A DNA stretch of 64,000 nucleotides, taken from positions 480,001 through 544,000 of the forward strand of contig CAVRJO010000002.1 in the NCBI GenBank assembly GCA_963722255.1, in the 5' to 3' direction. Position numbers and translations under genes: made by a program. Under the pieces are notes generated by a model. The model made no database searches. It saw only the letters and a list, made by a program, of their open reading frames with translations, and was not told where the DNA came from. The stretch is from Candidatus Babeliales bacterium. GTDB lineage: Bacteria; Babelota; Babeliae; Babelales; JANWKD01. Positions 1 to 64,000 of this stretch are shown here, piece after piece (position 1 is the stretch's first letter; each line of letters starts with the position of its first letter).

Positions 1-384
1 GATTTATCCGATTCTGAAAAAGTAGATATGCTTAAGACTTACATACCACATTTCTCTTCATTTAATGAAGAAACTTTACGAGAGTTGAAACGTTTAGCAC
101 AGGTAAATATTAATTCTCTAACCAATGACTTAAACTATTTGGAATCAAGGGCACTAGGAAATTTTAGAGCATACCTGCTTTTAACTGAGTACACTGATGA
201 TCCAAACTATGAAGAATCAATTAATAATAAACTAAACGAAAAAAAAGAATCAATTGAAGCTGATAAAAAACGTATAAAAGCACAACTATCTTCATGGAGA
301 GAATTAAAAAATAGTGTTAATGAAAATCTTAAGATAAAATTATATCCAAATTTATATTCAAAAAAAGAGTTTCAATTAAAATAA
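1..384 (+). CDS. hypothetical helical protein, 5'-truncated by the window edge
   Basis: Frame is open from base 1 (GAT TTA TCC...) through the listed ORF 28..384; coiled-coil-like composition. Confidence 0.6.
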   Translation, partial: DLSDSEKVDMLKTYIPHFSSFNEETLRELKRLAQVNINSLTNDLNYLESRALGNFRAYLLLTEYTDDPNYEESINNKLNEKKESIEADKKRIKAQLSSWRELKNSVNENLKIKLYPNLYSKKEFQLK

Positions 385-398
385 CAAAACTTTAAAAT

Positions 399-436
399 AA
401 TAAACTCTTCCTATAAAATTTTAGGAAGAGTTTATT
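399..436. terminator. bidirectional intrinsic terminator
   Basis: Perfect stem aataaactcttccta / taggaagagtttatt between convergent genes. Confidence 0.75.
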
Positions 437-1222
437 TTAGTACTGACCTAAGCTACCACGTTTTTTTGCAATCTTTTCACAATAAACAAACAAGAATAAA
501 CCGCCTAAAAAATATAACGCTGAATTGAGCACTAAAAAAATAAGTTTCCCGTTATGCATAAGCATTGCTAATGATTGTCCTTCAAAGATAACATTGCGCA
601 GTACAATGATTCCTTCAGCAGTGGGAAGCGTGTGAGCAATTTTTTGTATCCAAAAAGGTAACTGTTCAATAGGGAGCATTGAACCGCTCACATAGAAAAG
701 TAGATTATCAATCAAATCTATAAGCCCGGCAACATTTTTATACAATAATGCCATTCCGGCAATACAAAGACCAAATCCAATAAGACCAATTAAAATAATA
801 ATAAGTACAGGCAAAGCTGCTATTTGTAAGGGTATGTAAATAGAGCACACGATACTAATAATAAAAGTCATAGCAGCAATCATGAGCGTAGAAGAGACAA
901 TGGTTGAAATACTCGCACCAATAAAAATCAGAGCAGGATGAACCGGACTCATATACATCTGTTCAAGCGTCCCACTTCTTCCTTCAAGCGTTAAAATTAA
1001 ACTTACTTTCAAAATATAAGACGAATAAACCCAAACAATATACCCAATTAAGGATGGCCCAAACTCTTCCAAATTAGTATTTCCATAATTCATAAGCAAA
1101 GCCGTACCTAAAAAATAGATGCCCAAGGTAATGAATTCACTCACAACATTAAATTTATAATGCCAAGTAACGAGCAATCCTTTTCGAATTTCGTTCAAAA
1201 TTACAAGCAATGCTGTTTTCAT
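437..1222 (-). CDS. ABC-2 type transporter permease
   Basis: About six hydrophobic segments, 'EGRSGTLEQMYMSP' and 'P...LP.WIQKIA..LP' ABC-2 motifs; adjacent to an ABC ATPase. Confidence 0.85.
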   Translation of the reverse strand: MKTALLVILNEIRKGLLVTWHYKFNVVSEFITLGIYFLGTALLMNYGNTNLEEFGPSLIGYIVWVYSSYILKVSLILTLEGRSGTLEQMYMSPVHPALIFIGASISTIVSSTLMIAAMTFIISIVCSIYIPLQIAALPVLIIILIGLIGFGLCIAGMALLYKNVAGLIDLIDNLLFYVSGSMLPIEQLPFWIQKIAHTLPTAEGIIVLRNVIFEGQSLAMLMHNGKLIFLVLNSALYFLGGLFLFVYCEKIAKKRGSLGQY

Positions 1223-1228
1223 CTCTAC

Positions 1229-2176
1229 TTAGTTTTGACTTATGAGTTGAACAAATACTTCTTCTAAATTATTAGTAACTTTTGCAAATGAAACTAACGA
1301 TAATCCAGTGGCTTTAATTTTCTCAATCACAGAATAAAACTCCTGCGCTGTAGATAGTTTTCCGGAGAATACTGTTTTATCATTTTGTTGATCGATAGTA
1401 AATCCGAACTGTGAAAAAAAGTTTGCTTGTTCTCCATTAAGCAATCCTTCTACTTTGATCTGATAATATTCTTGATTAAAAAGAGTAAGAAACTCTTGAA
1501 GAGGTTTATAGGCAATCAAACGACCTTTATTAATCAAAGCAATCTGCCCACATAGCTGTTCTGCTATATCAAGCTGATGCGTAGTGATCACGATAGTTCT
1601 ACCTTGCTCCTGAGCAAGCTTTATAATCCAGTTTTTTACCGTACGTGCAGCCTGAACATCAAGTCCGAGCGTAGGTTCATCAAAAAGAACGATTGATGGA
1701 TTTGCAATCAAGGCGCATGCTATAGCAACCTTTTGCTGTGTACCGCGAGAAAAATCCCCTACAAGATCAAAACGGCAATCCCAAATTTCCAAATCATGTA
1801 GTAACATAAGCGCACGATCATACAATTCTTTACCAAAGTATCCTTTAAGACGTCCATAATAGAGAAGATTTTCTAGAGGGCTCAACTGCCAATAAATGTT
1901 TCGAGCACCCTCCAAAACAACCCCTATCTGATGCATGGCATTATAGCGATGAGTATTAATATCAAAACCATTCAGACGTATCGAACCATGTGTTTGCGTT
2001 ATCAAACCGCAAATCATTTTAAGAATCGTGGTTTTACCTGCCCCATTTGGTCCCAAAAATCCAAAAACTTGTCCCTCGTTAATGGTGATATCTAATGAAT
2101 CAACGGCCTTGAACTCTTCTTTAGTTCCCTGCTCGAAGATTTTACTTACTTTCTTTAACTCGATGGCAACAGCCAC
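1229..2176 (-). CDS. ABC transporter ATP-binding protein
   Basis: Walker A GPNGAGKT, signature-like FSRGTQQK, Walker B LFDEP, H-loop TTH. Confidence 0.93.
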   Translation of the reverse strand: MAVAIELKKVSKIFEQGTKEEFKAVDSLDITINEGQVFGFLGPNGAGKTTILKMICGLITQTHGSIRLNGFDINTHRYNAMHQIGVVLEGARNIYWQLSPLENLLYYGRLKGYFGKELYDRALMLLHDLEIWDCRFDLVGDFSRGTQQKVAIACALIANPSIVLFDEPTLGLDVQAARTVKNWIIKLAQEQGRTIVITTHQLDIAEQLCGQIALINKGRLIAYKPLQEFLTLFNQEYYQIKVEGLLNGEQANFFSQFGFTIDQQNDKTVFSGKLSTAQEFYSVIEKIKATGLSLVSFAKVTNNLEEVFVQLISQN

Positions 2177-2431
2177 AATTCCCCCAACATGTTAATCTAT
2201 TCACATCAGTTAGCAAACTCATGCAAATTCTGCATGATTCACTGTCAGTATGACTTGATTTTTTTATATAAAACAAGATTCACAAGAGATACTCACAAAA
2301 TTAGCTCTTATGTTCTCTACTTATTTAATGAGATATAGGATATAGAGTAATCAATACTATTGCAAAAGATTTGTTTATTTCTCATTTTTATCTCAATATA
2401 TTGCATATCAGAAAATAAAAAATCCATTATT

Positions 2432-3220
2432 TTAAGGCACGTAGGTTTTTAAACGATTTAACCAACCGGGCATCCATCGTTTTTCATTGGATTCGATTGG
2501 CGCATACGCTATACGTGTTTCCAATACTTCTTGTGCGCAACGAGAAAATTCTTGCAAGGCAGCAGAACCTGGAGCAGCTCCCTTCATTTTTTCTAAAACC
2601 TGCAAAAGCCCCCAACGACATCCTTTATATTGCTCATGCGCTACAATGCCTTCTCCCTTAAAATTAATATAATCAATTAAAGCATAAAAGCCACCTGGAG
2701 ATTGAGCAATACGATAAAACTGTTTTTTTATCTGCTCATGTTGAGCTAAAGGAAGACTTTTAAGCATCGTAGGAAGCGCCTGATTCAAGCGCTGAATAAT
2801 AAAGGTCGTCTGTAGATCAATAGTATCAGCCAAAAAGTTCCGTAAATCCTGCATCGGCTTTGATGAAAAGTTTTTCAAAAACTCTTCCCGGGATTCCCAT
2901 GGACATGCTTTAGATCCTTTTTTTAAAATTCCTACAGGAAGTTTTTTCCCATGTCGTTCAAGAAAAACTACAAGCGAAGGAAATGTCTCTTTAAAAACAC
3001 CCTTCTTATCCTTTGGATACCAAATAAAATGGCCAATACCTAAAGAAGCAAATGCTTCGCCTTCATTCCATGAGGTAAGACCATCTCTCTTTCCCCCACA
3101 TTCATTTTTCCAAATCTTTTGTCCAATAATTTCTGCTTCTTTTGGAGAAACATATCCAGCTAAAAGAGCTGATGAGAAAAATATACAAAAGGTTAGTATG
3201 AAAACTATTCTATAATTCAT
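2432..3220 (-). CDS. secreted hypothetical protein, possibly lysozyme-like
   Basis: Signal peptide; 'WKNECGG...SWNEGEAFASLGIGHFIWYP' resembles lysozyme-superfamily E...S-x-G-x-G-H motifs. Confidence 0.55.
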   Translation of the reverse strand: MNYRIVFILTFCIFFSSALLAGYVSPKEAEIIGQKIWKNECGGKRDGLTSWNEGEAFASLGIGHFIWYPKDKKGVFKETFPSLVVFLERHGKKLPVGILKKGSKACPWESREEFLKNFSSKPMQDLRNFLADTIDLQTTFIIQRLNQALPTMLKSLPLAQHEQIKKQFYRIAQSPGGFYALIDYINFKGEGIVAHEQYKGCRWGLLQVLEKMKGAAPGSAALQEFSRCAQEVLETRIAYAPIESNEKRWMPGWLNRLKTYVP

Positions 3221-3296
3221 TGTTACCTCTTACGTTAATTCCTGACACCAGCATATCATAAATTAAATTAAAAAATAAATATATTACAAAATGAAA

Positions 3297-4172
3297 TTAT
3301 TTAAAATGATTTGTTCTTGCTTTATAAAGCGCTAAAGAATCGATAGCATCTAATAACTTTAGGTCTTTTGCCTCTTTTTTACTCTGCCAATATGCTTCAC
3401 AATGAATGCTAAGATTCGGAATGCAATAACCATTAAAGTTAAGCCAACTAAACAGTCCGGTTAATCCAACCACACTTCCCAAAAATACGTTTCCCGTTGC
3501 GCATAATGCAAGACTCCCACCGGTACAAATTCCCGAACCATAGGCACAAGTTGAATCACCAAACTTTACGCAGTTTTCCTTAAATGAAGATTTTTTGTTC
3601 CATTGGCGCATCCATTCTAAGAGCGTAATTCTTGATGCCATCCATAATTTAGGTGCATCAGAGAGCTCTTGGAAATTGTCATTAAAATAGTTTGTTTGCT
3701 CTTTTGATAATATTTTTTCAACAGCATCTGCCAAAGCATTATGATCAATAGCTACACGACTAAAAAGATCATACATTTCAAAAGATTTTTCACTAAACGC
3801 AGCTAATGCTGTATCAATAGTAGCATCTTCTTCTAAAGATCTATAAACATTTTCAATATCACTACTTCCATTTTCTTCTACAAATTCTGAATACTCATCA
3901 AATTCAAAATAATAACCATATAGATGCGGCACGTACTTATTCATACGCATTGGAAATTCAAGAGTCTTTTGATAAAGGCTTAATTGGCCATTGTGTTTTG
4001 AAAGATCAGCGCAACTTTTATGAATCACTACCATCGTAGCTATGTGATATACCAATAAGCCATAATTTTTTTGATTAAGAGGAACATCTTCAACAGCGAT
4101 CTCTTTTTCCATCGAAAAAAGTGAACAACTAAACGTCAACAATACAACACATACAAGTTTTTTCATATACAA
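3297..4172 (-). CDS. secreted/membrane hypothetical protein, paralog of 4342..5169
   Basis: Signal peptide ending LFS-ME; shares FNDNFQELxDAPKLWMASR and a C-terminal hydrophobic hairpin with its neighbour. Confidence 0.8.
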   Translation of the reverse strand: MYMKKLVCVVLLTFSCSLFSMEKEIAVEDVPLNQKNYGLLVYHIATMVVIHKSCADLSKHNGQLSLYQKTLEFPMRMNKYVPHLYGYYFEFDEYSEFVEENGSSDIENVYRSLEEDATIDTALAAFSEKSFEMYDLFSRVAIDHNALADAVEKILSKEQTNYFNDNFQELSDAPKLWMASRITLLEWMRQWNKKSSFKENCVKFGDSTCAYGSGICTGGSLALCATGNVFLGSVVGLTGLFSWLNFNGYCIPNLSIHCEAYWQSKKEAKDLKLLDAIDSLALYKARTNHFK

Positions 4173-4261
4173 CTCCTTCTAGCAAGCAGTGAAACACTCA
4201 AGACATGGTAATGAAAAAGTATACTAATTTCAAGTTTGGTCTATAGTCGACTCATCTTTTA

Positions 4262-4325
4262 GGATAAATGCCAATTCTATGCAATGTTTTATCAACCGAA
4301 GCAAAGTCAAAGTTATGACAATGAA
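4262..4325. repeat. 64-bp direct repeat of 5394..5457, a copy of the 3' end of the HAD gene
   Basis: ggataaatgccaattctatgcaatgttttatcaac... occurs twice with 4 mismatches. Confidence 0.9.
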
Positions 4326-4341
4326 ATCAATGATCAGTGGT

Positions 4342-5169
4342 TTAATTGTTAGTATAACAAGCTAAGGAATCTATTGCTGCTGATAATTTTAAGTCTCTCT
4401 CTTCTCTTTTATTCTGCCAATATTCTGCGCAATTAAAATTTAAATCCTGAATACAATGTCCTTTGAAATTCAAACATGTTGATATCCCCGTAAGCACCAT
4501 AATGGCTCCGAACAAAAAATTCCCACTCGTACATGATGCAATACCTAAACCAGTGCAAACTCCTGGACCATAGGACGTAGCATGATCACAAAACTCTGCA
4601 CTTTTTTCGAAGAATGGGTGTTCCTTATTAACATGCCGCATCCATTCAAGCAGTGCCATTCGAGAAGCCATCCAAAGCTTTGGTGCATCAGTTAACTCTT
4701 GGAAATTGTCATTAAAAAACTCTATTTGCTCTTTTGTTAACATCTCTTTCACAGACTCTTCTAACTGTTTATAATCAATATTTTTACCAGAATAAGCATC
4801 ACGCGCTTCAAACGAACGTTTACAATAGGTATCCAAAACTGCCTCTAAATCATTATCTTCTTCTAATGCTCGAGCTACAGACCTTATGTCACTTTGACCA
4901 TATTTTTTAATAAAACTTTTATACTCTAATTCAGGTAGAGGATGCTTGCACATACATGCCGGAAAAGTAATCACTTTCTGACAACACATAAAACTAACAT
5001 TTCTCATATAAAAATTTGATTTACTTGTATGAATAACCACCATTGCTGCTATATGGTGCGACAATACTTTATCAGTTTCATTAAGAAAAACTTCGGCCGA
5101 AACATCTTCTTCCATTGAAAATAATGATCCACTAAAAATCAATAGCAAACCAAATACCATTTTTTTCAT
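4342..5169 (-). CDS. secreted/membrane hypothetical protein, paralog of 3297..4172
   Basis: Signal peptide ending LFS-ME; long shared motifs with 3297..4172. Confidence 0.8.
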   Translation of the reverse strand: MKKMVFGLLLIFSGSLFSMEEDVSAEVFLNETDKVLSHHIAAMVVIHTSKSNFYMRNVSFMCCQKVITFPACMCKHPLPELEYKSFIKKYGQSDIRSVARALEEDNDLEAVLDTYCKRSFEARDAYSGKNIDYKQLEESVKEMLTKEQIEFFNDNFQELTDAPKLWMASRMALLEWMRHVNKEHPFFEKSAEFCDHATSYGPGVCTGLGIASCTSGNFLFGAIMVLTGISTCLNFKGHCIQDLNFNCAEYWQNKREERDLKLSAAIDSLACYTNN

Positions 5170-5268
5170 TATCTACCTCATTTGTATATAATTTTTCTAA
5201 GGCAATACTAAAAAAAATGTTTATTAATTGCAAGATTCTTGTAAATGAAAGGTTAAATTTTTATAAGC

Positions 5269-5310
5269 CTGGATTCCTACGCATTCACAAGGTGAATGCT
5301 CAGAATGACA
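5269..5310. repeat. partial palindromic element (right half of the GTCAT...ATGAC family)
   Basis: ctggattcc-gcattcac aag gtgaatgc-agaatgaca; resembles the elements at 18194, 20502 and 27889. Confidence 0.5.
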
Positions 5311-5386
5311 TACTTGATAATGTTCTGCCACTCAACAATTTTAATGCTCATTAAGTATGGTCAACTCAATCCATACAATTCACAAA

Positions 5387-6232
5387 TCATTTTGGATAAA
5401 TGCCAATTCTATGCAATGTTTTATCAACTGAAGCAAAATCAAAATTGTGACAATGAATGCATTTTAGGAACTTTTTATTAAGCGACCGCGCTGCACTAAT
5501 ATTAGATTTTTCATCATCGATAAAGAAGGTCAATTCACTATCAGGATCAATGTCAAAATAGTCAAATGCGTATTCAAAAATTTCTTTTCCAGGCTTCATA
5601 CAACCTGCATGGCCTGAAACAACAATGCCATCACACAAATCTAAAAATTTTTTAATTTCCTTGTTTTCAAATAAAAGAAGAAATGATTCAGCATCCCAAT
5701 TACTTATAATAAAAATTTTATGCATACGATTACCATCTTTGTCTCTTTGCTTGTAACACTTCTTTAATATTTTTACACCCTTTTTTAAAGGAACAATTAC
5801 GCGTACAAAGTGCTCTGGCGTAAAAATAAAGTTTGCAATAGCGTGTAAGAGTTTAACTTTACGCTGACTATCAATTGCCGGAGCCAGTTCATTGAGTTTT
5901 TGGATAACAATTTCTCGAACCTGCTGTGCTGTAAGAAGACCCATATGAAAATCACACATAATTTGCGGTAAAAGCCTGTTTTTATGCATAGCACGAGGAG
6001 TTCCTTCTCGTGGCGGAACTAAAGAATTAAGAAAATCAAAGAAAGTATCTTCAATATGAGCAGGATTAAAAAAACCAAAAAATTTTGTAGGACCAATATG
6101 CCAAAAACTGCCCGATTGAGTTACTAAAACACCATTCATATCAAAAATAATGTTGGCAGAAAATAGATTCCCTATACCGAGAATTATGGCAAACAATAGT
6201 ATAAATTTATTTTTTATTTGAAATATATTCAC
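5387..6232 (-). CDS. HAD-superfamily hydrolase with a signal-peptide-like N-terminus
   Basis: Motif I IIFDMNGVL, motif II ISN, motif III KP, motif IV FIDD. Confidence 0.82.
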   Translation of the reverse strand: MNIFQIKNKFILLFAIILGIGNLFSANIIFDMNGVLVTQSGSFWHIGPTKFFGFFNPAHIEDTFFDFLNSLVPPREGTPRAMHKNRLLPQIMCDFHMGLLTAQQVREIVIQKLNELAPAIDSQRKVKLLHAIANFIFTPEHFVRVIVPLKKGVKILKKCYKQRDKDGNRMHKIFIISNWDAESFLLLFENKEIKKFLDLCDGIVVSGHAGCMKPGKEIFEYAFDYFDIDPDSELTFFIDDEKSNISAARSLNKKFLKCIHCHNFDFASVDKTLHRIGIYPK

Positions 6233-6368
6233 AAAAAATCCTTTTTAAAAATAACATCCAATACAGTATAAGCATAACGTATTTTAATAAAAAGAATATT
6301 ATTAACGGTATATTGTATGTCAAAATAGTTTATTAAAAAAATGCTTTTATAGTGATACTCTACTAAGG

Positions 6369-7130
6369 TTATAAGATCCCTTTTTTCTTAATAAGAGAAT
6401 GTAAAGCTGAAGGTTTTACGCAATGAATAGTTTCCATACCAAGGCCCTGTGCTGCTTTAATATTTTCAATTTGATCATCAATAAAACAACAATCACGGGG
6501 ATTGAGGCCATACTTAGTAAAGAGATAATCAAAAATAGCAACGTCAGGCTTTAAAAAATGGCTATAACAAGAGGTTACAATACCATCAAAATTGCTAAAA
6601 ATGTCCTTATGCAAAGCTTCTAAGCCATCAATAGTTTCTTTATCGATATTAGATAAAATATATAATTTATAGGTTCCACTCTTTCTGAGCTTTTGTATTA
6701 AATTCACGGTTGATTTAATAGGCTTAAAAGCATCTAAACTTTTTTCGGAATTAAATAAATCATACAATAACTCAAAAAGAATCTTTTTATGCTGACTATT
6801 CTTAAAATAGTTCTGTGTATCAAGATGAGTAAAATAATCACGAATTTGTTCAAATGCTTGTGCTGCCGAAATCAATCCTTGATTCCACTGAACAAAACAA
6901 AGAGGCAAATAGGTACCTTTATAACCAACTATTTCCTGATATTGCCCCGGCACTTCTTTGCGCATTTTATCAAGAATCATTATTCCTTCATCAACAGGAT
7001 TCTTTCTTTGTTTCAAAAAGTATACAAGCAGGTCCTTGCTTGCTATATTACGCATTATTTTCATCTTATGAATAGCAAATATAACACCTGTCAAATCAAA
7101 AACAAAGACATTAATTGGGGGTGAGCTCAT
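6369..7130 (-). CDS. HAD-superfamily hydrolase
   Basis: FDLTGVI, LSN, KPD, FIDD..EN motifs. Confidence 0.85.
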   Translation of the reverse strand: MSSPPINVFVFDLTGVIFAIHKMKIMRNIASKDLLVYFLKQRKNPVDEGIMILDKMRKEVPGQYQEIVGYKGTYLPLCFVQWNQGLISAAQAFEQIRDYFTHLDTQNYFKNSQHKKILFELLYDLFNSEKSLDAFKPIKSTVNLIQKLRKSGTYKLYILSNIDKETIDGLEALHKDIFSNFDGIVTSCYSHFLKPDVAIFDYLFTKYGLNPRDCCFIDDQIENIKAAQGLGMETIHCVKPSALHSLIKKKGIL

Positions 7131-7217
7131 TGCGCATCTTTCTTTTATTGCACAAATTGTTTTTTTTCTAGAATACTACAAAGATTATAAAAGCAATAGA
7201 CCCCGCACTATCTCTTC

Positions 7218-7307
7218 TCATGCCCCCAAATGCATCCTGGTTAGATAAAATACTGCAGTTACTGCTGCAATCTTTAAGATAAAAATTATAGATTTATTCT
7301 TTTTCAT
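7218..7307 (-). CDS. possible 29-aa hydrophobic small protein (MKKNKSIIFILKIAAVTAVFYLTRMHLGA)
   Basis: ATG preceded by a purine-rich gagagggg element; below the ORF-track cutoff. Confidence 0.3.
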   Translation of the reverse strand: MKKNKSIIFILKIAAVTAVFYLTRMHLGA

Positions 7308-7427
7308 AACCCTAACCCCTCTCGTTAATTTTTAATTTTAATTACAAATTGATTATAAAAAAAATTACTATAAAAAGTATAGAGTTTTAACAATTAAGCT
7401 ATTTACCTATCTTAAATACCTTAACCT

Positions 7428-7465
7428 AAATATGGCCCTGCGCCAGCCGGCACAGGGCCATATTT
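7428..7465. promoter_or_regulatory. GC-rich hairpin upstream of sufU (terminator or attenuator)
   Basis: aaatatggccctgcgcc / ggcacagggccatattt with one mismatch, followed by a T run. Confidence 0.5.
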
Positions 7466-7499
7466 TGATAATAATTTTCAAATTCGGTATCATAGAGAT

Positions 7500-7883
7500 A
7501 TGAATCTTTATGAAAAAAACCTTATCAATCATTATCATAATCCAAAAAATTACGGAACTCTTAATCAGCCTCATTTTGTCATTGAAGAGTATAATCCTTC
7601 CTGCGGCGATCGCATCACCATACAAGGACAAATTACAAATTCCGTTATACAAGAGCTGCGATTTACCGCCGAAGGCTGCATTATTAGCAAAGCGACAGCT
7701 TCGCTTTTAACGCAAAATTGCATAGGCAAATCGATCGAATTTGGATCCTCATTAACCAATGAAGATATTCTTAATCTCATTGGGATTTCACTAGGTCCCT
7801 TACGCCTTAAATGCGCGTTAATGCCTTTACAAGCACTTAAATGCGGCCTTGCAAAGTACACCCAAAAAAATAGAGAAAAGTAG
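7500..7883 (+). CDS. sufU: SufU/IscU-like Fe-S scaffold or sulfur-acceptor protein
   Basis: HY.NPKNYG, NPSCGD, GCIISKATAS and RLKCA with three conserved Cys. Confidence 0.88.
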   Translation: MNLYEKNLINHYHNPKNYGTLNQPHFVIEEYNPSCGDRITIQGQITNSVIQELRFTAEGCIISKATASLLTQNCIGKSIEFGSSLTNEDILNLIGISLGPLRLKCALMPLQALKCGLAKYTQKNREK

Positions 7884-7885
7884 CT

Positions 7886-9007
7886 ATGCTTGATCGACCA
7901 AAGGTAATGAAAGAACTGCAAGAAAGCGCTGAACAACTATTTCTCAACCTTTCTTCAGAATTTGAACTGGCTCGTTCTATTTGGCACTCTATAGCAGATG
8001 ACCCTTCTTTTGCCAAAGCAATTGCTGAAAGTAGATCTCCTTGGCTTATTCCTTCTTGGGATGGCCTGTTAGGCGATAGCCAGAGCATTACACCAACCAA
8101 AGTTGACTACAGTGTATTCTCAATCGATGGATCACAAATTTATCCTGATCGCCATCAAGGAACTTCCTGCTGTTTACTTAATATTGGCTCTGTTGCATTA
8201 TCCTATGGCGCCAATAATCATCTCTTTTTTAACTCAAAACCATCAATATATATTCCCAATAAACATTCAGAATCAGAAAATCCAATCGAATTAGTAAATT
8301 GTCGACGCTTAGAACTAGAACTCCATGAAGGGGTCATGCTTGCAAAAGAACTTATCAAAAAAGAACCCGAAGTTCCTCTTATTGGAATGTTTGATGGTTC
8401 ATTGATATTTTGGCACCTTGAAGGTAAAGAAGAAGCAATTAAAGATGAATTTATTGCAAAATATATTCAATCGCTTTATCAACTTTATATTCTAAAAATA
8501 CCTTGCATTGGATATATTAGCTTACCGCATAGTAAAGAACTCGTTAATCTAATTCGGATGAAGCTTGCTAACTTTGATCCTAATACCAATAAAGAATATA
8601 AGAAGATTGAACATCTTGTTGATACTCATATTGCAGATTTTTTTCTTGAACCTTATGAGCGAACTACCTTCTTTGCAAGCCATTCGCATATCATTGACTA
8701 CTATCCAAGTTATCTTAAACCACATTTTTTTTATCTTCACCTTGGGCAAGAAATTGTCCGTATTGAATTACCTGCATGGCTTATACATGATAAACCTCTC
8801 ATAGATTTCATATGCAAGGTAATTATTGATCAAGCAAAAAAAGGACAAGGATACCCAATTTGCTTGGCAGAGGCCCATGAACAAGCAGTTGTTAAAGGGC
8901 CTGACAGAGATTTTTTTTATCATGTAATCCAAAAGATTGGATTTGAACATAAACAACGCTTATATTTTTCTCAAAAAAGTCTCAAAAAGCGCTGTATTGG
9001 AATTTAA
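7886..9007 (+). CDS. nurA: NurA-family nuclease
   Basis: IDGSQ, FDGSL and GYP..LAEAHEQA motifs typical of the NurA RNase H-like fold. Confidence 0.8.
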   Translation: MLDRPKVMKELQESAEQLFLNLSSEFELARSIWHSIADDPSFAKAIAESRSPWLIPSWDGLLGDSQSITPTKVDYSVFSIDGSQIYPDRHQGTSCCLLNIGSVALSYGANNHLFFNSKPSIYIPNKHSESENPIELVNCRRLELELHEGVMLAKELIKKEPEVPLIGMFDGSLIFWHLEGKEEAIKDEFIAKYIQSLYQLYILKIPCIGYISLPHSKELVNLIRMKLANFDPNTNKEYKKIEHLVDTHIADFFLEPYERTTFFASHSHIIDYYPSYLKPHFFYLHLGQEIVRIELPAWLIHDKPLIDFICKVIIDQAKKGQGYPICLAEAHEQAVVKGPDRDFFYHVIQKIGFEHKQRLYFSQKSLKKRCIGI

Positions 9008-9073
9008 ACTAAAAACTCAACTCTTGAAAAATCCCGAGCCCCCTTTTTATACTTTTCTAAACGAGTATGCAGT

Positions 9074-9994
9074 ATGGGTGGGAAAATGAAGTATCGCTAT
9101 TTTTATTCTTTTCTGTTCCTCTTTTCATCTTCTTATACGCAACCCTTTGATGTAATACCTTATATCAGTCCTATTTTTTCTTTCATGGTAGGCACATTCA
9201 CCTATTTTTCTTTCATCACCGATCATTTTATCCCCGCTTCTAGGCAAGAACTTTATACTACTGAGCAAAGAATCACAAAAATGCATGAAAACAACAGATG
9301 CATTATGCAAGAATATGCTCAAAAAAATATTCGCGAGCAGTATGAGCAAACAAAAACGGAAGTTGAAGCTAAAATAGATAGTGCAATTGCTACCTGTTAT
9401 CAAAAATCACGGGCAATAAAAGAAGCATTAGATTCCACACAAACACTCATTATAAAAAAAATAGAAAGAAGTCATCGCATCAGAATGCAATCACTCAAAA
9501 ATAATCTTGCATCCTATGCAGATTCTACGCAAGAAGATATCACTGCGCTCATAAAAAAATTAACTCTTGCATATGAAAAACGAGAGAGTCAAATTCAACA
9601 CCAATGCACTCAAATTCTCAATCTACTGAGCAACTTTCAAAAAAAATTGCATCAAAAAACAATAACTACACAACGGATTATACAAAATACCACTCAAGAA
9701 CATACAAATCTGCTCACAAACAATCATGATCAAATAAAAAACAACTATGACCAGACTGCAGAAAAATGTAACCATTTTTTTATACAAACTTCTGAAAAAC
9801 TAGACGCCATCGAACGATTGTGTTGCATCCTTAAAGGAGTCATTGCAGAACAAAAACAAAAAAATATTGCACTCTATAAGCAAATTCTTGCATTAAAAAA
9901 ACTACGAAAAAATGATTCACTTCTCTCTATTAAAAATGCATTTGGTTCAAATAAATCTTTAAAGAATTATAGTAACTTGGATTACAAACAATGA
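9074..9994 (+). CDS. membrane-anchored coiled-coil protein
   Basis: Two N-terminal hydrophobic segments followed by a long Q/K/E-rich helical region. Confidence 0.7.
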   Translation: MGGKMKYRYFYSFLFLFSSSYTQPFDVIPYISPIFSFMVGTFTYFSFITDHFIPASRQELYTTEQRITKMHENNRCIMQEYAQKNIREQYEQTKTEVEAKIDSAIATCYQKSRAIKEALDSTQTLIIKKIERSHRIRMQSLKNNLASYADSTQEDITALIKKLTLAYEKRESQIQHQCTQILNLLSNFQKKLHQKTITTQRIIQNTTQEHTNLLTNNHDQIKNNYDQTAEKCNHFFIQTSEKLDAIERLCCILKGVIAEQKQKNIALYKQILALKKLRKNDSLLSIKNAFGSNKSLKNYSNLDYKQ

Positions 9995-10932
9995 TTTCAG
10001 TTTTTTGTAAAAACTCAATGAGAACAACAATCTTCCTCATAGTAAGCACTCTATTCTTTCAAATAAACTGCATGGAAAGAAATCAACTCATCCTTTTAGT
10101 AATAAAACAAATTCTTGCCTCTATTAAACCGATTCAAGAACCAATAAGTAAATCATTTTTACAACAATCGCTAGAAACGACCAAAGATATTTCTTTAAAA
10201 CTTTTTATCGCATGTTATAAACATCCAAAGATCATTATTGGCGCTACAACTTTGACCCTTCTTTTAATTTCGCTCAAAAAATCTTCTCTTTTGCCGATTA
10301 CCATACATAATTTAAAAAAATTTGAGCAGAAATGCGCAAAAAAAGCACAAAATCAGATAAGAAAATTTATGGAAAACACTGCGAAATCTTCTCAAGAAGC
10401 TTCTCGGCAACTTACTACCTCAATTGATGCATCACAAACACAATTGTTTGTGCTTAACGATGAACTTGAACAAAACCAACAAGTTCTCATGCAAATGCCT
10501 GAAGAAATTGCACAATCAGTTGCTTTATACAATGTTCAAGAAGAAAAAAACCACGATGAACTTTTTTCACATGCACATAGACAAAGAACGACACAGCTTA
10601 ATACGTTAGAAACGCATGCCAGGAATCTTATGGATAATGACGAGATTATTGTTACTGACTTTTTAAAAAAATTTCTTACTGAAACGACTCAATTAGATAA
10701 TTCATTGGATTTTAACATTGAAACCATTGTGAACTCATTAGCGCAAGAAACGGCACTACTTCATCAGACTATGCATCAAAACAATCACCAAGAAAACCTA
10801 CAGCTTACTCGCCTGAATTCAACGGTAGATAATCAGCATAATAATTTGGCCGAACGTGTTGACTCTCTAATTATTCTTCTTACAGGATTAGTTGATACAT
10901 CTGAAGAGTTGGTGTATGAAAAGACATTATGA
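9991..10932 (+). CDS. secreted/membrane coiled-coil protein
   Basis: Signal peptide ending INC-ME, HPK followed by a hydrophobic helix, helical tail; overlaps the upstream stop (ATGA). Confidence 0.7.
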   Translation: MISVFCKNSMRTTIFLIVSTLFFQINCMERNQLILLVIKQILASIKPIQEPISKSFLQQSLETTKDISLKLFIACYKHPKIIIGATTLTLLLISLKKSSLLPITIHNLKKFEQKCAKKAQNQIRKFMENTAKSSQEASRQLTTSIDASQTQLFVLNDELEQNQQVLMQMPEEIAQSVALYNVQEEKNHDELFSHAHRQRTTQLNTLETHARNLMDNDEIIVTDFLKKFLTETTQLDNSLDFNIETIVNSLAQETALLHQTMHQNNHQENLQLTRLNSTVDNQHNNLAERVDSLIILLTGLVDTSEELVYEKTL

Positions 10933-11058
10933 AACAAAAATAATGATTAGAATATCCTCGTTGTATACGTGTTTTTTTATTGTATATTGATATTTTTTAT
11001 AATCAAAGTACAATCGTTTCAAATACAACTGTTTTTATTACATTAATGTTGGAATGCT

Positions 11059-12057
11059 ATGACTTACAAACGTTCATCAATCTTTTTTACCGCATTATTG
11101 TTTTTTTTGTTGCAGCACCAATCTGTACAAACAATGGAAAATCAATCACAACCTTCACATTCAAATAAATTGAGTATCTTCAATCCATTATCCTGGGTTT
11201 ATGGATTATACTCTAGCTTTTATTATAATTTTGGATGGATGACAGATGCTGCTTGTGAAGAAAAAATAACAGCATCATTTAATAAATTGGAGAAATTCAT
11301 TCAAGTGATGTTTGCAGATATCCTTGATGGAAATCATAGCTTTGCTCAGCAAATTTTAGAAGATGGTAAAAACTTACATGACATACTCAATTCTACCACA
11401 ATAAATGTCCAAGATTTAAAACTCTTTTTTTTAGGAAAAATACAATCATTAGAGAAAGAACGACAAATAACAAATGCAATATTTGAAAAAACTATTAATG
11501 ATTTAAGAAAAACACTACAAAGGTTTTCAAAAACTCGCCAGACTGTAAGTAACCTTGAGAAGCAATTTTCAATTTATAGCCAACTAACTCAAGAAGAAAT
11601 TGAACAAAATAATCAAAGTTTAAGCTCACTTGGAGAAAAGTACAAAGATAAAATTAAAAGTTTATATCGTCTTCAAGAAAAACATCACAAAGAACACCAA
11701 ATCCAAGTATCACAACTTCAGTCTCAACAACAAGACTTTTATCAGCAAACAACAGAAAGTCTTAAAGCTGTCCAACAAACAACGCAACAATGCCAAGAAG
11801 AATGCGAAAAGAAACAAGATAAGGGAACTCAAGAAGGAGAAACTATTCTTGAGTTATTACAAAAAATACGAGAAAATGATGTTGCTTTACAGAAAGTATT
11901 AAACATACTGCCTAATTCAACTAACCACGTTCAAGCAACTCCCAAAAAGTCAAAGCAAAAATCTCTTAACACCTCAGTCTTTCCTAACCGATTAAGAAAA
12001 GAATTTAAAGTTTTTGCTCCACCCATAGGTACTTCCATATATGGACGAGATATATAA
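11059..12057 (+). CDS. secreted coiled-coil protein
   Basis: Signal peptide ending VQT-ME, aromatic patch, Q-rich heptad region. Confidence 0.7.
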   Translation: MTYKRSSIFFTALLFFLLQHQSVQTMENQSQPSHSNKLSIFNPLSWVYGLYSSFYYNFGWMTDAACEEKITASFNKLEKFIQVMFADILDGNHSFAQQILEDGKNLHDILNSTTINVQDLKLFFLGKIQSLEKERQITNAIFEKTINDLRKTLQRFSKTRQTVSNLEKQFSIYSQLTQEEIEQNNQSLSSLGEKYKDKIKSLYRLQEKHHKEHQIQVSQLQSQQQDFYQQTTESLKAVQQTTQQCQEECEKKQDKGTQEGETILELLQKIRENDVALQKVLNILPNSTNHVQATPKKSKQKSLNTSVFPNRLRKEFKVFAPPIGTSIYGRDI

Positions 12058-12093
12058 GTTTATTAATTTAATTTACTCAATGGAGATATTTTT

Positions 12094-13074
12094 ATGATTC
12101 AAGGAACACAAAGCATGAGAATTTTATTGTTATCATTATTCTTTACACAAGCTTGGTGTATGGAAAGCTCACAGCTAGTTATTGTTAAATTTGAAGATTT
12201 AAAAGAACTTGTTCAGCAGTGCAGCAAAGAAGCTGTTGCTGCAGCAATAAAGAAAGAATCCCCTTCTTTTTTTTCATCAACTTTTAAATTCATTGCAAAT
12301 CATCCAAAAGAACTGTGGGCAACAGTAGCATATGGTGCTATAGTTGCTACTTTCCTGGGATTTTCAAGAAGTAAATTTTTCTGGAGCACCCCAAAAAAAT
12401 TCGATGCTTTATTAGAAGCAAAAGAAACTGAACTTGTGAACGAGCTCTATGATATAAAAAATCTTATTGAAGCATCCCGTGCAAATGTAGGTTCAGCATA
12501 CCTCAATACTATGAACGGTCTTAATGCTGGTATAGCCGCCATCGATAACTCCCTGGGAGAATCTAAAAGAGAAGTGGAAGATGTTTATAGCAAAGCTCTT
12601 GCTCGTGAACTCAATCGCCGTTTAGTGCTTATTCAAAAAGCTACCATTACCTCACGTTTTACTCAAAACGGCATAAATACCCTTGATTCATCGCTTTTTT
12701 CTTTACAGTGCTCCGCTCTGCAAGAACAAGAAAAAATCAAGGATGAACTTGCGCAACAAGGAGAAGCAATCGCCGCTCTTGATGAAGACACTGAAAAGGA
12801 ATTTGATACAACAACCAACACGATGACCTCTAATCATGATGAGGAATCACGATCATTACATTCCTTGGGCAATCAAATGTCAGGAAATAATGAAGATATT
12901 CGAGAAACACTTCTTCACGTTGAGATTACTACAAGGGTTCTTGCAAAAAAACTTCCTACAGTTGATGATACCAATGAAGAAAATAAAGAAAATATCCGGG
13001 AAGCATTTAAAATTATTGAAAACCAAGCTCACCTCATTGCTCAACTTCAGGGCTTAGTGCAGGAAACTCAGTAG
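12094..13074 (+). CDS. secreted/membrane coiled-coil protein
   Basis: Signal peptide ending AWC-ME, HPK followed by a hydrophobic helix, helical tail. Confidence 0.7.
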   Translation: MIQGTQSMRILLLSLFFTQAWCMESSQLVIVKFEDLKELVQQCSKEAVAAAIKKESPSFFSSTFKFIANHPKELWATVAYGAIVATFLGFSRSKFFWSTPKKFDALLEAKETELVNELYDIKNLIEASRANVGSAYLNTMNGLNAGIAAIDNSLGESKREVEDVYSKALARELNRRLVLIQKATITSRFTQNGINTLDSSLFSLQCSALQEQEKIKDELAQQGEAIAALDEDTEKEFDTTTNTMTSNHDEESRSLHSLGNQMSGNNEDIRETLLHVEITTRVLAKKLPTVDDTNEENKENIREAFKIIENQAHLIAQLQGLVQETQ

Positions 13075-13122
13075 CTTCCAGTAACTATTTCGATCTTAAT
13101 TAATTAATGCTATACTTTTACT

Positions 13123-14331
13123 ATGGCTATAACTAAAAAAGATTTCCCACTTTTATCTTCATCTTCACTGATTTACCTTGATAATGCAGCAACAACGCAC
13201 AAACCGGAACAAGTTATCGAGGCAATAAATGACTTTTATCGAACCGGCTATGCAACGGTCCATAGAGGAATTTATCATCTCAGTGAAAGAGCTACAGAAC
13301 AGTTTGAGCATGTACGTTCATTAGTAGCAAAGTTCATTAATGCACAACCGCATGAAATTATTTTTACACAAGGAACTACGCATGGCATAAACTTTATAGC
13401 CACGGCTTGGGCTTTAAATACCTTGCAGCATGGGGATGAAATTGTTCTTACTGAGCTTGAACATCATGCAAATATAGTTCCTTGGCAACAAGTGGCTCAA
13501 AAAACGGGTGCATGTTTACGATATATACCCGTCTTGCCCAATGGCGCCTTGGATCTTGCCAATCTTTCAACCATCATTACTGAACGAACAAAAATTGTCA
13601 GTATAGTGCATACCTCAAATGCGCTGGGGACTCATAATGAGATTGCTCATATTGCAAAATGTGCACGCAACGTGGGTGCAAAGATTCTTCTTGATGCAGC
13701 GCAATCCGTTGCGCATCAACGTCTTGATCTACAAAAACTTGATGTAGATTTCTTACTATTTTCCGGCCATAAACTAGTAGGCCCAACTGGAATTGGTGTT
13801 TTGTATATTCGTTCAAGCGTGCAAGAAGATGTTCCTCCCTATCAATTTGGTGGCGGTATGGTATTTCATGCAGACTATTATACTGCAAATTGGCGAACTG
13901 CACCTGAATGCTATGAAGCCGGCACTCCACCCATTGCTGAAGTCATAGGGCTAGGAGCTGCTCTTGCCTATATACAGAATAATAATGATTATGCTGAACA
14001 GCAAAAGCATGAAGCACAATTGTGTACCTTAGTTATTGATGAATTACAACAATTTTCTCAAATTCGCCTCTTAGGCCCTCTTGATCAATTACGAACATGC
14101 GGTCATATGGTAAGCTTTACTGTTGAAGGTTGGCATCCTCATGATGTTGGAGCCTATTTAGATCAGCATAACATTGCTGTACGAACCGGACACTATTGCG
14201 CTCAACCACTCGCAAACAAGTTAGGAATTCCACAAGGATCTATTCGATTAAGTTTTTACGCATATAACTCTCTAGAAGATGTTGAGTATTGCATAAAAAT
14301 TATAAAAAAATTAGTTACCAAACATTCTTAA
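13123..14331 (+). CDS. sufS: cysteine desulfurase, SufS type
   Basis: YLDNAATT, VHRG, EHHAN, SGHK (PLP lysine) and RTGHYCAQP (catalytic Cys). Confidence 0.95.
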   Translation: MAITKKDFPLLSSSSLIYLDNAATTHKPEQVIEAINDFYRTGYATVHRGIYHLSERATEQFEHVRSLVAKFINAQPHEIIFTQGTTHGINFIATAWALNTLQHGDEIVLTELEHHANIVPWQQVAQKTGACLRYIPVLPNGALDLANLSTIITERTKIVSIVHTSNALGTHNEIAHIAKCARNVGAKILLDAAQSVAHQRLDLQKLDVDFLLFSGHKLVGPTGIGVLYIRSSVQEDVPPYQFGGGMVFHADYYTANWRTAPECYEAGTPPIAEVIGLGAALAYIQNNNDYAEQQKHEAQLCTLVIDELQQFSQIRLLGPLDQLRTCGHMVSFTVEGWHPHDVGAYLDQHNIAVRTGHYCAQPLANKLGIPQGSIRLSFYAYNSLEDVEYCIKIIKKLVTKHS

Positions 14332-14406
14332 AGCTAATAAATCATTGTTTTAGCACTCTTAAATTCTGTAACGTATTTCTTAGTGCATATCACCTCAAGG
14401 AGCTTT

Positions 14407-15099
14407 ATGAAAATCGGTATTCTTGCAAAATTCTTAGTTTGCATACTTTTAATTACAGCATTCACTATCTTTTTATGGCAGGGCAATCTAAAGAATTACT
14501 TAACATTAGAATATATTCAACATCACCAAGAAATTATTAAGAACTTGATCAATGATCACTATAGTAAAGCTTGCCTGATATATATAGTTCTTTATGCAAC
14601 TATTGTAGTTTGTATGCTTTCTTGCACGCTTATACTAACAACCTACGCAGGGTTCCTTTTTGGCTTCATCCCGGGAACAGTTTTAAGCATTACAGGGGCA
14701 TTGGTGGGGTGCACACTTTCATTTTTAGCAATACGCTACCTTTTTCATCATTGGCTAACAAATCGTTATCATAACGCTCTTGAAAAATTTTCAAAAAAAT
14801 TTAAAGAACATGGTGTACTTTATTTATTAACACTTTACTTTTTTCCCCTCACTCCCTATGCACTTATCACAACGCTTGCAGCTCTTTCTGATATTTCTCT
14901 TATAACGTTTTTATGGACAACCGCAGTTGGTATTTTTCCTATAACAACGCTATGTTCTTTTGCAGGCAGAAAAGTTGCAACACTTTCTTCGATCAAAGAT
15001 ATTGTTTCTTTACCCATGCTTTTAGCACTTATCACACTTTCATTGTTAGCAGTAGTCCCCACTCTCTTAAAAATAGAAAAAAAGGTAACAACCAAATGA
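14407..15099 (+). CDS. TVP38/TMEM64 (DedA superfamily) membrane protein
   Basis: 'AGFLFGFIPG...GALVG...FLAIRY' and 'P..PY' motifs; multiple TM segments; ATG at 14407 preferred. Confidence 0.8.
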   Translation: MKIGILAKFLVCILLITAFTIFLWQGNLKNYLTLEYIQHHQEIIKNLINDHYSKACLIYIVLYATIVVCMLSCTLILTTYAGFLFGFIPGTVLSITGALVGCTLSFLAIRYLFHHWLTNRYHNALEKFSKKFKEHGVLYLLTLYFFPLTPYALITTLAALSDISLITFLWTTAVGIFPITTLCSFAGRKVATLSSIKDIVSLPMLLALITLSLLAVVPTLLKIEKKVTTK

Positions 15100-15124
15100 G
15101 ATCTTATGTAATAAACAGTCGATT

Positions 15125-15556
15125 TTATTGAGAATGTGCCTTCTTCTGTTTATTATATTTCTTTCGTATAGTTTCATAGCCCATCTTCGCGTCTTCGTCT
15201 TCAAGAATATGGTTATACATCTTGCTTCGATCTATTTCTTTTCGTGGACCTACTGTATACATCAGTTTACCATACCAAGTACATTTTTTTCCTCTACACT
15301 TTGTACGAGAAAAATAGATTTCCTTAATCTCTTCACTATTGCGAACCATCAAAGAATAGGCATATATTTTTATTCCGCTTTCTTTATTTTTTTCAACTTT
15401 TCTTTTTATAGTGCAATCAGTTTCATTAATTAATCTCTTCAATTGAATTTTATCTATTGTTTTTTTTGGATATCTATCTTGCAAATCTTCTTCCATACAG
15501 TAAAAACTGGTATTACCGATAAGAAAACTCAAAAATAAGATAGTAAATAATCTCAT
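15125..15556 (-). CDS. secreted basic hypothetical protein
   Basis: Signal peptide ending FYC-ME; Lys-rich. Confidence 0.7.
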   Translation of the reverse strand: MRLFTILFLSFLIGNTSFYCMEEDLQDRYPKKTIDKIQLKRLINETDCTIKRKVEKNKESGIKIYAYSLMVRNSEEIKEIYFSRTKCRGKKCTWYGKLMYTVGPRKEIDRSKMYNHILEDEDAKMGYETIRKKYNKQKKAHSQ

Positions 15557-15745
15557 AGTAATTCTCCCTAAGATACTATTCTTACCCTAAGAAAATTGTT
15601 CAAACAAAGTAAACACTAAAGAAACTTACCTTCCAACAAAGACACAACGCCTTGCCAAAAAGTTACTCTCTACATAAAAAAATTGAGGAGCTCTTTTATA
15701 AGAAGAACTCCCCAAATTATTTTTCAACACAACTAACGCTATTAT

Positions 15746-16495
15746 TTACAGCAATAATGACCCTAACTGAGTGCTTAAAGCATCAATCTTATTTTCAAAA
15801 AAGTACTCATCATAAGCACCTGAAATTCTGCTTATTGAATTAACATCCCATGCTTTTTGCTGCTCAATAGCATTTTTTAAAGTAGCCAAATCAAGTTGTG
15901 CTATAGCAACCGCTAAAGAAGCATTATTTTGATATTTTGCTTTGTCATTAGTTTCATTAGCAGCTGCTGCAATGATACTGTCTAATGCCGCCCCTACAGA
16001 TTTTTTAACAAGGTCAAAGTGATCGAGTATCCCTTGTTTTACGGAACGTATTTGAGCAATTGCAGGAATTTTTTGAATATTTTTTTCAAGATCCTGAAGA
16101 CTTTTATTGAGAGAAATAATCATATATAATTGCGCTAATTCATTTTGTGCTTGTGCAGTAGCTTGTTTAAAATCAAACGTAGTTTTACTCACAGCAGCCG
16201 GATCTGTTTGATAAAGATTACCAAAATCAGCTTGCAACTGATCTAATTGCGTGGTTGAACGATTAGGAACACCGCTATTAAATGCAGTATTTAAGGAGAT
16301 AACAGCATCATTAACTGCTTTATAAAAGTTCTTTTGTATTGCAGATTGATTTACACCATTTAATGTTTTAATAGCCTGCTTTACTTTATCTAAGTCTCTA
16401 AGGATAACAGGCTTATACTGTTGGATATATTGTTGACAATATAATGTTGAACTAGCACCTACAACTAGTAGCGCTACATACAGCATCTTCTTCAT
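15746..16495 (-). CDS. secreted helical hypothetical protein
   Basis: Signal peptide, aggagag RBS, Ala/Gln-rich helices. Confidence 0.75.
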   Translation of the reverse strand: MKKMLYVALLVVGASSTLYCQQYIQQYKPVILRDLDKVKQAIKTLNGVNQSAIQKNFYKAVNDAVISLNTAFNSGVPNRSTTQLDQLQADFGNLYQTDPAAVSKTTFDFKQATAQAQNELAQLYMIISLNKSLQDLEKNIQKIPAIAQIRSVKQGILDHFDLVKKSVGAALDSIIAAAANETNDKAKYQNNASLAVAIAQLDLATLKNAIEQQKAWDVNSISRISGAYDEYFFENKIDALSTQLGSLLL

Positions 16496-16619
16496 TAAAC
16501 TCTCCTTTTAGTATGGTCTTTCTTTTTAAGCGTATCATATATTTAATTCAGGTTGCAATATTTATATTTTTTTAAAATACACTGTAGCTGTTTTAAAATT
16601 ATGTTGCATATTTTCGACC

Positions 16620-17969
16620 CTAATTTTGTTTTTTAAGTCTTAAATCTAAATCAGCTAAGGAATAATTAGTTACCTTTGAAGAATAGTCAACTAAGCAGAC
16701 ATTCGTATCATAAAACCATACTGATTTTGGACTTTCTATTCCTGTTAGCAAGACTTTACCAACTTTTCGCTCTTTCGGATCATGGCAATTCATAAAATTT
16801 AAATAAAGAAGTTGAAAACTCGTAACAAGAATAATTTGATGAGAGTCGCAAGGATTAACGGCAAAATTCTTTAAAAATATTGGATAAGTTTTTTCTTTAT
16901 TACTAATTTTTTGTTGTTCTGAACGAATGCTACTGCTCTCTTCATCTAATCCAAAACTAAATAATCTTCCAAATTCAGAAAGACCCAATAAGATCTTTGG
17001 CGTTATAAAACTAAGTTTTTTGATTGTATCACCTCTATGATCTTCATGAAATGATCCAAAACCAATTCGTCTTAGTGCTGTCTCATGTTCATGATTCATT
17101 TTTCGTTTTTTACGTTTAGGAGAACAGGGCAGTTCATCGCAATTTTTTACCTCAAACAGTGATATGCCCGCTTGATCGGCAATTGCAAAACGATTTTTAG
17201 TTCTACAAAGAGCTAATGCTAAAATAGAACCTACTATCCTTGTGGATATAAAATCAAATTTATTAGTATCTTTTTGAGAAAAATTATGACTTTCATAGAA
17301 TTCTTTGCAATCAGAAGTAAACCGTCCTACATAATATTCATATACCGCTTGTTGATTTTCAACAAGTTGAAGATCATCTTTTTCTAACCCTTCTTCATGT
17401 GCATAATCTTCTTCACCACATGATAGATTTTCTTCTGATTTTGAATTTCCAGCAATGACAAATACGTTATTTTTATTAGGACCATCAAAAAAAGGCTCTG
17501 TAATTTCAAGATTAGCTGATGTCACAAAGTGCATTTTTTGAATATCATCTTCAATTACATATTTCGTAGCACTATAAACCCTAAGAAGGGGCTTATCATC
17601 GCTATACCAACATTGTATGGGAAAAAGGAAATGCCTTCTGTCTCTTGTATTTACAAATCCAGATTCAGGGTTTAAATTAATCGATGGAGCCCATTCATGG
17701 ATACTAAATAATGTAATATCATGTAAAACATCTCTATTCTCCTCACGCGGCCCAAATTGAAAACATGATTTTCTATCCGAACTAAACTCAATTTCAGCAT
17801 CAGAATTTGTCGCTAATTCTATAATATGAACTAAGAGCTCATCTGGAACCATATCGGCAATGTTTATGAACTCTTCTTCTTTATCAACTTCAGATTGTTC
17901 CATGGAATAAAGATCGTTTTGCATCATCATTGCTACATTGAATAGTAAAAAAATGATCTTTTTATTCAT
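16620..17969 (-). CDS. secreted protein with F-box-like N-terminus, beta-rich body and NLS-like motif
   Basis: Signal peptide ending LYS-ME; IADMVPDELLVHIIEL; PKRKKRK. Confidence 0.65.
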   Translation of the reverse strand: MNKKIIFLLFNVAMMMQNDLYSMEQSEVDKEEEFINIADMVPDELLVHIIELATNSDAEIEFSSDRKSCFQFGPREENRDVLHDITLFSIHEWAPSINLNPESGFVNTRDRRHFLFPIQCWYSDDKPLLRVYSATKYVIEDDIQKMHFVTSANLEITEPFFDGPNKNNVFVIAGNSKSEENLSCGEEDYAHEEGLEKDDLQLVENQQAVYEYYVGRFTSDCKEFYESHNFSQKDTNKFDFISTRIVGSILALALCRTKNRFAIADQAGISLFEVKNCDELPCSPKRKKRKMNHEHETALRRIGFGSFHEDHRGDTIKKLSFITPKILLGLSEFGRLFSFGLDEESSSIRSEQQKISNKEKTYPIFLKNFAVNPCDSHQIILVTSFQLLYLNFMNCHDPKERKVGKVLLTGIESPKSVWFYDTNVCLVDYSSKVTNYSLADLDLRLKKQN

Positions 17970-18121
17970 AAAAATTTCTATTTACAGTGTAATAAGCTCA
18001 ATGACATCATAAGATAGTATTCTGCGGTATAAAAAAAATGCAATGAATATGTTAGGATCTTTGAGCGCTTTATTGTGCACTCCTTAGCAATCATAAATTC
18101 CATAACCAGCCTGATAAATCC

Positions 18122-18481
18122 CAGGGCAACCGCACTATAAAGATTGAATTTATAAGAGAAAAATACGTTTGGAACGGCAGCTAAATTCACGCTTGTCATT
18201 GCGAGCGAACGCGCGGCAACCCAGTTATAAAGACTTCTCATTTTAACAACTGGGTCACCACGTTCCGCCTTCGTTAAAACTTCGGCGGACAAGCGCAAAT
18301 AATAGCGGATCCGCCACAGCTTGCCAAGCCGGAAGGCCTGGATAAGCGTCGGCTGGACAGCTCCTCGTGATGACATTGGTGTTTATTGTTGATTGTACTT
18401 TGATAAATTAAAGTTAATTTTTCCAAACACCTTTATTAATAAAAGTAGCTTAAATCCTGGATTTGTAGTGCGGTTGCCCTG
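18122..18481. mobile_element. MITE with 20-bp terminal inverted repeats and a 10-bp target duplication, carrying nested palindromes
   Basis: cagggcaaccgcactataaa / tttgtagtgcggttgccctg (19/20); flanked by tgataaatcc at 18112-18121 and 18482-18491. Confidence 0.8.
18194..18375. repeat. REP/RPE-like palindromic element with inner hairpin insertions
   Basis: tgtcattgcgag...ctcgtgatgaca ends, inner acccagtt/aactgggt stem; related copies at 20502, 27889 and 61913. Confidence 0.75.
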
Positions 18482-18485
18482 TGAT

Positions 18486-19036
18486 AAATCCCCATAGATT
18501 CGCAAAAATATAAAATATTCTGTACTATAAATAGTAATTAACGGAAAGCTATCTATTTTCAGGGGTATTCTATGAATATATATTTATTTCTAATGGCGTT
18601 ATTTATTACGCCGCAACTATTATTTTCTAATCATGAGAATAATAATAAAAAATTTTCTCCATCCCAACTACATTCGCAAAAATTTAATCCTTCATCTTCA
18701 GAGTTCATTAATATAGAAAATAAAATTCTTCCTAATAAAGACAAGGATAAATTACAAGCTTTAAAAAACAAATTAAATACTAAATTGCTCAAAAATGAGC
18801 AATTGCAAAATAACCATGAAGGGCGGTTTAAAAAATTATTTGCTTTGTCACTGGCTAGCGCTGTAGTTAGAAGTTTAATCCCCTTCTTTGGCGAAGGTCT
18901 GATTATGACTCCATTTATCGCTATTGCTGACGGACTTTGTTTTTTTAGTTTTTGTGAAGGATGGGCATCTTTATCCAAAGCAAAGGATTGCGCTAATAAT
19001 GTTTGCATTACTCAAACGAAGCTTCAATCAGTTGAT
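18486..19036 (+). repeat. about 550-bp direct repeat, copy 1 (copy 2 at 24110..24659)
   Basis: Near-identical upstream region and coding sequence. Confidence 0.95.
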
Positions 19037-19102
19037 ATGTCACTACAAGCCATTGAATCAAATTTAGAGGATATAAAAAAAGAAAAATCTAATCAACAAT
19101 AG
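18572..19102 (+). CDS. secreted/membrane protein with a hydrophobic hairpin flanked by coiled coils
   Basis: Signal peptide, bilobed hydrophobic segment; duplicated at 24195. Confidence 0.75.
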   Translation: MNIYLFLMALFITPQLLFSNHENNNKKFSPSQLHSQKFNPSSSEFINIENKILPNKDKDKLQALKNKLNTKLLKNEQLQNNHEGRFKKLFALSLASAVVRSLIPFFGEGLIMTPFIAIADGLCFFSFCEGWASLSKAKDCANNVCITQTKLQSVDMSLQAIESNLEDIKKEKSNQQ

Positions 19103-19129
19103 AAAATAAGCTTCTAATAAACAAAGGTA

Positions 19130-20248
19130 TCATAATATAATTTTACTTTCTTTATATCGGATATGATCATAAATATCGGCATTAATCGAATAATACCACG
19201 CACTTATCAAGCCTATTGCAACCCCCCCTAAAATATATACATTTTGATATTCATTAGATTCGCTTTGCTTACCGGAATTGAGTAAAGGCAAATTATTTAT
19301 ATATGAAGCACCAAAACCCCCAACCCCAAATGCTATTGGGCGAATGGCCATATTAACAACTAATGTAATACGGTCAAAAGAGCAAAAAAGGCGTCTATGC
19401 CAGTCTTTTAAAGGCCGCATATAATTCCACTTAGTTGCATTCAAAGCAATAACCTTAGCTTGATCTGATAATGGATTATTCCTAAGATCAACCACACACC
19501 CTTCGTTGACTTTAAAAACCGGAATTGTTACAAGCATATTGTTTGACAGATTTAAGATAAAAAAATCCGGTAAACGATAGGGTAATTTTATTTGCTCCAA
19601 TTGATTATGACCAAGATCAAGTTGCTTTAAATTTGGAAATAACTTAAAAAGTTTATTTACGTTTACAAATCTTAATCGATTGTTATTTAAATTTATTGAT
19701 TCAGTAGAATCATTTGCCAGAGCACGAATTCCACCCAAATAACATACTTTTTTATCTACAAAATATAATTTTTTGGAACCAATTAATTCTCTTGAAACGG
19801 AAGCAATTGATTTTAGGCATTCATATAATCCCGGTAATTCTTTATTAATTTCATTTAAAGGCAAAATATCCCAAGCTCTTTTTTTAATTTTCTTAAGAAT
19901 TTTTTTTGGTGCTTCTAATGCATCAGCCAGTATAAAAATATCTTTTATTTTTTCCGCTTTACATCTTTCAGCCATTTCGTGTTTCATAATAAAGGATAAT
20001 AGTTGAAGGTTATCTTTGGAAAAAGCAGGTGTATCTTGTAATGAAAACTTAGTTACACTATCATCCTTTATGTCATCAGATTTTATATTCCATTTTTCTA
20101 TCACACCAAGCAGGCAAGCATCATCTTCAGGAATGCCAAATACAATTCCGTCAGCATCTTCGATAATAATTTCTTTGTTTTGTCGTTCCATAGCTACAAG
20201 AATAGAATTAGATAACAATAGAAATGAAAGCAGCAATAGTTTACGCAT
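19130..20248 (-). CDS. leucine-rich repeat protein with BTB/Skp1-like N-terminus and C-terminal TM helices
   Basis: LRRs INLNNNRL, LDLGHNQL, LNLSNNML, VDLRNNPL; IIIEDADGIVF...IFILADAL; start ATG 20248 with signal peptide ending LVA-ME. Confidence 0.75.
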   Translation of the reverse strand: MRKLLLLSFLLLSNSILVAMERQNKEIIIEDADGIVFGIPEDDACLLGVIEKWNIKSDDIKDDSVTKFSLQDTPAFSKDNLQLLSFIMKHEMAERCKAEKIKDIFILADALEAPKKILKKIKKRAWDILPLNEINKELPGLYECLKSIASVSRELIGSKKLYFVDKKVCYLGGIRALANDSTESINLNNNRLRFVNVNKLFKLFPNLKQLDLGHNQLEQIKLPYRLPDFFILNLSNNMLVTIPVFKVNEGCVVDLRNNPLSDQAKVIALNATKWNYMRPLKDWHRRLFCSFDRITLVVNMAIRPIAFGVGGFGASYINNLPLLNSGKQSESNEYQNVYILGGVAIGLISAWYYSINADIYDHIRYKESKIIL

Positions 20249-20501
20249 TATAGAAGCCTTAAGAAAGATATAATTATTTTTAGTATTTAAATATAACAAG
20301 ATGATAACAATTATGAGCTGGTTGCTCAATAGTATTATTTAATGATAATCATCAATACAAAAATATTTATTGCTTCTCTTGAAGATATTTTTTCTCTATG
20401 AAAATATGCAAGGTAAACCGCCTGCGCTAAAAACTTATATAACTCGAATTCGATAATTTAAATTACAAGTCTACAAGCAAGAATTGTATGAACATCAATA
20501 A

Positions 20502-20603
20502 TGTCATCACGAGGAACGAAACAAAGTGTAGTGACGTGGTGACCCAGTAATAAAATGAAAAAGTCTTTATAACTGGGTTGCTTCGCATTCACTCGCAATG
20601 ACA
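20502..20603. repeat. REP/RPE-like palindromic element
   Basis: tgtcatcacgag...ctcgcaatgaca; inverted relative of 18194..18375 without the inner insertions. Confidence 0.75.
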
Positions 20604-20679
20604 ATCGTAAAATTATTCTCTAAAGCAAAGTATTGATTTTATGCTGATTTTTTCATTTTTTGTTACTATCGAATTCGAA

Positions 20680-23382
20680 TTATATAAGCTTGTATTGCTT
20701 CAAGCGACGATTAATAGATGATCTATTAACCCCTAAGAAATCAGCAACCCTGCTTTGCGTTTTGAGCTTACGCAAAAGCATAGCTAGTACTTTCGGATCT
20801 TTGAGTGCTTTTTTCCCTAATTTAGCAGCTTGGGCTAATTCAGGATCAGAAATTGAATACGCTGCTTCAAACTTAATTTCATGAAAAATATCTTGTTTTT
20901 GCGATTTTTTCACTAATGCATTTTTCACTTTGGTTTTAAATTCATGCAAACTTATTGCACGCTCTTGCATCATTCTATACTTTTCATGCGCTGACAACTC
21001 AAGAAGATTCTTTAAAGGAGAGGCTGCAACTGCTTGTTCAGTAAATCCACTTATAAGTTCATCAAGTTCTTGTTCAGGCAACGTTAAAAATGATGGTAAA
21101 GTTAAGGTAGTTTCCTTAAGTTCATCAAAAAGAACCTTAGAAAATTTACCCTCCTGCACAAGATTTTGTAAGTCTTGATTTGTTGAACATAAGATACGCA
21201 CTGAGCTGAAAAGTTTATACGTACTTTTATACATGCAGTAGTGGCCATACTTAATATAATTTGCCAACATAGCCTGAATGTCTAAATCTAACAGATGAAT
21301 ATTTTCAATAAAAAGTGTTCCGGATTCTTGCAATTGCTCAAACAGAGGTTTCTCTCCATCATTTTGCTGAGCCTTGCTATATAAAGGGTTAATACCAAAA
21401 AGCCTGATGGCAACGTCAGCCATGGATGCTTCTTGATCGATCACAAAATGGTAGAGCGCTTTACGCAATGAAATATAGTGAATTATTTCAGCTGTTGGCA
21501 AAAGGTCATCCTGTGGCATATCTAGCAACAAAGCCTTTTTACTAATCGACATACTCAAAAGATCAATTTTAAAACGCATTAATTGCGCACCGGAACCCGG
21601 AATCATTTGATTAATCAACTGCCCTGATTTTGTTGTTTCAAGGCAAAGCACATAATGCCAATCGGTTGGATTACCAATTTTATCCATTTGATATTTAAGA
21701 ACATCAGAGATCTCGGGATAATAGGCAATAATAATTACATTATTACGTTCCAAATTCGGAATGCCTAATAAAACGAGCTTATTTCCCTGAGCATCATAGG
21801 TAAAAATCGTTTGCGTTGATTTATAATTTTCAACCTCCTGTGCGACACGTTTTAATGCCTGGGCAAGAGGATGTCCTTCTTGCATATTAACATTAATGGT
21901 AATGATCTCTTTTGCAGCCTGATTTGCAAAAACGAATTTACGATATTTATAGAAAAGCAGCCCTATCTTACGTTGTTTATCATTGCGCATAAATGCACTA
22001 ATCGATTCTTGATAATGAGTAATCTCTCGATGCTGATGATAAACCTCTTCGCTTAATGCTTTTTCGCGCTCTAAAACACTGTTTAAGGTGCTATAATGGA
22101 GAAGATTGATGACTTTGCCTAAATATCCGGCAACTACAACAAGTTCATCATGCTCTACATCGCTGAAAAATTTATTATGACGAGCATCGCATTCTATGAT
22201 AACATACCCAACGAGAATATTTTTTTCAAAAATTGGCAAAAAGACATCTGCTCGTAATTGATCAAGAAACTCTATGATTGTTGTTAATGATTCTTGTTCT
22301 TGATAAAAATTACTAAAAACCAGTTCATCTTTAATAAAAATTTTCGCTTTTTTCATGAGACCAATAATCGAATCATTATTGGCCAATATATTTTCTACTA
22401 TCGTTTCTTGAGCAGATAATTTTCGTACATCATCTTGAGCTGAGTAGATCAATTCGTTTTTACGTAAATAAATGTTAACTTTACTTGGGCTCACATCAAA
22501 TGCTTCTTTGAAAAATCCTTGAACTATATGGCCCATTTCGCCTAACGTAGTGCTATGACTTAGATCTTCTAAGACCCTTTTAAATTCTGTTATGAAATCG
22601 AATTTCTCCGGAGATTGCACATGTTCTTGGAAATTGAGGAATCGCAGACCCATTATTTTATGAATACAGAAACAAATTGCTATGGTAAGGAGCAACGTAG
22701 AAATACTACTTGTTAAATAGCTATTTTTAAAAAAAGAAACCAGAAAAAAACTCTGCGCACATTCTGCAAAAATATAGGGAAAAATAAGATAGGTAAGCAG
22801 TATCGTACATTGCCTTTTCAATATTTTGGGGAATGAAGCTTTTTTTAATCTTCTTAAAGACAGCAAACTTGGCAATACAAGCATTAAAAACATATATACT
22901 GAACTAAAACCAATAACCTTTTTCTCAAGCCACGAACGCTCATAAAGATTTATATCGAATTGGAAAAATGCAAGATACATAAAATATAGTATAATACAAC
23001 CATTAAAAATCAGCAGTATAGATTGATATAAGTGTATTTTATACTTCTTTTCACAAATACTTTCAAGAAGAGCACTTAATGATTGAAATTGAATTAAACT
23101 AAACGCCCAAGACAGACGAACAAAAAAAATTATAATTCGATAATCCAACGTAATAAAAAAATTCTCTCTTAACAGCTTAATAATCCAAGTAAAATCAGCA
23201 AACATTCCACCTATCAATACTCCAAACAAAAGCAATAAAGGTTTGGTAATATTACTTTTTTTTAGCGCTTGCATACCCAAAAAAAACACAATATACAATT
23301 TGACAATAAATGCTAATATTTCAACACTCAAAAGCAAAAGTGAACTTTGAAAAATTGTACTTATACTAAATAAATTTGTCAT
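20680..23382 (-). CDS. membrane-bound degenerate sigma54-activator-like regulator (multi-TM, GAF-like, AAA-like, Fis-type HTH)
   Basis: About 7 TM helices; SGTLFIENI and VRILCSTNQDL...EGKF bEBP-like motifs; QSRVADFLGVNRSSINRRLK HTH. Confidence 0.75.
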   Translation of the reverse strand: MTNLFSISTIFQSSLLLLSVEILAFIVKLYIVFFLGMQALKKSNITKPLLLLFGVLIGGMFADFTWIIKLLRENFFITLDYRIIIFFVRLSWAFSLIQFQSLSALLESICEKKYKIHLYQSILLIFNGCIILYFMYLAFFQFDINLYERSWLEKKVIGFSSVYMFLMLVLPSLLSLRRLKKASFPKILKRQCTILLTYLIFPYIFAECAQSFFLVSFFKNSYLTSSISTLLLTIAICFCIHKIMGLRFLNFQEHVQSPEKFDFITEFKRVLEDLSHSTTLGEMGHIVQGFFKEAFDVSPSKVNIYLRKNELIYSAQDDVRKLSAQETIVENILANNDSIIGLMKKAKIFIKDELVFSNFYQEQESLTTIIEFLDQLRADVFLPIFEKNILVGYVIIECDARHNKFFSDVEHDELVVVAGYLGKVINLLHYSTLNSVLEREKALSEEVYHQHREITHYQESISAFMRNDKQRKIGLLFYKYRKFVFANQAAKEIITINVNMQEGHPLAQALKRVAQEVENYKSTQTIFTYDAQGNKLVLLGIPNLERNNVIIIAYYPEISDVLKYQMDKIGNPTDWHYVLCLETTKSGQLINQMIPGSGAQLMRFKIDLLSMSISKKALLLDMPQDDLLPTAEIIHYISLRKALYHFVIDQEASMADVAIRLFGINPLYSKAQQNDGEKPLFEQLQESGTLFIENIHLLDLDIQAMLANYIKYGHYCMYKSTYKLFSSVRILCSTNQDLQNLVQEGKFSKVLFDELKETTLTLPSFLTLPEQELDELISGFTEQAVAASPLKNLLELSAHEKYRMMQERAISLHEFKTKVKNALVKKSQKQDIFHEIKFEAAYSISDPELAQAAKLGKKALKDPKVLAMLLRKLKTQSRVADFLGVNRSSINRRLKQYKLI

Positions 23383-23640
23383 ACCAATTGCTCTCTAATT
23401 AATATTCTCGTATACTACTTTTTGTATAATCTTTAATTTATCACTCATTTATAAAGGTGCCCCATGGTAAACAATAATTTAATTGTTTCACTTATTTGTA
23501 ACATTAACAAAATCTTGTTAGTAGCTTTGCTTTTAGTTGATGTGTTTCCTCCATGTGATTAATCCATTGTGATTAATTATAGCATAAAACACTGATTTAT
23601 AAACAAAAGCATAAAAAAAGATTAGAATGAGCATAGTATA

Positions 23641-23676
23641 AAAAGGCTAGAAATTCATAAAGAAATTCTAGCCTTT
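23641..23676. promoter_or_regulatory. intergenic hairpin between divergent genes
   Basis: aaaggctagaa / ttctagccttt inverted repeat. Confidence 0.45.
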
Positions 23677-23815
23677 ATCTCTTTATCGCAATTTAATTCA
23701 ATTATAAAATATCTGCCATAATTTTAACCTCTTTTTACAAACTCTTGTTCTGCACAACAAAAACTCAGTACTTTCAAAAATAATATTTTCATACTCTCAA
23801 ATAAGGAGACTCGCT

Positions 23816-23995
23816 ATGTTTTTAGATTGGTCAATTATCTTCTTTGTTCTTGCTTTAATAGCAGGATTTCTTGGTTTTTCAGGAATTTCAGCTGAAGCCG
23901 CAGGAATTGCAAAAATTTTATTCTTTATTTTTTTAATAGTATTCGTGATCTCATTCTTAATGCGCATGATGGGCAAAAAACCTCCTGTTGAATAA
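23816..23995 (+). CDS. DUF1328 (UPF0391/YtjA-like) small membrane protein, 59 aa, absent from the ORF track
   Basis: taaggag RBS; MFLDWSIIFFVLALIAGFLGFSGISAEAAGIAKILFFIFLIVFVISFL... fits the family pattern W..IF...ALIA..LGF.GI...AA.IAKILF. Confidence 0.88.
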   Translation: MFLDWSIIFFVLALIAGFLGFSGISAEAAGIAKILFFIFLIVFVISFLMRMMGKKPPVE

Positions 23996-24109
23996 AAAGA
24001 AATATCTCTTATTTTAAACTAAGGAGCCCAATATTTTCTGGGGCCCTTTTAACATACGGTATTTTGAAGAAACAAATTACCCTACTATCTTATTAGAAGC
24101 TGATTATAA

Positions 24110-24659
24110 AAATCCCCATAGATTCGCAAAATATAAAATATTTTGTACTATAAATAGTAATTAACTAAAAGATGTCAATTTTGAGGGGTATTCTATGAAT
24201 ATATATTTATTTCTAATGGCATTATTTATTGCGCCGCAACTAGCATTTTCTAATCATGAGAATAATAATAAAAAATTTTCTCCACCCCAACTACATTCGC
24301 AAAAATTTAATCCTTCATCTTCAGAGTTCATTAATATAGAAAATAAAATTCTTCCTAATAAAGACAAGGATGAATTACAAGCTTTAAAAAATAAATTAAA
24401 TACTAAATTGCTCAAAAATGAGCAATTGCAAAATAACCATGAAGGGCGGTTTAAAAAATTATTTGCTTTGTCACTGGCTAGCGCTGTAGTTAGAAGTTTA
24501 ATCCCCTTCTTTGGCGAAGGTCTGATTATGACTCCATTTATCGCTATTGCTGACGGACTTTGTTTTTTTAGTTTTTGTGAAGGATGGGCATCTTTATCCA
24601 AAGCAAAGGATTGCGCTAATAATGTTTGCATTACTCAAACGAAGCTTCAATCAGTTGAT
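24110..24659 (+). repeat. about 550-bp direct repeat, copy 2
   Basis: Near-identical to 18486..19036. Confidence 0.95.
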
Positions 24660-24680
24660 GTGGCTCTTTTTTCATCATGA
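24195..24680 (+). CDS. duplicate of 18572..19102 with a shortened C-terminus
   Basis: Almost identical protein up to KLQSVD, then VALFSS and stop. Confidence 0.7.
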   Translation: MNIYLFLMALFIAPQLAFSNHENNNKKFSPPQLHSQKFNPSSSEFINIENKILPNKDKDELQALKNKLNTKLLKNEQLQNNHEGRFKKLFALSLASAVVRSLIPFFGEGLIMTPFIAIADGLCFFSFCEGWASLSKAKDCANNVCITQTKLQSVDVALFSS

Positions 24681-24729
24681 AATATTATTAATAAGGTATT
24701 TTTATTGCCAAAAATACTGTAAAAATACC

Positions 24730-25368
24730 TTAACTAGCCACTTTATTCTTGCGATTTTGTTTATCAAAATCACGTTGTTCGTGCACAAATCTATAATCAG
24801 TAACCACTAGACGGCGAATACGTTCAAGCTTATTAACCAGAATATCTATCTGATTTCTTGTAGCCGCATCCGTATATAAAAATTCAGAAAGCCATAAACG
24901 ACGAATATACCAATCTAGATTGTTTTTATAATATAACAATGGATAATTTTTATATTTACTCTGTATAAAGAAATAGAGGCTATTATTGCGATCATGCTGC
25001 TCAAGAATAAATGGTATCAGCTCCTCTTGCAATACTTGCTCATTAAACGTTGCACGCAATAAAAGATCAAGCTCTGCTTCATAACGATAGAGAGCTACTG
25101 AATAGATACCGGCACTACAAAGACGCGCAATAAGATAACAACCTGCTGCACTAACAACTACCCCGGTAGTAGCAAGCGCAATATCTTTGATCGACATTCC
25201 TTGTTCATGAGTACCATGGGTAGAATAGGGATCATTCTGCCGAGTAGCATTAGATGAAGCGGTTATCAGATTTAGTAGTAAGATTACACAAAAAAATCGT
25301 TTACTTTTATGAATAGTGACCATTATTTTTTTCCTTAAAGTACAATTAGAAGTATTTACTCTACTCAA
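24730..25368 (-). CDS. secreted/membrane hypothetical protein
   Basis: Signal peptide plus one TM helix; no family recognised. Confidence 0.65.
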   Translation of the reverse strand: MSRVNTSNCTLRKKIMVTIHKSKRFFCVILLLNLITASSNATRQNDPYSTHGTHEQGMSIKDIALATTGVVVSAAGCYLIARLCSAGIYSVALYRYEAELDLLLRATFNEQVLQEELIPFILEQHDRNNSLYFFIQSKYKNYPLLYYKNNLDWYIRRLWLSEFLYTDAATRNQIDILVNKLERIRRLVVTDYRFVHEQRDFDKQNRKNKVAS

Positions 25369-25425
25369 CCATTATCTTACCTATTTCTAATTAAAAAGTC
25401 ATGAAACATTATTTACAGACTTTGT

Positions 25426-26481
25426 TTACACAATATTTTCTTTTTCTTGAACTGAAAAATCAATAAGATCTTGTGGTCCAACATCCAATGCAGTTCGTGT
25501 TTTGACAATAGATTCTTGTATTTTTTTATATATATTTTTTTTGTGCCTATAGCCCGGAATGGCCGATTTTTTACACATACGCAATGACCATAACATCCAG
25601 GCTGAACCTACCAAAGCATTAAGAGATCCTAGTGCAATACATGAATTTTTATACTCAAAATCTGCACTCGTTGAAAAAAATAGTAAAAAAATATTAAGGC
25701 TAAAAAAACTAATCGACGCCGTATTCATCGATGTTAAACAAAAATTCCAACCCAAAGGCTTCTTAGGATTTCTATCGTGCGCTTTTTTTAGTAAAAAATC
25801 GAGATGTGCCAGATATACATGATGAATCTCTAAATATTCATCAGCTTCAGGAACTAAAAATAGTTCACATTTCAAATCCTCAAGACTATTCAACTGATCA
25901 CCCCATTGCAAGCGCGCTGTTTCCCGTTTTACCGATTGTGTAAAATCTTTCAGTTCATTTTCAAAATCACGAAGATCTGAAAGCTCCTGTGTGCAATAAT
26001 TCTCCAATGAAAATAAGGTATGTAAATAATTCCTACATTGTTTATGAATTGAATTATTGTGTAAGGGTGGTACATAATGCTGAAATTTAAGCAATTCATC
26101 GAGTATCCTTGCACGTTCAAGAGAAATATCTTTTGTTGGATCACTCTTATGAAACTGTCCAATTAATGAACCTATTTTAGCCCTCACAATTGCATTAACA
26201 ACATCTTGATTTGGTTCATAATGATGAATCAAATAGTTCAATCCAATGCCATGCGGATCACAATAACGGAAAATTATATCTATTAATTCGATAGGCAACC
26301 TGTCAAATAATGATTGTTCTTTGAATGAATCATAGCTTTGTATAGCCTGATCTGTAAGCAAGGGTGTTTTTGATAAATTCTTGCAATCACCTTCCATACT
26401 GTTGAGCGCTAGAATACTCATAACGCAAAGATCTAATAAGAGCACTATAAATAAAACTATTCTTTTTTTGACAAAGAGCAT
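25426..26481 (-). CDS. secreted protein with F-box-like motif and two C-terminal TM helices
   Basis: SLFDRLPIELIDIIFRYC; signal peptide ending LNS-ME; ATG 26481 preferred. Confidence 0.65.
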   Translation of the reverse strand: MLFVKKRIVLFIVLLLDLCVMSILALNSMEGDCKNLSKTPLLTDQAIQSYDSFKEQSLFDRLPIELIDIIFRYCDPHGIGLNYLIHHYEPNQDVVNAIVRAKIGSLIGQFHKSDPTKDISLERARILDELLKFQHYVPPLHNNSIHKQCRNYLHTLFSLENYCTQELSDLRDFENELKDFTQSVKRETARLQWGDQLNSLEDLKCELFLVPEADEYLEIHHVYLAHLDFLLKKAHDRNPKKPLGWNFCLTSMNTASISFFSLNIFLLFFSTSADFEYKNSCIALGSLNALVGSAWMLWSLRMCKKSAIPGYRHKKNIYKKIQESIVKTRTALDVGPQDLIDFSVQEKENIV

Positions 26482-26616
26482 ATGCACCCCCCTTATACAA
26501 AGCTTGAATATGCAAAATGTCCCTTGCATTCACTGCATTTATTTATTATTCTCACCTATATAAAGTTCCATAAAACAAATCTATCATCTTATTGCTCAAT
26601 AAGGGAACAGTTCGCC

Positions 26617-27537
26617 ATGAAAACAAAAACAGTTTTAGAAGCCATCGGCAATACACCGATTGTAGAAGTTAATTTTGATACTCCGCCTACCATTTTAGCA
26701 AAACTTGAATATCTTAATCCCGGCGGTAGCATAAAAGACCGTTCAGCTCTTTTCATGATTGAAGAAGCAGAAAAAAAAGGTATTTTAAAACCGGGTGGAA
26801 CTCTACTTGAGGCATCATCAGGAAACCAAGGAATAGCAACAGCTCTGATTGGTGCTGCAAAAGGGTATAGGGTTATTATCACAACAAATAATAAATTCAG
26901 TTCAGAAAAAATTAATACCATACGCGCTTATGGTGCTGAAATTGTTATGTGTCCTGCAACAAAATTTGTAGATGATCCAGAAAGTTACCACAGTACTGCG
27001 GTAGCATTACAAAAAAAAATTCCCAACTCATTTCTTTTAAATCAATATTATAATATGTCCAACGCAAAAGCTCATTATAGTTCTCTCGGACCTGAAATTT
27101 GGCAGCAAACAGATGGGAAGATTACACACTTTTTTGCTGCTGCAGGAACATGCGGAACCATTACGGGTGTAGCGCGCTCTTTAAAAGAAAAAAATTCATT
27201 AATCAAAACAATAGCCTGCGATGCGGCAACGTCATTTCATGCAACAAAAGGCAATCCAATCAGCTACAAGCTTGAAGGTATTGGCGTAGATTTTGAAACA
27301 CCAATTCTTAACGCTTATCAAAATCATATTGACGAATTTATAGGCGTTACCGATAATGATGGACTTGCAATGCTCAAAACTATGGCACGTAATCATGGTA
27401 TATTGTGCGGTCCTAGCAGCGGTGCGGTTGCGCATGCAGTCTATGAATATTCAAAAAAACTGTCGCCAAATGATATTGTCGTGATGATTATGGGCGATTC
27501 TGGAAGAGCGTATTTAAGCAAAGAATATTATTATTAA
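26617..27537 (+). CDS. PLP-dependent cysteine synthase / cystathionine beta-synthase family protein
   Basis: IGNTP, KLEYLNPGGSIKDR, SSGNQG, GTCGT, EGIG, GPSSG; ATG 26617 follows an aaggga RBS. Confidence 0.92.
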   Translation: MKTKTVLEAIGNTPIVEVNFDTPPTILAKLEYLNPGGSIKDRSALFMIEEAEKKGILKPGGTLLEASSGNQGIATALIGAAKGYRVIITTNNKFSSEKINTIRAYGAEIVMCPATKFVDDPESYHSTAVALQKKIPNSFLLNQYYNMSNAKAHYSSLGPEIWQQTDGKITHFFAAAGTCGTITGVARSLKEKNSLIKTIACDAATSFHATKGNPISYKLEGIGVDFETPILNAYQNHIDEFIGVTDNDGLAMLKTMARNHGILCGPSSGAVAHAVYEYSKKLSPNDIVVMIMGDSGRAYLSKEYYY

Positions 27538-27610
27538 AGCTATTTTTGTTCAGCAAAATAGCTTTAATACAAAAACAATTTAACATAAAAATAATTTTAT
27601 TTAATAAAAA

Positions 27611-27672
27611 TCCCCGCAGCAAGCTGCTGAGTATTTTTCTATGAAACGAAGCAAGCTTCGGGGAATTAAACC
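27611..27672. repeat. paired short palindromes resembling IS200/IS605-type end hairpins
   Basis: ccccgcagcaagctgctgag and cgaagcaagcttcgggg, both with a GCAA/CAA loop; no transposase nearby. Confidence 0.4.
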
Positions 27673-27677
27673 GCAAG

Positions 27678-27825
27678 GTATTAAAGGTATTGCATGCCCA
27701 ATACCTTTAATACAAGGGCACCAACAGTTCCTTTGGATCCCTTCTCCCGCACAAATGATGAACCACTCCATCATTGATGCTTGTAGCATCAAGATTCCGG
27801 ATTCACAATGCGCTACCGGAAACAT
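27678..27825. ncRNA. candidate structured non-coding RNA of unknown class
   Basis: Four closely spaced hairpins, including a perfect 15-bp stem gtattaaaggtattg/caatacctttaatac, in a locally GC-richer intergenic tract. Confidence 0.3.
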
Positions 27826-27888
27826 TTTTTAAGTTTTTAATAAGTACAACAAAACTTATATATCAATGCTGAAAACAAGTACACAACC

Positions 27889-28105
27889 GTCATCCCGAGC
27901 GAATGCGTGGGGACCCAGTTATACAATTAAGTCCTATTGTCATCCAGAGAATTTTCACGTAGTGAAATTCGTGCGTGGCGTGCCAGCCAAAGCTTGCCAA
28001 GCAGGAAGGCCTGGATAAGCGGCGGCTGGGGGACCCAGTAATAAATCAACTTCCTATGTCATCCAGAAGATTTTACTTCATAAAATCTGTGGGATCCAGT
28101 TATAA
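27889..28105. repeat. three tandem left halves of the GTCATCC palindromic element
   Basis: Three gtcatcc...ggga(c/t)ccagt(t/a)ata units; the middle one carries the agcttgccaagc.ggaaggcctggataagcg insert also seen near 18318. Confidence 0.7.
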
Positions 28106-28160
28106 AATCAAATTCCAATAAACTTACGTTTATTGGAAAAATCTCTAGCATCAATATTAC

Positions 28161-29234
28161 TTATTTAAGCTCAGCTTCTTCTTTTTGAGGTGTTCCAAAT
28201 TTGACTTTGTAAAGGCTTTCTTTGGCAATAGTTTTCAACTCACTAAACAATTTTGTTTCGGCTCTAAACTTCTCTTGTCGATCTTTCATAATATCTATTG
28301 ATTCTCGAATTGATACAATTTTTCTACCAATATCAGATATTTCTTCAGATTTTTGCTCTTCGGGTTGTTTTGACAACTTTTCTCGACTCTCAAGTAAATA
28401 TTCTAATTGCTTTTCATAATCATGTTCTTTTGAAAGCGTTTCTTCTAAATGATTATTAATTTTAATAATTTTGCTTTCGGCTAAATCAACAAGATTCGAT
28501 AGTGTTTTCTGATCATAATAAGGTAAAATAACTTTCAAAACTTCGTTCTTCGGCTTAACATCAGCCCATGCTAACAAAAGTTGCGATGATTCTGACGGCA
28601 TAGCAGCAACACTTGTTAAACCAAACGCGTTTTTAAGTTCATTTTCTTGTGGTTTAGCTCCATGCTCAATAAGCAACTTAAGAATAGCCGCTTTTTCACT
28701 ATCATTAATACCCAATCTAATAACCAAGATCATAGGCGTATTTTTATATTCATCTTTCTCATTAATTTCACCTTTTTTCTCTAATTTTTCAATAAAAGCT
28801 ATAATGCGTTCTTTTTCAGAAGATCGCAAAACATTTCGGAATTCATTTAAATCTGATTGAATCTGTTTTTGTTTTTCCTCATCTGACAATGTTGTAGCTC
28901 CAACAACCCCAGCGACACCCAATGTTGCACCCCATCTATTCCCATACCGGCGCTCTGAAAACTTACCAGCATTAATGTCTAATTTACCTGCTCCACGACC
29001 CACTGATGATTTAGAAAATGATTTTGTAAAAATTGATTGTGAGGCACCTTTTTGTGGACACGTAACTTGTGTTCCAGTTTTGGGAGTTACTAATCCTTTC
29101 CCTAATTGACCGACAGAACTTCTGGTGACTATTTCACGACCGGCTAAAGAACTTTTCCTACGCCAAGCTGCTTCTAATATAAATGACTGACTCAACACCA
29201 TAATCATAACGGCTATTAATTTTAAATTTTTCAT
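28161..29234 (-). CDS. secreted ankyrin-like and coiled-coil protein
   Basis: Signal peptide from ATG 29234; INEKDEYKNTPMILVI...ILKLLIEHGA ankyrin-like unit; C-terminal coiled coil. Confidence 0.7.
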   Translation of the reverse strand: MKNLKLIAVMIMVLSQSFILEAAWRRKSSLAGREIVTRSSVGQLGKGLVTPKTGTQVTCPQKGASQSIFTKSFSKSSVGRGAGKLDINAGKFSERRYGNRWGATLGVAGVVGATTLSDEEKQKQIQSDLNEFRNVLRSSEKERIIAFIEKLEKKGEINEKDEYKNTPMILVIRLGINDSEKAAILKLLIEHGAKPQENELKNAFGLTSVAAMPSESSQLLLAWADVKPKNEVLKVILPYYDQKTLSNLVDLAESKIIKINNHLEETLSKEHDYEKQLEYLLESREKLSKQPEEQKSEEISDIGRKIVSIRESIDIMKDRQEKFRAETKLFSELKTIAKESLYKVKFGTPQKEEAELK

Positions 29235-29549
29235 AAGATCTCGCTTTATAATAAAAGAGTTCATTAAATACCATAGTTTTTTCGCAAAGGCTTTTGCGCT
29301 CATGCTCCATTTTCTTAATGATACAGTAATTTACTTCAGCTTGTAAATATATTAAAAACAAACTATTACTATTTTTACAACTTCCTAAAAAATTAAAAAT
29401 GATTTTGTTCCATTTTCTTCATAAATACAAAGTTCAATAGCGTCAGCACATGAAGCACTCATGATATTTAATGAAACACTATTATGGGTGCCATCATGAG
29501 AAAGAAAACGGGTGTAAATGGTTGCACATAGATTGGTTGTATGCGTTGA

Positions 29550-30008
29550 TCAAATGACTCTAAACTCTAAAATATCCCGGAAATCAACATTCCATTCAGA
29601 AATTTTATTTCCACTTTCGGTAATTGTTTCCCTTGGGGTTACATATAAGTAACAGGTATTTGCATCAAAAGGTGGCAAACCTTTTGATCTTTCTTGAAAT
29701 ATTTCATAAAACAAACAATGGTTTTGCACAAATACCGTATTATTTTCTTTATATAAAACCCAAAGGGCAATCCATGGATTTTCTATGGGTCCAGCAAATT
29801 TTACTACAAAACAGGAAAAGCTGTGAGTTTTAATTCTTTCAATGGCTTCTCTCCATTGTTGTTTATATTCATCAACAGTCCACATATCAAGCGCCATATA
29901 AAAAGTTTCTTTTAAATCACCAATCGTAATTTGTCCTCTATACGCTTTAATATTATTAATAGTTTCCGGTTTTTTGCTTATTACTTCGATATTAAAATTT
30001 TTTATCAA
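29550..30008 (-). CDS. CdiI-like immunity protein (Enterobacter cloacae CdiI type), copy 3
   Basis: W...EYK.QW, WVLYKENNTVFVQN and R.T...G.KISEW..D motifs match the CdiI(ECL) family as I recall it. Confidence 0.75.
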   Translation of the reverse strand: MIKNFNIEVISKKPETINNIKAYRGQITIGDLKETFYMALDMWTVDEYKQQWREAIERIKTHSFSCFVVKFAGPIENPWIALWVLYKENNTVFVQNHCLFYEIFQERSKGLPPFDANTCYLYVTPRETITESGNKISEWNVDFRDILEFRVI

Positions 30009-30087
30009 TTTTTATTAACTTTCAATTGAAGTTTTATCTCTTTTACTTATAAAATCTCCGGTTATCCAAGCAGATTTAGGATCAAAT
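29988..30087. repeat. 100-bp direct repeat (3' end of TPR gene plus start of cdiI-like gene); other copies at 30523..30622 and 35772..35871
   Basis: gatattaaaattttttatcaatttttattaactttcaattgaagttttatctcttttac... occurs three times. Confidence 0.95.
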
Positions 30088-30543
30088 AACTCTAAACTCT
30101 AAAATATCCTGTAAATCAACACTCCATTCAGAAATTTTATCGCCATCTTCAGTTGTTGTTTCTCTAGGTAATATAATATATAAATAACACGAATTCGCAT
30201 CAAAAGGTGGCAACCCCTTCGATCGTTCTTGAAATATCTCATAAAATAAGTATTGATTGTGAATATAAATAACACTTTCTTCTTTATATAAAGTCCAAAG
30301 GACAATCCTTGGACTTTTTAATGTACCCTCAAAACACACAACGAGACATGAACTATCATGAGTTTTAATTCTTTCAATGCCTTCTTTCCATTGTTGTTTA
30401 TATTCATCTATCGACCAATTATCATAAGACATAATAAAAGTTTCAGTAAAATCCCCTACTGTAATTCTACCCCTATAATATTTTCTTCTATAAATAGTTT
30501 CTGCCTTTTTACTTATTACCTCGATATTAAAATTTTTTATCAA
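30082..30543 (-). CDS. CdiI-like immunity protein, copy 2
   Basis: Paralog of its neighbours; LWTLYKE...NQYLF, RETTTEDGDKISEWSVD. Confidence 0.75.
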   Translation of the reverse strand: MIKNFNIEVISKKAETIYRRKYYRGRITVGDFTETFIMSYDNWSIDEYKQQWKEGIERIKTHDSSCLVVCFEGTLKSPRIVLWTLYKEESVIYIHNQYLFYEIFQERSKGLPPFDANSCYLYIILPRETTTEDGDKISEWSVDLQDILEFRVI

Positions 30544-30616
30544 TTTTTATTAACTTTCAATTGAAGTTTTATCTCTTTTACTTATAAAATCTCTGGTTAT
30601 CCAAGGAGATTTGGCA

Positions 30617-31066
30617 TCAAATGACTCTAAACTCTAGAACATCTTTCAAATCAATTTTCCACTCAGAAATTTTATAACCATCTGTAATGGTTTCACGCGG
30701 TTTTACATATAAATAACATGTTTTTACATCGAACAGAGGCAATCCTTTAGCTATTTCATGAAACCCATCAAAAAAACAATGATTTTGCACAAAAACCATA
30801 TCATTTTCTTTATATAAAACCCAAAGTTCCACCCATGGATTTTCTTGTAGTCCGGTAAAATCTGCCACAAGACACGAACGATCGTGAGTTTTAATCCTTT
30901 CAATAGCTTCTTTCCATTGTTCTTTATACTCGTCTATAGTCCAATTATCAAAGGACATTAGAAAGGTTTCAGTAAAGTCTCCAACCGTGATTCTACCTCT
31001 ATAATATTTTTTTCTATTAACTGTTTCTGGTTTCTTACTTATTACTTCTATATTAAAATTTTTCAT
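30617..31066 (-). CDS. CdiI-like immunity protein, copy 1
   Basis: Paralog of its neighbours; WVLYKENDMVFVQN, RETITDGYKISEWKID. Confidence 0.75.
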   Translation of the reverse strand: MKNFNIEVISKKPETVNRKKYYRGRITVGDFTETFLMSFDNWTIDEYKEQWKEAIERIKTHDRSCLVADFTGLQENPWVELWVLYKENDMVFVQNHCFFDGFHEIAKGLPLFDVKTCYLYVKPRETITDGYKISEWKIDLKDVLEFRVI

Positions 31067-31293
31067 AGATTATTTGAACTCTTGATAGCTAAGTAAGAAA
31101 AAATTTTCATAAATCCTATCATTTTATTACAACCCTATCAATAAATTCTTTTTACTGGCTTGATTTATCTATTTTTTCGTGTAATATAAGCTACAATATA
31201 AAAATAGCTTTACAAAAAGCTACGCCCCTGGTAGCATTTATGCATATAAAATTTTGAACTAGAAACAAAACAAAATATACGAAAGGTACTATA

Positions 31294-31593
31294 TTGAGCT
31301 TACTAATAAATGAACTTAAAGATCCAACCTTTGCATTCGGCGAAATTTGCGCAATATTAGACCAAAAACCTATGCCAATCAGCGATCTAAATTTATGTAT
31401 TCAGAATAATATCATAGCACAAGGCGGTTTTGCTAATTTCTCAAAAAAAACAGGATTAGATGTAAATTATCTTCAGAATATTTTGCATCCATTAAATAAA
31501 CTGTTACTTCATGAGCTAAATTTTCTACTACAAGCTTTGGGTTTCTCATTTAATAAAAATCTAGAAAACATACTACTAACAGCAATGGTTTAA
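31294..31593 (+). CDS. degenerate addiction-module antidote-like HTH protein
   Basis: IAQGGFANFSKKTGL...LQNILHP...LQALGF parallels the N-terminal domain of the next gene. Confidence 0.55.
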   Translation: MSLLINELKDPTFAFGEICAILDQKPMPISDLNLCIQNNIIAQGGFANFSKKTGLDVNYLQNILHPLNKLLLHELNFLLQALGFSFNKNLENILLTAMV

Positions 31594-31680
31594 TTTTTCT
31601 CAAATAATTCACGCTTAATGCTTCTTTTCCAGTGCCAATTCACGATCAAAACATTAATAATAAGCGAATTAGAAATATCT

Positions 31681-32388
31681 ATGAAAGAAAAAATACTAAA
31701 CTTAAAAGAAAAAAATATCGCCTCAGAATATCTTAATTCTACTGCAAAACAAAATAATACCGGCGAAATACTCCTGGCTTTACACAATATTGCTATAGCT
31801 CAAGGGGGATTCACAAAACTAGCAAAAAATACAAATTTAAACCGTGAAAATCTCTACAAAATTTTACATCCTGAAGGGAATCCACAATTAAATACTTTTA
31901 TATTAATTTTGAACTGGCTTGGATTTGATCTTGCTTTTAAAGAAAAATCAACTCTCTTTAAACACGAAACAAAATTAAACACTATAGCGGACGCTTATCC
32001 AGGAATAGCAAAACAATGGTGCTACGCAAAAAACTCAATAACTCTCAATCAAATAAGTCCAACAAGTAAAAAAAAAGTATGGTGGAAATGTATTATAAGC
32101 CCTGAACACAACTGGGAAGCAACATGCCATAACAGAATTTTTAAAAAACAAGGTTGTCCTTTTTGTAGTGGCAAAAAAAGTTCAAATTCAAATAACCTTC
32201 AAACATTATACCCTGAAATTTCCAATGAATGGCATCCAACTAAAAATGGTGATTTAACCCCAAGTATTATCGCTGCAGGAAGTAATAAAAAAATATGGTG
32301 GTTATGTCAGAATGGCCATGAATGGCAAACTTTATGCAATAGTCGTACAGGTCACAACAGAAGCGATTGTCCATTTTGTATCTCTTAA
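31681..32388 (+). CDS. addiction-module antidote (HI1420-like) HTH fused to two DUF4379-type zinc ribbons
   Basis: EYLN...LLAL..IA.AQGG.T.LA..T.L.RENLYK.L...GNP.L.T; two WW.C...H.W...R....CPFC units; ATG 31681 preferred. Confidence 0.8.
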   Translation: MKEKILNLKEKNIASEYLNSTAKQNNTGEILLALHNIAIAQGGFTKLAKNTNLNRENLYKILHPEGNPQLNTFILILNWLGFDLAFKEKSTLFKHETKLNTIADAYPGIAKQWCYAKNSITLNQISPTSKKKVWWKCIISPEHNWEATCHNRIFKKQGCPFCSGKKSSNSNNLQTLYPEISNEWHPTKNGDLTPSIIAAGSNKKIWWLCQNGHEWQTLCNSRTGHNRSDCPFCIS

Positions 32389-32410
32389 ACATAATACTTT
32401 GCAAATAAAA

Positions 32411-35400
32411 ATGAAAACAAAAAAATCAAAATTATCTCTTGCAAAAACTCATCCAGAACTTGCAGCCCAATTGCATCCAATTAAAAATATACATATTAAC
32501 ATTACGACTATTTCACAATCTTGTACAAAACAAGTTATATGGATTTGTGAAAATGGACATGAATGGTTATCAACTCCTCGTGGTCGAACAAAAGCCCAAA
32601 ATAGCATTTGTAAGCAATGTGTTTCTTTAGCTTATACTCATCCTGATATAGCAAAAGAATGGCATTCAACTCGGAATATTGGACTTTCTATTTATGATTT
32701 TAATTCAGGATCACACAAAGTCGTTTGGTGGACATGTTCGATTAACAAGGATCATGAATGGCAATCAGAAATTCGTGGTAGAGTTAAAGGCATTGGATGC
32801 CAGGTTTGCAATAATCGTATTGCTATAAAAGATAATTGTTTATTAATTACCCATCCAAAAATTGCTCAAGAATGGGATTATGATATCAATAATTCTTTAA
32901 AAATACAACCAAATACCATTACTGCAATTAGTAGAAAAAAAGTTGCATGGAAATGTAATAATAATCATAAATGGGAAGCTGTTATTAGAGATAGAACTGC
33001 AAAAAATACTAAATGTGGTTATTGCATTGGTCGAAAAGTATCAATCGATAATAATTTGAGAGTTACCCATCCACAGATTGCATTACAATGGCATCCAACC
33101 AAAAATAAAACTCTTCTTCCAGAACAGTTTACTAAAGGAAGCGAAGTAAAAATCTGGTGGAAATGTTCTTACGTAGAAAATCATGAATGGGAAGCGTATA
33201 TATATAGTAGAACTTCTGGTCGCGATTGCCCATATTGTAATTATTGGAGCATAGAAAGTATACGACTATTTATTATTTCACTCATCCCAAATTTACATAC
33301 ATTTGAACCCATTGAGCTCTATTCTATATTTCTGCAGAATGGATCTTTAAATTCTAACGGCAAAAGTCGAACTTTTATCAAAAATTTCGTTTCTGGTAAA
33401 ATTCCTAAAGACATTCTTGAAAATGTTTCAGATACTCCATTAAAATTTGTTGAATTTGTAGAAAATCAGAGTGATCTACTAATAGAAGATAATAATGAAT
33501 TAAAAACCTTTGATGAATCTAATGTTATAACGCAAGAAAATGATCTTCCTATTATAGAAACAAAAGATATATTAGCTGCAATCGATAATAAAATTATTGC
33601 TAGTGCCGATGAAGAAACCATTGATTTTTTGATTAAATCTGCTGTTGCCAAAATTTGGCGCCATGCGTTTTATGATGAAAAAAAAGCTCATACTCAACTA
33701 GAACAATATCAAGATAAGGGAATGTATGCCAATGAAGTAAAAAAATTATTTACTAAAGGTTATTATGGTGCCAAAAATCTGATTATCCCCATTGGATATA
33801 GCTTTCATAGTCAGCCAAATCTTATGCAAAGATATATTGCATATCTTGTACAAAAAGAAAAGCGAATCGGCAATTGGTCAGGAACTGGCTCAGGAAAAAC
33901 TCTTTCAGCTATTTTGGCAAGCAGAATAATTGATGCGCGATTAACAATAATTTGCACACCTAATAATGTTATTGATAATTGGAAAAGACAAATTCATGCT
34001 ACCTATCCTGATAGCTTAATTTATACAAAAGAAGTAATTCTATCTCTAAAAAACACAAAAGATCGCCATCAATATTTAATTCTTAATTATGAATTCTTTC
34101 AACAACCTAATTCTGAAATAAAACTAAAAAAACTAATTGAAAATGTAGACATCGATTTTATTATTATCGACGAAATACACTATTCCAGGCAAAAAAAAGT
34201 TGAACAAATTTCTAAGCGAAAATTGCTCATTACAGCTTTTTTATCTCAAGTGTCTTTAAAAAATAATAATTTACATGTGCTTGGTATGTCTGCAACCCCT
34301 GTCATTAACAACCTCTTTGAAGGCAAGACCATGATAGAATTAGTTACAGGCGCTGAACATAAGGATTTGAATACCAAGATAACGGTTAATAATTGTATAG
34401 CGCTTTATAAAAAATTTGTTATTCATGGTATAAGAGAAATGCCAAGATATAAATACAAAGTTAATCAAATAATTGAAGAAATTGATTGTAGCGCTGAAAT
34501 TCCTGAGATAAAAGAACTTCAAAATATTGTTAAACTAGAAGCTATTCTTACCAAAACAAAAATGCCTTCAATCAAAAAGCATTTACGGCCAAAAACAATT
34601 GTCTATACTTTTTATCGCCAAGGCATTGAATCCATTCTTCAAAATGAAATTGAACAACGGGGTTGGAAAACAGCATTTTTCAATGGTGACAATAAAGAAG
34701 GTCTGGACTCATTTATTGAAGGAGATGCTGATATTCTTATTGCATCAAGCTGCGTTGGAACGGGAGTTGATAGACTACAAACTGTTTGCAATAGATTAAT
34801 TATCAATTGCTTGCCCTGGACACATGCAGAATTTGAGCAATTAAAAGGCAGAATCTACAGACAAGGTCAACTAAAAAATGAAATAGACGTTATTATTCCT
34901 ATTACTTATGCCAATATTAATGGAACAAGATGGTCGTGGTGTGACTCAAAATTGAAAAGAGTAAATTATAAAAAAGATATTTCAAGCGCCGCTGTGGATG
35001 GCGTTATTCCAGAGGGTCACTTACGGACACCCGAACAATCTCACAAAGATATCATGCAATTACTTGCTCGTCTTGATAAAGGTGAGCTTCATACACTAGA
35101 TCGCCAAATAATTAATATTCCCCTCACAGAAGAAATGCAATCTATAGCTAAAAGAACAATTAGTGACCTTAGTAAAAAGAATCTAAAAATTAATAAAGAA
35201 ACAAGTAACGAAACTCATGAACGCTTTATCAATAATCCTCAAGAATGGGCCGAATACCATAAAATATATCGCGAGGCCAGACAAGGATGGCCGGTAATTC
35301 CATATCAAGAAGCTATTAAATATTGTATGGCAAGACCTAATAAAATTGTAGGTGATTTTGGATGTGGCGAAGCTTTCTTATCCAAAGAACTCATGAATAA

Positions 35401-35767
35401 AGTCTATTCATTTGATCATATTGCAATCAATGAGAATGTTATTGCATGCGATATTTCCCATGTTCCTTTAATAGATTCTATTTTAGATATCGCAGTTTTT
35501 TCACTATCTTTAATGGGCACAAATTTTATTGATTACTTAAGAGAAGCAAAAAGATCTCTCAAGCTCGATGGGCTTTTGTGGATAGCTGAACCCACATCAA
35601 GAATCAAAGATATAACACTATTTAAAGAATTACTTGAACGCATCGGCTTTGCCGTATTACCGATACATATAAAAGGACAATTTACATTTATCTCAGCTTT
35701 AAAAACTGAAAGAGATGTAAACGAAATTGCGATACAAAATATTAATTATACAAATGTCTTAGATTGA
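32411..35767 (+). CDS. fusion of four DUF4379-type zinc ribbons, an SF2 helicase/ATPase and an Rrp8/NML-like SAM methyltransferase
   Basis: Four THP...W.C...H.W...R...CxxC repeats; GTGSGKT, DEIH, SATP, QLKGRIYRQGQ; YH..Y...WP..P, DFGCG, SFD, ACD, VPL, AVFSLSLMGTN, IAE..SR; ATG 32411 preferred. Confidence 0.85.
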   Translation: MKTKKSKLSLAKTHPELAAQLHPIKNIHINITTISQSCTKQVIWICENGHEWLSTPRGRTKAQNSICKQCVSLAYTHPDIAKEWHSTRNIGLSIYDFNSGSHKVVWWTCSINKDHEWQSEIRGRVKGIGCQVCNNRIAIKDNCLLITHPKIAQEWDYDINNSLKIQPNTITAISRKKVAWKCNNNHKWEAVIRDRTAKNTKCGYCIGRKVSIDNNLRVTHPQIALQWHPTKNKTLLPEQFTKGSEVKIWWKCSYVENHEWEAYIYSRTSGRDCPYCNYWSIESIRLFIISLIPNLHTFEPIELYSIFLQNGSLNSNGKSRTFIKNFVSGKIPKDILENVSDTPLKFVEFVENQSDLLIEDNNELKTFDESNVITQENDLPIIETKDILAAIDNKIIASADEETIDFLIKSAVAKIWRHAFYDEKKAHTQLEQYQDKGMYANEVKKLFTKGYYGAKNLIIPIGYSFHSQPNLMQRYIAYLVQKEKRIGNWSGTGSGKTLSAILASRIIDARLTIICTPNNVIDNWKRQIHATYPDSLIYTKEVILSLKNTKDRHQYLILNYEFFQQPNSEIKLKKLIENVDIDFIIIDEIHYSRQKKVEQISKRKLLITAFLSQVSLKNNNLHVLGMSATPVINNLFEGKTMIELVTGAEHKDLNTKITVNNCIALYKKFVIHGIREMPRYKYKVNQIIEEIDCSAEIPEIKELQNIVKLEAILTKTKMPSIKKHLRPKTIVYTFYRQGIESILQNEIEQRGWKTAFFNGDNKEGLDSFIEGDADILIASSCVGTGVDRLQTVCNRLIINCLPWTHAEFEQLKGRIYRQGQLKNEIDVIIPITYANINGTRWSWCDSKLKRVNYKKDISSAAVDGVIPEGHLRTPEQSHKDIMQLLARLDKGELHTLDRQIINIPLTEEMQSIAKRTISDLSKKNLKINKETSNETHERFINNPQEWAEYHKIYREARQGWPVIPYQEAIKYCMARPNKIVGDFGCGEAFLSKELMNKVYSFDHIAINENVIACDISHVPLIDSILDIAVFSLSLMGTNFIDYLREAKRSLKLDGLLWIAEPTSRIKDITLFKELLERIGFAVLPIHIKGQFTFISALKTERDVNEIAIQNINYTNVLD

Positions 35768-35798
35768 CTTTGATATTAAAATTTTTTATCAATTTTTA

Positions 35799-36527
35799 TT
35801 AACTTTCAATTGAAGTTTTATCTCTTTTACTGATAAAATCACCTGTTATCCATGGAGATTTAGGGTCAAATGATTCTAAAATAATTTCATAATTAGACTT
35901 ACTTAAATGAATCCCCCTAAATCGTTCATTTATAAATTCTTCAATATTTAAAACATCATAAGAACGAGTATCATCATAAACATATTCTAAATTATCTAAT
36001 CCTTTTTTCATAAGATCAAAACCTTTTGCAAGATTACCTTTTTCTATATAAAAACGACCTAAATCAATATAATTCCACACATATCGATCGCATAATTCAA
36101 TTGAATTATTCAATGTTTTTTGATAAAACTCATCATTTTCTTTAAAAAGATAATACCATGATTTGGTATATTCAATTAAAGACATCAATTCATTATCTTG
36201 AGTTTTTAAATTACATAATCTTTTAAACAATTCATCATCAAAATAAATACAGTGATAAATAACATAAATAAGCAAAAGCATTACCTTAATATTATAAGGA
36301 TCACTTACTAATGCTTTTTCAAGACAATCAATTGCTTTTAAGTCGTCGTGCAATGGGGACCGATATACTGTTAAAGCTAATTTAACCCATATTTCAGTAT
36401 CCAACGGATTATTAGCTAAATAACAATCTAAAAATATTTCTAGAGTTTCAGCCGATTGCTTTGTTTTCTCTTCATTAAATACTTTAATTAATTTATTTAA
36501 TTGATCTTCATTTAAATTATTCATCAT
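35799..36527 (-). CDS. TPR-like helical protein, putative cognate immunity protein
   Basis: TPR-like AIDCLEKAL..DP.N and LGRFY...G...KG; starts 3 bp after the toxin-like gene; paralog at 55958. Confidence 0.65.
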   Translation of the reverse strand: MMNNLNEDQLNKLIKVFNEEKTKQSAETLEIFLDCYLANNPLDTEIWVKLALTVYRSPLHDDLKAIDCLEKALVSDPYNIKVMLLLIYVIYHCIYFDDELFKRLCNLKTQDNELMSLIEYTKSWYYLFKENDEFYQKTLNNSIELCDRYVWNYIDLGRFYIEKGNLAKGFDLMKKGLDNLEYVYDDTRSYDVLNIEEFINERFRGIHLSKSNYEIILESFDPKSPWITGDFISKRDKTSIES

Positions 36528-36530
36528 CTA

Positions 36531-39410
36531 TTAATCAATCTTAATTAATTTTCCAATTATTCTTTCTGACCTACCATAGAATCCATTTAAACTTATAACT
36601 TTTCCATCACTTATTCTAACTCTTATTGTTGCTTCACATCCATTGATAAATGTCTCAATTTGATTCGATGGTTCCTCTAAATAATTAAGTAAATCAGCTT
36701 TTAAAATTTTTTCAATAAATTTATTGCAAACATCGTTATCAGAAATACCCAATTTTGACAATTGATGATCAGTATGAACAAGATGGTCATACGTTTTACG
36801 TGAAATATTAAATTCTTTGATAACATTTTGACCCGATGGCTCAACAGCATAAATAATGTCTCTATCATTTTTAATTGAAGAATCAACTTGGGTTTTTTGT
36901 ATTACCTTTCCCAGAGAAGGAGGCAAACAAAAATCCTCTCCACCATTTCCATTATTGCTTCTAAACAACGAACCAAAATTAGAAACAGCAGCAACGCTCA
37001 CAGCTGCCGGAGTAGAAGCTGCGCCCTCAACAGCAATAGCTCCAACATCTTGAACAACTTCGGCAATAGCACCAAGACTTTCAGCAAAAGGAACTGCTAA
37101 CGCTCCTCCACTGGAAATACCTGGACCGTGAGGAAATATAGTTCCTATACCATCGCTCAATGCTCCAGAAAATTCTGCAAAAGCAGTTGTTTTTGTAAGC
37201 AATTTTGGAATAGAACCAACAGCTTTATTTAAAAGCGAATCAACCACAAGCTGTGCTGCAAATTTTCTTTTTTCTTGCGGTGATAATTGATGCCATTGAT
37301 TAAAAAATTTGTGCAATGATTCATTGCATGCCTTTGCATAAGCAAATTGCTCTTCAGGAGATGAAAGACCAAGTACAGATGAATGCTTTGCAAGATCAGC
37401 TATACCAAAAACCATATTCTTCATACCATCGAGTGTTCTTGAACAATATGCAATCGGATGCATCACAGTATCAACAGCGCATTGAGCTACCTCTTTAATT
37501 GGCTCCTTATAACCATCGGTCAATACATCAAAAATATCTTTTGCAAAAACCAATCCCTCTGATGCTAAGGTTGTACGATAATCTTTATTGAGTTGATGTA
37601 TCGCATGTATAAGTTTTTTATGCGTCTCATACAGTTCAAAATGTTGATCATCTTTTAAAAAAGCAGCCTTAAGCGAAACATCTTTTACATGTTTCATTAG
37701 TTCATGATTCACTGCATTCTGTTCTTGCGTTCCTGAAAACTTGCTCAACTCTTCATAGCTTACTGTTCCATACTTTGATGAAACCAGTAAATCTAAGCCT
37801 AAAGCTCGAAACAACTTTTCCATAGATGGAGAACGGTAAAGCTCAGCTCGACTAAACGTTTTTAATTCTGAATTAAGGCGAGCGATTGTAACTGCAAGTG
37901 CATCTTGTGCTTCAGGAGACAGTTGCGCTTTTTGAAACTGTTCATTAAGATTTTGCAGTTCTACTTTAAGATGATCAACATTAAGCTTATTTTCTGGTGA
38001 TTCATTGAGTCGCTTAATTTCATTAATTAAATTTGCAACAAGTGGGACGGTTCTACGCTGCAATGTTTCATGCTCTTGAGTTGGTAATGTTCTGGAAAAA
38101 TCACCACACTCTAAAACTAATGCTTCACTATTTTTTGGATTGCGCAATGCATTAACTGTTGTATGCGCAAGATCTGAGTAACATCGTGATAACGGATTAT
38201 TGGAACAACCTTTTTCTACATAATGGGCTACCGTCGAATAAATTCTTTTCTCATTTTGATTCCGTGCGCCCGAAAGAGCGATATCAAATAAGAGCAAACG
38301 ATCTTTTATCTGCTCCTGCGTAATGGTAGATGGCAGTGCAATCTCATTAAGAATCGAGGTATCATACGTATAAAAACGTGGAAGACCATGCTCATTTAAA
38401 AGCTTCTCTGCATTCTGAACAAAAATATAATCATCCTGATTACGAGCTAATGTTTCATATATAAGCCGCGCAACTTCTTGCGGTGTTTTGCATAGTGGAA
38501 TTTTTTGTAGTAGGTCAATAACTTCAGGAGTAGGGTTTGTTATTTCATAAGCTTGGCATACTCTATTACAATAAGCATCTAAATGCTTATTATAGAGTTT
38601 ATTAAGCGCTTGATACTGTTTAATTCCATAACCGGTCGTTTGATTTTTATATGCATCAACAATCTCTTTTGCTTCTGCAAATCTATTTTCAGCAGCCAAT
38701 CCATTAACTTGAGAAAGATGTTTACAAAAACTATTATTCAAAACTTTATCTTTGAAATCACTCATAGTTCCTGAGAAAGAGGTGGTACTGAATAGCCCGT
38801 AAATAAGGCCAGCTGGCTTATTTACGGTTAATAATTTTAACCATGAACCATAGGTTGTTTCTTCTTTAAGTATCTGTACAAATTCTCGATTGCCTTGTGT
38901 TGCAAACTCTTTGATAAGTGATACATACTCATTGGGTTTTGTTGCTTTCAAATAGTCTGTTACTATTCGAGCAACCTGATATTTTTCAAATGAATTTAGC
39001 TCTAATTTTGGATCACCTGACCTAGCATAAAGAACAGGAATCAATCTATCGATAGTTTGTTGGTTTATACTATTTAAAAAAGGATACGGTTGATTTTTAT
39101 AGCAATCTGTAAAAGAAGTTAATGCCTGTATATCAAAAGTTCTTGCTGCAACATCTATACTGTCAAATCCAACAGTATAACTATTTTTAAGTTGTTGAAA
39201 ATTGTTTGCTACATGCGCACTATTATTTAATACACTTATTTGATTTCTTATACCCTCATGCCTCATATAAGCATAATCACTTAAACTCAAAGAAGTTCTT
39301 TGTTGAGATGAATGATTGAATGTTACAACGGGTTTATGCTGCATGCCATATGCATGAACTGTCAAAAATATAGATAAAAAACTATAGTTAATATTTGAAT
39401 TGCGTTTCAT
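36531..39410 (-). CDS. 959-aa secreted protein, putative polymorphic toxin
   Basis: Signal peptide, long helical body, Gly/Ala-rich hydrophobic segment, NNGNGG linker, compact C-terminal domain with HLVHTDH and a beta-rich ING..ATIRV.ISDGKV.S..GF; followed by immunity-like genes. Confidence 0.6.
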   Translation of the reverse strand: MKRNSNINYSFLSIFLTVHAYGMQHKPVVTFNHSSQQRTSLSLSDYAYMRHEGIRNQISVLNNSAHVANNFQQLKNSYTVGFDSIDVAARTFDIQALTSFTDCYKNQPYPFLNSINQQTIDRLIPVLYARSGDPKLELNSFEKYQVARIVTDYLKATKPNEYVSLIKEFATQGNREFVQILKEETTYGSWLKLLTVNKPAGLIYGLFSTTSFSGTMSDFKDKVLNNSFCKHLSQVNGLAAENRFAEAKEIVDAYKNQTTGYGIKQYQALNKLYNKHLDAYCNRVCQAYEITNPTPEVIDLLQKIPLCKTPQEVARLIYETLARNQDDYIFVQNAEKLLNEHGLPRFYTYDTSILNEIALPSTITQEQIKDRLLLFDIALSGARNQNEKRIYSTVAHYVEKGCSNNPLSRCYSDLAHTTVNALRNPKNSEALVLECGDFSRTLPTQEHETLQRRTVPLVANLINEIKRLNESPENKLNVDHLKVELQNLNEQFQKAQLSPEAQDALAVTIARLNSELKTFSRAELYRSPSMEKLFRALGLDLLVSSKYGTVSYEELSKFSGTQEQNAVNHELMKHVKDVSLKAAFLKDDQHFELYETHKKLIHAIHQLNKDYRTTLASEGLVFAKDIFDVLTDGYKEPIKEVAQCAVDTVMHPIAYCSRTLDGMKNMVFGIADLAKHSSVLGLSSPEEQFAYAKACNESLHKFFNQWHQLSPQEKRKFAAQLVVDSLLNKAVGSIPKLLTKTTAFAEFSGALSDGIGTIFPHGPGISSGGALAVPFAESLGAIAEVVQDVGAIAVEGAASTPAAVSVAAVSNFGSLFRSNNGNGGEDFCLPPSLGKVIQKTQVDSSIKNDRDIIYAVEPSGQNVIKEFNISRKTYDHLVHTDHQLSKLGISDNDVCNKFIEKILKADLLNYLEEPSNQIETFINGCEATIRVRISDGKVISLNGFYGRSERIIGKLIKID

Positions 39411-39421
39411 AATTTTTTTTC

Positions 39422-41014
39422 TTACTGTGGTTTTGGTAATTGATTATACAGTCCACCTGCCACTCCGACAGCTTGAACACCCAACCCTGCCCAACCAAAA
39501 ACCCAACTCCACCATGCCGAATTTTTTTGAACTTCTAATTGTTCTTTACTAGAACGTTCAGCTAATACCAAAGATTCTTTGTTATGAATTCGCTGTAAAG
39601 CGATTGTTTCTTGATGACTAGCTTCTTGAAATTCTTTTTGAGCTAATGCTTGTCTTTCTTGCCAGGTATTAGCAAAATCTATTTGCATTCTAGATCCATG
39701 ATATTGCAAACCTAAACTTCCTACCAAATGAAGAAATTGGGTAATAAATGGATAGATTTCTTTGAAAATTTTATAATATCGCTTCCAAACTGTTTTGGAA
39801 TTTTCTTTGGCAATAGTTCGAATATATGCGATAGAGTTTTTATAATCATCTATAGCAACTTCAATTTCACAGTTATTAAGAGTAAATTCATCATCAACAT
39901 TTCTTTCTAATGCAAATAGATAAGCTAAGCATTTCATGGCATTCAATTGCCGCATACTGAAGCTGCTCGTTTGTTTTGTTAACCAATTTTTATCATTACG
40001 ATTAAAAGCTTGCACAAATTTTAATGGTGGTAGTGATGGCATTGCTTTAGCTAATTTAAATTCATTGCTTTCATCATTTTCTTCATCTGAATCATTATCT
40101 TCAAATAAACTATCTATGAATTTTTCACGCCTTTTAGAATCAGGCATCGCAATCTTAAACATTGATCCACAAAAGCGATCTTTTATTTGCGGCGGTAACT
40201 TTTTAATTTCATTGGTCGTTGCAATAAATAAAAGATTTTTATGCGTTTCACAATGATCAAGAATTCCTAAAAATTGTTCTATTGTGCCTTCATCTGGATT
40301 ATTCTTTTTACCATGTTTATTAGTAAGTCCGGTTAATTCATCAAAAATGATAGCTAAATACTCATCGCTCTTAAGGAGTGGCTCAAATATATACCTAAAA
40401 TTTACTTGTCCTGAATTTTTATATTGATTCAATAGTGATGAAGCGATAATAAATTGCCGAGGAAAGTTACAATAATCTGCGATGGCTTTTGCAAGGGAGC
40501 TTTTTCCAGAACCCGGAGGACCATACAAAAGTATTTTGTTAATTGCAAAACTTTTTACTCTATTTAATGATCTATAGGTCGTTGGGTTTTTCATTAATCC
40601 TATTTGAAAACGCAATAAGCTTGGGCAATTATGCAATAACGAGACTATAAGATTTGAATCTAGTTTAGTATACGAGCGAATATCTTCACCCTCAAACATA
40701 GGTTTAAACAATGAAAGATGTTCTTGATTATTTCCATAATTTTCATTATTTGGTATTGAAGATTGAACACGTTCTTTTTCTAATTCAATCTTTGCAAGCT
40801 GAATTGCAAACTTAAATAATGGCACAAGATTTCCGAATGTTTTTTGAAATTCATCCTCTTTTTCTTTTCCTTTATCTTGTTCCGGCATAATAAAAAAATT
40901 AGGTTTCTGATCAGAAAATACGAATCCTTTATTACCATCCTGTTCCATGCAAAAAGATTGATTCATGAATAAAACCGACATGATGATTAAAAAAAGAAAG
41001 CGATGATGCAACAT
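39422..41014 (-). CDS. classic AAA+ ATPase with signal peptide and C-terminal hydrophobic tail
   Basis: LLYGPPGSGKS, IIFDE, FIATTN, IKDRF, MPD...R; ATG 41014 with signal peptide ending SFC-ME. Confidence 0.85.
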   Translation of the reverse strand: MLHHRFLFLIIMSVLFMNQSFCMEQDGNKGFVFSDQKPNFFIMPEQDKGKEKEDEFQKTFGNLVPLFKFAIQLAKIELEKERVQSSIPNNENYGNNQEHLSLFKPMFEGEDIRSYTKLDSNLIVSLLHNCPSLLRFQIGLMKNPTTYRSLNRVKSFAINKILLYGPPGSGKSSLAKAIADYCNFPRQFIIASSLLNQYKNSGQVNFRYIFEPLLKSDEYLAIIFDELTGLTNKHGKKNNPDEGTIEQFLGILDHCETHKNLLFIATTNEIKKLPPQIKDRFCGSMFKIAMPDSKRREKFIDSLFEDNDSDEENDESNEFKLAKAMPSLPPLKFVQAFNRNDKNWLTKQTSSFSMRQLNAMKCLAYLFALERNVDDEFTLNNCEIEVAIDDYKNSIAYIRTIAKENSKTVWKRYYKIFKEIYPFITQFLHLVGSLGLQYHGSRMQIDFANTWQERQALAQKEFQEASHQETIALQRIHNKESLVLAERSSKEQLEVQKNSAWWSWVFGWAGLGVQAVGVAGGLYNQLPKPQ

Positions 41015-41230
41015 TATAGACTCCTTACTTGCATTAACTACCGTTGATAAAATTGATTCAATGGTACGTAATTTCAAAAAAAAGTAAAGTATCATTGCTT
41101 ACAAAGAGTTTATTGAACCCTTAAGAGCAGTGTCTCACAATTGCATTTAATAAAAATTAATCATATGCTGGTCGCAATATTTTTGTTGAGAACAGTTATT
41201 CATTTACCAAATTATTATTTGAAAGCAGCT

Positions 41231-41662
41231 ATGATGATTAAAAAAAATAGTAAAAAGCTATGGATTTTAAGCCTTTGTTTACTCTCCTTCTTTATGAATA
41301 CGACTCGTCCATATTCTTTACTACATGATAAACTCAACTCAGAATACAAATGCAGAGTAATCTCCATTTCCGGCTTTATTGGTTTTTATTCGTTGGCTCT
41401 TGGAATTATATATTCAGTCTTGGGACATAATCGCAAGCTCGATATGCCTACAACTCCCAGCGAAAGGCATTTTTTTGTGTTACGCAATTTTTTACCAAAA
41501 GAAGATTTAGAAAGAATCAAAGCGCATGATCAAATTGTTGCTGACCGAGAGATAACAGTAGGCAAAGCTTTAGTAACATTCGGGGCATTGTGTATTGCAG
41601 GCGGTATTACTTTAGCTTATTTACAGGAATTACGCATAAACACTAGCATTGTTTTGATCTAG
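41231..41662 (+). CDS. membrane protein whose 3' end is interrupted by an IS; paralog of 42936..43343
   Basis: Shares D.P...E...F..R....KEDLE with 42936; removing the IS restores ...AYLNEIFTALTK-stop. Confidence 0.7.
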   Translation: MMIKKNSKKLWILSLCLLSFFMNTTRPYSLLHDKLNSEYKCRVISISGFIGFYSLALGIIYSVLGHNRKLDMPTTPSERHFFVLRNFLPKEDLERIKAHDQIVADREITVGKALVTFGALCIAGGITLAYLQELRINTSIVLI

Positions 41663-42762
41663 AGCCGTAATGCATCGATTTAAAAAAGCAGGATTTTTTT
41701 TCTTAAGAGCTCTGATAGCGGTTTCTGCGTTTTTATAACCATTTTTTTTCATTTCCAATTGAACGAGAGAATATGCTAAAAGCACGGCACAAATATGGTC
41801 ATATTGTGTAACTATTTTTCGAGAAAAACATTCCTGTAAACCTAAACTTTGCTTAGTAGTTCTATTTAATTTCTCTATGCCCCATCGCTTTTTATAATTC
41901 ATAGCATGTTGTTTTGGAGTAGCTTTATAGGTTGCTGCTTGGTAAACAATTGTTTCATTGCCATGCTTATCAATGCGCCTTACAGCGGTAATATATAAAG
42001 AAAGGCCGCGCCAAATAACTTGTACAGTTCGAGCCATTTGGCGGCCTTTTGGACGTATTTCTTTAATTTCACGCAGCTTTTTCTTTTTTCCTTTGTACTC
42101 AACAACACGATTACTATGCATGCGCACTTCAGTTTCAATGTTATTTTCAATAGCCCATTGTAGATACTTTACAGTAGCATATGCACCATCTAAAACAGCA
42201 ATAATTCGTGTATTAGGGAAAAGTTTTTGAGCGGTATTAATGAAATGTTGTACAGTAATTCTTAAAGCTTCGCTTGGATTTGTATAAAATTCCTTACCAA
42301 AAGTAAAAGCAGCATTTATAGGCACAACAAACTTACGATCAGAAATAGCACCAATAATCAATTTGTATGCATTAATCGACCTGCCTATCTTAGTATCAAA
42401 AAGCCATCCCGTACCTTCCATCATTTGAGAATGAATTTTTTTGATAGCCGTTTCATCTATAACTGCTAATAATTCTTTTTTATCAGCGAAAATTTGTTGT
42501 GCAATTTTTTTTGATTGTTCAAGGCTTTCATGACCTGGCCGTAACATTCGGCTAATGGTATCTCCGCTTTTTTTGATTACCCTACCCATATTCTCAAAAC
42601 TTCGTTTGCCAATATTTGTAAGAATTGTAAGAAATGGATAAGTTGCTATAGTATTAACGATGATCATTTTAGGCTCTCCCTTGAATTAGGCTTTTTGGGA
42701 GAGTCTATTATTTTTTAAAAATACGTCTAGATCAAATCTTTAAATACTCTGCGGAAGTCCTG
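41624..42762 (-). mobile_element. insertion sequence, IS701/IS4-like
   Basis: Inverted ends caggaattacgca / caggacttccgca; flanking duplication tattta at 41618-41623 and 42763-42768. Confidence 0.85.
41630..42667 (-). CDS. DDE transposase, IS701/IS4-like
   Basis: IDET, LDGAY and Y..RWGIE...R..KQSLGL motifs. Confidence 0.88.
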   Translation of the reverse strand: MIIVNTIATYPFLTILTNIGKRSFENMGRVIKKSGDTISRMLRPGHESLEQSKKIAQQIFADKKELLAVIDETAIKKIHSQMMEGTGWLFDTKIGRSINAYKLIIGAISDRKFVVPINAAFTFGKEFYTNPSEALRITVQHFINTAQKLFPNTRIIAVLDGAYATVKYLQWAIENNIETEVRMHSNRVVEYKGKKKKLREIKEIRPKGRQMARTVQVIWRGLSLYITAVRRIDKHGNETIVYQAATYKATPKQHAMNYKKRWGIEKLNRTTKQSLGLQECFSRKIVTQYDHICAVLLAYSLVQLEMKKNGYKNAETAIRALKKKNPAFLNRCITALDQNNASVYA

Positions 42763-42935
42763 TATTTAAATGAGATCTTTACTGCTCTAACTAAATGAGT
42801 ATGAAAAAAATTTATTAAATATTTTTTTTGTTCAAGCGACCCTTATTAGAAATTTGCAATAACCTAAATTTATACCTACTCTTAGAGCTGGTTTTAAGAT
42901 ATTCTGCACGTTAAATACATTATTCGAAGGTAATT

Positions 42936-43343
42936 ATGTTACACAAAAAATTGAAAAAAATTTTGTTTATCGCCAGCTTTATTTCAATATTTATAAATTT
43001 TGAAAACAAAGCTATAGATGCCAGACAGCAAAGTCAAATAGAAGAACAACAAATAAAAGCGACTATTATAGGCACAATAGCACTATTTGGCGTTTTAACA
43101 GGACTCGTTGGAACGATTAACATTGTTAAGGGAATAACACACTTTTTCGATATACCATTAAGCCATGAAGAAAATATTATTTTTACAAAACGTTTTTGCA
43201 TGAGCAAAGAAGATTTAGAAAAACATCTTATAGGAAATAAAATAAAGGCATCTGCAGAAATTCTTTTGGGTTTAATTTGTTTGTGTGGTGCTTACAATTC
43301 TATGCTTGGTTCTATACAACTTGCACAAACCCAAATACAGTGA
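42936..43343 (+). CDS. secreted/membrane hypothetical protein
   Basis: Signal peptide plus two hydrophobic helices; paralog of 41231. Confidence 0.7.
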   Translation: MLHKKLKKILFIASFISIFINFENKAIDARQQSQIEEQQIKATIIGTIALFGVLTGLVGTINIVKGITHFFDIPLSHEENIIFTKRFCMSKEDLEKHLIGNKIKASAEILLGLICLCGAYNSMLGSIQLAQTQIQ

Positions 43344-43363
43344 ATTTTACATGATTAAAATAG

Positions 43364-45073
43364 TTAATCTATTTTAATGGGAAGTTTACCTTCTGCTTTA
43401 ATTTCGCCCAATAAAAATTGTGCTGCAGCTTTATGTGCTGGAGCATAATCTTCATAAGCAATGATAATTTCATCTGCATCCTTACAATACGATACAGAAT
43501 AAGGGGTTCCAAAAATAACCACAATGAGTTGTTTACTCTGTTCTTTCAACCGGCGCAATAATGCAAGCGTAGTAGCTGATAACCCAAACTGCTTATGCAC
43601 ATCTTTTGTAAATGAGCCAATGCCAACAATAACAGTCTCGACTTCACGTAATGATTCCAAACAAGATTCAAAATCATTTTGGCTAAACTGAGCACTGAAA
43701 GAAACTGATGTACTACAATATTTTTCTAACAATTCAGAAAATTTATTTGCTGAATTCATACCGATGGTAACAACTGCAGTTGAAGCAACAAAATCTGAAC
43801 TATAGTGAATTGTTAATTGATTTTTTACGCAGGTAAGCGCTTGAGTATATACTTTTTCTTGTAACGCGTACGCTTCCGGGCGTACAAAAAAACGCAAGGC
43901 TTCATCTTGTGTGACAGCAACGTGATGCTTAAATGCCCACTCTTTTGCCTTTAAAATTTTTAAAACACGTGCATCAAGCTCGTACTCAGAGATGCGTCCT
44001 GAAATAACTGCATTTTCAATTAAATCAAGAGCAGCAGGAACATCAAGAGGACATAAGAGTATATCATTACCTGCTAAAAATGCTTCTAGCTCAACTTCGC
44101 CGGGTTTGAAATGATCAGTAATTGCCTGCATGCCAAGCCCATCGGTAATAACTAACCCTTGAAATCCCAATTTTTGCTTAAGCTCTTGCGTAACAACTGC
44201 ATATGATAAACTTGAAGGTCTATTTTCACGAGCATCAAAAGCAGGAAGAAAAAGATGCGCATTCATTACTGCACCAACACCTTCATCAATTAATTTCTTA
44301 AAGGGTACCATCTCAACAGCCTTAAGCCGTTCTTGAGAATGCATGATAACCGGCAATGCACTGTGCGAATCGACATGTGTGTCACCATGGCCAGGAAAAT
44401 GTTTTGCACATGCAATGATACCTGCGTCCTGCAGCCCATGCATAAACAGCTCTCCTAATCGAGCAACGCGTTCCGGATCATCACCAAATGATCGATCATG
44501 AATCACGGGATTTTCAGGATTATTATTTACATCTACCACAGGCGCAAAGTTTATGTGTACACCAAGTGCATTGCATTGCTTTCCAATTTCGTAGCCGATT
44601 TCATACACACTCTTTTCATCTGCAATTGCACCCAAAGTCATATTGCGTGGATAGCGCACAACTTCTGATGGATTATTATCCAATCGCATGCTTAATCCCC
44701 ATTCACAATCTTGGGTAATAAATAAGAGGATAGAAGATTGTTGTTGAAATTTTTGCGTTAATGCCATCTGTTTTATCGGATCGCTTTTAAATAAAAAGAT
44801 GACACCGCCAACATAATATTCTTTGATAAGAAAACTGATATATTCCTCATCCATTCTATAGGGTGATGCTTGCATAGTTGCTGCAAGAATCTCATTGGGT
44901 TGTTCAAAATTTGAAGCTGAAGCTACTATAAAAAGTTGCCCAATTTTCTGGCGTCGTGTTAATGTTTGTAAAATATTTTCAGCCCATCTAGTTGGCTGAG
45001 TTAGATAAGGAGGCATTATTGGCTTTAAAAAACAAATAGAGAAAAATAGTATCAGAACTAAGCAAATCTTCAT
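43364..45073 (-). CDS. GH3 beta-N-acetylhexosaminidase (NagZ-like with C-terminal domain)
   Basis: NFAPVVDVN, RSFG, KHFPGHGDTHVDSH, ITDGL.M. Confidence 0.92.
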   Translation of the reverse strand: MKICLVLILFFSICFLKPIMPPYLTQPTRWAENILQTLTRRQKIGQLFIVASASNFEQPNEILAATMQASPYRMDEEYISFLIKEYYVGGVIFLFKSDPIKQMALTQKFQQQSSILLFITQDCEWGLSMRLDNNPSEVVRYPRNMTLGAIADEKSVYEIGYEIGKQCNALGVHINFAPVVDVNNNPENPVIHDRSFGDDPERVARLGELFMHGLQDAGIIACAKHFPGHGDTHVDSHSALPVIMHSQERLKAVEMVPFKKLIDEGVGAVMNAHLFLPAFDARENRPSSLSYAVVTQELKQKLGFQGLVITDGLGMQAITDHFKPGEVELEAFLAGNDILLCPLDVPAALDLIENAVISGRISEYELDARVLKILKAKEWAFKHHVAVTQDEALRFFVRPEAYALQEKVYTQALTCVKNQLTIHYSSDFVASTAVVTIGMNSANKFSELLEKYCSTSVSFSAQFSQNDFESCLESLREVETVIVGIGSFTKDVHKQFGLSATTLALLRRLKEQSKQLIVVIFGTPYSVSYCKDADEIIIAYEDYAPAHKAAAQFLLGEIKAEGKLPIKID

Positions 45074-45123
45074 TAATTCTCCTTAAATCTAGCATCTAAC
45101 AAGAAAAATAGAGTAAGGTTAAG

Positions 45124-45852
45124 TTGCATCATTTTTTACTATTAAGCAAGGTGAATTCTATGCTGCGACATACTTATTTTCTCTATTTTTTCACAGCTCT
45201 TTTGATACAAACATGCACTAATGCTCAAGAGATGAGCCCAGATACTGCGAATCCTACGCCGGAACAGAAAATAGTAGTTCGTAAAAAACCTATCGGAAAT
45301 CGCATACAGGATGCATTTGCTACAGCAAAAACATATGTTACAGAAAATATACAAAAAATAGTTGATAAAACAACTAAAAAATATCCTGAACCAAAAGTTA
45401 TTGTCATACGTAACCATACTCGTTTAAAACGATGGATGTTCAACAAAAACTTTCGAAAAGACAAATCAAAAAAAGATATTTTGTATCACACCTTTCATCC
45501 TATTGCAAACTATTTTATAGAGCGTTATGGCAAAAAAGAAGCATATAACTCCGGTAAATTTAGTGGAATAAAATATTCATTACAAGGGCAAATCAGATAT
45601 CCAAATGGTAAGAAAAAGAATGTTGTTTTTAGCATTACAAAAGATCATAAGGATCGTTGGTATCATCGAGAAATTAAATTTCATAATCCAAAAAAATTAC
45701 GTGTTTCATCTGATACTTTTGAACCAAAAATTATGCATTATAAATTTGGTAATAAAGGAGCAGTACGAACAATTGTCTATTTTGAAAATAGTTCATGGAT
45801 TAAAATTTATGATGCTGCAAATGACGTCACACTCTATTTGATGAAACAATGA
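45124..45852 (+). CDS. secreted basic hypothetical protein
   Basis: Signal peptide, Lys-rich ORF; no family recognised. Confidence 0.65.
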   Translation: MHHFLLLSKVNSMLRHTYFLYFFTALLIQTCTNAQEMSPDTANPTPEQKIVVRKKPIGNRIQDAFATAKTYVTENIQKIVDKTTKKYPEPKVIVIRNHTRLKRWMFNKNFRKDKSKKDILYHTFHPIANYFIERYGKKEAYNSGKFSGIKYSLQGQIRYPNGKKKNVVFSITKDHKDRWYHREIKFHNPKKLRVSSDTFEPKIMHYKFGNKGAVRTIVYFENSSWIKIYDAANDVTLYLMKQ

Positions 45853-45859
45853 AAAATCT

Positions 45860-47632
45860 TCACCCAATTACCTCTATTGCATCAGCCGTAACACGAACTC
45901 GTTGCCCCTGAAACGTCGTTAACTCAAAACCGGTAAATCCTTGTTCATTATACATGCGTGCATGATCTTGCAAATAATGCAATGCTACTTGCTCACCAAT
46001 TAAAATTCCTTCAAGCGCATCCATGCGATAATGAATGCCGGCAAAATTTCTTCCCATAGCCACATTACATGCAAGCTTATTAAGCTCACCGCCAACGGTA
46101 AGAAGATTACTACCTTCATGAACCGATACATTTACCAGTTGTGTTGCATCAGCAGGATCCGGTTTTTTTGGTGTAACATGGTTTTTGATCAATTCATCAT
46201 CATTAAAGAATGCTTTTATTACTGTAATACACGCACCTGAAAGAGTTCCGTGACCGGAAGGATATGAGGGATGCGCTGGCGCGCCATCAGGAAACATTTG
46301 AGACAATAAATAGGTTTCTGCTGCCGGCGGGGTCAAAGGATCCTGAACTGCGTTTGTTTCTTGGATACTATTATAGCTTTTAACCCAATTAAGGAGATTA
46401 ATTTTTCCTGCCGGCGTTTGGTACGTTGCAAAAAAAGTTGAATAAAGATTATTAGGATTAGTATCGGTAACTTTTGCTTTATGAACAAGACCTGCAAAAG
46501 CATCGGGTCGCAACACTCGCTGCGCACGCCACTTATGAGCCCATGCATGCTTTAATGCTTCATTAACAACATCAAATAAAGCACTATACACATCGCCTGT
46601 ATTCATATCAACGAATGCTGCTTCGTTAAGCATAGTTCCATTGTAATAGGGAAGCGTTGTTGAAAAAGGAAACTTATACAAGATCAAACTATTAACAGCA
46701 TAAAAGAAAATCTCTCCAGGGCCATCGCTATGAACAAGCGTAGCAAGATCTCTTCCACGAGTTATATATGCTTGACCAGTAAAATCAGAAGAAATATAGG
46801 GCCGTGGAATAAGACCATTTTGAATTGCAACAAAATCGGACCACGAAACACCAAATTCACGATTTTGCGCAAGGTCGACATACGGAATAAAGATACGATG
46901 TGGTTGAAAGAGGATCGGAACATTACAATATTCAAATTGAGATACAGAGGGCCCTATTAAACTATTTTTAGCATCTATTTTGAAAAGAAGATCAGGCGTC
47001 ACTACATGATTGATTTTGGGACCTTCATATGCATCACCAAGACCTGTTAAAATTGCAGCTGCATTATGAGTGATTGATCCACCATTAATGGTATCTCTAT
47101 CGGTTCCTGCTCCGGTTCCATAATCTGAAAAAAGGACACTGCGGCAAATAGTCTGTAAATACAATTCAATAAGTAGGGCTGCTGCTTTCGGTGTTGAGAG
47201 CAAGGGAAAAAGAGGCATTGGTAGTAGATTGTTTGGTATTCCTTGCAAAGTAAGTAGATTACTTCCTTGTGGATTTACAAACTTTGATGAACCGGGAAAA
47301 CGAACTATCGCATTATAATCAATTTGCTTTGTTGAATCTATTGCCTTAAGCAGCTGTTGATAATTCTGAACTCCGGAAGGCGTTAAAAGTCCGGTTGCAG
47401 CATCATGTTCTAATGATTTGGTATGCGCAGGAGCATACAGATTTTTTCCTGTTGCATCCCCATTATTTTCAGCAGCAATAGCATAATCCGGCATCAACAA
47501 TACTGAATGCAAGGCTGCATCCAAACGCATTAAATATTCTTTAATTTTTTGATCGTTATCATTACTACAACAAGCATCAGCTGTAAAAACTACAGGTATA
47601 CTTAACAGAATATATAAATAAATTTTTTTCAT
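45860..47632 (-). CDS. vanadium-dependent haloperoxidase (bromoperoxidase-like)
   Basis: KWRAQRVLRP, HPSYPSGH and GRNFAGIHYRMD vanadate-binding motifs; about 590 aa with a signal peptide from ATG 47632. Confidence 0.88.
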   Translation of the reverse strand: MKKIYLYILLSIPVVFTADACCSNDNDQKIKEYLMRLDAALHSVLLMPDYAIAAENNGDATGKNLYAPAHTKSLEHDAATGLLTPSGVQNYQQLLKAIDSTKQIDYNAIVRFPGSSKFVNPQGSNLLTLQGIPNNLLPMPLFPLLSTPKAAALLIELYLQTICRSVLFSDYGTGAGTDRDTINGGSITHNAAAILTGLGDAYEGPKINHVVTPDLLFKIDAKNSLIGPSVSQFEYCNVPILFQPHRIFIPYVDLAQNREFGVSWSDFVAIQNGLIPRPYISSDFTGQAYITRGRDLATLVHSDGPGEIFFYAVNSLILYKFPFSTTLPYYNGTMLNEAAFVDMNTGDVYSALFDVVNEALKHAWAHKWRAQRVLRPDAFAGLVHKAKVTDTNPNNLYSTFFATYQTPAGKINLLNWVKSYNSIQETNAVQDPLTPPAAETYLLSQMFPDGAPAHPSYPSGHGTLSGACITVIKAFFNDDELIKNHVTPKKPDPADATQLVNVSVHEGSNLLTVGGELNKLACNVAMGRNFAGIHYRMDALEGILIGEQVALHYLQDHARMYNEQGFTGFELTTFQGQRVRVTADAIEVIG

Positions 47633-47642
47633 AAGAAATTCC

Positions 47643-48014
47643 TTAACTAATGATACACAATGATTGTTCTTCTGCGCCATTATTTTGAGCTGTCTCAAAA
47701 GGCAATGCTGACAACGTTTCGTCAATTGAACTAAGAAAATAACAGTAAGTCACTGTTTTATTTGAAGATTTATAAGAGAGTGTCACTTCTTGCTTATATG
47801 GATCCAAGACTGCTTTTGCACCTGACTTTTTATTAATAAGTTCTTTTGATTCTTTTGACTCTTCTGCATCTTGTATAGCTTTTTTTACCATTTCTGATTC
47901 ACCAATCCATGGCAAAATAAGTTCATAAAGCATAAGTGCTTTAGCCTGATACATACTATAGGTATAACTTGTTGCCATACACAAACTTATTAAAAAATAT
48001 ACTGCCTTCTTCAT
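47643..48014 (-). CDS. small secreted protein ending in a CaaX motif (CIIS)
   Basis: Signal peptide; PW...AI..A..S.E family motif; C-terminus SLCIIS. Confidence 0.75.
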   Translation of the reverse strand: MKKAVYFLISLCMATSYTYSMYQAKALMLYELILPWIGESEMVKKAIQDAEESKESKELINKKSGAKAVLDPYKQEVTLSYKSSNKTVTYCYFLSSIDETLSALPFETAQNNGAEEQSLCIIS

Positions 48015-48156
48015 ACAGATTCCTTTTCACAAAAGTTTATATTAAAAAAATCTAATCATATTAAGGAGGTAATTAACAAGAATTATTCTTTTTCTTGTCT
48101 GCAGCAATACTCTTTGATACTATCTTTACTATAATAATTTACAGAAGGATAATTTA

Positions 48157-48528
48157 TTGTGTATAAAAAATAGCCAATTAATCTTTATTTTATTGTTAGG
48201 AGCATCATTATTTTCATCTCAAAAAATCAAATGCATGCATCCACAAAGTTTATATGATATAAGAATTTTTATTCCATGGGGGTGGCAAATTGAAGGGCAG
48301 CAGGAAGAAATACAAGAGGCAATTGAACAAGCAAAAAAATCAGAAAATGGAAAATATAAAATCACCTATCATAATTATTCTGCTGAGTTCGATGATTATA
48401 CTCAATCGGTTGAATTACACTACCATGATTTATATGCATCAATGGGCTATGATGAATTTTTGCAACAGATTGATTTAAAAGCAACTAAAGCTCAAAAATC
48501 AAAAAGTAAATGCTGCTCTTTACAATAG
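48157..48528 (+). CDS. small secreted protein ending in a CaaX motif (CSLQ)
   Basis: Paralog of its neighbours; C-terminus KSKSKCCSLQ. Confidence 0.75.
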   Translation: MCIKNSQLIFILLLGASLFSSQKIKCMHPQSLYDIRIFIPWGWQIEGQQEEIQEAIEQAKKSENGKYKITYHNYSAEFDDYTQSVELHYHDLYASMGYDEFLQQIDLKATKAQKSKSKCCSLQ

Positions 48529-48610
48529 TTTTTTTACTTTTTTTAGCATTTCTTGCTTATAACTCTCCTTTTAGATAGTATCATTGCATCTATAATAAAT
48601 CTTAAGGAGA

Positions 48611-48997
48611 TTGTCCATGAATGCGAAATGTACTCTTGTTCTATTTTTTTTACTCTTACCGTTATCTCAGAATATAATTTGTATGGAATCATCAGAAGCA
48701 ATGAAAGCTATATTACTTACCATGCCTTGGGCTGACAAACACGAAATGGTGTTAAATGCCATTGAAGATGCAAAAAGTTCCGAAGATGGTATTAAAAAAA
48801 TTTCATGTGAAGGATTTGATGCGGTGTTTAACACAAAAAATGACATCGTTTCTTTATATTATAACGCTGAAAATCTAAGTGAAAGTATGGGATGCTCATT
48901 TTTTTTAAAATCTATAGGTATTAAAGAAGAACAAAAAACACCTCCAACCACTCCTCAACAAAATAACAATTGGTGGCCTTCTTGCACATTACAATAG
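48611..48997 (+). CDS. small secreted protein ending in a CaaX motif (CTLQ)
   Basis: Paralog of its neighbours; C-terminus WWPSCTLQ. Confidence 0.75.
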   Translation: MSMNAKCTLVLFFLLLPLSQNIICMESSEAMKAILLTMPWADKHEMVLNAIEDAKSSEDGIKKISCEGFDAVFNTKNDIVSLYYNAENLSESMGCSFFLKSIGIKEEQKTPPTTPQQNNNWWPSCTLQ

Positions 48998-49015
48998 CTT
49001 TTGAGCAATAAAATG

Positions 49016-50041
49016 TTACTTTTTACAACCAAACGTTACTTCAGCTAAAATTCCCAAATGGTCGGTCATTTTGTCATTGAAGGTCTTAATGATATCCGAT
49101 TTCGCATCAATATCCGGTAAAGGATTAAGAAGCCAAGCATAATCAACACGATCTGTTTGCGTGTCTGCAACCTTTCCCTTTTCCCAGGAGCTGCTTTTAA
49201 CACGTTGCGAGCCATTATAATAGGTATCTAATGCTGCAGGAAATGTCTATAAAAAGACATCATAATCTTCGCTATCGCGTGTACGACTAATATTTAAATC
49301 ACCTACCAATAAAATAGGTGCTTCTTTAGTAAAGTAATCCTTAGTACCCACAAATTTTTGAATTTCTCTTTTTGCTTGGCGCAACTCCATCTGAACTATT
49401 TGACTTGAACTTAATGAATTAGGGCTTTTACCCTCGCAGGAACGTGGACGAACTCCAAACATTTTTATATACCACGCTCTATCAACTCCGGCTTGAAGAT
49501 GTGTATTGAAAAGATAGAAAGGACAGCCATCGACATCAAGCTCTACGCCCATAATACCCTTACGTGCAAGCGCTTCAACTCCTGCCCAACATTCATAATC
49601 TTTAATCATTTTTCTCTTTATGGGATATTTACTAAAAATCACTAATCCTGAATTGACACCACCAAGATAAGAACCGGCTCGATCATCAAAATAGGCATAT
49701 GGATATCTATCTTTAATTACTTTATACAGATATGAGTTTACTCGACGCTTATCAAAAGCCTCTTGAAATGCAATGACATCCGGTTGCAGTTTACCCATAT
49801 TTTTGATAGTAGTTCCGAGCAATAAAGCACGTTTTTTATTTTCTTTAAGTCCTATTGAAATAGAACCAAAAAAAACAGACATTAACCCGGTATTAAGGGT
49901 TAAAACTCGTATCGTTTTTTTATTGAATGGTTGTTCTTTAGCAGCTCCATAAGAATATGCAGAACCAGTAAATAACCATATAAGCAACAACAGATTGATT
50001 TTACCTAGTAACTTCATGAGACCTACTCCAAGTTTTTTCAC
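49016..50041 (-). pseudogene. sphingomyelinase-like EEP phosphodiesterase with an in-frame TAG at 49247-49249
   Basis: DVIAFQE, NSGL..FSKYPI, NTHLQA and GDLN before the stop; DRVDY and TDH continue in frame to TAA at 49016. Confidence 0.8.
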
Positions 50042-50091
50042 TATAGATTCTAAAACTTAGGATATCATTTTTTTATTTCAGATTGCAACAA

Positions 50092-50673
50092 TCACTTTAC
50101 ATAAAGCCAACATGATTGGCAATGATCATTGACCATTCCAACAGCTTGCATAAAGGCATATATAATGGTTGGGCCAACAAAAGTCATGCCACGCTTTTTT
50201 AAATCTTTAGAAATGGCACTACTTTCCGGAGTTGAAGCTGGAATATCTTTTATTGATTTCCAGTGGTTTTTAATTGGTTTGTTCTGTACAAAATTCCAAA
50301 TATAAGTATCAAAAGAATTATATTCTTGCTGTAGGGTTAAAAAAACTTGGGCATTAGTCCGAGCAGCATAAATTTTTAATTTATTACGAATAATGGTCGA
50401 ATCGTTTCGCAATGATTCCAGCTGTAGATCGGTCATTGAAGCAACCTTTTTTGGATCAAAGAAATGAAATGCTTTTCGATATCCTTCACGTCTTTTGAGA
50501 ATAGTTTCCCAATTTAGTCCCGCTTGAGCACCTTCTAAAATAAGCATTTCAAATAAAAGCCGATCATTATGCACGGGAAGACCCCATTCAGTATCATGAT
50601 ACCGAGCATACAAATCTTTACCTTTCTCTCCACCAAAACAACGAATTTTACCATCAGAACTGATGCTACTCAT
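50092..50673 (-). CDS. tag: DNA-3-methyladenine glycosylase I
   Basis: YHDTEWG, LFEMLILEGAQAGL.W, IIRNKLKI, FVGPTI.YAFMQAVG.VNDH. Confidence 0.95.
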   Translation of the reverse strand: MSSISSDGKIRCFGGEKGKDLYARYHDTEWGLPVHNDRLLFEMLILEGAQAGLNWETILKRREGYRKAFHFFDPKKVASMTDLQLESLRNDSTIIRNKLKIYAARTNAQVFLTLQQEYNSFDTYIWNFVQNKPIKNHWKSIKDIPASTPESSAISKDLKKRGMTFVGPTIIYAFMQAVGMVNDHCQSCWLYVK

Positions 50674-51256
50674 GTACAGAATTCCTCATGAGAATTCCCT
50701 CATGTGCAAGAAGCCACTGTTTATTTTTTATGCCGCCACTATAGCCACCAAGATCACCATTCGCATTAATAACTCTATGGCAGGGGACAATAAGTACGAG
50801 TTTATTTGTGCTATTTGCTCGACCAACAGCTCTCATCGCTTGGGGTTTTTCAATCAAATCTGCAACTTTTTTATAGCTCAATGTTTGACCATAAGGAATT
50901 TTTTGCAGTTTGTTCCAAACATTTTTTTGAAACTGTGTCCCACAAAGTAGATACGGCGTTTTAAATTCCTTAATTTTCCCTTCACAATACAAGTGTAACT
51001 CTTTTTCTAGAATATCAATTATAGAAGTTCTACCTAAAACTATATTTGATTCTGTTTCTTTCTTTAGCTCTTCACAATGGCGCTTAAGATAGCGCCCTTC
51101 CGTAAAATCTAAAAGATACAAAGCATTAGTATCAGCAAGGGCTACCATTGTTCCAAGTTTAGTTTCAAGCCGTGAAAGATATAATGTCTTTATATAATTT
51201 ACGTTTTCACACAAGAGATCATTAAAAGTGTCATTTAATTGATTTTTTGTAGTCAT
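50666..51256 (-). CDS. ogt: methylated-DNA-protein-cysteine methyltransferase
   Basis: GTQFQ..VW..L..IPYG, RAVG.AN, PCHRV. Confidence 0.93.
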   Translation of the reverse strand: MTTKNQLNDTFNDLLCENVNYIKTLYLSRLETKLGTMVALADTNALYLLDFTEGRYLKRHCEELKKETESNIVLGRTSIIDILEKELHLYCEGKIKEFKTPYLLCGTQFQKNVWNKLQKIPYGQTLSYKKVADLIEKPQAMRAVGRANSTNKLVLIVPCHRVINANGDLGGYSGGIKNKQWLLAHEGILMRNSVHE

Positions 51257-51366
51257 AATGCTCTGTAATATGAAATATTTTTTTGTTATAATGTATTAGT
51301 ATAGGTTAAATTATATATAAAAAAACCAAAAATTCTATTCTAAAACCATTTATTTAAGGATATTTC

Positions 51367-52251
51367 ATGAAAAAAATGATCTGTTTACTTGGGCTTATTT
51401 GCTTACATGTTACAATCAATGCCAAACCAGACCTTCGACCCGAAGCAAAGCCGAATAAACCACTTTCCAAATTAAGTAGTTTCATCAGTAAAGCACATGA
51501 CTTCCTTTGTTTAGAATCACTAGGAATAGCGGCTCTTGTGCCTGAAAATGAAAAATTTATTAGAGCTATTATCGATGATTTAGGGATGCAAGATTATTGC
51601 ATTGAATTGCGCAGCATGAGCAACTATGCACAACAGGGATTTAGCTTAAATAATATAATCCTCGCCCCTTTTACTCCAATTACACCATATGGTAGAGTAA
51701 ATATATTTACCATACCATCATTCTTAGGAAGAAAATCACATACTCATATTTATATTAGCGAAGAATGGTTTTCAACCCTTCAAGAGCAAGAAAAACAAGC
51801 TCTCATCAGACAGGAATTAATGCAATTAAAGAATGGTTATTTTTTAAAAAGATTAGCCGTGGCAATTGCAAGCGGTGTAGGTTGTTATATCCTTGAAGGA
51901 GAAGTTAAACGACACTTAGTAGACCCATATGATTATTCTATTGAAAACCATAAAAATAATAAAAATATTTCTTTTGTTTCCTCAAAAATAAGAAATCTTA
52001 CAATCCTTTTGCTTGTTGCAGCATATTCAAGAATGTGTCAAGAAGAAGCAGATTGTGAAGCGGTTAAAACAATGAATAACAAAGAAGGATTTATTAGCCT
52101 CTTAAAAAATATGCAAGATCATATTGAAGATCCTGATTCTAAATATTCTGTTAAACGCTTAATCAACGCTATAGTCAATCCATTAATCGCATTGGTCAGA
52201 TTTAAGCCAAGCTTTGATGAACGCATTGAATATATTACTGCACTTAAATAA
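51367..52251 (+). CDS. M48-peptidase-like secreted protein lacking the zinc-binding histidines
   Basis: EKQALIRQELMQ in place of HExxH; SR..QEEAD..A; PS..ERI. Confidence 0.65.
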   Translation: MKKMICLLGLICLHVTINAKPDLRPEAKPNKPLSKLSSFISKAHDFLCLESLGIAALVPENEKFIRAIIDDLGMQDYCIELRSMSNYAQQGFSLNNIILAPFTPITPYGRVNIFTIPSFLGRKSHTHIYISEEWFSTLQEQEKQALIRQELMQLKNGYFLKRLAVAIASGVGCYILEGEVKRHLVDPYDYSIENHKNNKNISFVSSKIRNLTILLLVAAYSRMCQEEADCEAVKTMNNKEGFISLLKNMQDHIEDPDSKYSVKRLINAIVNPLIALVRFKPSFDERIEYITALK

Positions 52252-52254
52252 AAT

Positions 52255-52277
52255 AAGGGGGAATATTTTCCCCCTAT
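52255..52277. terminator. intrinsic terminator between convergent genes
   Basis: gggggaa / ttccccc stem with A/T-rich flanks. Confidence 0.6.
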
Positions 52278-52302
52278 CTTTAAAAATATTTTTTAATATT
52301 TT

Positions 52303-52683
52303 CTAGTCATACCACTCTGAAGCATTAAAAGACGCAAAAGGGAGACCAACTATAAAACCAACTCCTGCTGCCACTCCTATTAATGCTAGTCTTTCTTTGA
52401 GCGGTCCATGAGTTGTTCCAAAAACCGTAATTAAGGCATTACTACCAGATATTAATCCAAGCGTTATTAGATAAAGTTTTTCATAACGATCTAACGGTAT
52501 ACGGTTATAAAGCTTTTTAGCAATGGAAACCAGATAAATATCTTCATTATGAGCAATTGGTTGCTCACAATTTTGAATTTCTTGCTTACTTGATTTGGGT
52601 GTACTATTCTCGCCTGCAAAACAATGGCTTAAGGGAGCTAAGGCAATAAAAATGCTTAATAAAAATTTATAATTCATATACAA
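52303..52683 (-). CDS. secreted/membrane hypothetical protein
   Basis: Signal peptide plus two hydrophobic helices. Confidence 0.65.
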   Translation of the reverse strand: MYMNYKFLLSIFIALAPLSHCFAGENSTPKSSKQEIQNCEQPIAHNEDIYLVSIAKKLYNRIPLDRYEKLYLITLGLISGSNALITVFGTTHGPLKERLALIGVAAGVGFIVGLPFASFNASEWYD

Positions 52684-52869
52684 AAACCTTCCAAATTGTA
52701 TTTTTTATAAAAATTATACTAAATTCATTATATAATAAAAAATAAGCGTATGCAAAAGGCTATTTTTCCTTAAGGGCACTTGTTTTAAAAAAATTAAAAA
52801 ATGAGATATATATCAAATGGCTGTTTTTGCTTTAAATAATTCTTAAATTAAAGAAAAAACAGCCAAATC

Positions 52870-54319
52870 TGTCAACGCAACGTGAAAAGTTCCGGTATTT
52901 AGCAAAGTAAAAAGTTCCTAACATTAAAGCGCCTCCACGGCCGGCGCGACCGGCTTCAACCTACTCTCACTAGGGGGCAACCCGCCTGCCCAACGTTGGC
53001 TATTTTTTGAAGGCTTTCTTGGTATACAGTCAGATATTTTTTTCTCCTGAATTTGGGGGGTTGGTCGTTGGTAGATTTCGCTAAAAGAAAGTTCTGTTTT
53101 TCGAATCCACAGTTTTATGGTTCCATTTAAATGTACTTTAACAACAATGGTATTTTTTGGAAAAATGATTGTTTTTTGCTGATCGCTTAATTGAAAAATC
53201 TGTTTTTGGTAGGTAATAGTAAAATCATTCGTAAGAATACGAGTCTCTTGTGTGCTAAATATATCGTTTAAATCAAATGATTGAGCGCTAGCATGGGCAT
53301 CGCCTTCTTGGGCAGCAGGAACTTGAAATGCAGCATTATGCTTTGCAATATAATTGCTTGTTCGCAGATAATTATTTGCTTGATCTATTGATGATATCCC
53401 AGCAAGTCTCATTTCCTTAATAAGGCGATCTTGAAGGGTTTGATTGCAACGTTCAACGCGGCCCTTTGCCTGAGGACTATTGGCATGTATAACATCAATT
53501 CCCAAATCTTTACAAGCGCGCTCCCATTGGGTCTTTTTAATATTTTCTTGATTACTCAAATTAACATGGAAAACAGAACCGTGGTCAGTATAAAAAGTTT
53601 GAGGAATCCCATATTTTTCAACGTAATTTTTAGTTGCGGTCATTAAAGCATGCATCGATTCAGAAGGGGCAAACTCAAGCCAAAGGATTTGGCCAGTAGC
53701 ATCGTCAATAAAAACAAGTAAGGTACATACCCCAGCACGCCCTTCAAACCAGTCATGTGGAGAGCCATCAAGCTGAATCATTATGCCAAACATACGCCTT
53801 CTTTCTCGTCGCTTGCGATGCTTGCTGCGCTGTTTTTTAGGTTGCCATATTCCTGCCTTAATCATGACCTTTCTAACAGCTTCTCGACTTATCTTTATTC
53901 CATGCAACTCTTTAAGTTTTTCAGCCGCAAAGGTTGGCCCAAAGCCTTGCCAATCGCTTTCTAACAATGAGATTAACAATCGTTCTTCTCCTTGATCCCA
54001 TCTATTTGGGCTTTCTTTTCCCCTATTGCCATGTACAAGGCCAAAGTCGTCAGATTCACAATATCTTCCATATTTTTCTCTGACCCACCGCTCTGTAAAT
54101 CTCAGACGGGCTGCAGCCTCTGCCTGTGTCATTTTTCCTTCTTTAACCTGAACAAACACTTTTGCCTGTTCTCGTTCTTTGCGATTCATGGTAATATATT
54201 CCATATAAGTTCCGTTGCATTTTTAGAGTTTTTCTTTTTGTTTACAAGATTAAGTTTACCCTAAAAACCGGAACTTTTTACTTTGCGCTATAATAGGAAC
54301 TTATCACTTTGCGCTAACA
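52870..54319 (-). mobile_element. IS1202-family (formerly ISNCY) element with a 17-bp target duplication
   Basis: TGT...ACA ends, two internal gcaaagt.a.aagttcc-like repeats per end; gaaaaaacagccaaatc at 52853-52869 and 54320-54336. Confidence 0.88.
52924..54204 (-). CDS. IS1202/ISNCY DDE transposase
   Basis: N-terminal HTH; QLDGSPHDWFEGR, YTDHGSVF, ANSPQAKGRVER, TLQDRL. Confidence 0.92.
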   Translation of the reverse strand: MEYITMNRKEREQAKVFVQVKEGKMTQAEAAARLRFTERWVREKYGRYCESDDFGLVHGNRGKESPNRWDQGEERLLISLLESDWQGFGPTFAAEKLKELHGIKISREAVRKVMIKAGIWQPKKQRSKHRKRRERRRMFGIMIQLDGSPHDWFEGRAGVCTLLVFIDDATGQILWLEFAPSESMHALMTATKNYVEKYGIPQTFYTDHGSVFHVNLSNQENIKKTQWERACKDLGIDVIHANSPQAKGRVERCNQTLQDRLIKEMRLAGISSIDQANNYLRTSNYIAKHNAAFQVPAAQEGDAHASAQSFDLNDIFSTQETRILTNDFTITYQKQIFQLSDQQKTIIFPKNTIVVKVHLNGTIKLWIRKTELSFSEIYQRPTPQIQEKKISDCIPRKPSKNSQRWAGGLPPSESRLKPVAPAVEAL

Positions 54320-54510
54320 GAAAAAACAGCCAAATCTGTACAGTTTATATAGTCTATGCTATAATCTACACAACTTTGGCTTAAAAAGATGGATTTGTTA
54401 TTTATGGTAGAAAAAGCTCAAAAGGTACTGTGTTGCGTTGGATAAATAGTAGAAAAATTTTGAAAAAAGCATAAGAAATCGCAACAATTACAGCAAGATA
54501 ATTGCATCTG

Positions 54511-55050
54511 TCATAACTCTAGCCACTTTCTAAACATGCGAACTACTGATAAACTTTGCGTTGGAAGCGAAGTTTCATTTTTATCAATCCATCGCAATTC
54601 TTTTGATTCACTATTTTGAATAACTTGTTCATTTCCAACAACACGCAATAAAAATCGAACATCATAATGATAGTGTTCTTTCTCACGGCTATTACCGGGA
54701 ATATGGTGAATATCAATATCAAAAATATCACAGCTTACGGGAACAATCTTTTCAATACCTGATTCTTCTTGTGCTTCTTTAAGCGCAACCTGCAACACGT
54801 TAGAATCGCCATCACAATGGCCACCAAGTTGAACCCATAGATCAAGTTTGTGGTGATGCATAAGGAGCGCTTTAGAACAATCATCATTCAACAACCACGC
54901 TGACCCTGTTATATGACCATATTCTAATGTTCGCTCAAAGCAATCAGGATTTTCTTGTATAAAAGCAATCATTTTTTGCTTTGATTCTATCTCTTCGCTT
55001 GCTTCTGGAAAATAATTGTGTAACAATGTAACCAATGATGATCTATGCAT
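54511..55050 (-). CDS. NUDIX hydrolase
   Basis: GHITGSAW, GGHCDG......ALKEAQEESG, HYDVRF. Confidence 0.9.
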   Translation of the reverse strand: MHRSSLVTLLHNYFPEASEEIESKQKMIAFIQENPDCFERTLEYGHITGSAWLLNDDCSKALLMHHHKLDLWVQLGGHCDGDSNVLQVALKEAQEESGIEKIVPVSCDIFDIDIHHIPGNSREKEHYHYDVRFLLRVVGNEQVIQNSESKELRWIDKNETSLPTQSLSVVRMFRKWLEL

Positions 55051-55079
55051 CTTTTTCTCAAGATTTAAACTTAAAACAA

Positions 55080-55388
55080 TTATTTTTTAATTATATTCAA
55101 AATATATTTATTATTCAATGTATCCCATTCATTCTTAGCCTCTTCTCCCTTCAATTCCCATTCTCTTCCCTCTTGACCATACACAAAAACCAATTTATAA
55201 CCGGTGTACATAGCTTCCTCCTTCTCACCTTCTTTCTTTTGGACACAAATATCGGTATAGGTTCCATCAATCTCTTCGACCAATTGTATCAATATTGTAC
55301 CCTCTAGTTCCCATTTTCTCACGCGCATAGAATAAAGAGAAGCAACAAAAAACAGGCTTATCATCAATAAAAAAAATTGTTTCATCAT
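55080..55388 (-). CDS. small secreted hypothetical protein
   Basis: Signal peptide ending LYS-M. Confidence 0.6.
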   Translation of the reverse strand: MMKQFFLLMISLFFVASLYSMRVRKWELEGTILIQLVEEIDGTYTDICVQKKEGEKEEAMYTGYKLVFVYGQEGREWELKGEEAKNEWDTLNNKYILNIIKK

Positions 55389-55394
55389 CTTCCT

Positions 55395-55865
55395 TTAATT
55401 TTTACTATTTTTGTATTTTTGTAACGATTGCCAAATGTGCCATGCACGACTTCCCTCTCGAGTAAGACATGTACCATGCTTTTTACAATGTATAGTTAGT
55501 AATCCAAAAGTTGTTTTTTCAGAGGGATCGCTAACAGTATCTTTAAGTAATTTTTTGATAACAATACATACTTCATCGTGAAAAAAATTATTAAAGGTAA
55601 TTTCTTGATTCAGATCTTTATGGCAAATAATTAAAACATCTGCATTCTGAAAACATTGATTAAGAGAATATTCTCGTCGCTCTGCTAATCCTTGTTCAAA
55701 ATCTTTTATTTTTTGGTCTTCTGAACTCATGCATAAAGAATTATTGACAAAAAATGGTATCATCATTAAAAATTGCAACATAACTATTAACACCATACTA
55801 TTTTCCTTTATTTCGAAATTCTCTATAACCCAATTTAGATTAAAAAAATTTAGCCTTAGGATCAA
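55395..55865 (-). CDS. small secreted hypothetical protein (true start probably 55796)
   Basis: Signal peptide ending SLC-M; C-terminal G..A...W..L resembles the neighbour at 55080. Confidence 0.55.
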   Translation of the reverse strand: MILRLNFFNLNWVIENFEIKENSMVLIVMLQFLMMIPFFVNNSLCMSSEDQKIKDFEQGLAERREYSLNQCFQNADVLIICHKDLNQEITFNNFFHDEVCIVIKKLLKDTVSDPSEKTTFGLLTIHCKKHGTCLTREGSRAWHIWQSLQKYKNSKN

Positions 55866-55957
55866 TTTGTTTATCCTGTATAAGATACCTTATGGCTTTA
55901 TAAAAAAAAAGATTAGAATCATACATAAAAAGATATATCAATAAACAATAGAAGCAT

Positions 55958-56626
55958 ATGATTGAACAAAAAATAAACATCCTAAAAAAAATTGCTCTCA
56001 GCATAGAAACTTTTAATCACAAATCAGACCAACACAAACAATCACTTACAAAAACTTTTTTAAACTATTTAAAAAATAACCCTTATGATACTGATATCTG
56101 GGTTAAATTTGCACTCGTCTCACATTGTTTATTAAGGAATGATGCTCAAGCAATCGAATGCCTCACAACAATACTTACCTATAATCCCGGTAATATATAT
56201 GTGACCATGCTTTTAGTTATCATATCTGAAAAAATCCATCCTATGAGCGATGATCTTTTTGAACAATTATCAGCATTGCAACCTTCAAGTAAAGAACTCT
56301 TATCGCTTATAGAATATCAAAAGGCATGGTACTATCTTGAAAAAGATGAAGCAATTTACCGATATACTCTTGAAAACTCCTTAGACCTTTGTGGTAGATT
56401 TGTATGGAATTTAAGGGCCCTTGGAACAGTTTATTTTTTGCGTAATAACATAAAAGCTGGACGATCATTATTTGAAAAAGCACTTAACAATATTCAACAT
56501 GTTTATAGTCTCCAAGAATATGAACAGATCGGCATTATCAATATTGATGATTTTTTCAATGCTCGTCTCAAGGGAACTCATATTATGCAACCTATGGTGC
56601 TTATGATGATACAAGCACTCAAATAA
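55958..56626 (+). CDS. TPR-like protein, paralog of 35799..36527
   Basis: YL.NNP.DT.IWVK.AL, EL.SLIEY.K.WYY, LC.R.VWN and F.N.R..G.H are shared. Confidence 0.75.
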   Translation: MIEQKINILKKIALSIETFNHKSDQHKQSLTKTFLNYLKNNPYDTDIWVKFALVSHCLLRNDAQAIECLTTILTYNPGNIYVTMLLVIISEKIHPMSDDLFEQLSALQPSSKELLSLIEYQKAWYYLEKDEAIYRYTLENSLDLCGRFVWNLRALGTVYFLRNNIKAGRSLFEKALNNIQHVYSLQEYEQIGIINIDDFFNARLKGTHIMQPMVLMMIQALK

Positions 56627-56661
56627 AATTTATTAACTGCATTGCCAATAAGGATTTTATT

Positions 56662-57657
56662 GTGGAAATTATTTTTTTTGAGCTTAATGCTATTCAAAAA
56701 GAGCGTTTTAAAAAAGCACTACCTGACGATGATCTCGTTTTTCGACCAGAACCTCTTACAGAAACAAATATTCCTTCTTGCTGCACTGCGCAAATAGTAT
56801 CAATTTTTGTTCACTCAAAAATTACCGAAAAAATTCTTACACAGTTTCCTAAACTACAATTAATTATAACACGCTCAACAGGTTTTGATCACATTGATCT
56901 ACAAGCAACCAAGCGAAGAAATATACAAGTCTGCTTTGCTCCAATGTTTGCAACGGAAAGCGTAGCAGAGCATACTTTTGCACTTTTACTAATGCTCTCA
57001 AAAAAGATAAAACAATCATGCTGTTCATTGGCTATGTTTAGCGCGACTTCTCAATCAATTGAAGGATTTGAGCTTTTTGGTAAAACACTCGGCATAATTG
57101 GACTTGGTAATATTGGAAAAAAAGTGGCTTATATAGCACAGAGCTTTGGAATGAAAATTATTGTTCATGATGATTGTCAAAAAAAAGATCCAACAAATCT
57201 CTATACATTTGTTGATCTTCTCACCTTGTATAACCAAGCAGATATTATTACCTTTCATGTTCCATACACGGCAGAAACATACCATCTCTTGAACCAAAAA
57301 ACGTTACCTCATTTAAAAAAAGGCGTCGTTATTCTCAATACCGCTCGAGGAGAAATTATAGAAACTGAAGCACTACTAGAAGGAATTGAATCCGGTATTA
57401 TTGCTCAAGCAGGTCTTGACGTTCTTGAAGAAGAGCTCTTTACACAAAATCCTTTACAGTACGGCAAAGAAAATAAGTTGTGCGATGAAAAATATAAGCT
57501 TGTTTTACAAAATTATGCACTGATTAATCATCCCAATGTCATTGTAACATGCCATAATGCCTATAATACCGCTGAGGCTATGCAACGAGTAATGGATCAA
57601 ACCATTGAAATAATAAATACCTATAAAAAAGGCAAAAATATTTGCTCAACACCCTGA
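56662..57657 (+). CDS. D-isomer-specific 2-hydroxyacid dehydrogenase (D-lactate dehydrogenase-like)
   Basis: RSTGFDHIDL, VAEH, GIIGLGNIG, NTARG, LDVLEEE, HNAY. Confidence 0.9.
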   Translation: MEIIFFELNAIQKERFKKALPDDDLVFRPEPLTETNIPSCCTAQIVSIFVHSKITEKILTQFPKLQLIITRSTGFDHIDLQATKRRNIQVCFAPMFATESVAEHTFALLLMLSKKIKQSCCSLAMFSATSQSIEGFELFGKTLGIIGLGNIGKKVAYIAQSFGMKIIVHDDCQKKDPTNLYTFVDLLTLYNQADIITFHVPYTAETYHLLNQKTLPHLKKGVVILNTARGEIIETEALLEGIESGIIAQAGLDVLEEELFTQNPLQYGKENKLCDEKYKLVLQNYALINHPNVIVTCHNAYNTAEAMQRVMDQTIEIINTYKKGKNICSTP

Positions 57658-57676
57658 CAACTAGCAAAGAGTCATT

Positions 57677-58654
57677 TTATACGGTGTTATAAGTAAAACG
57701 TTTTTCTTTTGGCAATTGAGTATCCGTGCAATAACGATCACGATACCAATCAATAGTTTTTTGTATACCTTCATTGAGTGAAGTTTTATGGTTCCACCCT
57801 AATGCATGTAAGCGAGTTACATCTAATAATTTTCGTGGTGTCCCATTTGGCAGAGCGGAATTAAAAATAAGTTTTCCTGAATATCCTACATGCTCTTTAA
57901 TAAGAAGAGCCAATTCAAAAATAGAAATATCAAGACCGGTGCCAATATTAATTGGCAAACTATTTTCATAGTTTTGCATCAAAAAAATAAGTGCATCAGC
58001 AAGATCATCAACATACAAAAATTCACGTTTCGGAGTTCCATCACCCCATAATTCAAGTGATGAGATAGAATTTTCTTGTGCATCTACCATCTTTGCAATC
58101 ATTCCAGGCACTACATGAGAGTTGATGAAATCAAAATTATCTTCAGGACCATACAAATTTGTCGGCATACATGAAATAAAACGTGTTTTATATTGTCGAT
58201 TATATGATTGACACAAACCAATACCTGCTATTTTTGCTAGCGCATAAGGCTCATTAGTTTTCTCAAGTGGCCCTGTCATTAAATATTCTTCCTTAATGGG
58301 CTGCTGACAATCACGCGGATATATACATGATGAACCTAAAAATAAGAGCTTTTTTACACCAAACATATAAGAAGCATGTATAACATTAGATTCAATCATA
58401 AGATTATCATATAAAAATTCTGCAGGATAATCGTTATTAGCTTTGATGCCACCAACCTTTGCTGCGGCTAAAAAAACATATTCAGGTCGCTCAGATTCGA
58501 AAAAATGGTTAACAGTTCCTTGATTACGCAGATCGAGTTCTTGAAAATTTTTACTAATGAGATTGGTGAATCCACCTTTATGTAATGCTCGCTTAAGCCC
58601 TGATCCAACTAACCCGGTATGACCTGCAAGATAAATTTTTGAATCTTTATTCAT
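57677..58654 (-). CDS. fcl: GDP-L-fucose synthase
   Basis: AGHTGLVGS, AAAKVGGI.AN, LGSSCIYP, YALAK, MPTNLYGP, REFLYVDD, GTPRK. Confidence 0.95.
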   Translation of the reverse strand: MNKDSKIYLAGHTGLVGSGLKRALHKGGFTNLISKNFQELDLRNQGTVNHFFESERPEYVFLAAAKVGGIKANNDYPAEFLYDNLMIESNVIHASYMFGVKKLLFLGSSCIYPRDCQQPIKEEYLMTGPLEKTNEPYALAKIAGIGLCQSYNRQYKTRFISCMPTNLYGPEDNFDFINSHVVPGMIAKMVDAQENSISSLELWGDGTPKREFLYVDDLADALIFLMQNYENSLPINIGTGLDISIFELALLIKEHVGYSGKLIFNSALPNGTPRKLLDVTRLHALGWNHKTSLNEGIQKTIDWYRDRYCTDTQLPKEKRFTYNTV

Positions 58655-59776
58655 GATTTTTCCTTTTGTACTATAGTTTCTGCATAGATATAGGGAACAA
58701 TGTGCTCTTCATCAATATGATAGTTAGAATCATTACATAATAATTGCATATCATAATCAACCATTATTTTTACCAATGTTTCAAAATCAACTTTTGGTTG
58801 CCATCCAAGCATAAGACGTGCTTTTTGAGCATCACCCAATAAATAATCAACTTCCGTTGGCCTAAAATATTGCTTATCAATAATAATGAGTGGTTTTTTA
58901 GTTCTTGCATGAACTCCTCGTTCCTCAACTCCTGAACCTATCCATGTAATTGGTATCCCGGTACACAAAAATGCAGCTTCCACAAATTCTCTAACCGAAT
59001 ATGATTGACCGGTTGCTATAACAAAATCATCAGCTTTCTCTTGTTGCAACATTAGCCACATTGCTTCAACATAATCCTTGGCGTAACCCCAATCTCGACT
59101 GCGCATCAAGATTTCCTAAATAGATACTTTCTTGCAATCCTGCTTTAATTCGTGCGACAGCACGTGTTATTTTTCTCGTAACAAATGTTTCGCCACGCAA
59201 GGGTGATTCATGATTAAAAAGAATCCCATTACACGCATACATACCATATGCTTCACGATAATTTACCGTAATCCAATAGGCATACAGTTTTGCAACAGCA
59301 TAAGGAGAACGTGGGTAAAATGGTGTTGTTTCACTTTGTGGATGTGCTTGCACTTTGCCATAGAGTTCACTTGTTGATGCTTGATAAAATCTTGTTTTTT
59401 TAGTTAGACCTAATAATCGAATAGCTTCTAAAATACGTAAGGTACCCAGAGCATCGGCATTTGCTGTATACTCCGGCGTTTCAAAAGAAACGCGAACATG
59501 ACTTTGTGCTGCTAAATTATAAATTTCATCAGGTTGCACTTCCTGAATAATTCTAATTAAATTGGTACTATCGGTTACATCACCATAGTGCAAAATAAAG
59601 TTGTGATTATCATACTCATGTAGATCTTGATAAATATGATCTATACGAGAAGTGTTAAATGAAGATGATCGCCTTTTAATACCATGTACTTGGTAACCCT
59701 TATTGAGCAAAAACTCAGATAAATATGCTCCATCCTGACCGGTAACACCTGTTATAAGCGCCTTCTTAATCTTCAT
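58651..59776 (-). pseudogene. gmd: GDP-mannose 4,6-dehydratase, frameshifted near 59098
   Basis: [25 protein letters not shown] and NHESP in one frame; [10 protein letters not shown] onward in another; one extra base in GCG CAG t CGA GAT TGG. Confidence 0.9.
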
Positions 59777-59974
59777 TACTAAATACCTTTGTACTACATC
59801 TAATAAAACTTTTTTCAAATATTTAATCGTTATACTGCCATTCGTTTGCACAATACACAATTCAGAAAGAACAATCAAGAAGCCTCACTCTAATAGCTAA
59901 CTATTGAAAATTAATAATAACCGGTTTTATGCTACAAAGATGAGTTCAAATACTATATTAAGAGGAGCTTTTTT

Positions 59975-60622
59975 ATGAAAATGCATACATTTTATTTAGG
60001 AATTTTTCTTGCTTCAAGTTGCATAATCGCACAAGTTAATGATGAAAATAACAGTAAAGAAGTCATCCCTTCTGAAAAAAAATTTCATATTGGCCAAGGT
60101 TTAACAATTGAACCCAATGAATGGAGTGCAAATAAGTCATTTGTTGTAAAAAGAACTTCTATTGGTTTAGATAGTGAAGTACGAGAAAAAATAATCAATT
60201 CATTACGTACGTTACTTGCAGATAATTATGTTTTATATACTAAAGCATTAAACTTTCATTGGAACGTCGAAGGAGAACTTTTTAGCCAACTTCATGAATT
60301 TTTTAAAAACCTCTACGAATCGTTACAAGAATCAAATGATCTTCTTGCTGAACGTATTCGGGCATTAGGGGGATATTCACCAGGTTCATTACAACAATTT
60401 CTTGTATTAACACAACTGAAAGAAGATAAAGGTGGGAAACTTAATTATCTTGAAATGCTTCGCATTCTTCTTGCTGACTTTGAAACAATAATTCGCGCAG
60501 TGCGCAGTGCGACTGAATTAACTGCTGAAAATAATGATTGGGGAACCAATAATATGCTTGCAGGAATGCTTGAAGGACTTGAAAAGCAGGCATGGATGAT
60601 TCGCGCGCATTTACAAAAATAA
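59975..60622 (+). CDS. dps: Dps/ferritin-like protein with an N-terminal signal-like extension
   Basis: LYTK..NFHWNV.G..F..LH, D.LAERIRALG, EK.AWM. Confidence 0.88.
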   Translation: MKMHTFYLGIFLASSCIIAQVNDENNSKEVIPSEKKFHIGQGLTIEPNEWSANKSFVVKRTSIGLDSEVREKIINSLRTLLADNYVLYTKALNFHWNVEGELFSQLHEFFKNLYESLQESNDLLAERIRALGGYSPGSLQQFLVLTQLKEDKGGKLNYLEMLRILLADFETIIRAVRSATELTAENNDWGTNNMLAGMLEGLEKQAWMIRAHLQK

Positions 60623-60630
60623 CTTAATCA

Positions 60631-60673
60631 TTTGTAGAAAGCTCAGTTGGTATTTCTGTGAGCTTTCTACAAA
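60631..60673 (+). terminator. terminator hairpin after dps
   Basis: tttgtagaaagctca / tgagctttctacaaa 15-bp perfect stem. Confidence 0.75.
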
Positions 60674-60738
60674 TCCTCAAGCTCAACAACACAAAGAAAT
60701 AAAAAAAACAAATATTTCTCTTGCTTTTTAATGACATT

Positions 60739-60770
60739 TAATGGCAGAATAATGGCAGAATAATGGCAGA
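60739..60770 (+). repeat. 11-bp tandem repeat (taatggcagaa) x3 upstream of the Fic gene
   Basis: Read directly from the sequence; the third copy is 10/11. Confidence 0.85.
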
Positions 60771-60793
60771 TTTTTTTATGAAAATATAAAATT

Positions 60794-61882
60794 ATGTTTG
60801 ATCCTAAGTATACAATAACACCTAAAATAGCATCTATTTTAATGCATATCGAAGCATTAAGGCAAGAAATTGACCATTTATCAATAACATCAAAAGTTCT
60901 TGCAAGTTTACGCGAAACAGCACAACTAAAATCCATTCATTATTCAACCTATATTGAAGGAAATCGCTTAACACAGCAAGAGATCATCGATCTTATTTTT
61001 AAAGAAAAACGTTTCCCCAAAAAAGAACGTGATGAAAAAGAAGTTCTTGGTTATTATACAGCACTCAACTATATAGAATCTCTTATTGCAAAAAAAAATA
61101 TACCAACAGAAGCTACCATTAAATATATTCATGCTTTAGTAATGGCCGGTGGGAAAAAAAAAGTAAAGCCAACACCATATCGAGATGGTCAAAATGTTAT
61201 TCGCGATAGCGCAACCGGCAAAATTGTCTATTTACCCCCAGAATCAAAAGACGTACCACTGCTGATGAGTGATTTGGTTTCTTGGATTTCCAAAAATCAT
61301 ACGATTCTTCCATCTCCTTTGCAGGCAAGCATTACGCATTATCAATTTGCTACAATTCATCCTTATTATGATGGAAATGGGCGAACAGCCCGCTTGCTCA
61401 CAACATTTATAATGCATTTAGGCGGCTATGGTCTTAAAGGTTTATATTCTTTGGAAGAATATTATGCTAAAAATCTCCATAATTATTATAATGCCTTAAC
61501 TATAGGCCCTTCACATAATTACTACTTTGGGAGAGCTGAAGCCGATATCACGCCATGGATTGAATATTTTTGTTCCGGAATCGTGGAGAGCTTTGAACAT
61601 GTAAAAAAAGAAGCTCTAAAAGCACAAAAAAAAGGATCTAAAGATATTTCAAAAGAGTTAGCTACACTTGATATACAACAACGCAAAGTATTTCAGGCAT
61701 TCTCAAAAAAGGAATCGTTTACCACTCATGATATTCTTAAAATATTAAAATTAAAGCCTCGAACCGCTCGCGCATTATGCCAAAAGTGGGTTGAGAGCGG
61801 CTTTTTAATTATTATAGATTCTTCAAAGAAAAATAGAACGTATGCTTTATCTCCTGCTTTATCCACAATTGTATCATCCTGA
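60794..61882 (+). CDS. Fic-domain protein with a C-terminal winged-helix-like region
   Basis: HPYYDGNGRTAR Fic motif; STYIEGN inhibitory-helix motif. Confidence 0.92.
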   Translation: MFDPKYTITPKIASILMHIEALRQEIDHLSITSKVLASLRETAQLKSIHYSTYIEGNRLTQQEIIDLIFKEKRFPKKERDEKEVLGYYTALNYIESLIAKKNIPTEATIKYIHALVMAGGKKKVKPTPYRDGQNVIRDSATGKIVYLPPESKDVPLLMSDLVSWISKNHTILPSPLQASITHYQFATIHPYYDGNGRTARLLTTFIMHLGGYGLKGLYSLEEYYAKNLHNYYNALTIGPSHNYYFGRAEADITPWIEYFCSGIVESFEHVKKEALKAQKKGSKDISKELATLDIQQRKVFQAFSKKESFTTHDILKILKLKPRTARALCQKWVESGFLIIIDSSKKNRTYALSPALSTIVSS

Positions 61883-61912
61883 TCTGAATAATTTAACGCG
61901 AATAATCGAGGT

Positions 61913-61958
61913 TGTCATCCCAAGCGAACGCGCGGCAACCCAGTTATAAAGACTTCTC
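61913..61958. repeat. left half of the GTCAT palindromic element
   Basis: agcgaacgcgcggcaacccagttataaagacttctc is identical to 18204-18239. Confidence 0.8.
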
Positions 61959-62042
61959 CTTTCCTATCTCCTTTACAAAAAATTCCATTCCTTTATTCTG
62001 ATTTCTGGTTTTGATTCAACATGGTAACAAAAAGGTCCCATT

Positions 62043-62516
62043 ATGAATGAACGAATCACTGCTCGAGTTGTTCTTGTAAATGATGAACACAAAGTTCTTC
62101 TTTTAAAAATGCATTTTGACGGAATGAGTTATTGGCTTACACCTGGCGGCAAAATAGATGAAGGTGAAACGCCGTTGGAAGCTGCTCAAAGAGAATTATT
62201 TGAAGAGACCGGCATTAACAATGTTACACTTACCAATCCTCATACCTGGTATCTTGAGCATATTGGCATGTGCCATGGCGTTGAAACATTATTTAAAGAG
62301 CATATTTTTTTAGCATATACTCAAGAAACAAAAGTAAACTTTGATAATCATATTGATTATGAGCGTAATGCAATTACTTCTTATGCCTGGTGGGATATTG
62401 ATGAATTTAAAAATAAACAAGAAATAGTGCGCCCACAGGGATTTATTGATGAACTTGCACTTATTACCTCATTTGATATCAAATCACCTCAACGAAAACC
62501 AATCTTTATACAATAA
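62043..62516 (+). CDS. NUDIX hydrolase
   Basis: PGGKIDEGETPLEAAQRELFEETG Nudix box. Confidence 0.92.
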   Translation: MNERITARVVLVNDEHKVLLLKMHFDGMSYWLTPGGKIDEGETPLEAAQRELFEETGINNVTLTNPHTWYLEHIGMCHGVETLFKEHIFLAYTQETKVNFDNHIDYERNAITSYAWWDIDEFKNKQEIVRPQGFIDELALITSFDIKSPQRKPIFIQ

Positions 62517-62662
62517 TATATATATAACATTGACTAAATTAATACCCATGCTACAATTATTATTAATAAATAATTTTAATTAATTTCCTAATTGAAAAAA
62601 AAATATGATAAAAAAATTAATAACATCTTTTTTATTTTTAGTCACCTTATCATCAGTAAGCA

Positions 62663-63836
62663 CTTAACACCTGACAATTTTAAAAGTAAGCCATAAAGGG
62701 GGAATTTCCAGCAATGACAGTGCGGCTTTCAGAAGAAAGCGAATACCTTTTTTGAAAAAGGAAGTTAAACTGCGCGCAGTTTTTTTTAGAACGTTTTGCA
62801 CGCTCAAGATCTGGCTGCATGCCGGTGGAAACAGCCCAATAATAAGCAACACTTAAAACAAGAATAAGACGTTCTATTCGTTCTGCATGGCGTAACTGAG
62901 TAGTAGTGATATCAAAGCCTCTTGATTTAAAGTCTGAGAACATAGGCTCAATAGACCATCGCATGCCATAATCAAGAACTTTATATTCGGTAGGAACACA
63001 ATCCATAGCAATGATCCAAGGTTCATCTTTGCCTTCATCTTGTAGTGCACCAATGTTAGTTGTAACGCCAGAATTATTCAACTGAACATTGCACAACGAT
63101 GTTTGTTTTAATCTGATAAGCTCGCCAGAACTCAATTCCCCACCATGATGAAAAAGAATAAGATTACCTTTCAAGCGAATGCGGTATCGCCATTTGAAAC
63201 TTTGACATAATTGGATAAGCGCAGGATTCCCATAGAATCTATCCGCCATTAAAATAATTTTTGCATAGCTTGGTATGTTAGCAAACACCGCCTCAAGCAG
63301 TTGTTTTTGAATGGTAAAGCCAATTTCTCCTTGCGTTTTAATTACTCGCCATGCAACAGGAATAGCACGTTCTCCAATTCGCAATGAAACCATAAGACAT
63401 TCAAATTCTTTATTGATTTGACTTTGATCCATTGATAAAACAATGATCTGGCCATTTGCATGTATAAGTTCTATTAATTCAGGGATAAAGCCTTCTAGTA
63501 ACGTATCACAATCAATTTTATCATTGGCAAGCCAACGATTAATATAGCGATAACGCTCCTCATCACTTTTGACTTTTCTTGGCAGCACTGTTGCTAATTC
63601 TGATGTGTTAACATTGCGACATGTTATTACTGATGCTGCTAAATCTGCCAAACCTATCCTTTGTGGCTTGCTTAAACGTATATCTCTCTCTGCTAAATCT
63701 TCTTCGATAACTTTTGCCAAGTGTATTATTGATCCACCCATCATTCTCACCTTATTTACTCCTTTGTTTTTCACAAAGTATACACTTTTTGCAAAACAGA
63801 GTCTTTGATGAGTGTTAAATTTTGTCAGGTGTTAAG
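62663..63836 (-). mobile_element. IS4-family insertion sequence
   Basis: Inverted ends cttaacacctgacaa / ttgtcaggtgttaag; 9-bp duplication cagtaagca at 62654-62662 and 63837-63845. Confidence 0.92.
62680..63774 (-). CDS. IS4-family DDE transposase, with a probable frameshift near the C-terminus
   Basis: MDQS, MADRFYG, YGMRWSIEPMFSDFKSRGF; A8 run at 62780-62787 with an alternative tail in ORF 62664..62852. Confidence 0.88.
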   Translation of the reverse strand: MKNKGVNKVRMMGGSIIHLAKVIEEDLAERDIRLSKPQRIGLADLAASVITCRNVNTSELATVLPRKVKSDEERYRYINRWLANDKIDCDTLLEGFIPELIELIHANGQIIVLSMDQSQINKEFECLMVSLRIGERAIPVAWRVIKTQGEIGFTIQKQLLEAVFANIPSYAKIILMADRFYGNPALIQLCQSFKWRYRIRLKGNLILFHHGGELSSGELIRLKQTSLCNVQLNNSGVTTNIGALQDEGKDEPWIIAMDCVPTEYKVLDYGMRWSIEPMFSDFKSRGFDITTTQLRHAERIERLILVLSVAYYWAVSTGMQPDLERAKRSKKNCAQFNFLFQKRYSLSSESRTVIAGNSPFMAYF

Positions 63837-64000
63837 CAGTAAGCATGGAGAGGCTTTTACTTGAGAAACAAAAAATCCAAAATAAAATAGAAAACCAAAA
63901 CTTCTTAACCAATCTAAATCTTTTTGAGCCTACAAATCTTAGCCAGTATGAAGCACAACTGAATAATGAGCTAACTTCTCGTTGGAGACGTATATACCAT

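Follow-up and report, generated by a model that had tools for sequence, protein, structure and literature searches.

The 64-kb window (the whole stretch of DNA analysed, 64,000 nucleotides) belongs to the 1.62-Mb genome of a Dependentiae/Babeliales bacterium that is a parasite of protists. Of the 17 junctions between a hydrophobic leader and a methionine listed in the original prediction, 16 were located at the genes it named, while SVS-ME was absent in all six frames. ORF 3297-4172 (-) has its leader at 4113-4172 and its +1 Met at 4110-4112 (...SCSLFS|MEKEIA; matrix score 18.5), and its paralogue, ORF 4342-5169 (-), reads ...SGSLFS|MEEDVS (segment 5113..5169, +1 Met 5113-5115; score 17.9). 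Further junctions were found in ORF 9991-10932 (+), which has no Pfam match (segment 9991..10074, +1 Met 10072-10074, ...FFQINC|MERNQL; score 12.6), ORF 12094-13074 (+) (12094..12162, +1 Met 12160-12162, ...FTQAWC|MESSQL; score 11.7), ORF 15125-15556 (-) (15494..15556, +1 Met 15494-15496, ...NTSFYC|MEEDLQ; score 14.9), ORF 55080-55388 (-) (55326..55388, +1 Met 55326-55328, ...VASLYS|MRVRKW; score 20.0) and ORF 55395-55865 (-) (55728..55796, +1 Met 55728-55730, ...VNNSLC|MSSEDQ; score 11.7). In ORF 11059-12057 (+) (11059..11136, Met 11134-11136, ...HQSVQT|MENQSQ) and ORF 25426-26529 (-) (26395..26529, Met 26395-26397, ...MSILALNS|MEGDCK), the matrix site lies 3 residues (the best site) and 6 residues upstream of the Met, respectively, and both were thus counted as untagged; ORF 16620-17969 (-), with no Pfam match (17901..17969, Met 17901-17903, MNKKIIFLLFNVAMMMQNDLYS|MEQSEV), scored below 6 and thus fell outside the counted set.

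The domain labels proposed for the carriers held to different degrees. The AAA assignment of ORF 39422-41095 (-) was solid (E=2.4e-20; segment 40946..41014, +1 Met 40946-40948, ...MNQSFC|MEQDGN; score 17.8); among its metagenomic homologues, 4/7 have the leader and ME, and 2/7 were called from ME. CaaX-like ends were visible in ORF 47643-48014 (-) (47952..48014, +1 Met 47952-47954, ...TSYTYS|MYQAKA, C-terminus ...CIIS; score 12.9), ORF 48157-48528 (+) (48157..48237, +1 Met 48235-48237, ...SQKIKC|MHPQSL, C-terminus ...CSLQ; score 14.1) and ORF 48611-48997 (+) (48611..48685, +1 Met 48683-48685, ...SQNIIC|MESSEA, C-terminus ...CTLQ; score 12.6). The LRR label of ORF 19130-20329 (-) was weak, with LRR_8 at E=1.5e-4, under the curated cut-off (20189..20299, +1 Met 20189-20191, ...SNSILVA|MERQNK; score 15.1). 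Only sub-threshold matches were obtained for the F-box label (F-box-like_2, E=0.17, ORF 25426-26529) and the toxin-like label (C-terminal Ntox35, E=0.016, in the 959-aa ORF 36531-39410 (-); 39342..39410, +1 Met 39342-39344, ...TVHAYG|MQHKPV; score 8.0). In contrast, the exported GH3 glycosidase at 43364..45073 (-) (Glyco_hydro_3, E=2.5e-77) has a signal peptide without the Met tag (MKICLVLILFFSICFLKP|IMPPYL).

Across the genome, Met directly follows a classical Sec/signal-peptidase-I leader in about 150 of the 1591 ORFs, roughly 1 protein in 10; half of these have Glu in second place, with Asn, Gln and Asp next in frequency. The ME dipeptide was seen 155 times at residues 15-34, compared with about 29 expected from its frequency in protein bodies. 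A hydrophobic core lies ahead of ME at positions 14-59 in 151/213 cases (71%), as against 18-37% for most other Met-X pairs. Signal peptides were predicted by an in-house weight matrix rather than SignalP, and with a score of at least 10 as the threshold there were 430 in the genome; Met occupies +1 in 148 of them (34%), compared with 1.7% Met in protein bodies, and +1 Gln was found in 23/430. BLASTP grouped the 148 tagged proteins into 114 families, 100 of them singletons; the carriers are thus mostly unrelated, as had been proposed, and the Met tag is not a shared cassette.

The matrix covers positions -15 to -1 only, was applied leave-one-out and made no use of +1 and +2 in its building, and it chose the ME site in 111/150 cases. 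The logo of 150 sites (-3 L32/I15/S12/A10/V8%, -2 bulky, -1 A36/S23/G17/C14%) is the signal peptidase I pattern, set directly ahead of the Met, with -3 L/I/V/A/S and -1 A/S/G/C flanking the cut. Logo and matrix thus agree that the predicted cut precedes the Met, a point named beforehand as one on which the prediction could fail. The tagged leaders have a median length of 22 aa, a positively charged n-region, a hydrophobic core and a polar c-region, T occupies 67-71% of their second codon positions, as coding sequence would show, and the genome has two LepB genes. Judged from sequence, they are genuine Sec signal peptides whose predicted signal-peptidase-I site immediately precedes a conserved Met. 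Were cleavage to fall there, about 150 exported proteins would mature to Met-Glu, less often to Met-Asn, Met-Gln or Met-Asp.

Tagged and untagged exported proteins differed in kind, in line with the idea of an effector tag. Envelope and membrane housekeeping Pfam families were found in 0/126 tagged and 32/193 untagged proteins (Fisher 3.9e-8), and eukaryote-like interaction domains in 23/126 and 8/193, both classes having been assigned by the author from Pfam names. The tagged proteins are orphans or have ankyrin, WD40, BTB, LRR, C2H2, DnaJ or AAA domains, while the untagged resident envelope proteins include BamA, Skp, Pal/OmpA, amidase, Ctp and binding proteins. At least 3 TM-like segments occurred in 0/148 tagged and 26/282 untagged proteins, and CaaX-like C-termini in 10/148 and 0/256 (Fisher 3.6e-5); 13 of the genome's 20 CaaX-like-ended ORFs have the leader and Met. 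Exported proteins without the tag include classical type II cargo types (GH1, GH3, S9 and S33 hydrolases, PLD) and the effector-like DOT1, Vps62, NCA2, one ankyrin protein and an AAA protein. In statistical terms, Met-X marks out a class of soluble, fast-evolving orphan or eukaryote-like proteins.

Homologues in relatives keep the Met at the aligned junction at 22-37% identity; the G001 homologue of ORF 3297-4172, for instance, retains KFSHA|MEAPQ. The leaders of tagged proteins are not homologous, with similarity at the DNA level in 20/10,878 pairs. The residue at +2 is of the proposed NatB type (Glu, Asp, Asn or Gln) in 116/148 tags (78%), compared with 21% expected, and MetAP-cleavable (10/148 vs 35% in protein bodies) and hydrophobic residues (6/148 vs 36%) are depleted five- to nine-fold. 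Since the GAA:GAG ratio at +2 (120:30) matches that of the genome, the constraint acts on the protein. In the tag, Met and acidity go together: of 134 Met-preceded cases, 110 continue with an acidic residue, whereas no such bias was seen in untagged leaders (254/549).

Outside this genome, the tag was measured as Met before the first charged residue in signal-peptide-like ORFs, of which 134/683 fit here. In 78 loci from other phyla, 2/182 did (2/99 at GC<0.40 and 0/83 at GC of at least 0.40), which supports the +1 Met excess over AT-rich bacteria of other phyla. On the other hand, "lineage-wide" was too strong: 88-100 kb samples of four other Dependentiae families gave only the background rate (4/155), while in eight families a profile proxy of the tag was near zero; tag-free families still have many signal peptides. 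The tag is present in several Dependentiae families and absent from others, and lineages vary in their favoured +2 residue, which is Glu in f1 and f11 and Asp in G020 (f17) and G022 (f19).

We tentatively favour, at somewhat less than an even chance, the view that the tag is recognised by the host, as mimicry of a host-cytosol N-terminus, over a second-step export signal. A protein reaching the host cytosol after signal-peptide removal would expose the residue next to the cut, and a retained Met would be a safe, native-looking N-terminus when +2 is neither small nor hydrophobic, as Met aminopeptidase would leave the Met in the first case and no Met-hydrophobic degron would form in the second. 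The Sec system disfavours basic residues immediately past the cut, which would leave Glu, Asp, Asn and Gln, and Met followed by any of these is the NatB substrate class of eukaryotic N-termini. By the eukaryotic Arg/N-degron rule, 164/282 (58%) of the untagged +1 residues would be destabilising; small +1 residues (A/S/T/G) would be stable as well, and the need to avoid N-degrons is therefore not enough by itself to require Met. NatB works mainly on nascent chains; its action on an imported protein is putative, which was likewise weighed against the host-side reading. The untagged effector-like exports, and the Dependentiae families rich in signal peptides yet tag-free, were counted against host mimicry; the CaaX-like ends and the export of type II cargo types without the tag were counted toward it.

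Only slightly less probable is a second-step export or sorting signal, in which the Met-acidic N-terminus would be recognised in the periplasm after Sec export and leader removal, so that about 150 unrelated cargoes cross the outer or host vacuolar membrane while those lacking the tag remain behind. A secretin/type II-like apparatus or vesicle loading could serve as the route. The partition of housekeeping proteins fits this signal equally, a linear tag would account for the handling of many unrelated, probably poorly structured cargoes, and the lineage-specific choice of Glu or Asp is explained more easily by a co-evolving bacterial receptor than by conserved host machinery. However, the type II secretion signals known so far are conformational, the tag is missing from this genome's type II cargo types (glycosidases, hydrolases), signal peptides are numerous in tag-free families too, and no receptor for the tag was found. 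Two secretins in tandem and a pair of T2SS-type ATPases are encoded in the genome, and the Babela paper gives type II as the sole secretion system detected (PMC4378268); yet secretin copies (2-3) do not track the tag proxy as read over 121 genomes, nor, among 31 genomes searched, do LepB copies (1-4) track it, tag-positive G014 having one.

It is improbable that the tag is a processing rule only, by which Met-acidic at P1'-P2' makes fast-evolving leaders easiest to handle for the lineage's signal peptidase I or the Sec step, helping cleavage or export efficiency as a lineage-specific P1' habit like the Q-rule, with neither address nor host-side meaning. Acidic residues past the cut favour Sec export, and the tag always sits at the predicted cut, but the housekeeping substrates of the same peptidase lack it, untagged leaders show no acidic bias, and the association with CaaX ends and eukaryote-like domains would be left unexplained. 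Phylum-specific +1 residues do exist, as in the Bacteroidetes (PMC5837995).

An evolutionary relic, in which cytoplasmic or acquired genes got leaders by 5' extension or capture and left a functionless old start at the junction, is similarly unlikely. ATG is always the junction codon, gene callers started the 2/7 AAA homologues at ME, and AT-rich upstream DNA may readily encode hydrophobic peptides; a relic, however, would decay and not stay within one functional class, and here the Met is retained in distant homologues, coincides exactly with the cut, is followed by the biased +2 residue and stands behind non-homologous leaders. Least probable is a dual start or mis-annotation, with the internal ATG giving the once-suggested cytoplasmic isoform or being the real start and the leader an ORF-extension artefact, as some database homologues annotated from ME might suggest: SD-like motifs stand ahead of 74/148 upstream starts but of only 2/148 tag ATGs, fewer than the 8% seen for random internal ATGs, the leaders show n-, h- and c-regions, the -3/-1 rule and coding periodicity, and the same pipeline on AT-rich outgroup DNA gives only the 2/99 above.

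Our literature search found no paper describing a Met-tag rule. The leaders share with classical Sec/signal peptidase I substrates their charged n-region, core, c-region, small -3/-1 residues, length and LepB, and differ in +1 Met (34%) and Met-Glu (17% of predicted signal peptides), a pattern fitted by 2/182 in other phyla. The Met tag is not known to have a follow-up enzyme. The Bacteroidetes Q-rule is likewise a lineage-specific rule for the first mature residue of Sec/SPase I substrates, but it places Gln, cyclised to pyroglutamate, at +1 (PMC5837995; PMC10653852). It has a known follow-up enzyme and extends to the majority of the phylum's SPase I substrates, whereas the Met tag marks an effector-like subclass only, with Met and then an acidic or amide residue, and little +1 Gln. 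A functional likeness to the Bacteroidetes lipoprotein export signal would hold if the tag were a second-step export signal. In Plasmodium PEXEL, proteolysis exposes a new N-terminus that marks cargo for onward transport. Another neo-N-terminus sorting motif is the ER-ESCAPE tripeptide, recognised by Surf4 (PMC6097701). As proposed for the Met tag, the new N-terminus and not the leader marks the cargo in such motifs, with Glu, Gln or Asp as second residue; unlike PEXEL, the Met tag lacks both an RxL element and an aspartic protease, follows an ordinary signal-peptidase cut and occurs in a bacterium, so that the likeness is one of function alone, with a putative sorting role. Most tags resemble NatB-class eukaryotic N-termini, but here the N-terminus would come from post-translational cleavage in a bacterium, with no eukaryotic ribosome, and acetylation and stabilisation are putative. 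Listeriolysin O is an example of N-degron control of a bacterial protein in the host cytosol. Legionella CaaX effectors, which are prenylated by the host, likewise combine CaaX C-termini with export, but they have no Sec leader and exit via a type IV system, whereas the CaaX-like proteins here have both a Sec leader and the Met tag.

We examined the whole source genome (G000; 1.618 Mb in two contigs, 34% G+C), in which 2075 ORFs of at least 80 aa were found, 1591 once overlaps had been removed. The original prediction had listed 17 junctions in the window at which a signal peptide runs directly into Met, and 16 of them were located with coordinates from the ORF translations; the remaining one, SVS-ME, is absent from all frames of the window. 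Across the 1591 ORFs, the dipeptide ME was seen 155 times at residues 15–34 from the longest start, where the rate seen in protein bodies would give about 29, and a hydrophobic ten-residue core preceded 151 of the 213 ME at positions 14–59 (71%), compared with 50% of MN, 42% of MQ and 18–37% of most remaining Met-X pairs. Among 683 loosely signal-peptide-like N-termini of G000, Met stood directly before the first charged residue after the core in 134, ME being the commonest such pair (101, four times the next). Cut sites were predicted with a purpose-built weight matrix, not SignalP, which covers positions −15 to −1 only and was applied leave-one-out. Although blind to +1 and +2, the matrix chose the ME position for 111 of the 150 sites. 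With a score cut-off of 10 it yielded 430 predicted signal peptides, 148 of which (34%) have Met at +1 and are referred to here as tagged; Met makes up 1.7% of protein bodies in the genome. An Rfam search of the window gave zero matches.

That this frequency goes beyond what AT-rich bacteria of other phyla show held as well. The same script was run on 78 outgroup stretches from many other phyla, taken around homologues of the GDP-fucose synthase of the window. The 37 loci with G+C below 0.40 (631 kb) contained 99 signal-peptide-like ORFs with 2 Met-preceded cases (ME in 1), against 134 of 683 in G000, while the 41 loci at or above 0.40 (619 kb) contained 83 such ORFs and no Met-preceded case. 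Similarly, a profile of 28 positions built from 17 leaders (A1) gave 47 matches in G000 at E ≤ 0.1, compared with 1 and 2 in two genomes of other phyla (G131, 0.8 Mb; G132, 4.8 Mb).

By every sequence feature tested, the leaders are members of the Sec/signal peptidase I class, and the sites show genuine leaders with a predicted cut-site pattern directly before the Met. In the logo of 150 sites, position −1 is A, S, G or C in 90% (36, 23, 17 and 14%, respectively), position −3 is L, I, S, A, V, T or C in 89% (L 32, I 15, S 12, A 10 and V 8%), and −2 carries bulky residues (F/Y/L/N/Q), which agrees with small uncharged residues at −3 and −1 and a tolerated bulky −2. The c-region is Ser/Asn-rich and the core consists of L/I/F, with L/I/F/V dominating −14 to −8. 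The leaders have a median length of 22 aa (5–95% range 18–35) and fit the Sec pattern of a core, a short basic n-region and about 18–35 aa, where the basic n-region was itself a selection criterion of the 683-ORF screen and is not independent. Second codon positions within the leaders are 67–71% T and 2–3% A, a coding signature, and signal peptidase I is encoded in G000 (two PF10502 matches, E = 1e-34 and 1e-32). The lipobox L-[AS]-[GA]-C of signal peptidase II substrates, with Cys as first mature residue, was not found at these sites; Cys occupies −1, after bulky F/Y/N/I/K, and A/S/G fill that position in the other 76%. Cys at −1 is unusual for signal peptidase I sites, and here it accounts for 14% of tagged cuts across the genome and, within the window, for 7 of 16.

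Glu follows Met in 74 of the 148 tagged proteins, an 8.0-fold enrichment over protein bodies, followed by Asn (19, 2.3-fold), Gln (14, 2.2-fold), Asp (9) and Lys (9). An N-terminal Met with Asp, Glu, Asn or Gln in second place defines the class acetylated by NatB, and 116 of the 148 predicted N-termini would belong to it, against 21% expected. Residues permissive for MetAP (A, C, G, P, S, T, V) occur at +2 in 10 of 148 versus 35%, and hydrophobic residues in 6 of 148 versus 36%. As for the 282 untagged proteins, 164 have a +1 residue classed as destabilising by the eukaryotic Arg/N-degron rule.

The original prediction saw in the Met an effector tag on mostly unrelated proteins. Indeed, BLASTP grouped the 148 tagged proteins into 114 families, 100 of them singletons. 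Pfam scans covered exported proteins lying whole within one 20-kb locus or the window, over C2:80001-544000 and C1:1-800000, at E ≤ 1e-3 for a first batch (including 43 tagged) and E ≤ 1e-5 for the rest (including 83 tagged). The set comprised 126 tagged proteins, 11 of which have Met-Glu/Asp/Asn/Gln up to 8 residues from the matrix site, and 193 untagged ones, among which at least 6 genes with ME 1–6 residues past the matrix site were conservatively kept. No Pfam match was obtained for 35 of 43 and 60 of 83 tagged proteins in the two batches. The matches were to ankyrin repeats (9), WD40 or other beta-propellers (7, one with BTB), C2H2 zinc fingers (2), Skp1_POZ (1), LRR, AAA, DnaJ (2), GNAT (2), an RNase III-like domain, the papain-like DUF1796, a CPT-type kinase and one weak coiled-coil; the F-box and toxin labels given earlier to carriers had sub-threshold matches only and were dropped. 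The untagged set holds the envelope proteins BamA (Omp85/POTRA), OmpH/Skp, OmpA-family, Amidase_3 and SpoIID, peptidases S41, M23, M48 and M50, a solute-binding protein, DsbD, thioredoxin, two FtsW, FtsX, FtsK, an FtsH-like protein, ExbB, TrkH, H+-PPase, PAP2, Band 7 and others, as well as exported glycosidases and hydrolases. With classes assigned by us from Pfam names, envelope or membrane housekeeping families accounted for 0 of 126 tagged and 32 of 193 untagged proteins (Fisher p 3.9e-8), and eukaryote-like interaction domains for 23 of 126 and 8 of 193, respectively (Fisher p 6e-5). This shows a tag restricted to a predicted effector-like class, which bears out that part of the prediction, with DOT1, Vps62, NCA2, one ankyrin protein and an AAA protein as effector-like yet untagged exported exceptions. 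The tagged proteins are soluble as far as predicted topology goes, since three or more TM-like segments were found in 0 of 148, against 26 of 282 untagged proteins; enrichment of C-terminal tail anchors was not seen (8 of 148 versus 16 of 282).

A subset of the carriers also ends like CaaX prenylation substrates, with Cys at −4 and two largely aliphatic residues after it. Such ends, defined by this sequence criterion only, occur in 10 of 148 tagged, 0 of 256 untagged exported and 4 of 751 leaderless proteins (Fisher 3.6e-5), while Cys at the control offsets −3, −5 and −6 occurs in 3–4 of 148 tagged proteins. A leader with Met is present on 13 of the 20 CaaX-like ORFs of the genome, including three small neighbouring genes of the window (47643-48997). 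CaaX prenylation takes place in the cytosol of eukaryotes, where other intracellular bacteria make use of it, and these putative ends are an independent pointer to the host cytosol.

Other genes of the window were also observed. Three transposase-like ORFs, recognised by eye from translations, lie among the tagged genes on the minus strand (41630-42667, 52924-54204 and 62680-63774), and these tagged genes may belong to an island rich in mobile elements. A small exported gene whose leader is untagged (MNIYLFLMALFI...) is present in two near-identical copies, at 18572-19102 and 24195-24680 on the plus strand, which flank a 900-aa membrane protein (20680-23382); the C-terminus of the second copy is different. 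Three tandem leaderless paralogues of 149–153 aa (M(I)KNFNIEVISKK...) occupy 29550-31066 on the minus strand. At 31618-35767 on the plus strand, overlapping ORFs of 256 and 1151 aa both carry repeated Cys-rich W-x-C...C-P-x-C units, the longer running on, as judged by eye from its translation, into helicase-like and methyltransferase-like regions. A GDP-mannose 4,6-dehydratase gene (58651-59878, minus strand) appears to be split into overlapping ORFs 58651-59109 and 59066-59878, with a frameshift as the probable cause, and the second contig carries an intact copy (L210:2420-3535; GDP_Man_Dehyd, E = 6.6e-152).

The 60 other genomes sampled at the phylum level, of about 1 Mb, are all listed in the same order. 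Of the 88 best SufS homologues, the three that bear an organism name all belong to Dependentiae or Babeliales. In 200-kb samples of six Dependentiae genomes (G001, G003 and G004 of family f1, G014 of f11, G020 of f17 and G022 of f19), 99 of 527 signal-peptide-like N-termini were Met-preceded, with ME as top pair in f1 and f11 and MD in G020 and G022, and the matrix placed Met at +1 in 12 of 48 to 24 of 52 predicted signal peptides. On the other hand, 88–100-kb samples of G058 (f12), G057 (f6), G061 (f13) and G062 (f3) were at background, with 1 of 41, 3 of 56, 0 of 30 and 0 of 28, respectively. Profile matches served as a proxy in 121 genomes, validated on five of known state (75, 58, 28, 13 and 3 matches), the Asp type being under-scored. 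The proxy is high in f1, f11, most of f19, single genomes of f5, f7 and f14, and part of f3, and 0–3 in f6, f12, f13, f4, f2, f18, f21 and f16. Thus, in the genomes searched, the tag is widespread without extending to the whole phylum; the proposed lineage-wide occurrence held for several families and failed in the four background samples and the eight low-proxy families.

We tentatively propose that several Dependentiae families mark host-directed effectors by a signal-peptidase-exposed Met followed by Glu, Asp, Asn or Gln, which may act through a NatB-class appearance (stable, perhaps acetylated) or as a linear address across the outer or vacuolar membrane. Predicted cleavage would expose Met-Glu, and we infer that this new N-terminus is what matters. 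On the host side, the exposed residue would decide the fate of the protein in the eukaryotic cytosol, where a retained Met followed by a residue neither small, hydrophobic nor basic would be a safe, native-looking solution, and the safe Met-X set corresponds to the NatB class. This host-cytosol reading is the one we favour, still with reserve, because the classical type II cargo types of G000 lack the tag and the link with CaaX-like ends holds.

Alternatively, the tag could be an address for a second export step on the bacterial side, which we consider almost as likely. The genome encodes two tandem secretins and two T2SS-type ATPases, the preferred +2 residue varies by lineage, and type II is the only secretion system reported in the accessible part of the Babela paper (PMC4378268). 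Yet exported glycosidases and hydrolases, classical type II cargo, are untagged, and neither LepB copy number nor secretin number follows the tag proxy as read from tables. A second LepB as dedicated peptidase was rejected, as the 31 genomes searched carry 1 to 4 copies, with a single one in the tag-positive G014; secretin number, 2–3 in 120 of 121 genomes, was also rejected as a correlate. The two large secretin genes (about 800–950 aa) lie about 5 kb apart in G000 (C1:854358-859728) and likewise wherever both copies are listed, in 120 of 121 Dependentiae genomes, and some families have a third, shorter secretin of about 500–600 aa.

A rule of processing only appears improbable. The residue after Met is acidic in 110 of the 134 Met-preceded cases, unlike untagged leaders, in which the first charged residue is acidic in 254 of 549, as in body composition, and so the Glu is not simply a general Sec charge habit. 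A general acidic bias after all leaders was not seen except in the tag-negative G057 (C1:100001-200000, L170-L174), where the first charged residue is acidic in 38 of 53 leaders versus about 0.4–0.5 elsewhere. It is usually preceded there by Ser, Ala, Gly or Gln (SE, SD, AE, AD); perhaps this junction follows a sister rule of small residue plus acidic.

That the Met is an evolutionary relic has a similarly low probability. Homologues from relatives that align at the N-terminus keep the leader and the junction Met at 22–37% identity (for example SAGLSS|MEVSKG, HDSFS|MEAKDL, PGLYA|MEQEQS and KFSHA|MEAPQ), a few changing to Met-Lys, Met-Asn or Met-His, and the aligned junctions show a Met under apparent purifying selection. 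Among seven database homologues of the AAA protein of the window (39422-41095), four have a leader and ME, two are annotated from ME and one has neither. A nucleotide-level motif was rejected, since the +2 GAA:GAG ratio (120:30) equals genome usage (18410:4819), indicating that extra nucleotide constraint is absent, and no base is conserved beyond the codons. A shared or mobile leader cassette or one expanded family was rejected as well, given the number of families and leader DNA that is similar in 20 of 10,878 pairs, 11 of them paralogues. Finally, the suggestion that the internal ATG is a second start codon is highly unlikely, because an SD-like four-mer lies upstream of the leader start in 74 of 148 tagged (138 of 282 untagged exported) genes and upstream of the tag ATG in 2 of 148, below the 488 of 5864 for internal ATGs, which argues that the Met does not act as an ordinary start site. 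The original interpretation as a whole has kept its effector-class tag, lost its alternative start and stands as lineage-wide only in part.

Dependentiae are widespread protist parasites, mostly uncultured. A simple sequence rule that tells effector-like cargo apart from resident proteins can serve as a testable predictor, with about 150 candidates in G000, and bears on how the hundreds of Dependentiae signal-peptide proteins are split between envelope and host; if the proposed reading is true, a one-line sequence rule would be enough to read out the effectors of this uncultured phylum of parasites. The patchy distribution permits comparative searches for tag-reading machinery, and tag-positive and tag-negative families would be a natural experiment for finding the reader. 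Whether a bacterium tunes its exposed N-terminus to eukaryotic N-terminal rules becomes testable. The rule also corrects gene starts, as certain database homologues are called from the tag Met onwards and lose the leader; the gene calls of P0002 and P0005, homologues of the protein at 39422-41095, do so at Met-Glu, and secretome estimates for Dependentiae may be too low for this reason.

The literature searched, as far as its accessible main text goes, does not describe a Met rule after Dependentiae signal peptides; the genome papers, to the same extent, mention no more than numerous signal peptides plus a type II system (PMC6561590, PMC4378268). The nearest lineage-specific +1 rule in the accessible literature is the Q-rule of Bacteroidetes (PMC5837995). 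That rule, as presented there, concerns Gln, applies to most signal peptidase I substrates and has a known cyclase, whereas the Met tag uses another residue and marks a subclass only. Gln is not at +1 of most substrates in G000 (23 of 430, versus Met in 148 of 430). PEXEL-type elements are cut after Leu by an aspartic protease, downstream of the leader, unlike the signal-peptidase site described here. The PEXEL-type pattern RxLxE/Q/D was absent at the 150 sites of G000, with no conservation of R or L at +3 to +14 or −5 to −1 of the logo, and the likeness of the Met tag to PEXEL and to the Surf4 tripeptide is functional only. If the sorting or mimicry reading is true, the Met tag would be the equivalent, in a bacterium, of tags of the PEXEL type.

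Follow-up and report, generated by a model that had tools for sequence, protein, structure and literature searches.

A very probable Babeliales polymorphic toxin family: a toxin-immunity locus with an Ntox35-like tip, orphan immunities and a neighbouring AAA ATPase

Polymorphic toxins are one of the main weapons in bacterial warfare. In the MafB/MafI system of Neisseria, the accessory gene upstream of the toxin gene encodes a lipoprotein, MafA. The account of toxin families given by Zhang et al. (2012) describes a Sec/T2SS class of polymorphic toxins and, placed under T2SS (MafBN), Ntox35, a predicted BECR RNase family which is typified on a Neisseria protein, whose conserved residues are given as "H, KH" and for which that account gives no immunity family. 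Intracellular parasites were for the most part not expected to fight one another, and that account notes Odyssella as the exception. A second system, S8-BetaH-Ntox35 of S. aureus, is presented as a diffusible polymorphic toxin (bioRxiv 10.1101/2025.07.24.666436), in which H199 and H205 lie 6 residues apart and the H205A mutant is inactive. For Babela massiliensis, of the order Babeliales, the two toxin mentions of Pagnier et al. (2015; PMC4378268) concern HicAB and MNT-HEPN, and the passages in question describe no linkage between an AAA ATPase and a toxin.

We analysed a window of DNA, that is, the whole stretch of 64,000 nucleotides from a Candidatus Babeliales bacterium, and we consider it very probable that it carries toxin and immunity genes of a polymorphic toxin family specific to the Babeliales/Dependentiae lineage. 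The first-pass annotation had suggested an undescribed class of polymorphic toxin; the reading as a polymorphic toxin is supported, and among the papers searched none linked Dependentiae with polymorphic toxins.

Layout of the locus and the CdiI_N array

Three genes follow one another on the minus strand: an AAA ATPase (39422-41095; Pfam AAA, PF00004), a 959-aa polymorphic toxin (36531-39410) after a gap of 11 bp and, after 3 bp more, a 242-aa helical-repeat (TPR-like) protein without signal peptide (35799-36527). The 959-aa protein starts with a Sec-type signal peptide (residues 1-22, HAYG/MQHKP, the slash marking the likely cleavage site). Next comes the conserved family domain, or body (about residues 23-817; 36960-39344), which the structure model predicts to be all-helical up to about residue 817 and which ends in a Gly/Ala-rich, moderately hydrophobic segment (residues ~755-815; 36966-37148) directly before the linker. 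Linker and Ntox35-like RNase tip fill residues 818-959 (36531-36959), with NNGNGG at 819-824 and the tip proper at about 846-959. Helical body, Gly/Ala-rich hydrophobic segment, NNGNGG and a His-containing alpha+beta tip had all been read from the letters of the DNA, and all are confirmed; the reported absence of haemagglutinin, RHS, LXG, PAAR and VENN from the large protein agrees with Pfam, which finds none of them there at E<=0.01.

The first-pass annotation had also counted four tightly coupled starts, the fourth being that of a cdiI-like gene. The gaps of 11, 3 and 6 bp are real, but what begins 6 bp past the immunity-gene stop is a truncated CdiI_N stump (35742-35792, minus strand) reading TTG ATA AAA AAT TTT AAT ATC AAA GTC, or MIKNFNIKV, with a stop after 16 codons. 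Likewise, the three cdiI-like genes said to follow downstream exist and are intact, but they lie 4.7 kb past the stump, behind a block of genes on the opposite strand of which the first-pass annotation says nothing. They are, on the minus strand and with their Pfam CdiI_N E-values, gene a (30617-31066, 149 aa, ATG start, 1.3e-21), gene b (30082-30543, 153 aa, 7.3e-21) and gene c (29550-30008, 152 aa, 1.8e-24), and they open alike with MIKNFNIEV, nearly as the stump does. The helicase/methyltransferase block which separates this array from the operon (31294-35767, plus strand) consists of a 99-aa ORF, a HigA-like/DUF4379 gene and a gene for a 1151-aa protein in which Pfam recognises four DUF4379 domains, ResIII/Helicase_C and Methyltransf_8; its DrmD-like matches are weak.

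A direct repeat of 114 nt, 92-95% identical between its copies at 29983-30096, 30518-30631 and 35767-35880, takes in the last 82 nt or so of the 242-aa gene, the spacer of 6 bp and the beginning of a cdiI gene. Remnants of this 3' end are thus found upstream of gene c (in the first copy) and of gene b (in the second), and gene a has its own distinct upstream sequence. As the repeat joins array and operon, the two must once have been contiguous. It is strongly supported that the CdiI_N genes arose by tandem duplication which also copied part of the immunity-gene tail, and equally so that the array was later parted from the operon by the block. Gene c matches PDB 4ntq_B ("ECL CdiI") at E 6e-15, the tip of another member of the body family (P0110) matches 4ntq_A, and in 12 of 19 further loci from Babeliales the sequence directly before a CdiI_N gene encodes an Ntox21-like tip. 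Taken with the repeats, this bears out the earlier reading of the cdiI-like genes as an orphan immunity array and strongly supports that they act against Ntox21 tips (of the E. cloacae CdiA-CT type) carried by other body-family members. A second TPR-like immunity gene (55958-56626, plus strand, 222 aa, phmmer E 4.5e-44 against the 242-aa protein) is also an orphan, no toxin gene adjoining it. The genome as a whole has three TPR-like and three CdiI_N immunity genes against only two body-family toxins, the second at C1:595912-599472.

A shared body, exchangeable tips and a cognate immunity protein

With a profile of the body built after removal of the tips (A7), the family comprises 162 library clusters at E<=1e-3, 42 of them reaching E<=1e-30, with matches in 40 of 261 Babeliales genomes, and it is so far confined to Babeliales-like sequences; its conserved core spans profile positions 230-550. 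When the last 170 residues of the 113 matches of at least 640 aa are compared, they sort into 32 BLAST clusters, with 15 singletons, giving at least 32 types of tip. Pfam names the tip in 9 of 48 picked representatives (Ntox35 in three, EndoU_bacteria and Ntox21 in two each, Ntox37 and Cytotoxic in one each); colicin-E3 is also among the tip types, and further EndoU tips are present in loci L026, L029 and L030. Downstream of tips other than Ntox35 we found DUF2247, DUF6980 or other small ORFs. Variable C-termini and differing downstream genes in homologs of the body are what the first-pass annotation had predicted. Three of the marks by which Zhang et al. (2012) recognise polymorphic toxins were found: a conserved body joined to diverse, non-homologous C-terminal toxin domains, downstream immunity genes co-varying with the tip, and tips or immunity genes standing alone in the neighbourhood, such as the CdiI_N array and stump here, an orphan EndoU fragment (L029) and short tandem tip-immunity cassettes (L012); a PT-HINT + Ntox35 architecture occurs in L033. 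The three closest full-length homologs of the 959-aa protein have the same type of tip, so that tip swapping becomes apparent only at greater divergence.

The body itself is modelled confidently only at about residues 120-520 (pLDDT 70-93), and it has no specific fold match, its structural matches being generic helical repeats; for these two reasons a role in binding or translocation draws no structural support. The Gly/Ala-rich segment, of low pLDDT in the model, is kept in the closest family members and missing from EndoU-tipped ones. As a side observation, MafB came up as a weak ESM Atlas lead for the 959-aa toxin (0.81).

The tip has an alpha+beta structure and carries His876, His879 and His882. 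In an alignment of 10 tips (A8), H876 is nearly invariant and H882, 6 residues further, is invariant; D906 and R950 are conserved as well. Two conserved histidines on the N-terminal helix, as in Ntox35 (PF15534), are thus present, although the tip itself has no Pfam match at E<=0.01, Ntox35 included. The Pfam gathering cut-off for Ntox35 (23.6 bits) is passed by homologs which align along the whole tip, one of them being P0002 with 27.8 bits; proteins of other loci score 23.8 (L020), 32.4 and 26.8 (L027), 27.5 (L028), 29.7 (L032) and 30.8 bits (L033). In the model of the tip (pLDDT 85.4), helices (54-90, in model numbering) come before a sheet of four strands (98-105, 108-117, 120-128 and 137-140). 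Its five top VIA matches are all CdiA-CT toxins, from 6vek_A (Z 5.9, rmsd 4.0, 110 residues aligned) to 6cp9_A (Z 4.7), with RelE and BrnT ranking below them; Z values under 6 are in the range where the tool warns of a mere common arrangement, and a Foldseek search with the model found no PDB match at E<=1e-3. The conserved histidine pair, the homologs passing the Pfam cut-off and a fold near the CdiA-CT toxins uphold the earlier proposal of a BECR-like RNase, and an Ntox35-like, BECR-type RNase domain with the pair His876/His882 and Arg950 is strongly supported.

The 242-aa protein has TPR_17 and TPR_14 as sub-threshold Pfam matches and nothing else. Outside the window, a gene for such a helical-repeat protein lies directly 3' of the tip gene in 14 of 15 Ntox35-like cases, and the Ntox35-tipped member L067 has no immunity gene downstream. 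The predicted complex of the tip with the 242-aa protein reaches an ipSAE of 0.76, against 0.01 for the best of three controls, a mark attained by 116 of 157 solved complexes and by 2 of 215 mismatched pairs; the partner has a pLDDT of at least 84, and at least 58% of the contacts are common between runs. The modelled interface takes in tip residues 59, 65 and 133, that is, H876, H882 and R950. Because of this contrast with the controls, and with the gene order pointing the same way, it is strongly supported that the 242-aa cytoplasmic protein is the cognate immunity of the Ntox35-like tip; the toxin and TPR-like immunity layout had been guessed from the letters, and structure prediction of the tip and of its complex, which had been proposed as a check, gave a fold with CdiA-CT toxins as its best matches and a confident pairing. 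Toxicity, RNase activity, secretion and neutralisation are predictions for the system of the 959-aa toxin.

The AAA ATPase and routes of export

The longest ORF of the AAA gene has 557 codons, but the likely start, ATG at 41014, where the first-pass annotation had set the end of the locus, gives a protein of 530 aa beginning with MLHHRFLFLIIMSVLFMNQSFC followed, after the cleavage-like site, by MEQ. The Pfam match to PF00004 (E 2.6e-20; 73.6 bits against a cut-off of 21.2) covers residues 188-308. Everything that marks a classical AAA ATPase is found in alignment A6: Walker A (G192-K198), Walker B (D252/E253), sensor 1 (N295), an arginine finger (R307) and a pore-loop-like NQY(K)NSG with the conserved aromatic Y225. 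Past this module come a segment of weak hydrophobicity ("LGLQY"), a stretch rich in Q and E, and a hydrophobic C-terminal tail rich in Gly and Trp; Pfam finds no peptidase domain. Among PDB sequences, p97/VCP D2 matches best (E 5e-23), and the relatives are eight close homologs and then generic CDC48. Order-wide, 16 of 39 body genes (7 of 9 in the first nine loci) have an AAA gene close upstream, which is the immediate same-strand neighbour of 11 and one small gene away from 5 more. The other 23, one of them at a contig start, have no AAA within two upstream genes, and the genome's second family member belongs to them; hence the AAA is not obligatory, and the linkage which the first-pass annotation had expected is frequent but not universal. 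Among 39 AAA ORFs, 35 have a signal-peptide-like start. On balance, we lean towards the AAA being a dedicated accessory of the toxin.

With respect to export, the signal peptide of the toxin and the two secretins encoded by the genome match the Sec/T2SS class of Zhang et al. (2012). The claim that no known delivery machinery is recognisable therefore stands for the standard toxin-delivery domains, which Pfam does not find in the 959-aa protein, but not for this route. In the genome, which is 93% complete, TpsB/ShlB (PF03865) has no match, a family which matched none of 14 control genomes either; the sheath protein VipB (PF05943) has no match, its control being found in E. coli; and there are no phage-tail, sheath or tube genes among the ORFs of the window.

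We propose that the toxin would be exported by Sec and then released, possibly via the secretin pathway, and that it would be aimed at competing Babeliales sharing one host cell. The body and the Gly/Ala-rich hydrophobic segment might serve for binding and for passage across the membrane; the tip would then cleave RNA in the target cytoplasm, its H876, H882 and R950 being covered in the model by the 242-aa immunity protein. The AAA, whose ATPase and pore-loop motifs are intact and which has a signal peptide too, could unfold, prime or move the toxin, perhaps as the exported, membrane-anchored unfoldase or translocase ring suggested in the first-pass annotation; candidate workplaces are the periplasm, the cell surface, the host cytosol and the cytoplasmic face of the inner membrane. 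If cleaved, the signal peptide would place an AAA ATPase outside the cytoplasm, which is unusual. It is quite unlikely, in our opinion, that the AAA is truly exported and works on host ATP, anchored in the periplasm or at the surface of this energy parasite, where it would unfold toxins, thread them across the outer membrane or arm them; host ATP has to cross that compartment to reach the ATP/ADP translocases. Were it true, this would be an ATP-powered extracytoplasmic secretion step, open only to bacteria surrounded by host cytosol, and the N-terminus "signal peptide + Met-Glu", which the toxin and the AAA share with others (192 of 1623 ORFs in all), would be the sorting tag of a lineage-specific export route.

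The same lineage-wide N-terminus can be held to favour effectors directed at the host: RNase toxins and AAA would enter the protist cytoplasm, where the RNases would break down host RNA either to kill or to obtain nucleotides, the AAA would use host ATP on host or effector substrates, and the immunity proteins would only protect the producer until export. Babeliales indeed secrete many proteins with Sec signals that are presumed to act in the host: in Babela 79 of the 126 ankyrin proteins have signal peptides, in Chromulinavorax 78% do. Further, the nine signal-peptide AAA-Ulp1 proteins of Babela are read in PMC4378268 as acting in the amoeba cytoplasm, one AAA paralog (L024, 2863-5547) with a signal-peptide-like start is fused to ankyrin repeats, and Babeliales, without nucleotide synthesis, import host ATP, three TLC genes being present here. 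However, orphan immunities against tips which the genome does not encode make little sense as self-protection alone; tip swapping, the cassettes of L012, the EndoU fragment of L029 and PT-HINT + Ntox35 in L033 are interbacterial hallmarks; and Zhang et al. (2012) remark that toxins aimed by intracellular bacteria at their hosts usually come without immunity genes. We therefore regard a host target as unlikely.

It is similarly doubtful that the AAA is an unfoldase of the inner membrane which faces the cytoplasm, held by an uncleaved anchor, and which would pull the immunity protein off the folded tip and pass the toxin on to Sec or some other channel. Bcs1, Msp1 and FtsH are membrane-anchored AAA translocases of this kind, ATP is certainly present in the cytoplasm, and an immunity protein sitting on the tip there would have to come off before the toxin could leave. 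The AAA also keeps its Walker A/B, sensor and pore-loop aromatic intact and shows more weakly hydrophobic segments C-terminal to the module. Yet the N-termini are of the canonical cleavable type (basic n-region, short h-region, small residues at -1 and -3), with cleavage-like sites AHA/MEED, ISA/MEPQ and LNA/MEVED in the AAA proteins, and the toxin itself and about 190 other ORFs have the same type. By the positive-inside rule a basic flank stays on the cytoplasmic side; the basic residues before the segment would leave the N-terminus inside and the ATPase outside.

Finally, several AAA paralogs per genome, some beside ankyrin and other genes (L023, L024), neighbourhoods rich in ankyrin/WD40 and signal-peptide ORFs and the 23 body genes without a nearby AAA might suggest a mere frequent neighbour in islands of secreted-protein genes, with no functional tie to the toxin, but this is very doubtful given the same strand and gaps of -50 to +28 bp in 11 loci across several families of the order, and given a chance of adjacency well below 1/100 per gene (a rough estimate without formal test, from only 1-8 AAA-profile matches per genome of about 1000-1600 genes; the genomes, being related, are not independent).

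Comparison with known systems

Dependentiae, a phylum of widespread and barely cultured parasites of protists, thus appear to keep a toxin family of their own, with dozens of tips and with matched and orphan immunities, and these together imply strain competition inside shared hosts. The helical body supplies a new carrier domain, and the 242-aa helical-repeat protein a new immunity family for Ntox35. The frequent pairing with a signal-peptide AAA raises the question of whether an ATP-driven machine can function beyond the cytoplasm of a bacterium that itself lives in host cytosol, and "signal peptide + Met-Glu" may mark the sorting of a very large secretome in organisms having only Sec and secretin pathways.

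The locus resembles CDI by Ntox21/CdiA-CT(ECL) with CdiI_N, by BECR-type tips and by orphan immunity arrays. In contrast to CDI, Pfam finds neither haemagglutinin/FHA repeats nor VENN in the 959-aa toxin; the genome gave no TpsB/ShlB match, nor did any of the control genomes. Delivery probably differs. T6SS and PVC/eCIS likewise encode a classical-clade AAA ATPase (ClpV, CDC48-like) with polymorphic-type toxins. However, their ATPases (see Zhang et al., 2012) are cytoplasmic recyclers without signal peptides; nor does the genome have a VipB sheath match or the locus phage-tail genes. The AAA-Ulp1 proteins of Babela massiliensis (PMC4378268) belong to the same order and are a similarly expanded, lineage-specific family with atypical signal peptides; they differ from the AAA of the window, in Pfam domain content and in their published description, by a permuted Ulp1 peptidase and by being read as host-directed.

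The locus shares with MafB/MafI a toxin which starts with a Sec signal peptide, is conserved in its N-terminal region and ends in an exchangeable toxin domain; both also have an immunity gene directly downstream, orphan cassettes and an accessory gene upstream of the toxin gene. The Babeliales body is nevertheless a different and longer helical domain, Pfam finding no MafB domain (PF06255/DUF1020) in the 959-aa toxin, and the upstream partner is a signal-peptide AAA ATPase and not a lipoprotein. As for S8-BetaH-Ntox35 of S. aureus, its toxin is likewise described as exported by Sec and as ending in an Ntox35 RNase domain, with a histidine pair at the same spacing as here. Its immunity protein stays in the cytosol and, in the published model, blocks the active site; an accessory enzyme encoded alongside has a signal peptide and acts on the toxin outside the cytoplasm. 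The carrier is BetaH there and a large helical body here, a Gram-positive bacterium is compared with a diderm intracellular parasite, and the accessory, in S. aureus an S8 protease with no need of ATP, is in Babeliales an AAA ATPase.

Layout and history of the locus

The operon consists of three tightly coupled minus-strand genes. The AAA ATPase (39422-41095, minus strand) has its likely start at the ATG 41014, from which the N-terminus reads MLHHRFLFLIIMSVLFMNQSFC/MEQ; the gene of the 959-aa toxin (36531-39410, minus strand) lies 11 bp past the AAA stop, and that of a 242-aa TPR-like protein (35799-36527, minus strand) 3 bp past the toxin stop. On the same strand, 6 bp past the stop of the 242-aa gene, stands a cdiI stump: it reads MIKNFNIKV..., the opening of the CdiI_N genes, and its frame ends after 16 codons. 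A plus-strand block follows (31294-35767), composed according to Pfam of a HigA-like/DUF4379 gene and a 1151-aa gene with four DUF4379 domains, ResIII/Helicase_C and Methyltransf_8. Beyond this block are three minus-strand CdiI_N genes (30617-31066, 30082-30543 and 29550-30008; Pfam E-values 1e-21 to 2e-24; PDB 4ntq_B, "ECL CdiI", 6e-15). The first-pass annotation had the gene arrangement right, but passed over the stump and the 4.7-kb interruption.

A 114-nt repeat is present in three copies, 92-95% identical (29983-30096, 30518-30631 and 35767-35880), and spans about 82 nt from the 3' end of the 242-aa gene, the 6-bp spacer and the beginning of cdiI. This means that two of the three CdiI_N genes are preceded by a remnant of the 242-aa gene. 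Judging from the sequence, the array is a tandem duplication of a unit made of the gene tail and cdiI, and its separation from the operon came later.

The DUF4379 zinc-ribbon/helicase block adjoins both toxin loci of this genome: the window copy (31294-35767, plus strand), with its HigA-like gene and methyltransferase domain, splits the immunity array, and a copy outside the window (C1:591269-594071, minus strand) lies about 2 kb upstream of a second toxin gene of the same family. It could be a mobile or defence element favouring toxin loci, or else a coincidence. PADLOC gave IetA-like matches for AAA and weak DrmD-like ones for helicase sequence and nothing else, hence no sign that the operon is an anti-phage system. 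Three transposases are found in the 64 kb, one directly upstream of the AAA-toxin operon region (41630-42667, minus strand, IS701/IS4-like), the others at 52924-54204 (minus strand, ISNCY) and 62680-63774 (minus strand, IS4). The GDP-mannose 4,6-dehydratase gene (58651-59878, minus strand) is split into ORFs of 270 and 152 aa, which match the N- and C-terminal parts of TIGR01472, so that it is probably a pseudogene.

A toxin body with exchangeable tips

A word-index search with the toxin gave only two near-full-length relatives, which are 38-39% identical to it and share its tip type. Our comparison set was the 261 genomes of one order, Babeliales (a phylum-level search gave the identical 261), and there the two halves of the 959-aa protein travel separately. 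A7, a profile of the helical body deprived of the tip, was run against 1.84 billion representatives and matched 162 clusters at E<=1e-3, with E<=1e-30 for 42; matches occur in 40 of the 261 genomes and in 5 of 21 families. When the last 170 residues of the 113 A7 matches of at least 640 aa were compared, they fell into 32 BLAST clusters, including 15 singletons. Of 48 picked representatives, 9 had a tip to which Pfam gave a name (Ntox35 three times, EndoU_bacteria twice, Ntox21 twice, Ntox37 once and Cytotoxic, of the colicin E3 type, once), 37 had no match at all and the other 2 had sub-threshold unrelated matches. Different tips have different downstream genes: DUF2247 comes after one unnamed type and DUF6980 after another, while EndoU tips are followed by arrays of 100-190-aa ORFs, one of which contains a 124-aa orphan EndoU fragment. 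On these sequence comparisons, tip variation together with tip-dependent downstream genes is the architecture of a polymorphic toxin.

The body belongs to no Pfam family. Its model is all-helical and confident only at about residues 120-520. Foldseek and VIA, queried with the 959-residue model, which is larger than the recommended size, returned generic helical repeats only (Z<=8.7), and for this reason we do not claim the fold as new. No score of at least 0.9 was obtained in the ESM Atlas, and a contig pattern scan with a three-protein alignment gave 219 pattern matches, none confirmed.

The second toxin of the family in this genome (C1:595912-601227 region) has 1186 aa, a signal reading SQSLT/MEQQ, an unnamed tip and no AAA gene upstream; a 279-aa ORF comes next, then an orphan TPR-like immunity gene. 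In a genome of the same bacterial family (L021:8976-11425, plus strand), the orthologous toxin is split into ORFs of 232 and 573 aa, the AAA and immunity genes being intact; either pseudogenisation or misassembly may be the cause.

The tip, its cognate immunity and the orphan immunities

The window tip, at about residues 846-959, has no direct Pfam match, and PDB sequence searches gave chance-level matches only, whether the query was the tip by itself or the 242-aa protein. The tip aligns throughout with tips which reach the Ntox35 gathering score. Two histidines, His876 and His882, are conserved at a spacing of six residues; in the available part of a study of S. aureus Ntox35, two histidines are likewise spaced by six and the H205A mutant loses activity (bioRxiv 10.1101/2025.07.24.666436). 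In the available part of Zhang et al. 2012, a BECR RNase fold is predicted for Ntox35 and no immunity family is listed. In the tip model (pLDDT 85.4, pTM 0.82), helices lead into a four-stranded sheet. Foldseek found nothing for this model at E<=1e-3. In VIA, a search independent of Foldseek, the best five chains were all CdiA-CT toxins: 6vek_A (Z 5.9, rmsd 4.0, 110 aligned), 6cp8_B (5.8), 7vmc_B (5.3), 7m5f_C (5.1) and 6cp9_A (4.7), with RelE, BrnT, RegB and Nsp15 at lower ranks. As these Z values are modest, we base the fold call on the alignment, the histidines, the model and the VIA search taken together.

Ntox35-like tips occur on proteins of 121 to 1845 aa whose N-terminal parts are unrelated and in one case include a PT-HINT domain. 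In 14 of the 15 tip genes outside the window, the next gene codes for a homolog of the 242-aa protein, which is devoid of an N-terminal hydrophobic segment; the exception is locus L067. The modelled complex of the tip and the 242-aa protein reached an ipSAE of 0.76 (runs 0.77, 0.74 and 0.76) versus 0.01 for the best of three controls; of the reference pairs, 116 of 157 solved complexes and 2 of 215 mismatched pairs came up to that mark. The pLDDT of the partners is at least 84, and at least 58% of the contacts are common to the runs. The model supports binding of the tip by its immunity without showing it. Since the predicted interface takes in His876, His882 and Arg950, it suggests that the 242-aa protein would occlude the active site. 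Two further copies of the immunity gene, at 55958-56626 in the window (plus strand) and at C1:600556-601227, have no matching toxin in this genome.

We rejected the idea that the 959-aa toxin has its cognate immunities in the three CdiI_N genes: its tip pairs with the TPR-like gene, and CdiI_N pairs with Ntox21 tips. The CdiI_N genes match chain B of PDB 4ntq, and P0110, a protein of the body family with an Ntox21 tip, matches chain A. CdiI_N is present in 30 of the 261 Babeliales genomes, often as arrays, and at 12 of 19 other loci a CdiI_N gene directly follows the end of an Ntox21-like tip. These pairs came from a family search; when Ntox21 tips and CdiI_N were compared by BLAST with the first 80-odd loci, no pair turned up outside the window. 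In the window genome, no Ntox21 tip adjoins its own CdiI_N copies. Hence we concluded that the CdiI_N genes are orphan immunities against tips carried by other strains' toxins of the same body family. No other observation argues as strongly that bacteria use the system against each other and not against the host.

The AAA partner, proposed export and relation to known systems

The AAA protein belongs to the classical clade (PF00004; best PDB match p97 D2 at 5e-23), with conserved Walker A/B motifs, a sensor asparagine, one arginine finger and a pore-loop tyrosine. Only eight close relatives, all unnamed, were found among 5.8 billion clusters. A gene of this family lies immediately upstream, on the same strand, of 11 of 39 body genes, and one small gene away in 5; for the other 23, one of them at a contig start, none lies within two genes upstream, nor does the genome's second body-family member have one. 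With 1-8 AAA-profile matches per genome of the order, we roughly estimate chance adjacency at well under 1%, related genomes being non-independent. The AAA is a frequent partner, not an obligatory one. In the clade of L068, L069, L070 and L071, a small signal-peptide ORF of 133-223 aa stands between the AAA and toxin genes and may be a third component. Paralogs of the AAA family with signal-peptide-like starts include an 894-aa ankyrin-repeat and AAA fusion (L024:2863-5547, plus strand) and a 1083-aa protein fused to another module (L101:6688-9939, plus strand).

A signal-peptide-like segment begins 35 of 39 AAA ORFs, and many N-termini show a textbook cleavage site followed by Met and an acidic residue. 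If it is cleaved, the AAA would act outside the cytoplasm, which is at least conceivable for a bacterium that lives surrounded by host cytosol and takes up ATP; the genome (1.62 Mb, 2 contigs, about 33% G+C) has three TLC-type ATP/ADP translocase genes. In the available part of Pagnier et al. 2015 (PMC4378268), signal-peptide AAA proteins of Babela are read as acting in the amoeba cytoplasm. The conservative alternative is an uncleaved anchor with a cytoplasmic ATPase.

The toxins share the Met-Glu-type N-terminus of the AAA. A hydrophobic segment ending [GASC]-Met-[EDQN], as in SLFS/MEKE, occurs in 192 of 1623 genome ORFs versus 27 of 3395 control windows, Met being far more common there than any other residue. 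Examples in the window, none with an NCBIfam match, are 3297-4172, 4342-5169, 15125-15556, 16620-17969, 19130-20329 and 25426-26529 (minus strand), and 9991-10932, 12094-13074 and 48611-48997 (plus strand). The motif may be a signal for sorting or cleavage that is specific to this lineage; the two secretins of the genome and a hexosaminidase have ordinary signal peptides without it. No T6SS sheath, VirB4 or FHIPEP match was found in the genome, a secretin-only picture which agrees with type II being the only secretion system found in Babela (same paper, available part). A sequencing-run lookup listed no RNA run; the word shares of the two DNA runs that it listed were small (0.06 and 0.05).

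Taken together, the sequence comparison shows a toxin of modular build whose tips can be swapped, accompanied by a matched immunity, by orphan immunities and, frequently, by an AAA partner. We propose that the toxin would be exported by Sec and then released, possibly via the secretin pathway; the body and the Gly/Ala-rich hydrophobic segment would help it to enter rival cells, the tip would cleave RNA, and the AAA would work on the toxin as an unfoldase.

A search of the main texts of openly available papers found no paper with both "Dependentiae" and "polymorphic toxin", and nothing relevant, within the same scope, on Babeliales or Dependentiae with AAA, toxin or immunity. In the available parts of two papers, toxin mentions are limited to type II toxin-antitoxin pairs for Babela (PMC4378268), and neither "AAA" nor "toxin" occurs for Chromulinavorax. 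Polymorphic toxins, Ntox35, Ntox21/CdiI and Sec-dependent delivery are already known. What appears to be undescribed is the carrier domain, the TPR-like family that provides immunity to Ntox35, and the partnership with an AAA that has a signal peptide.
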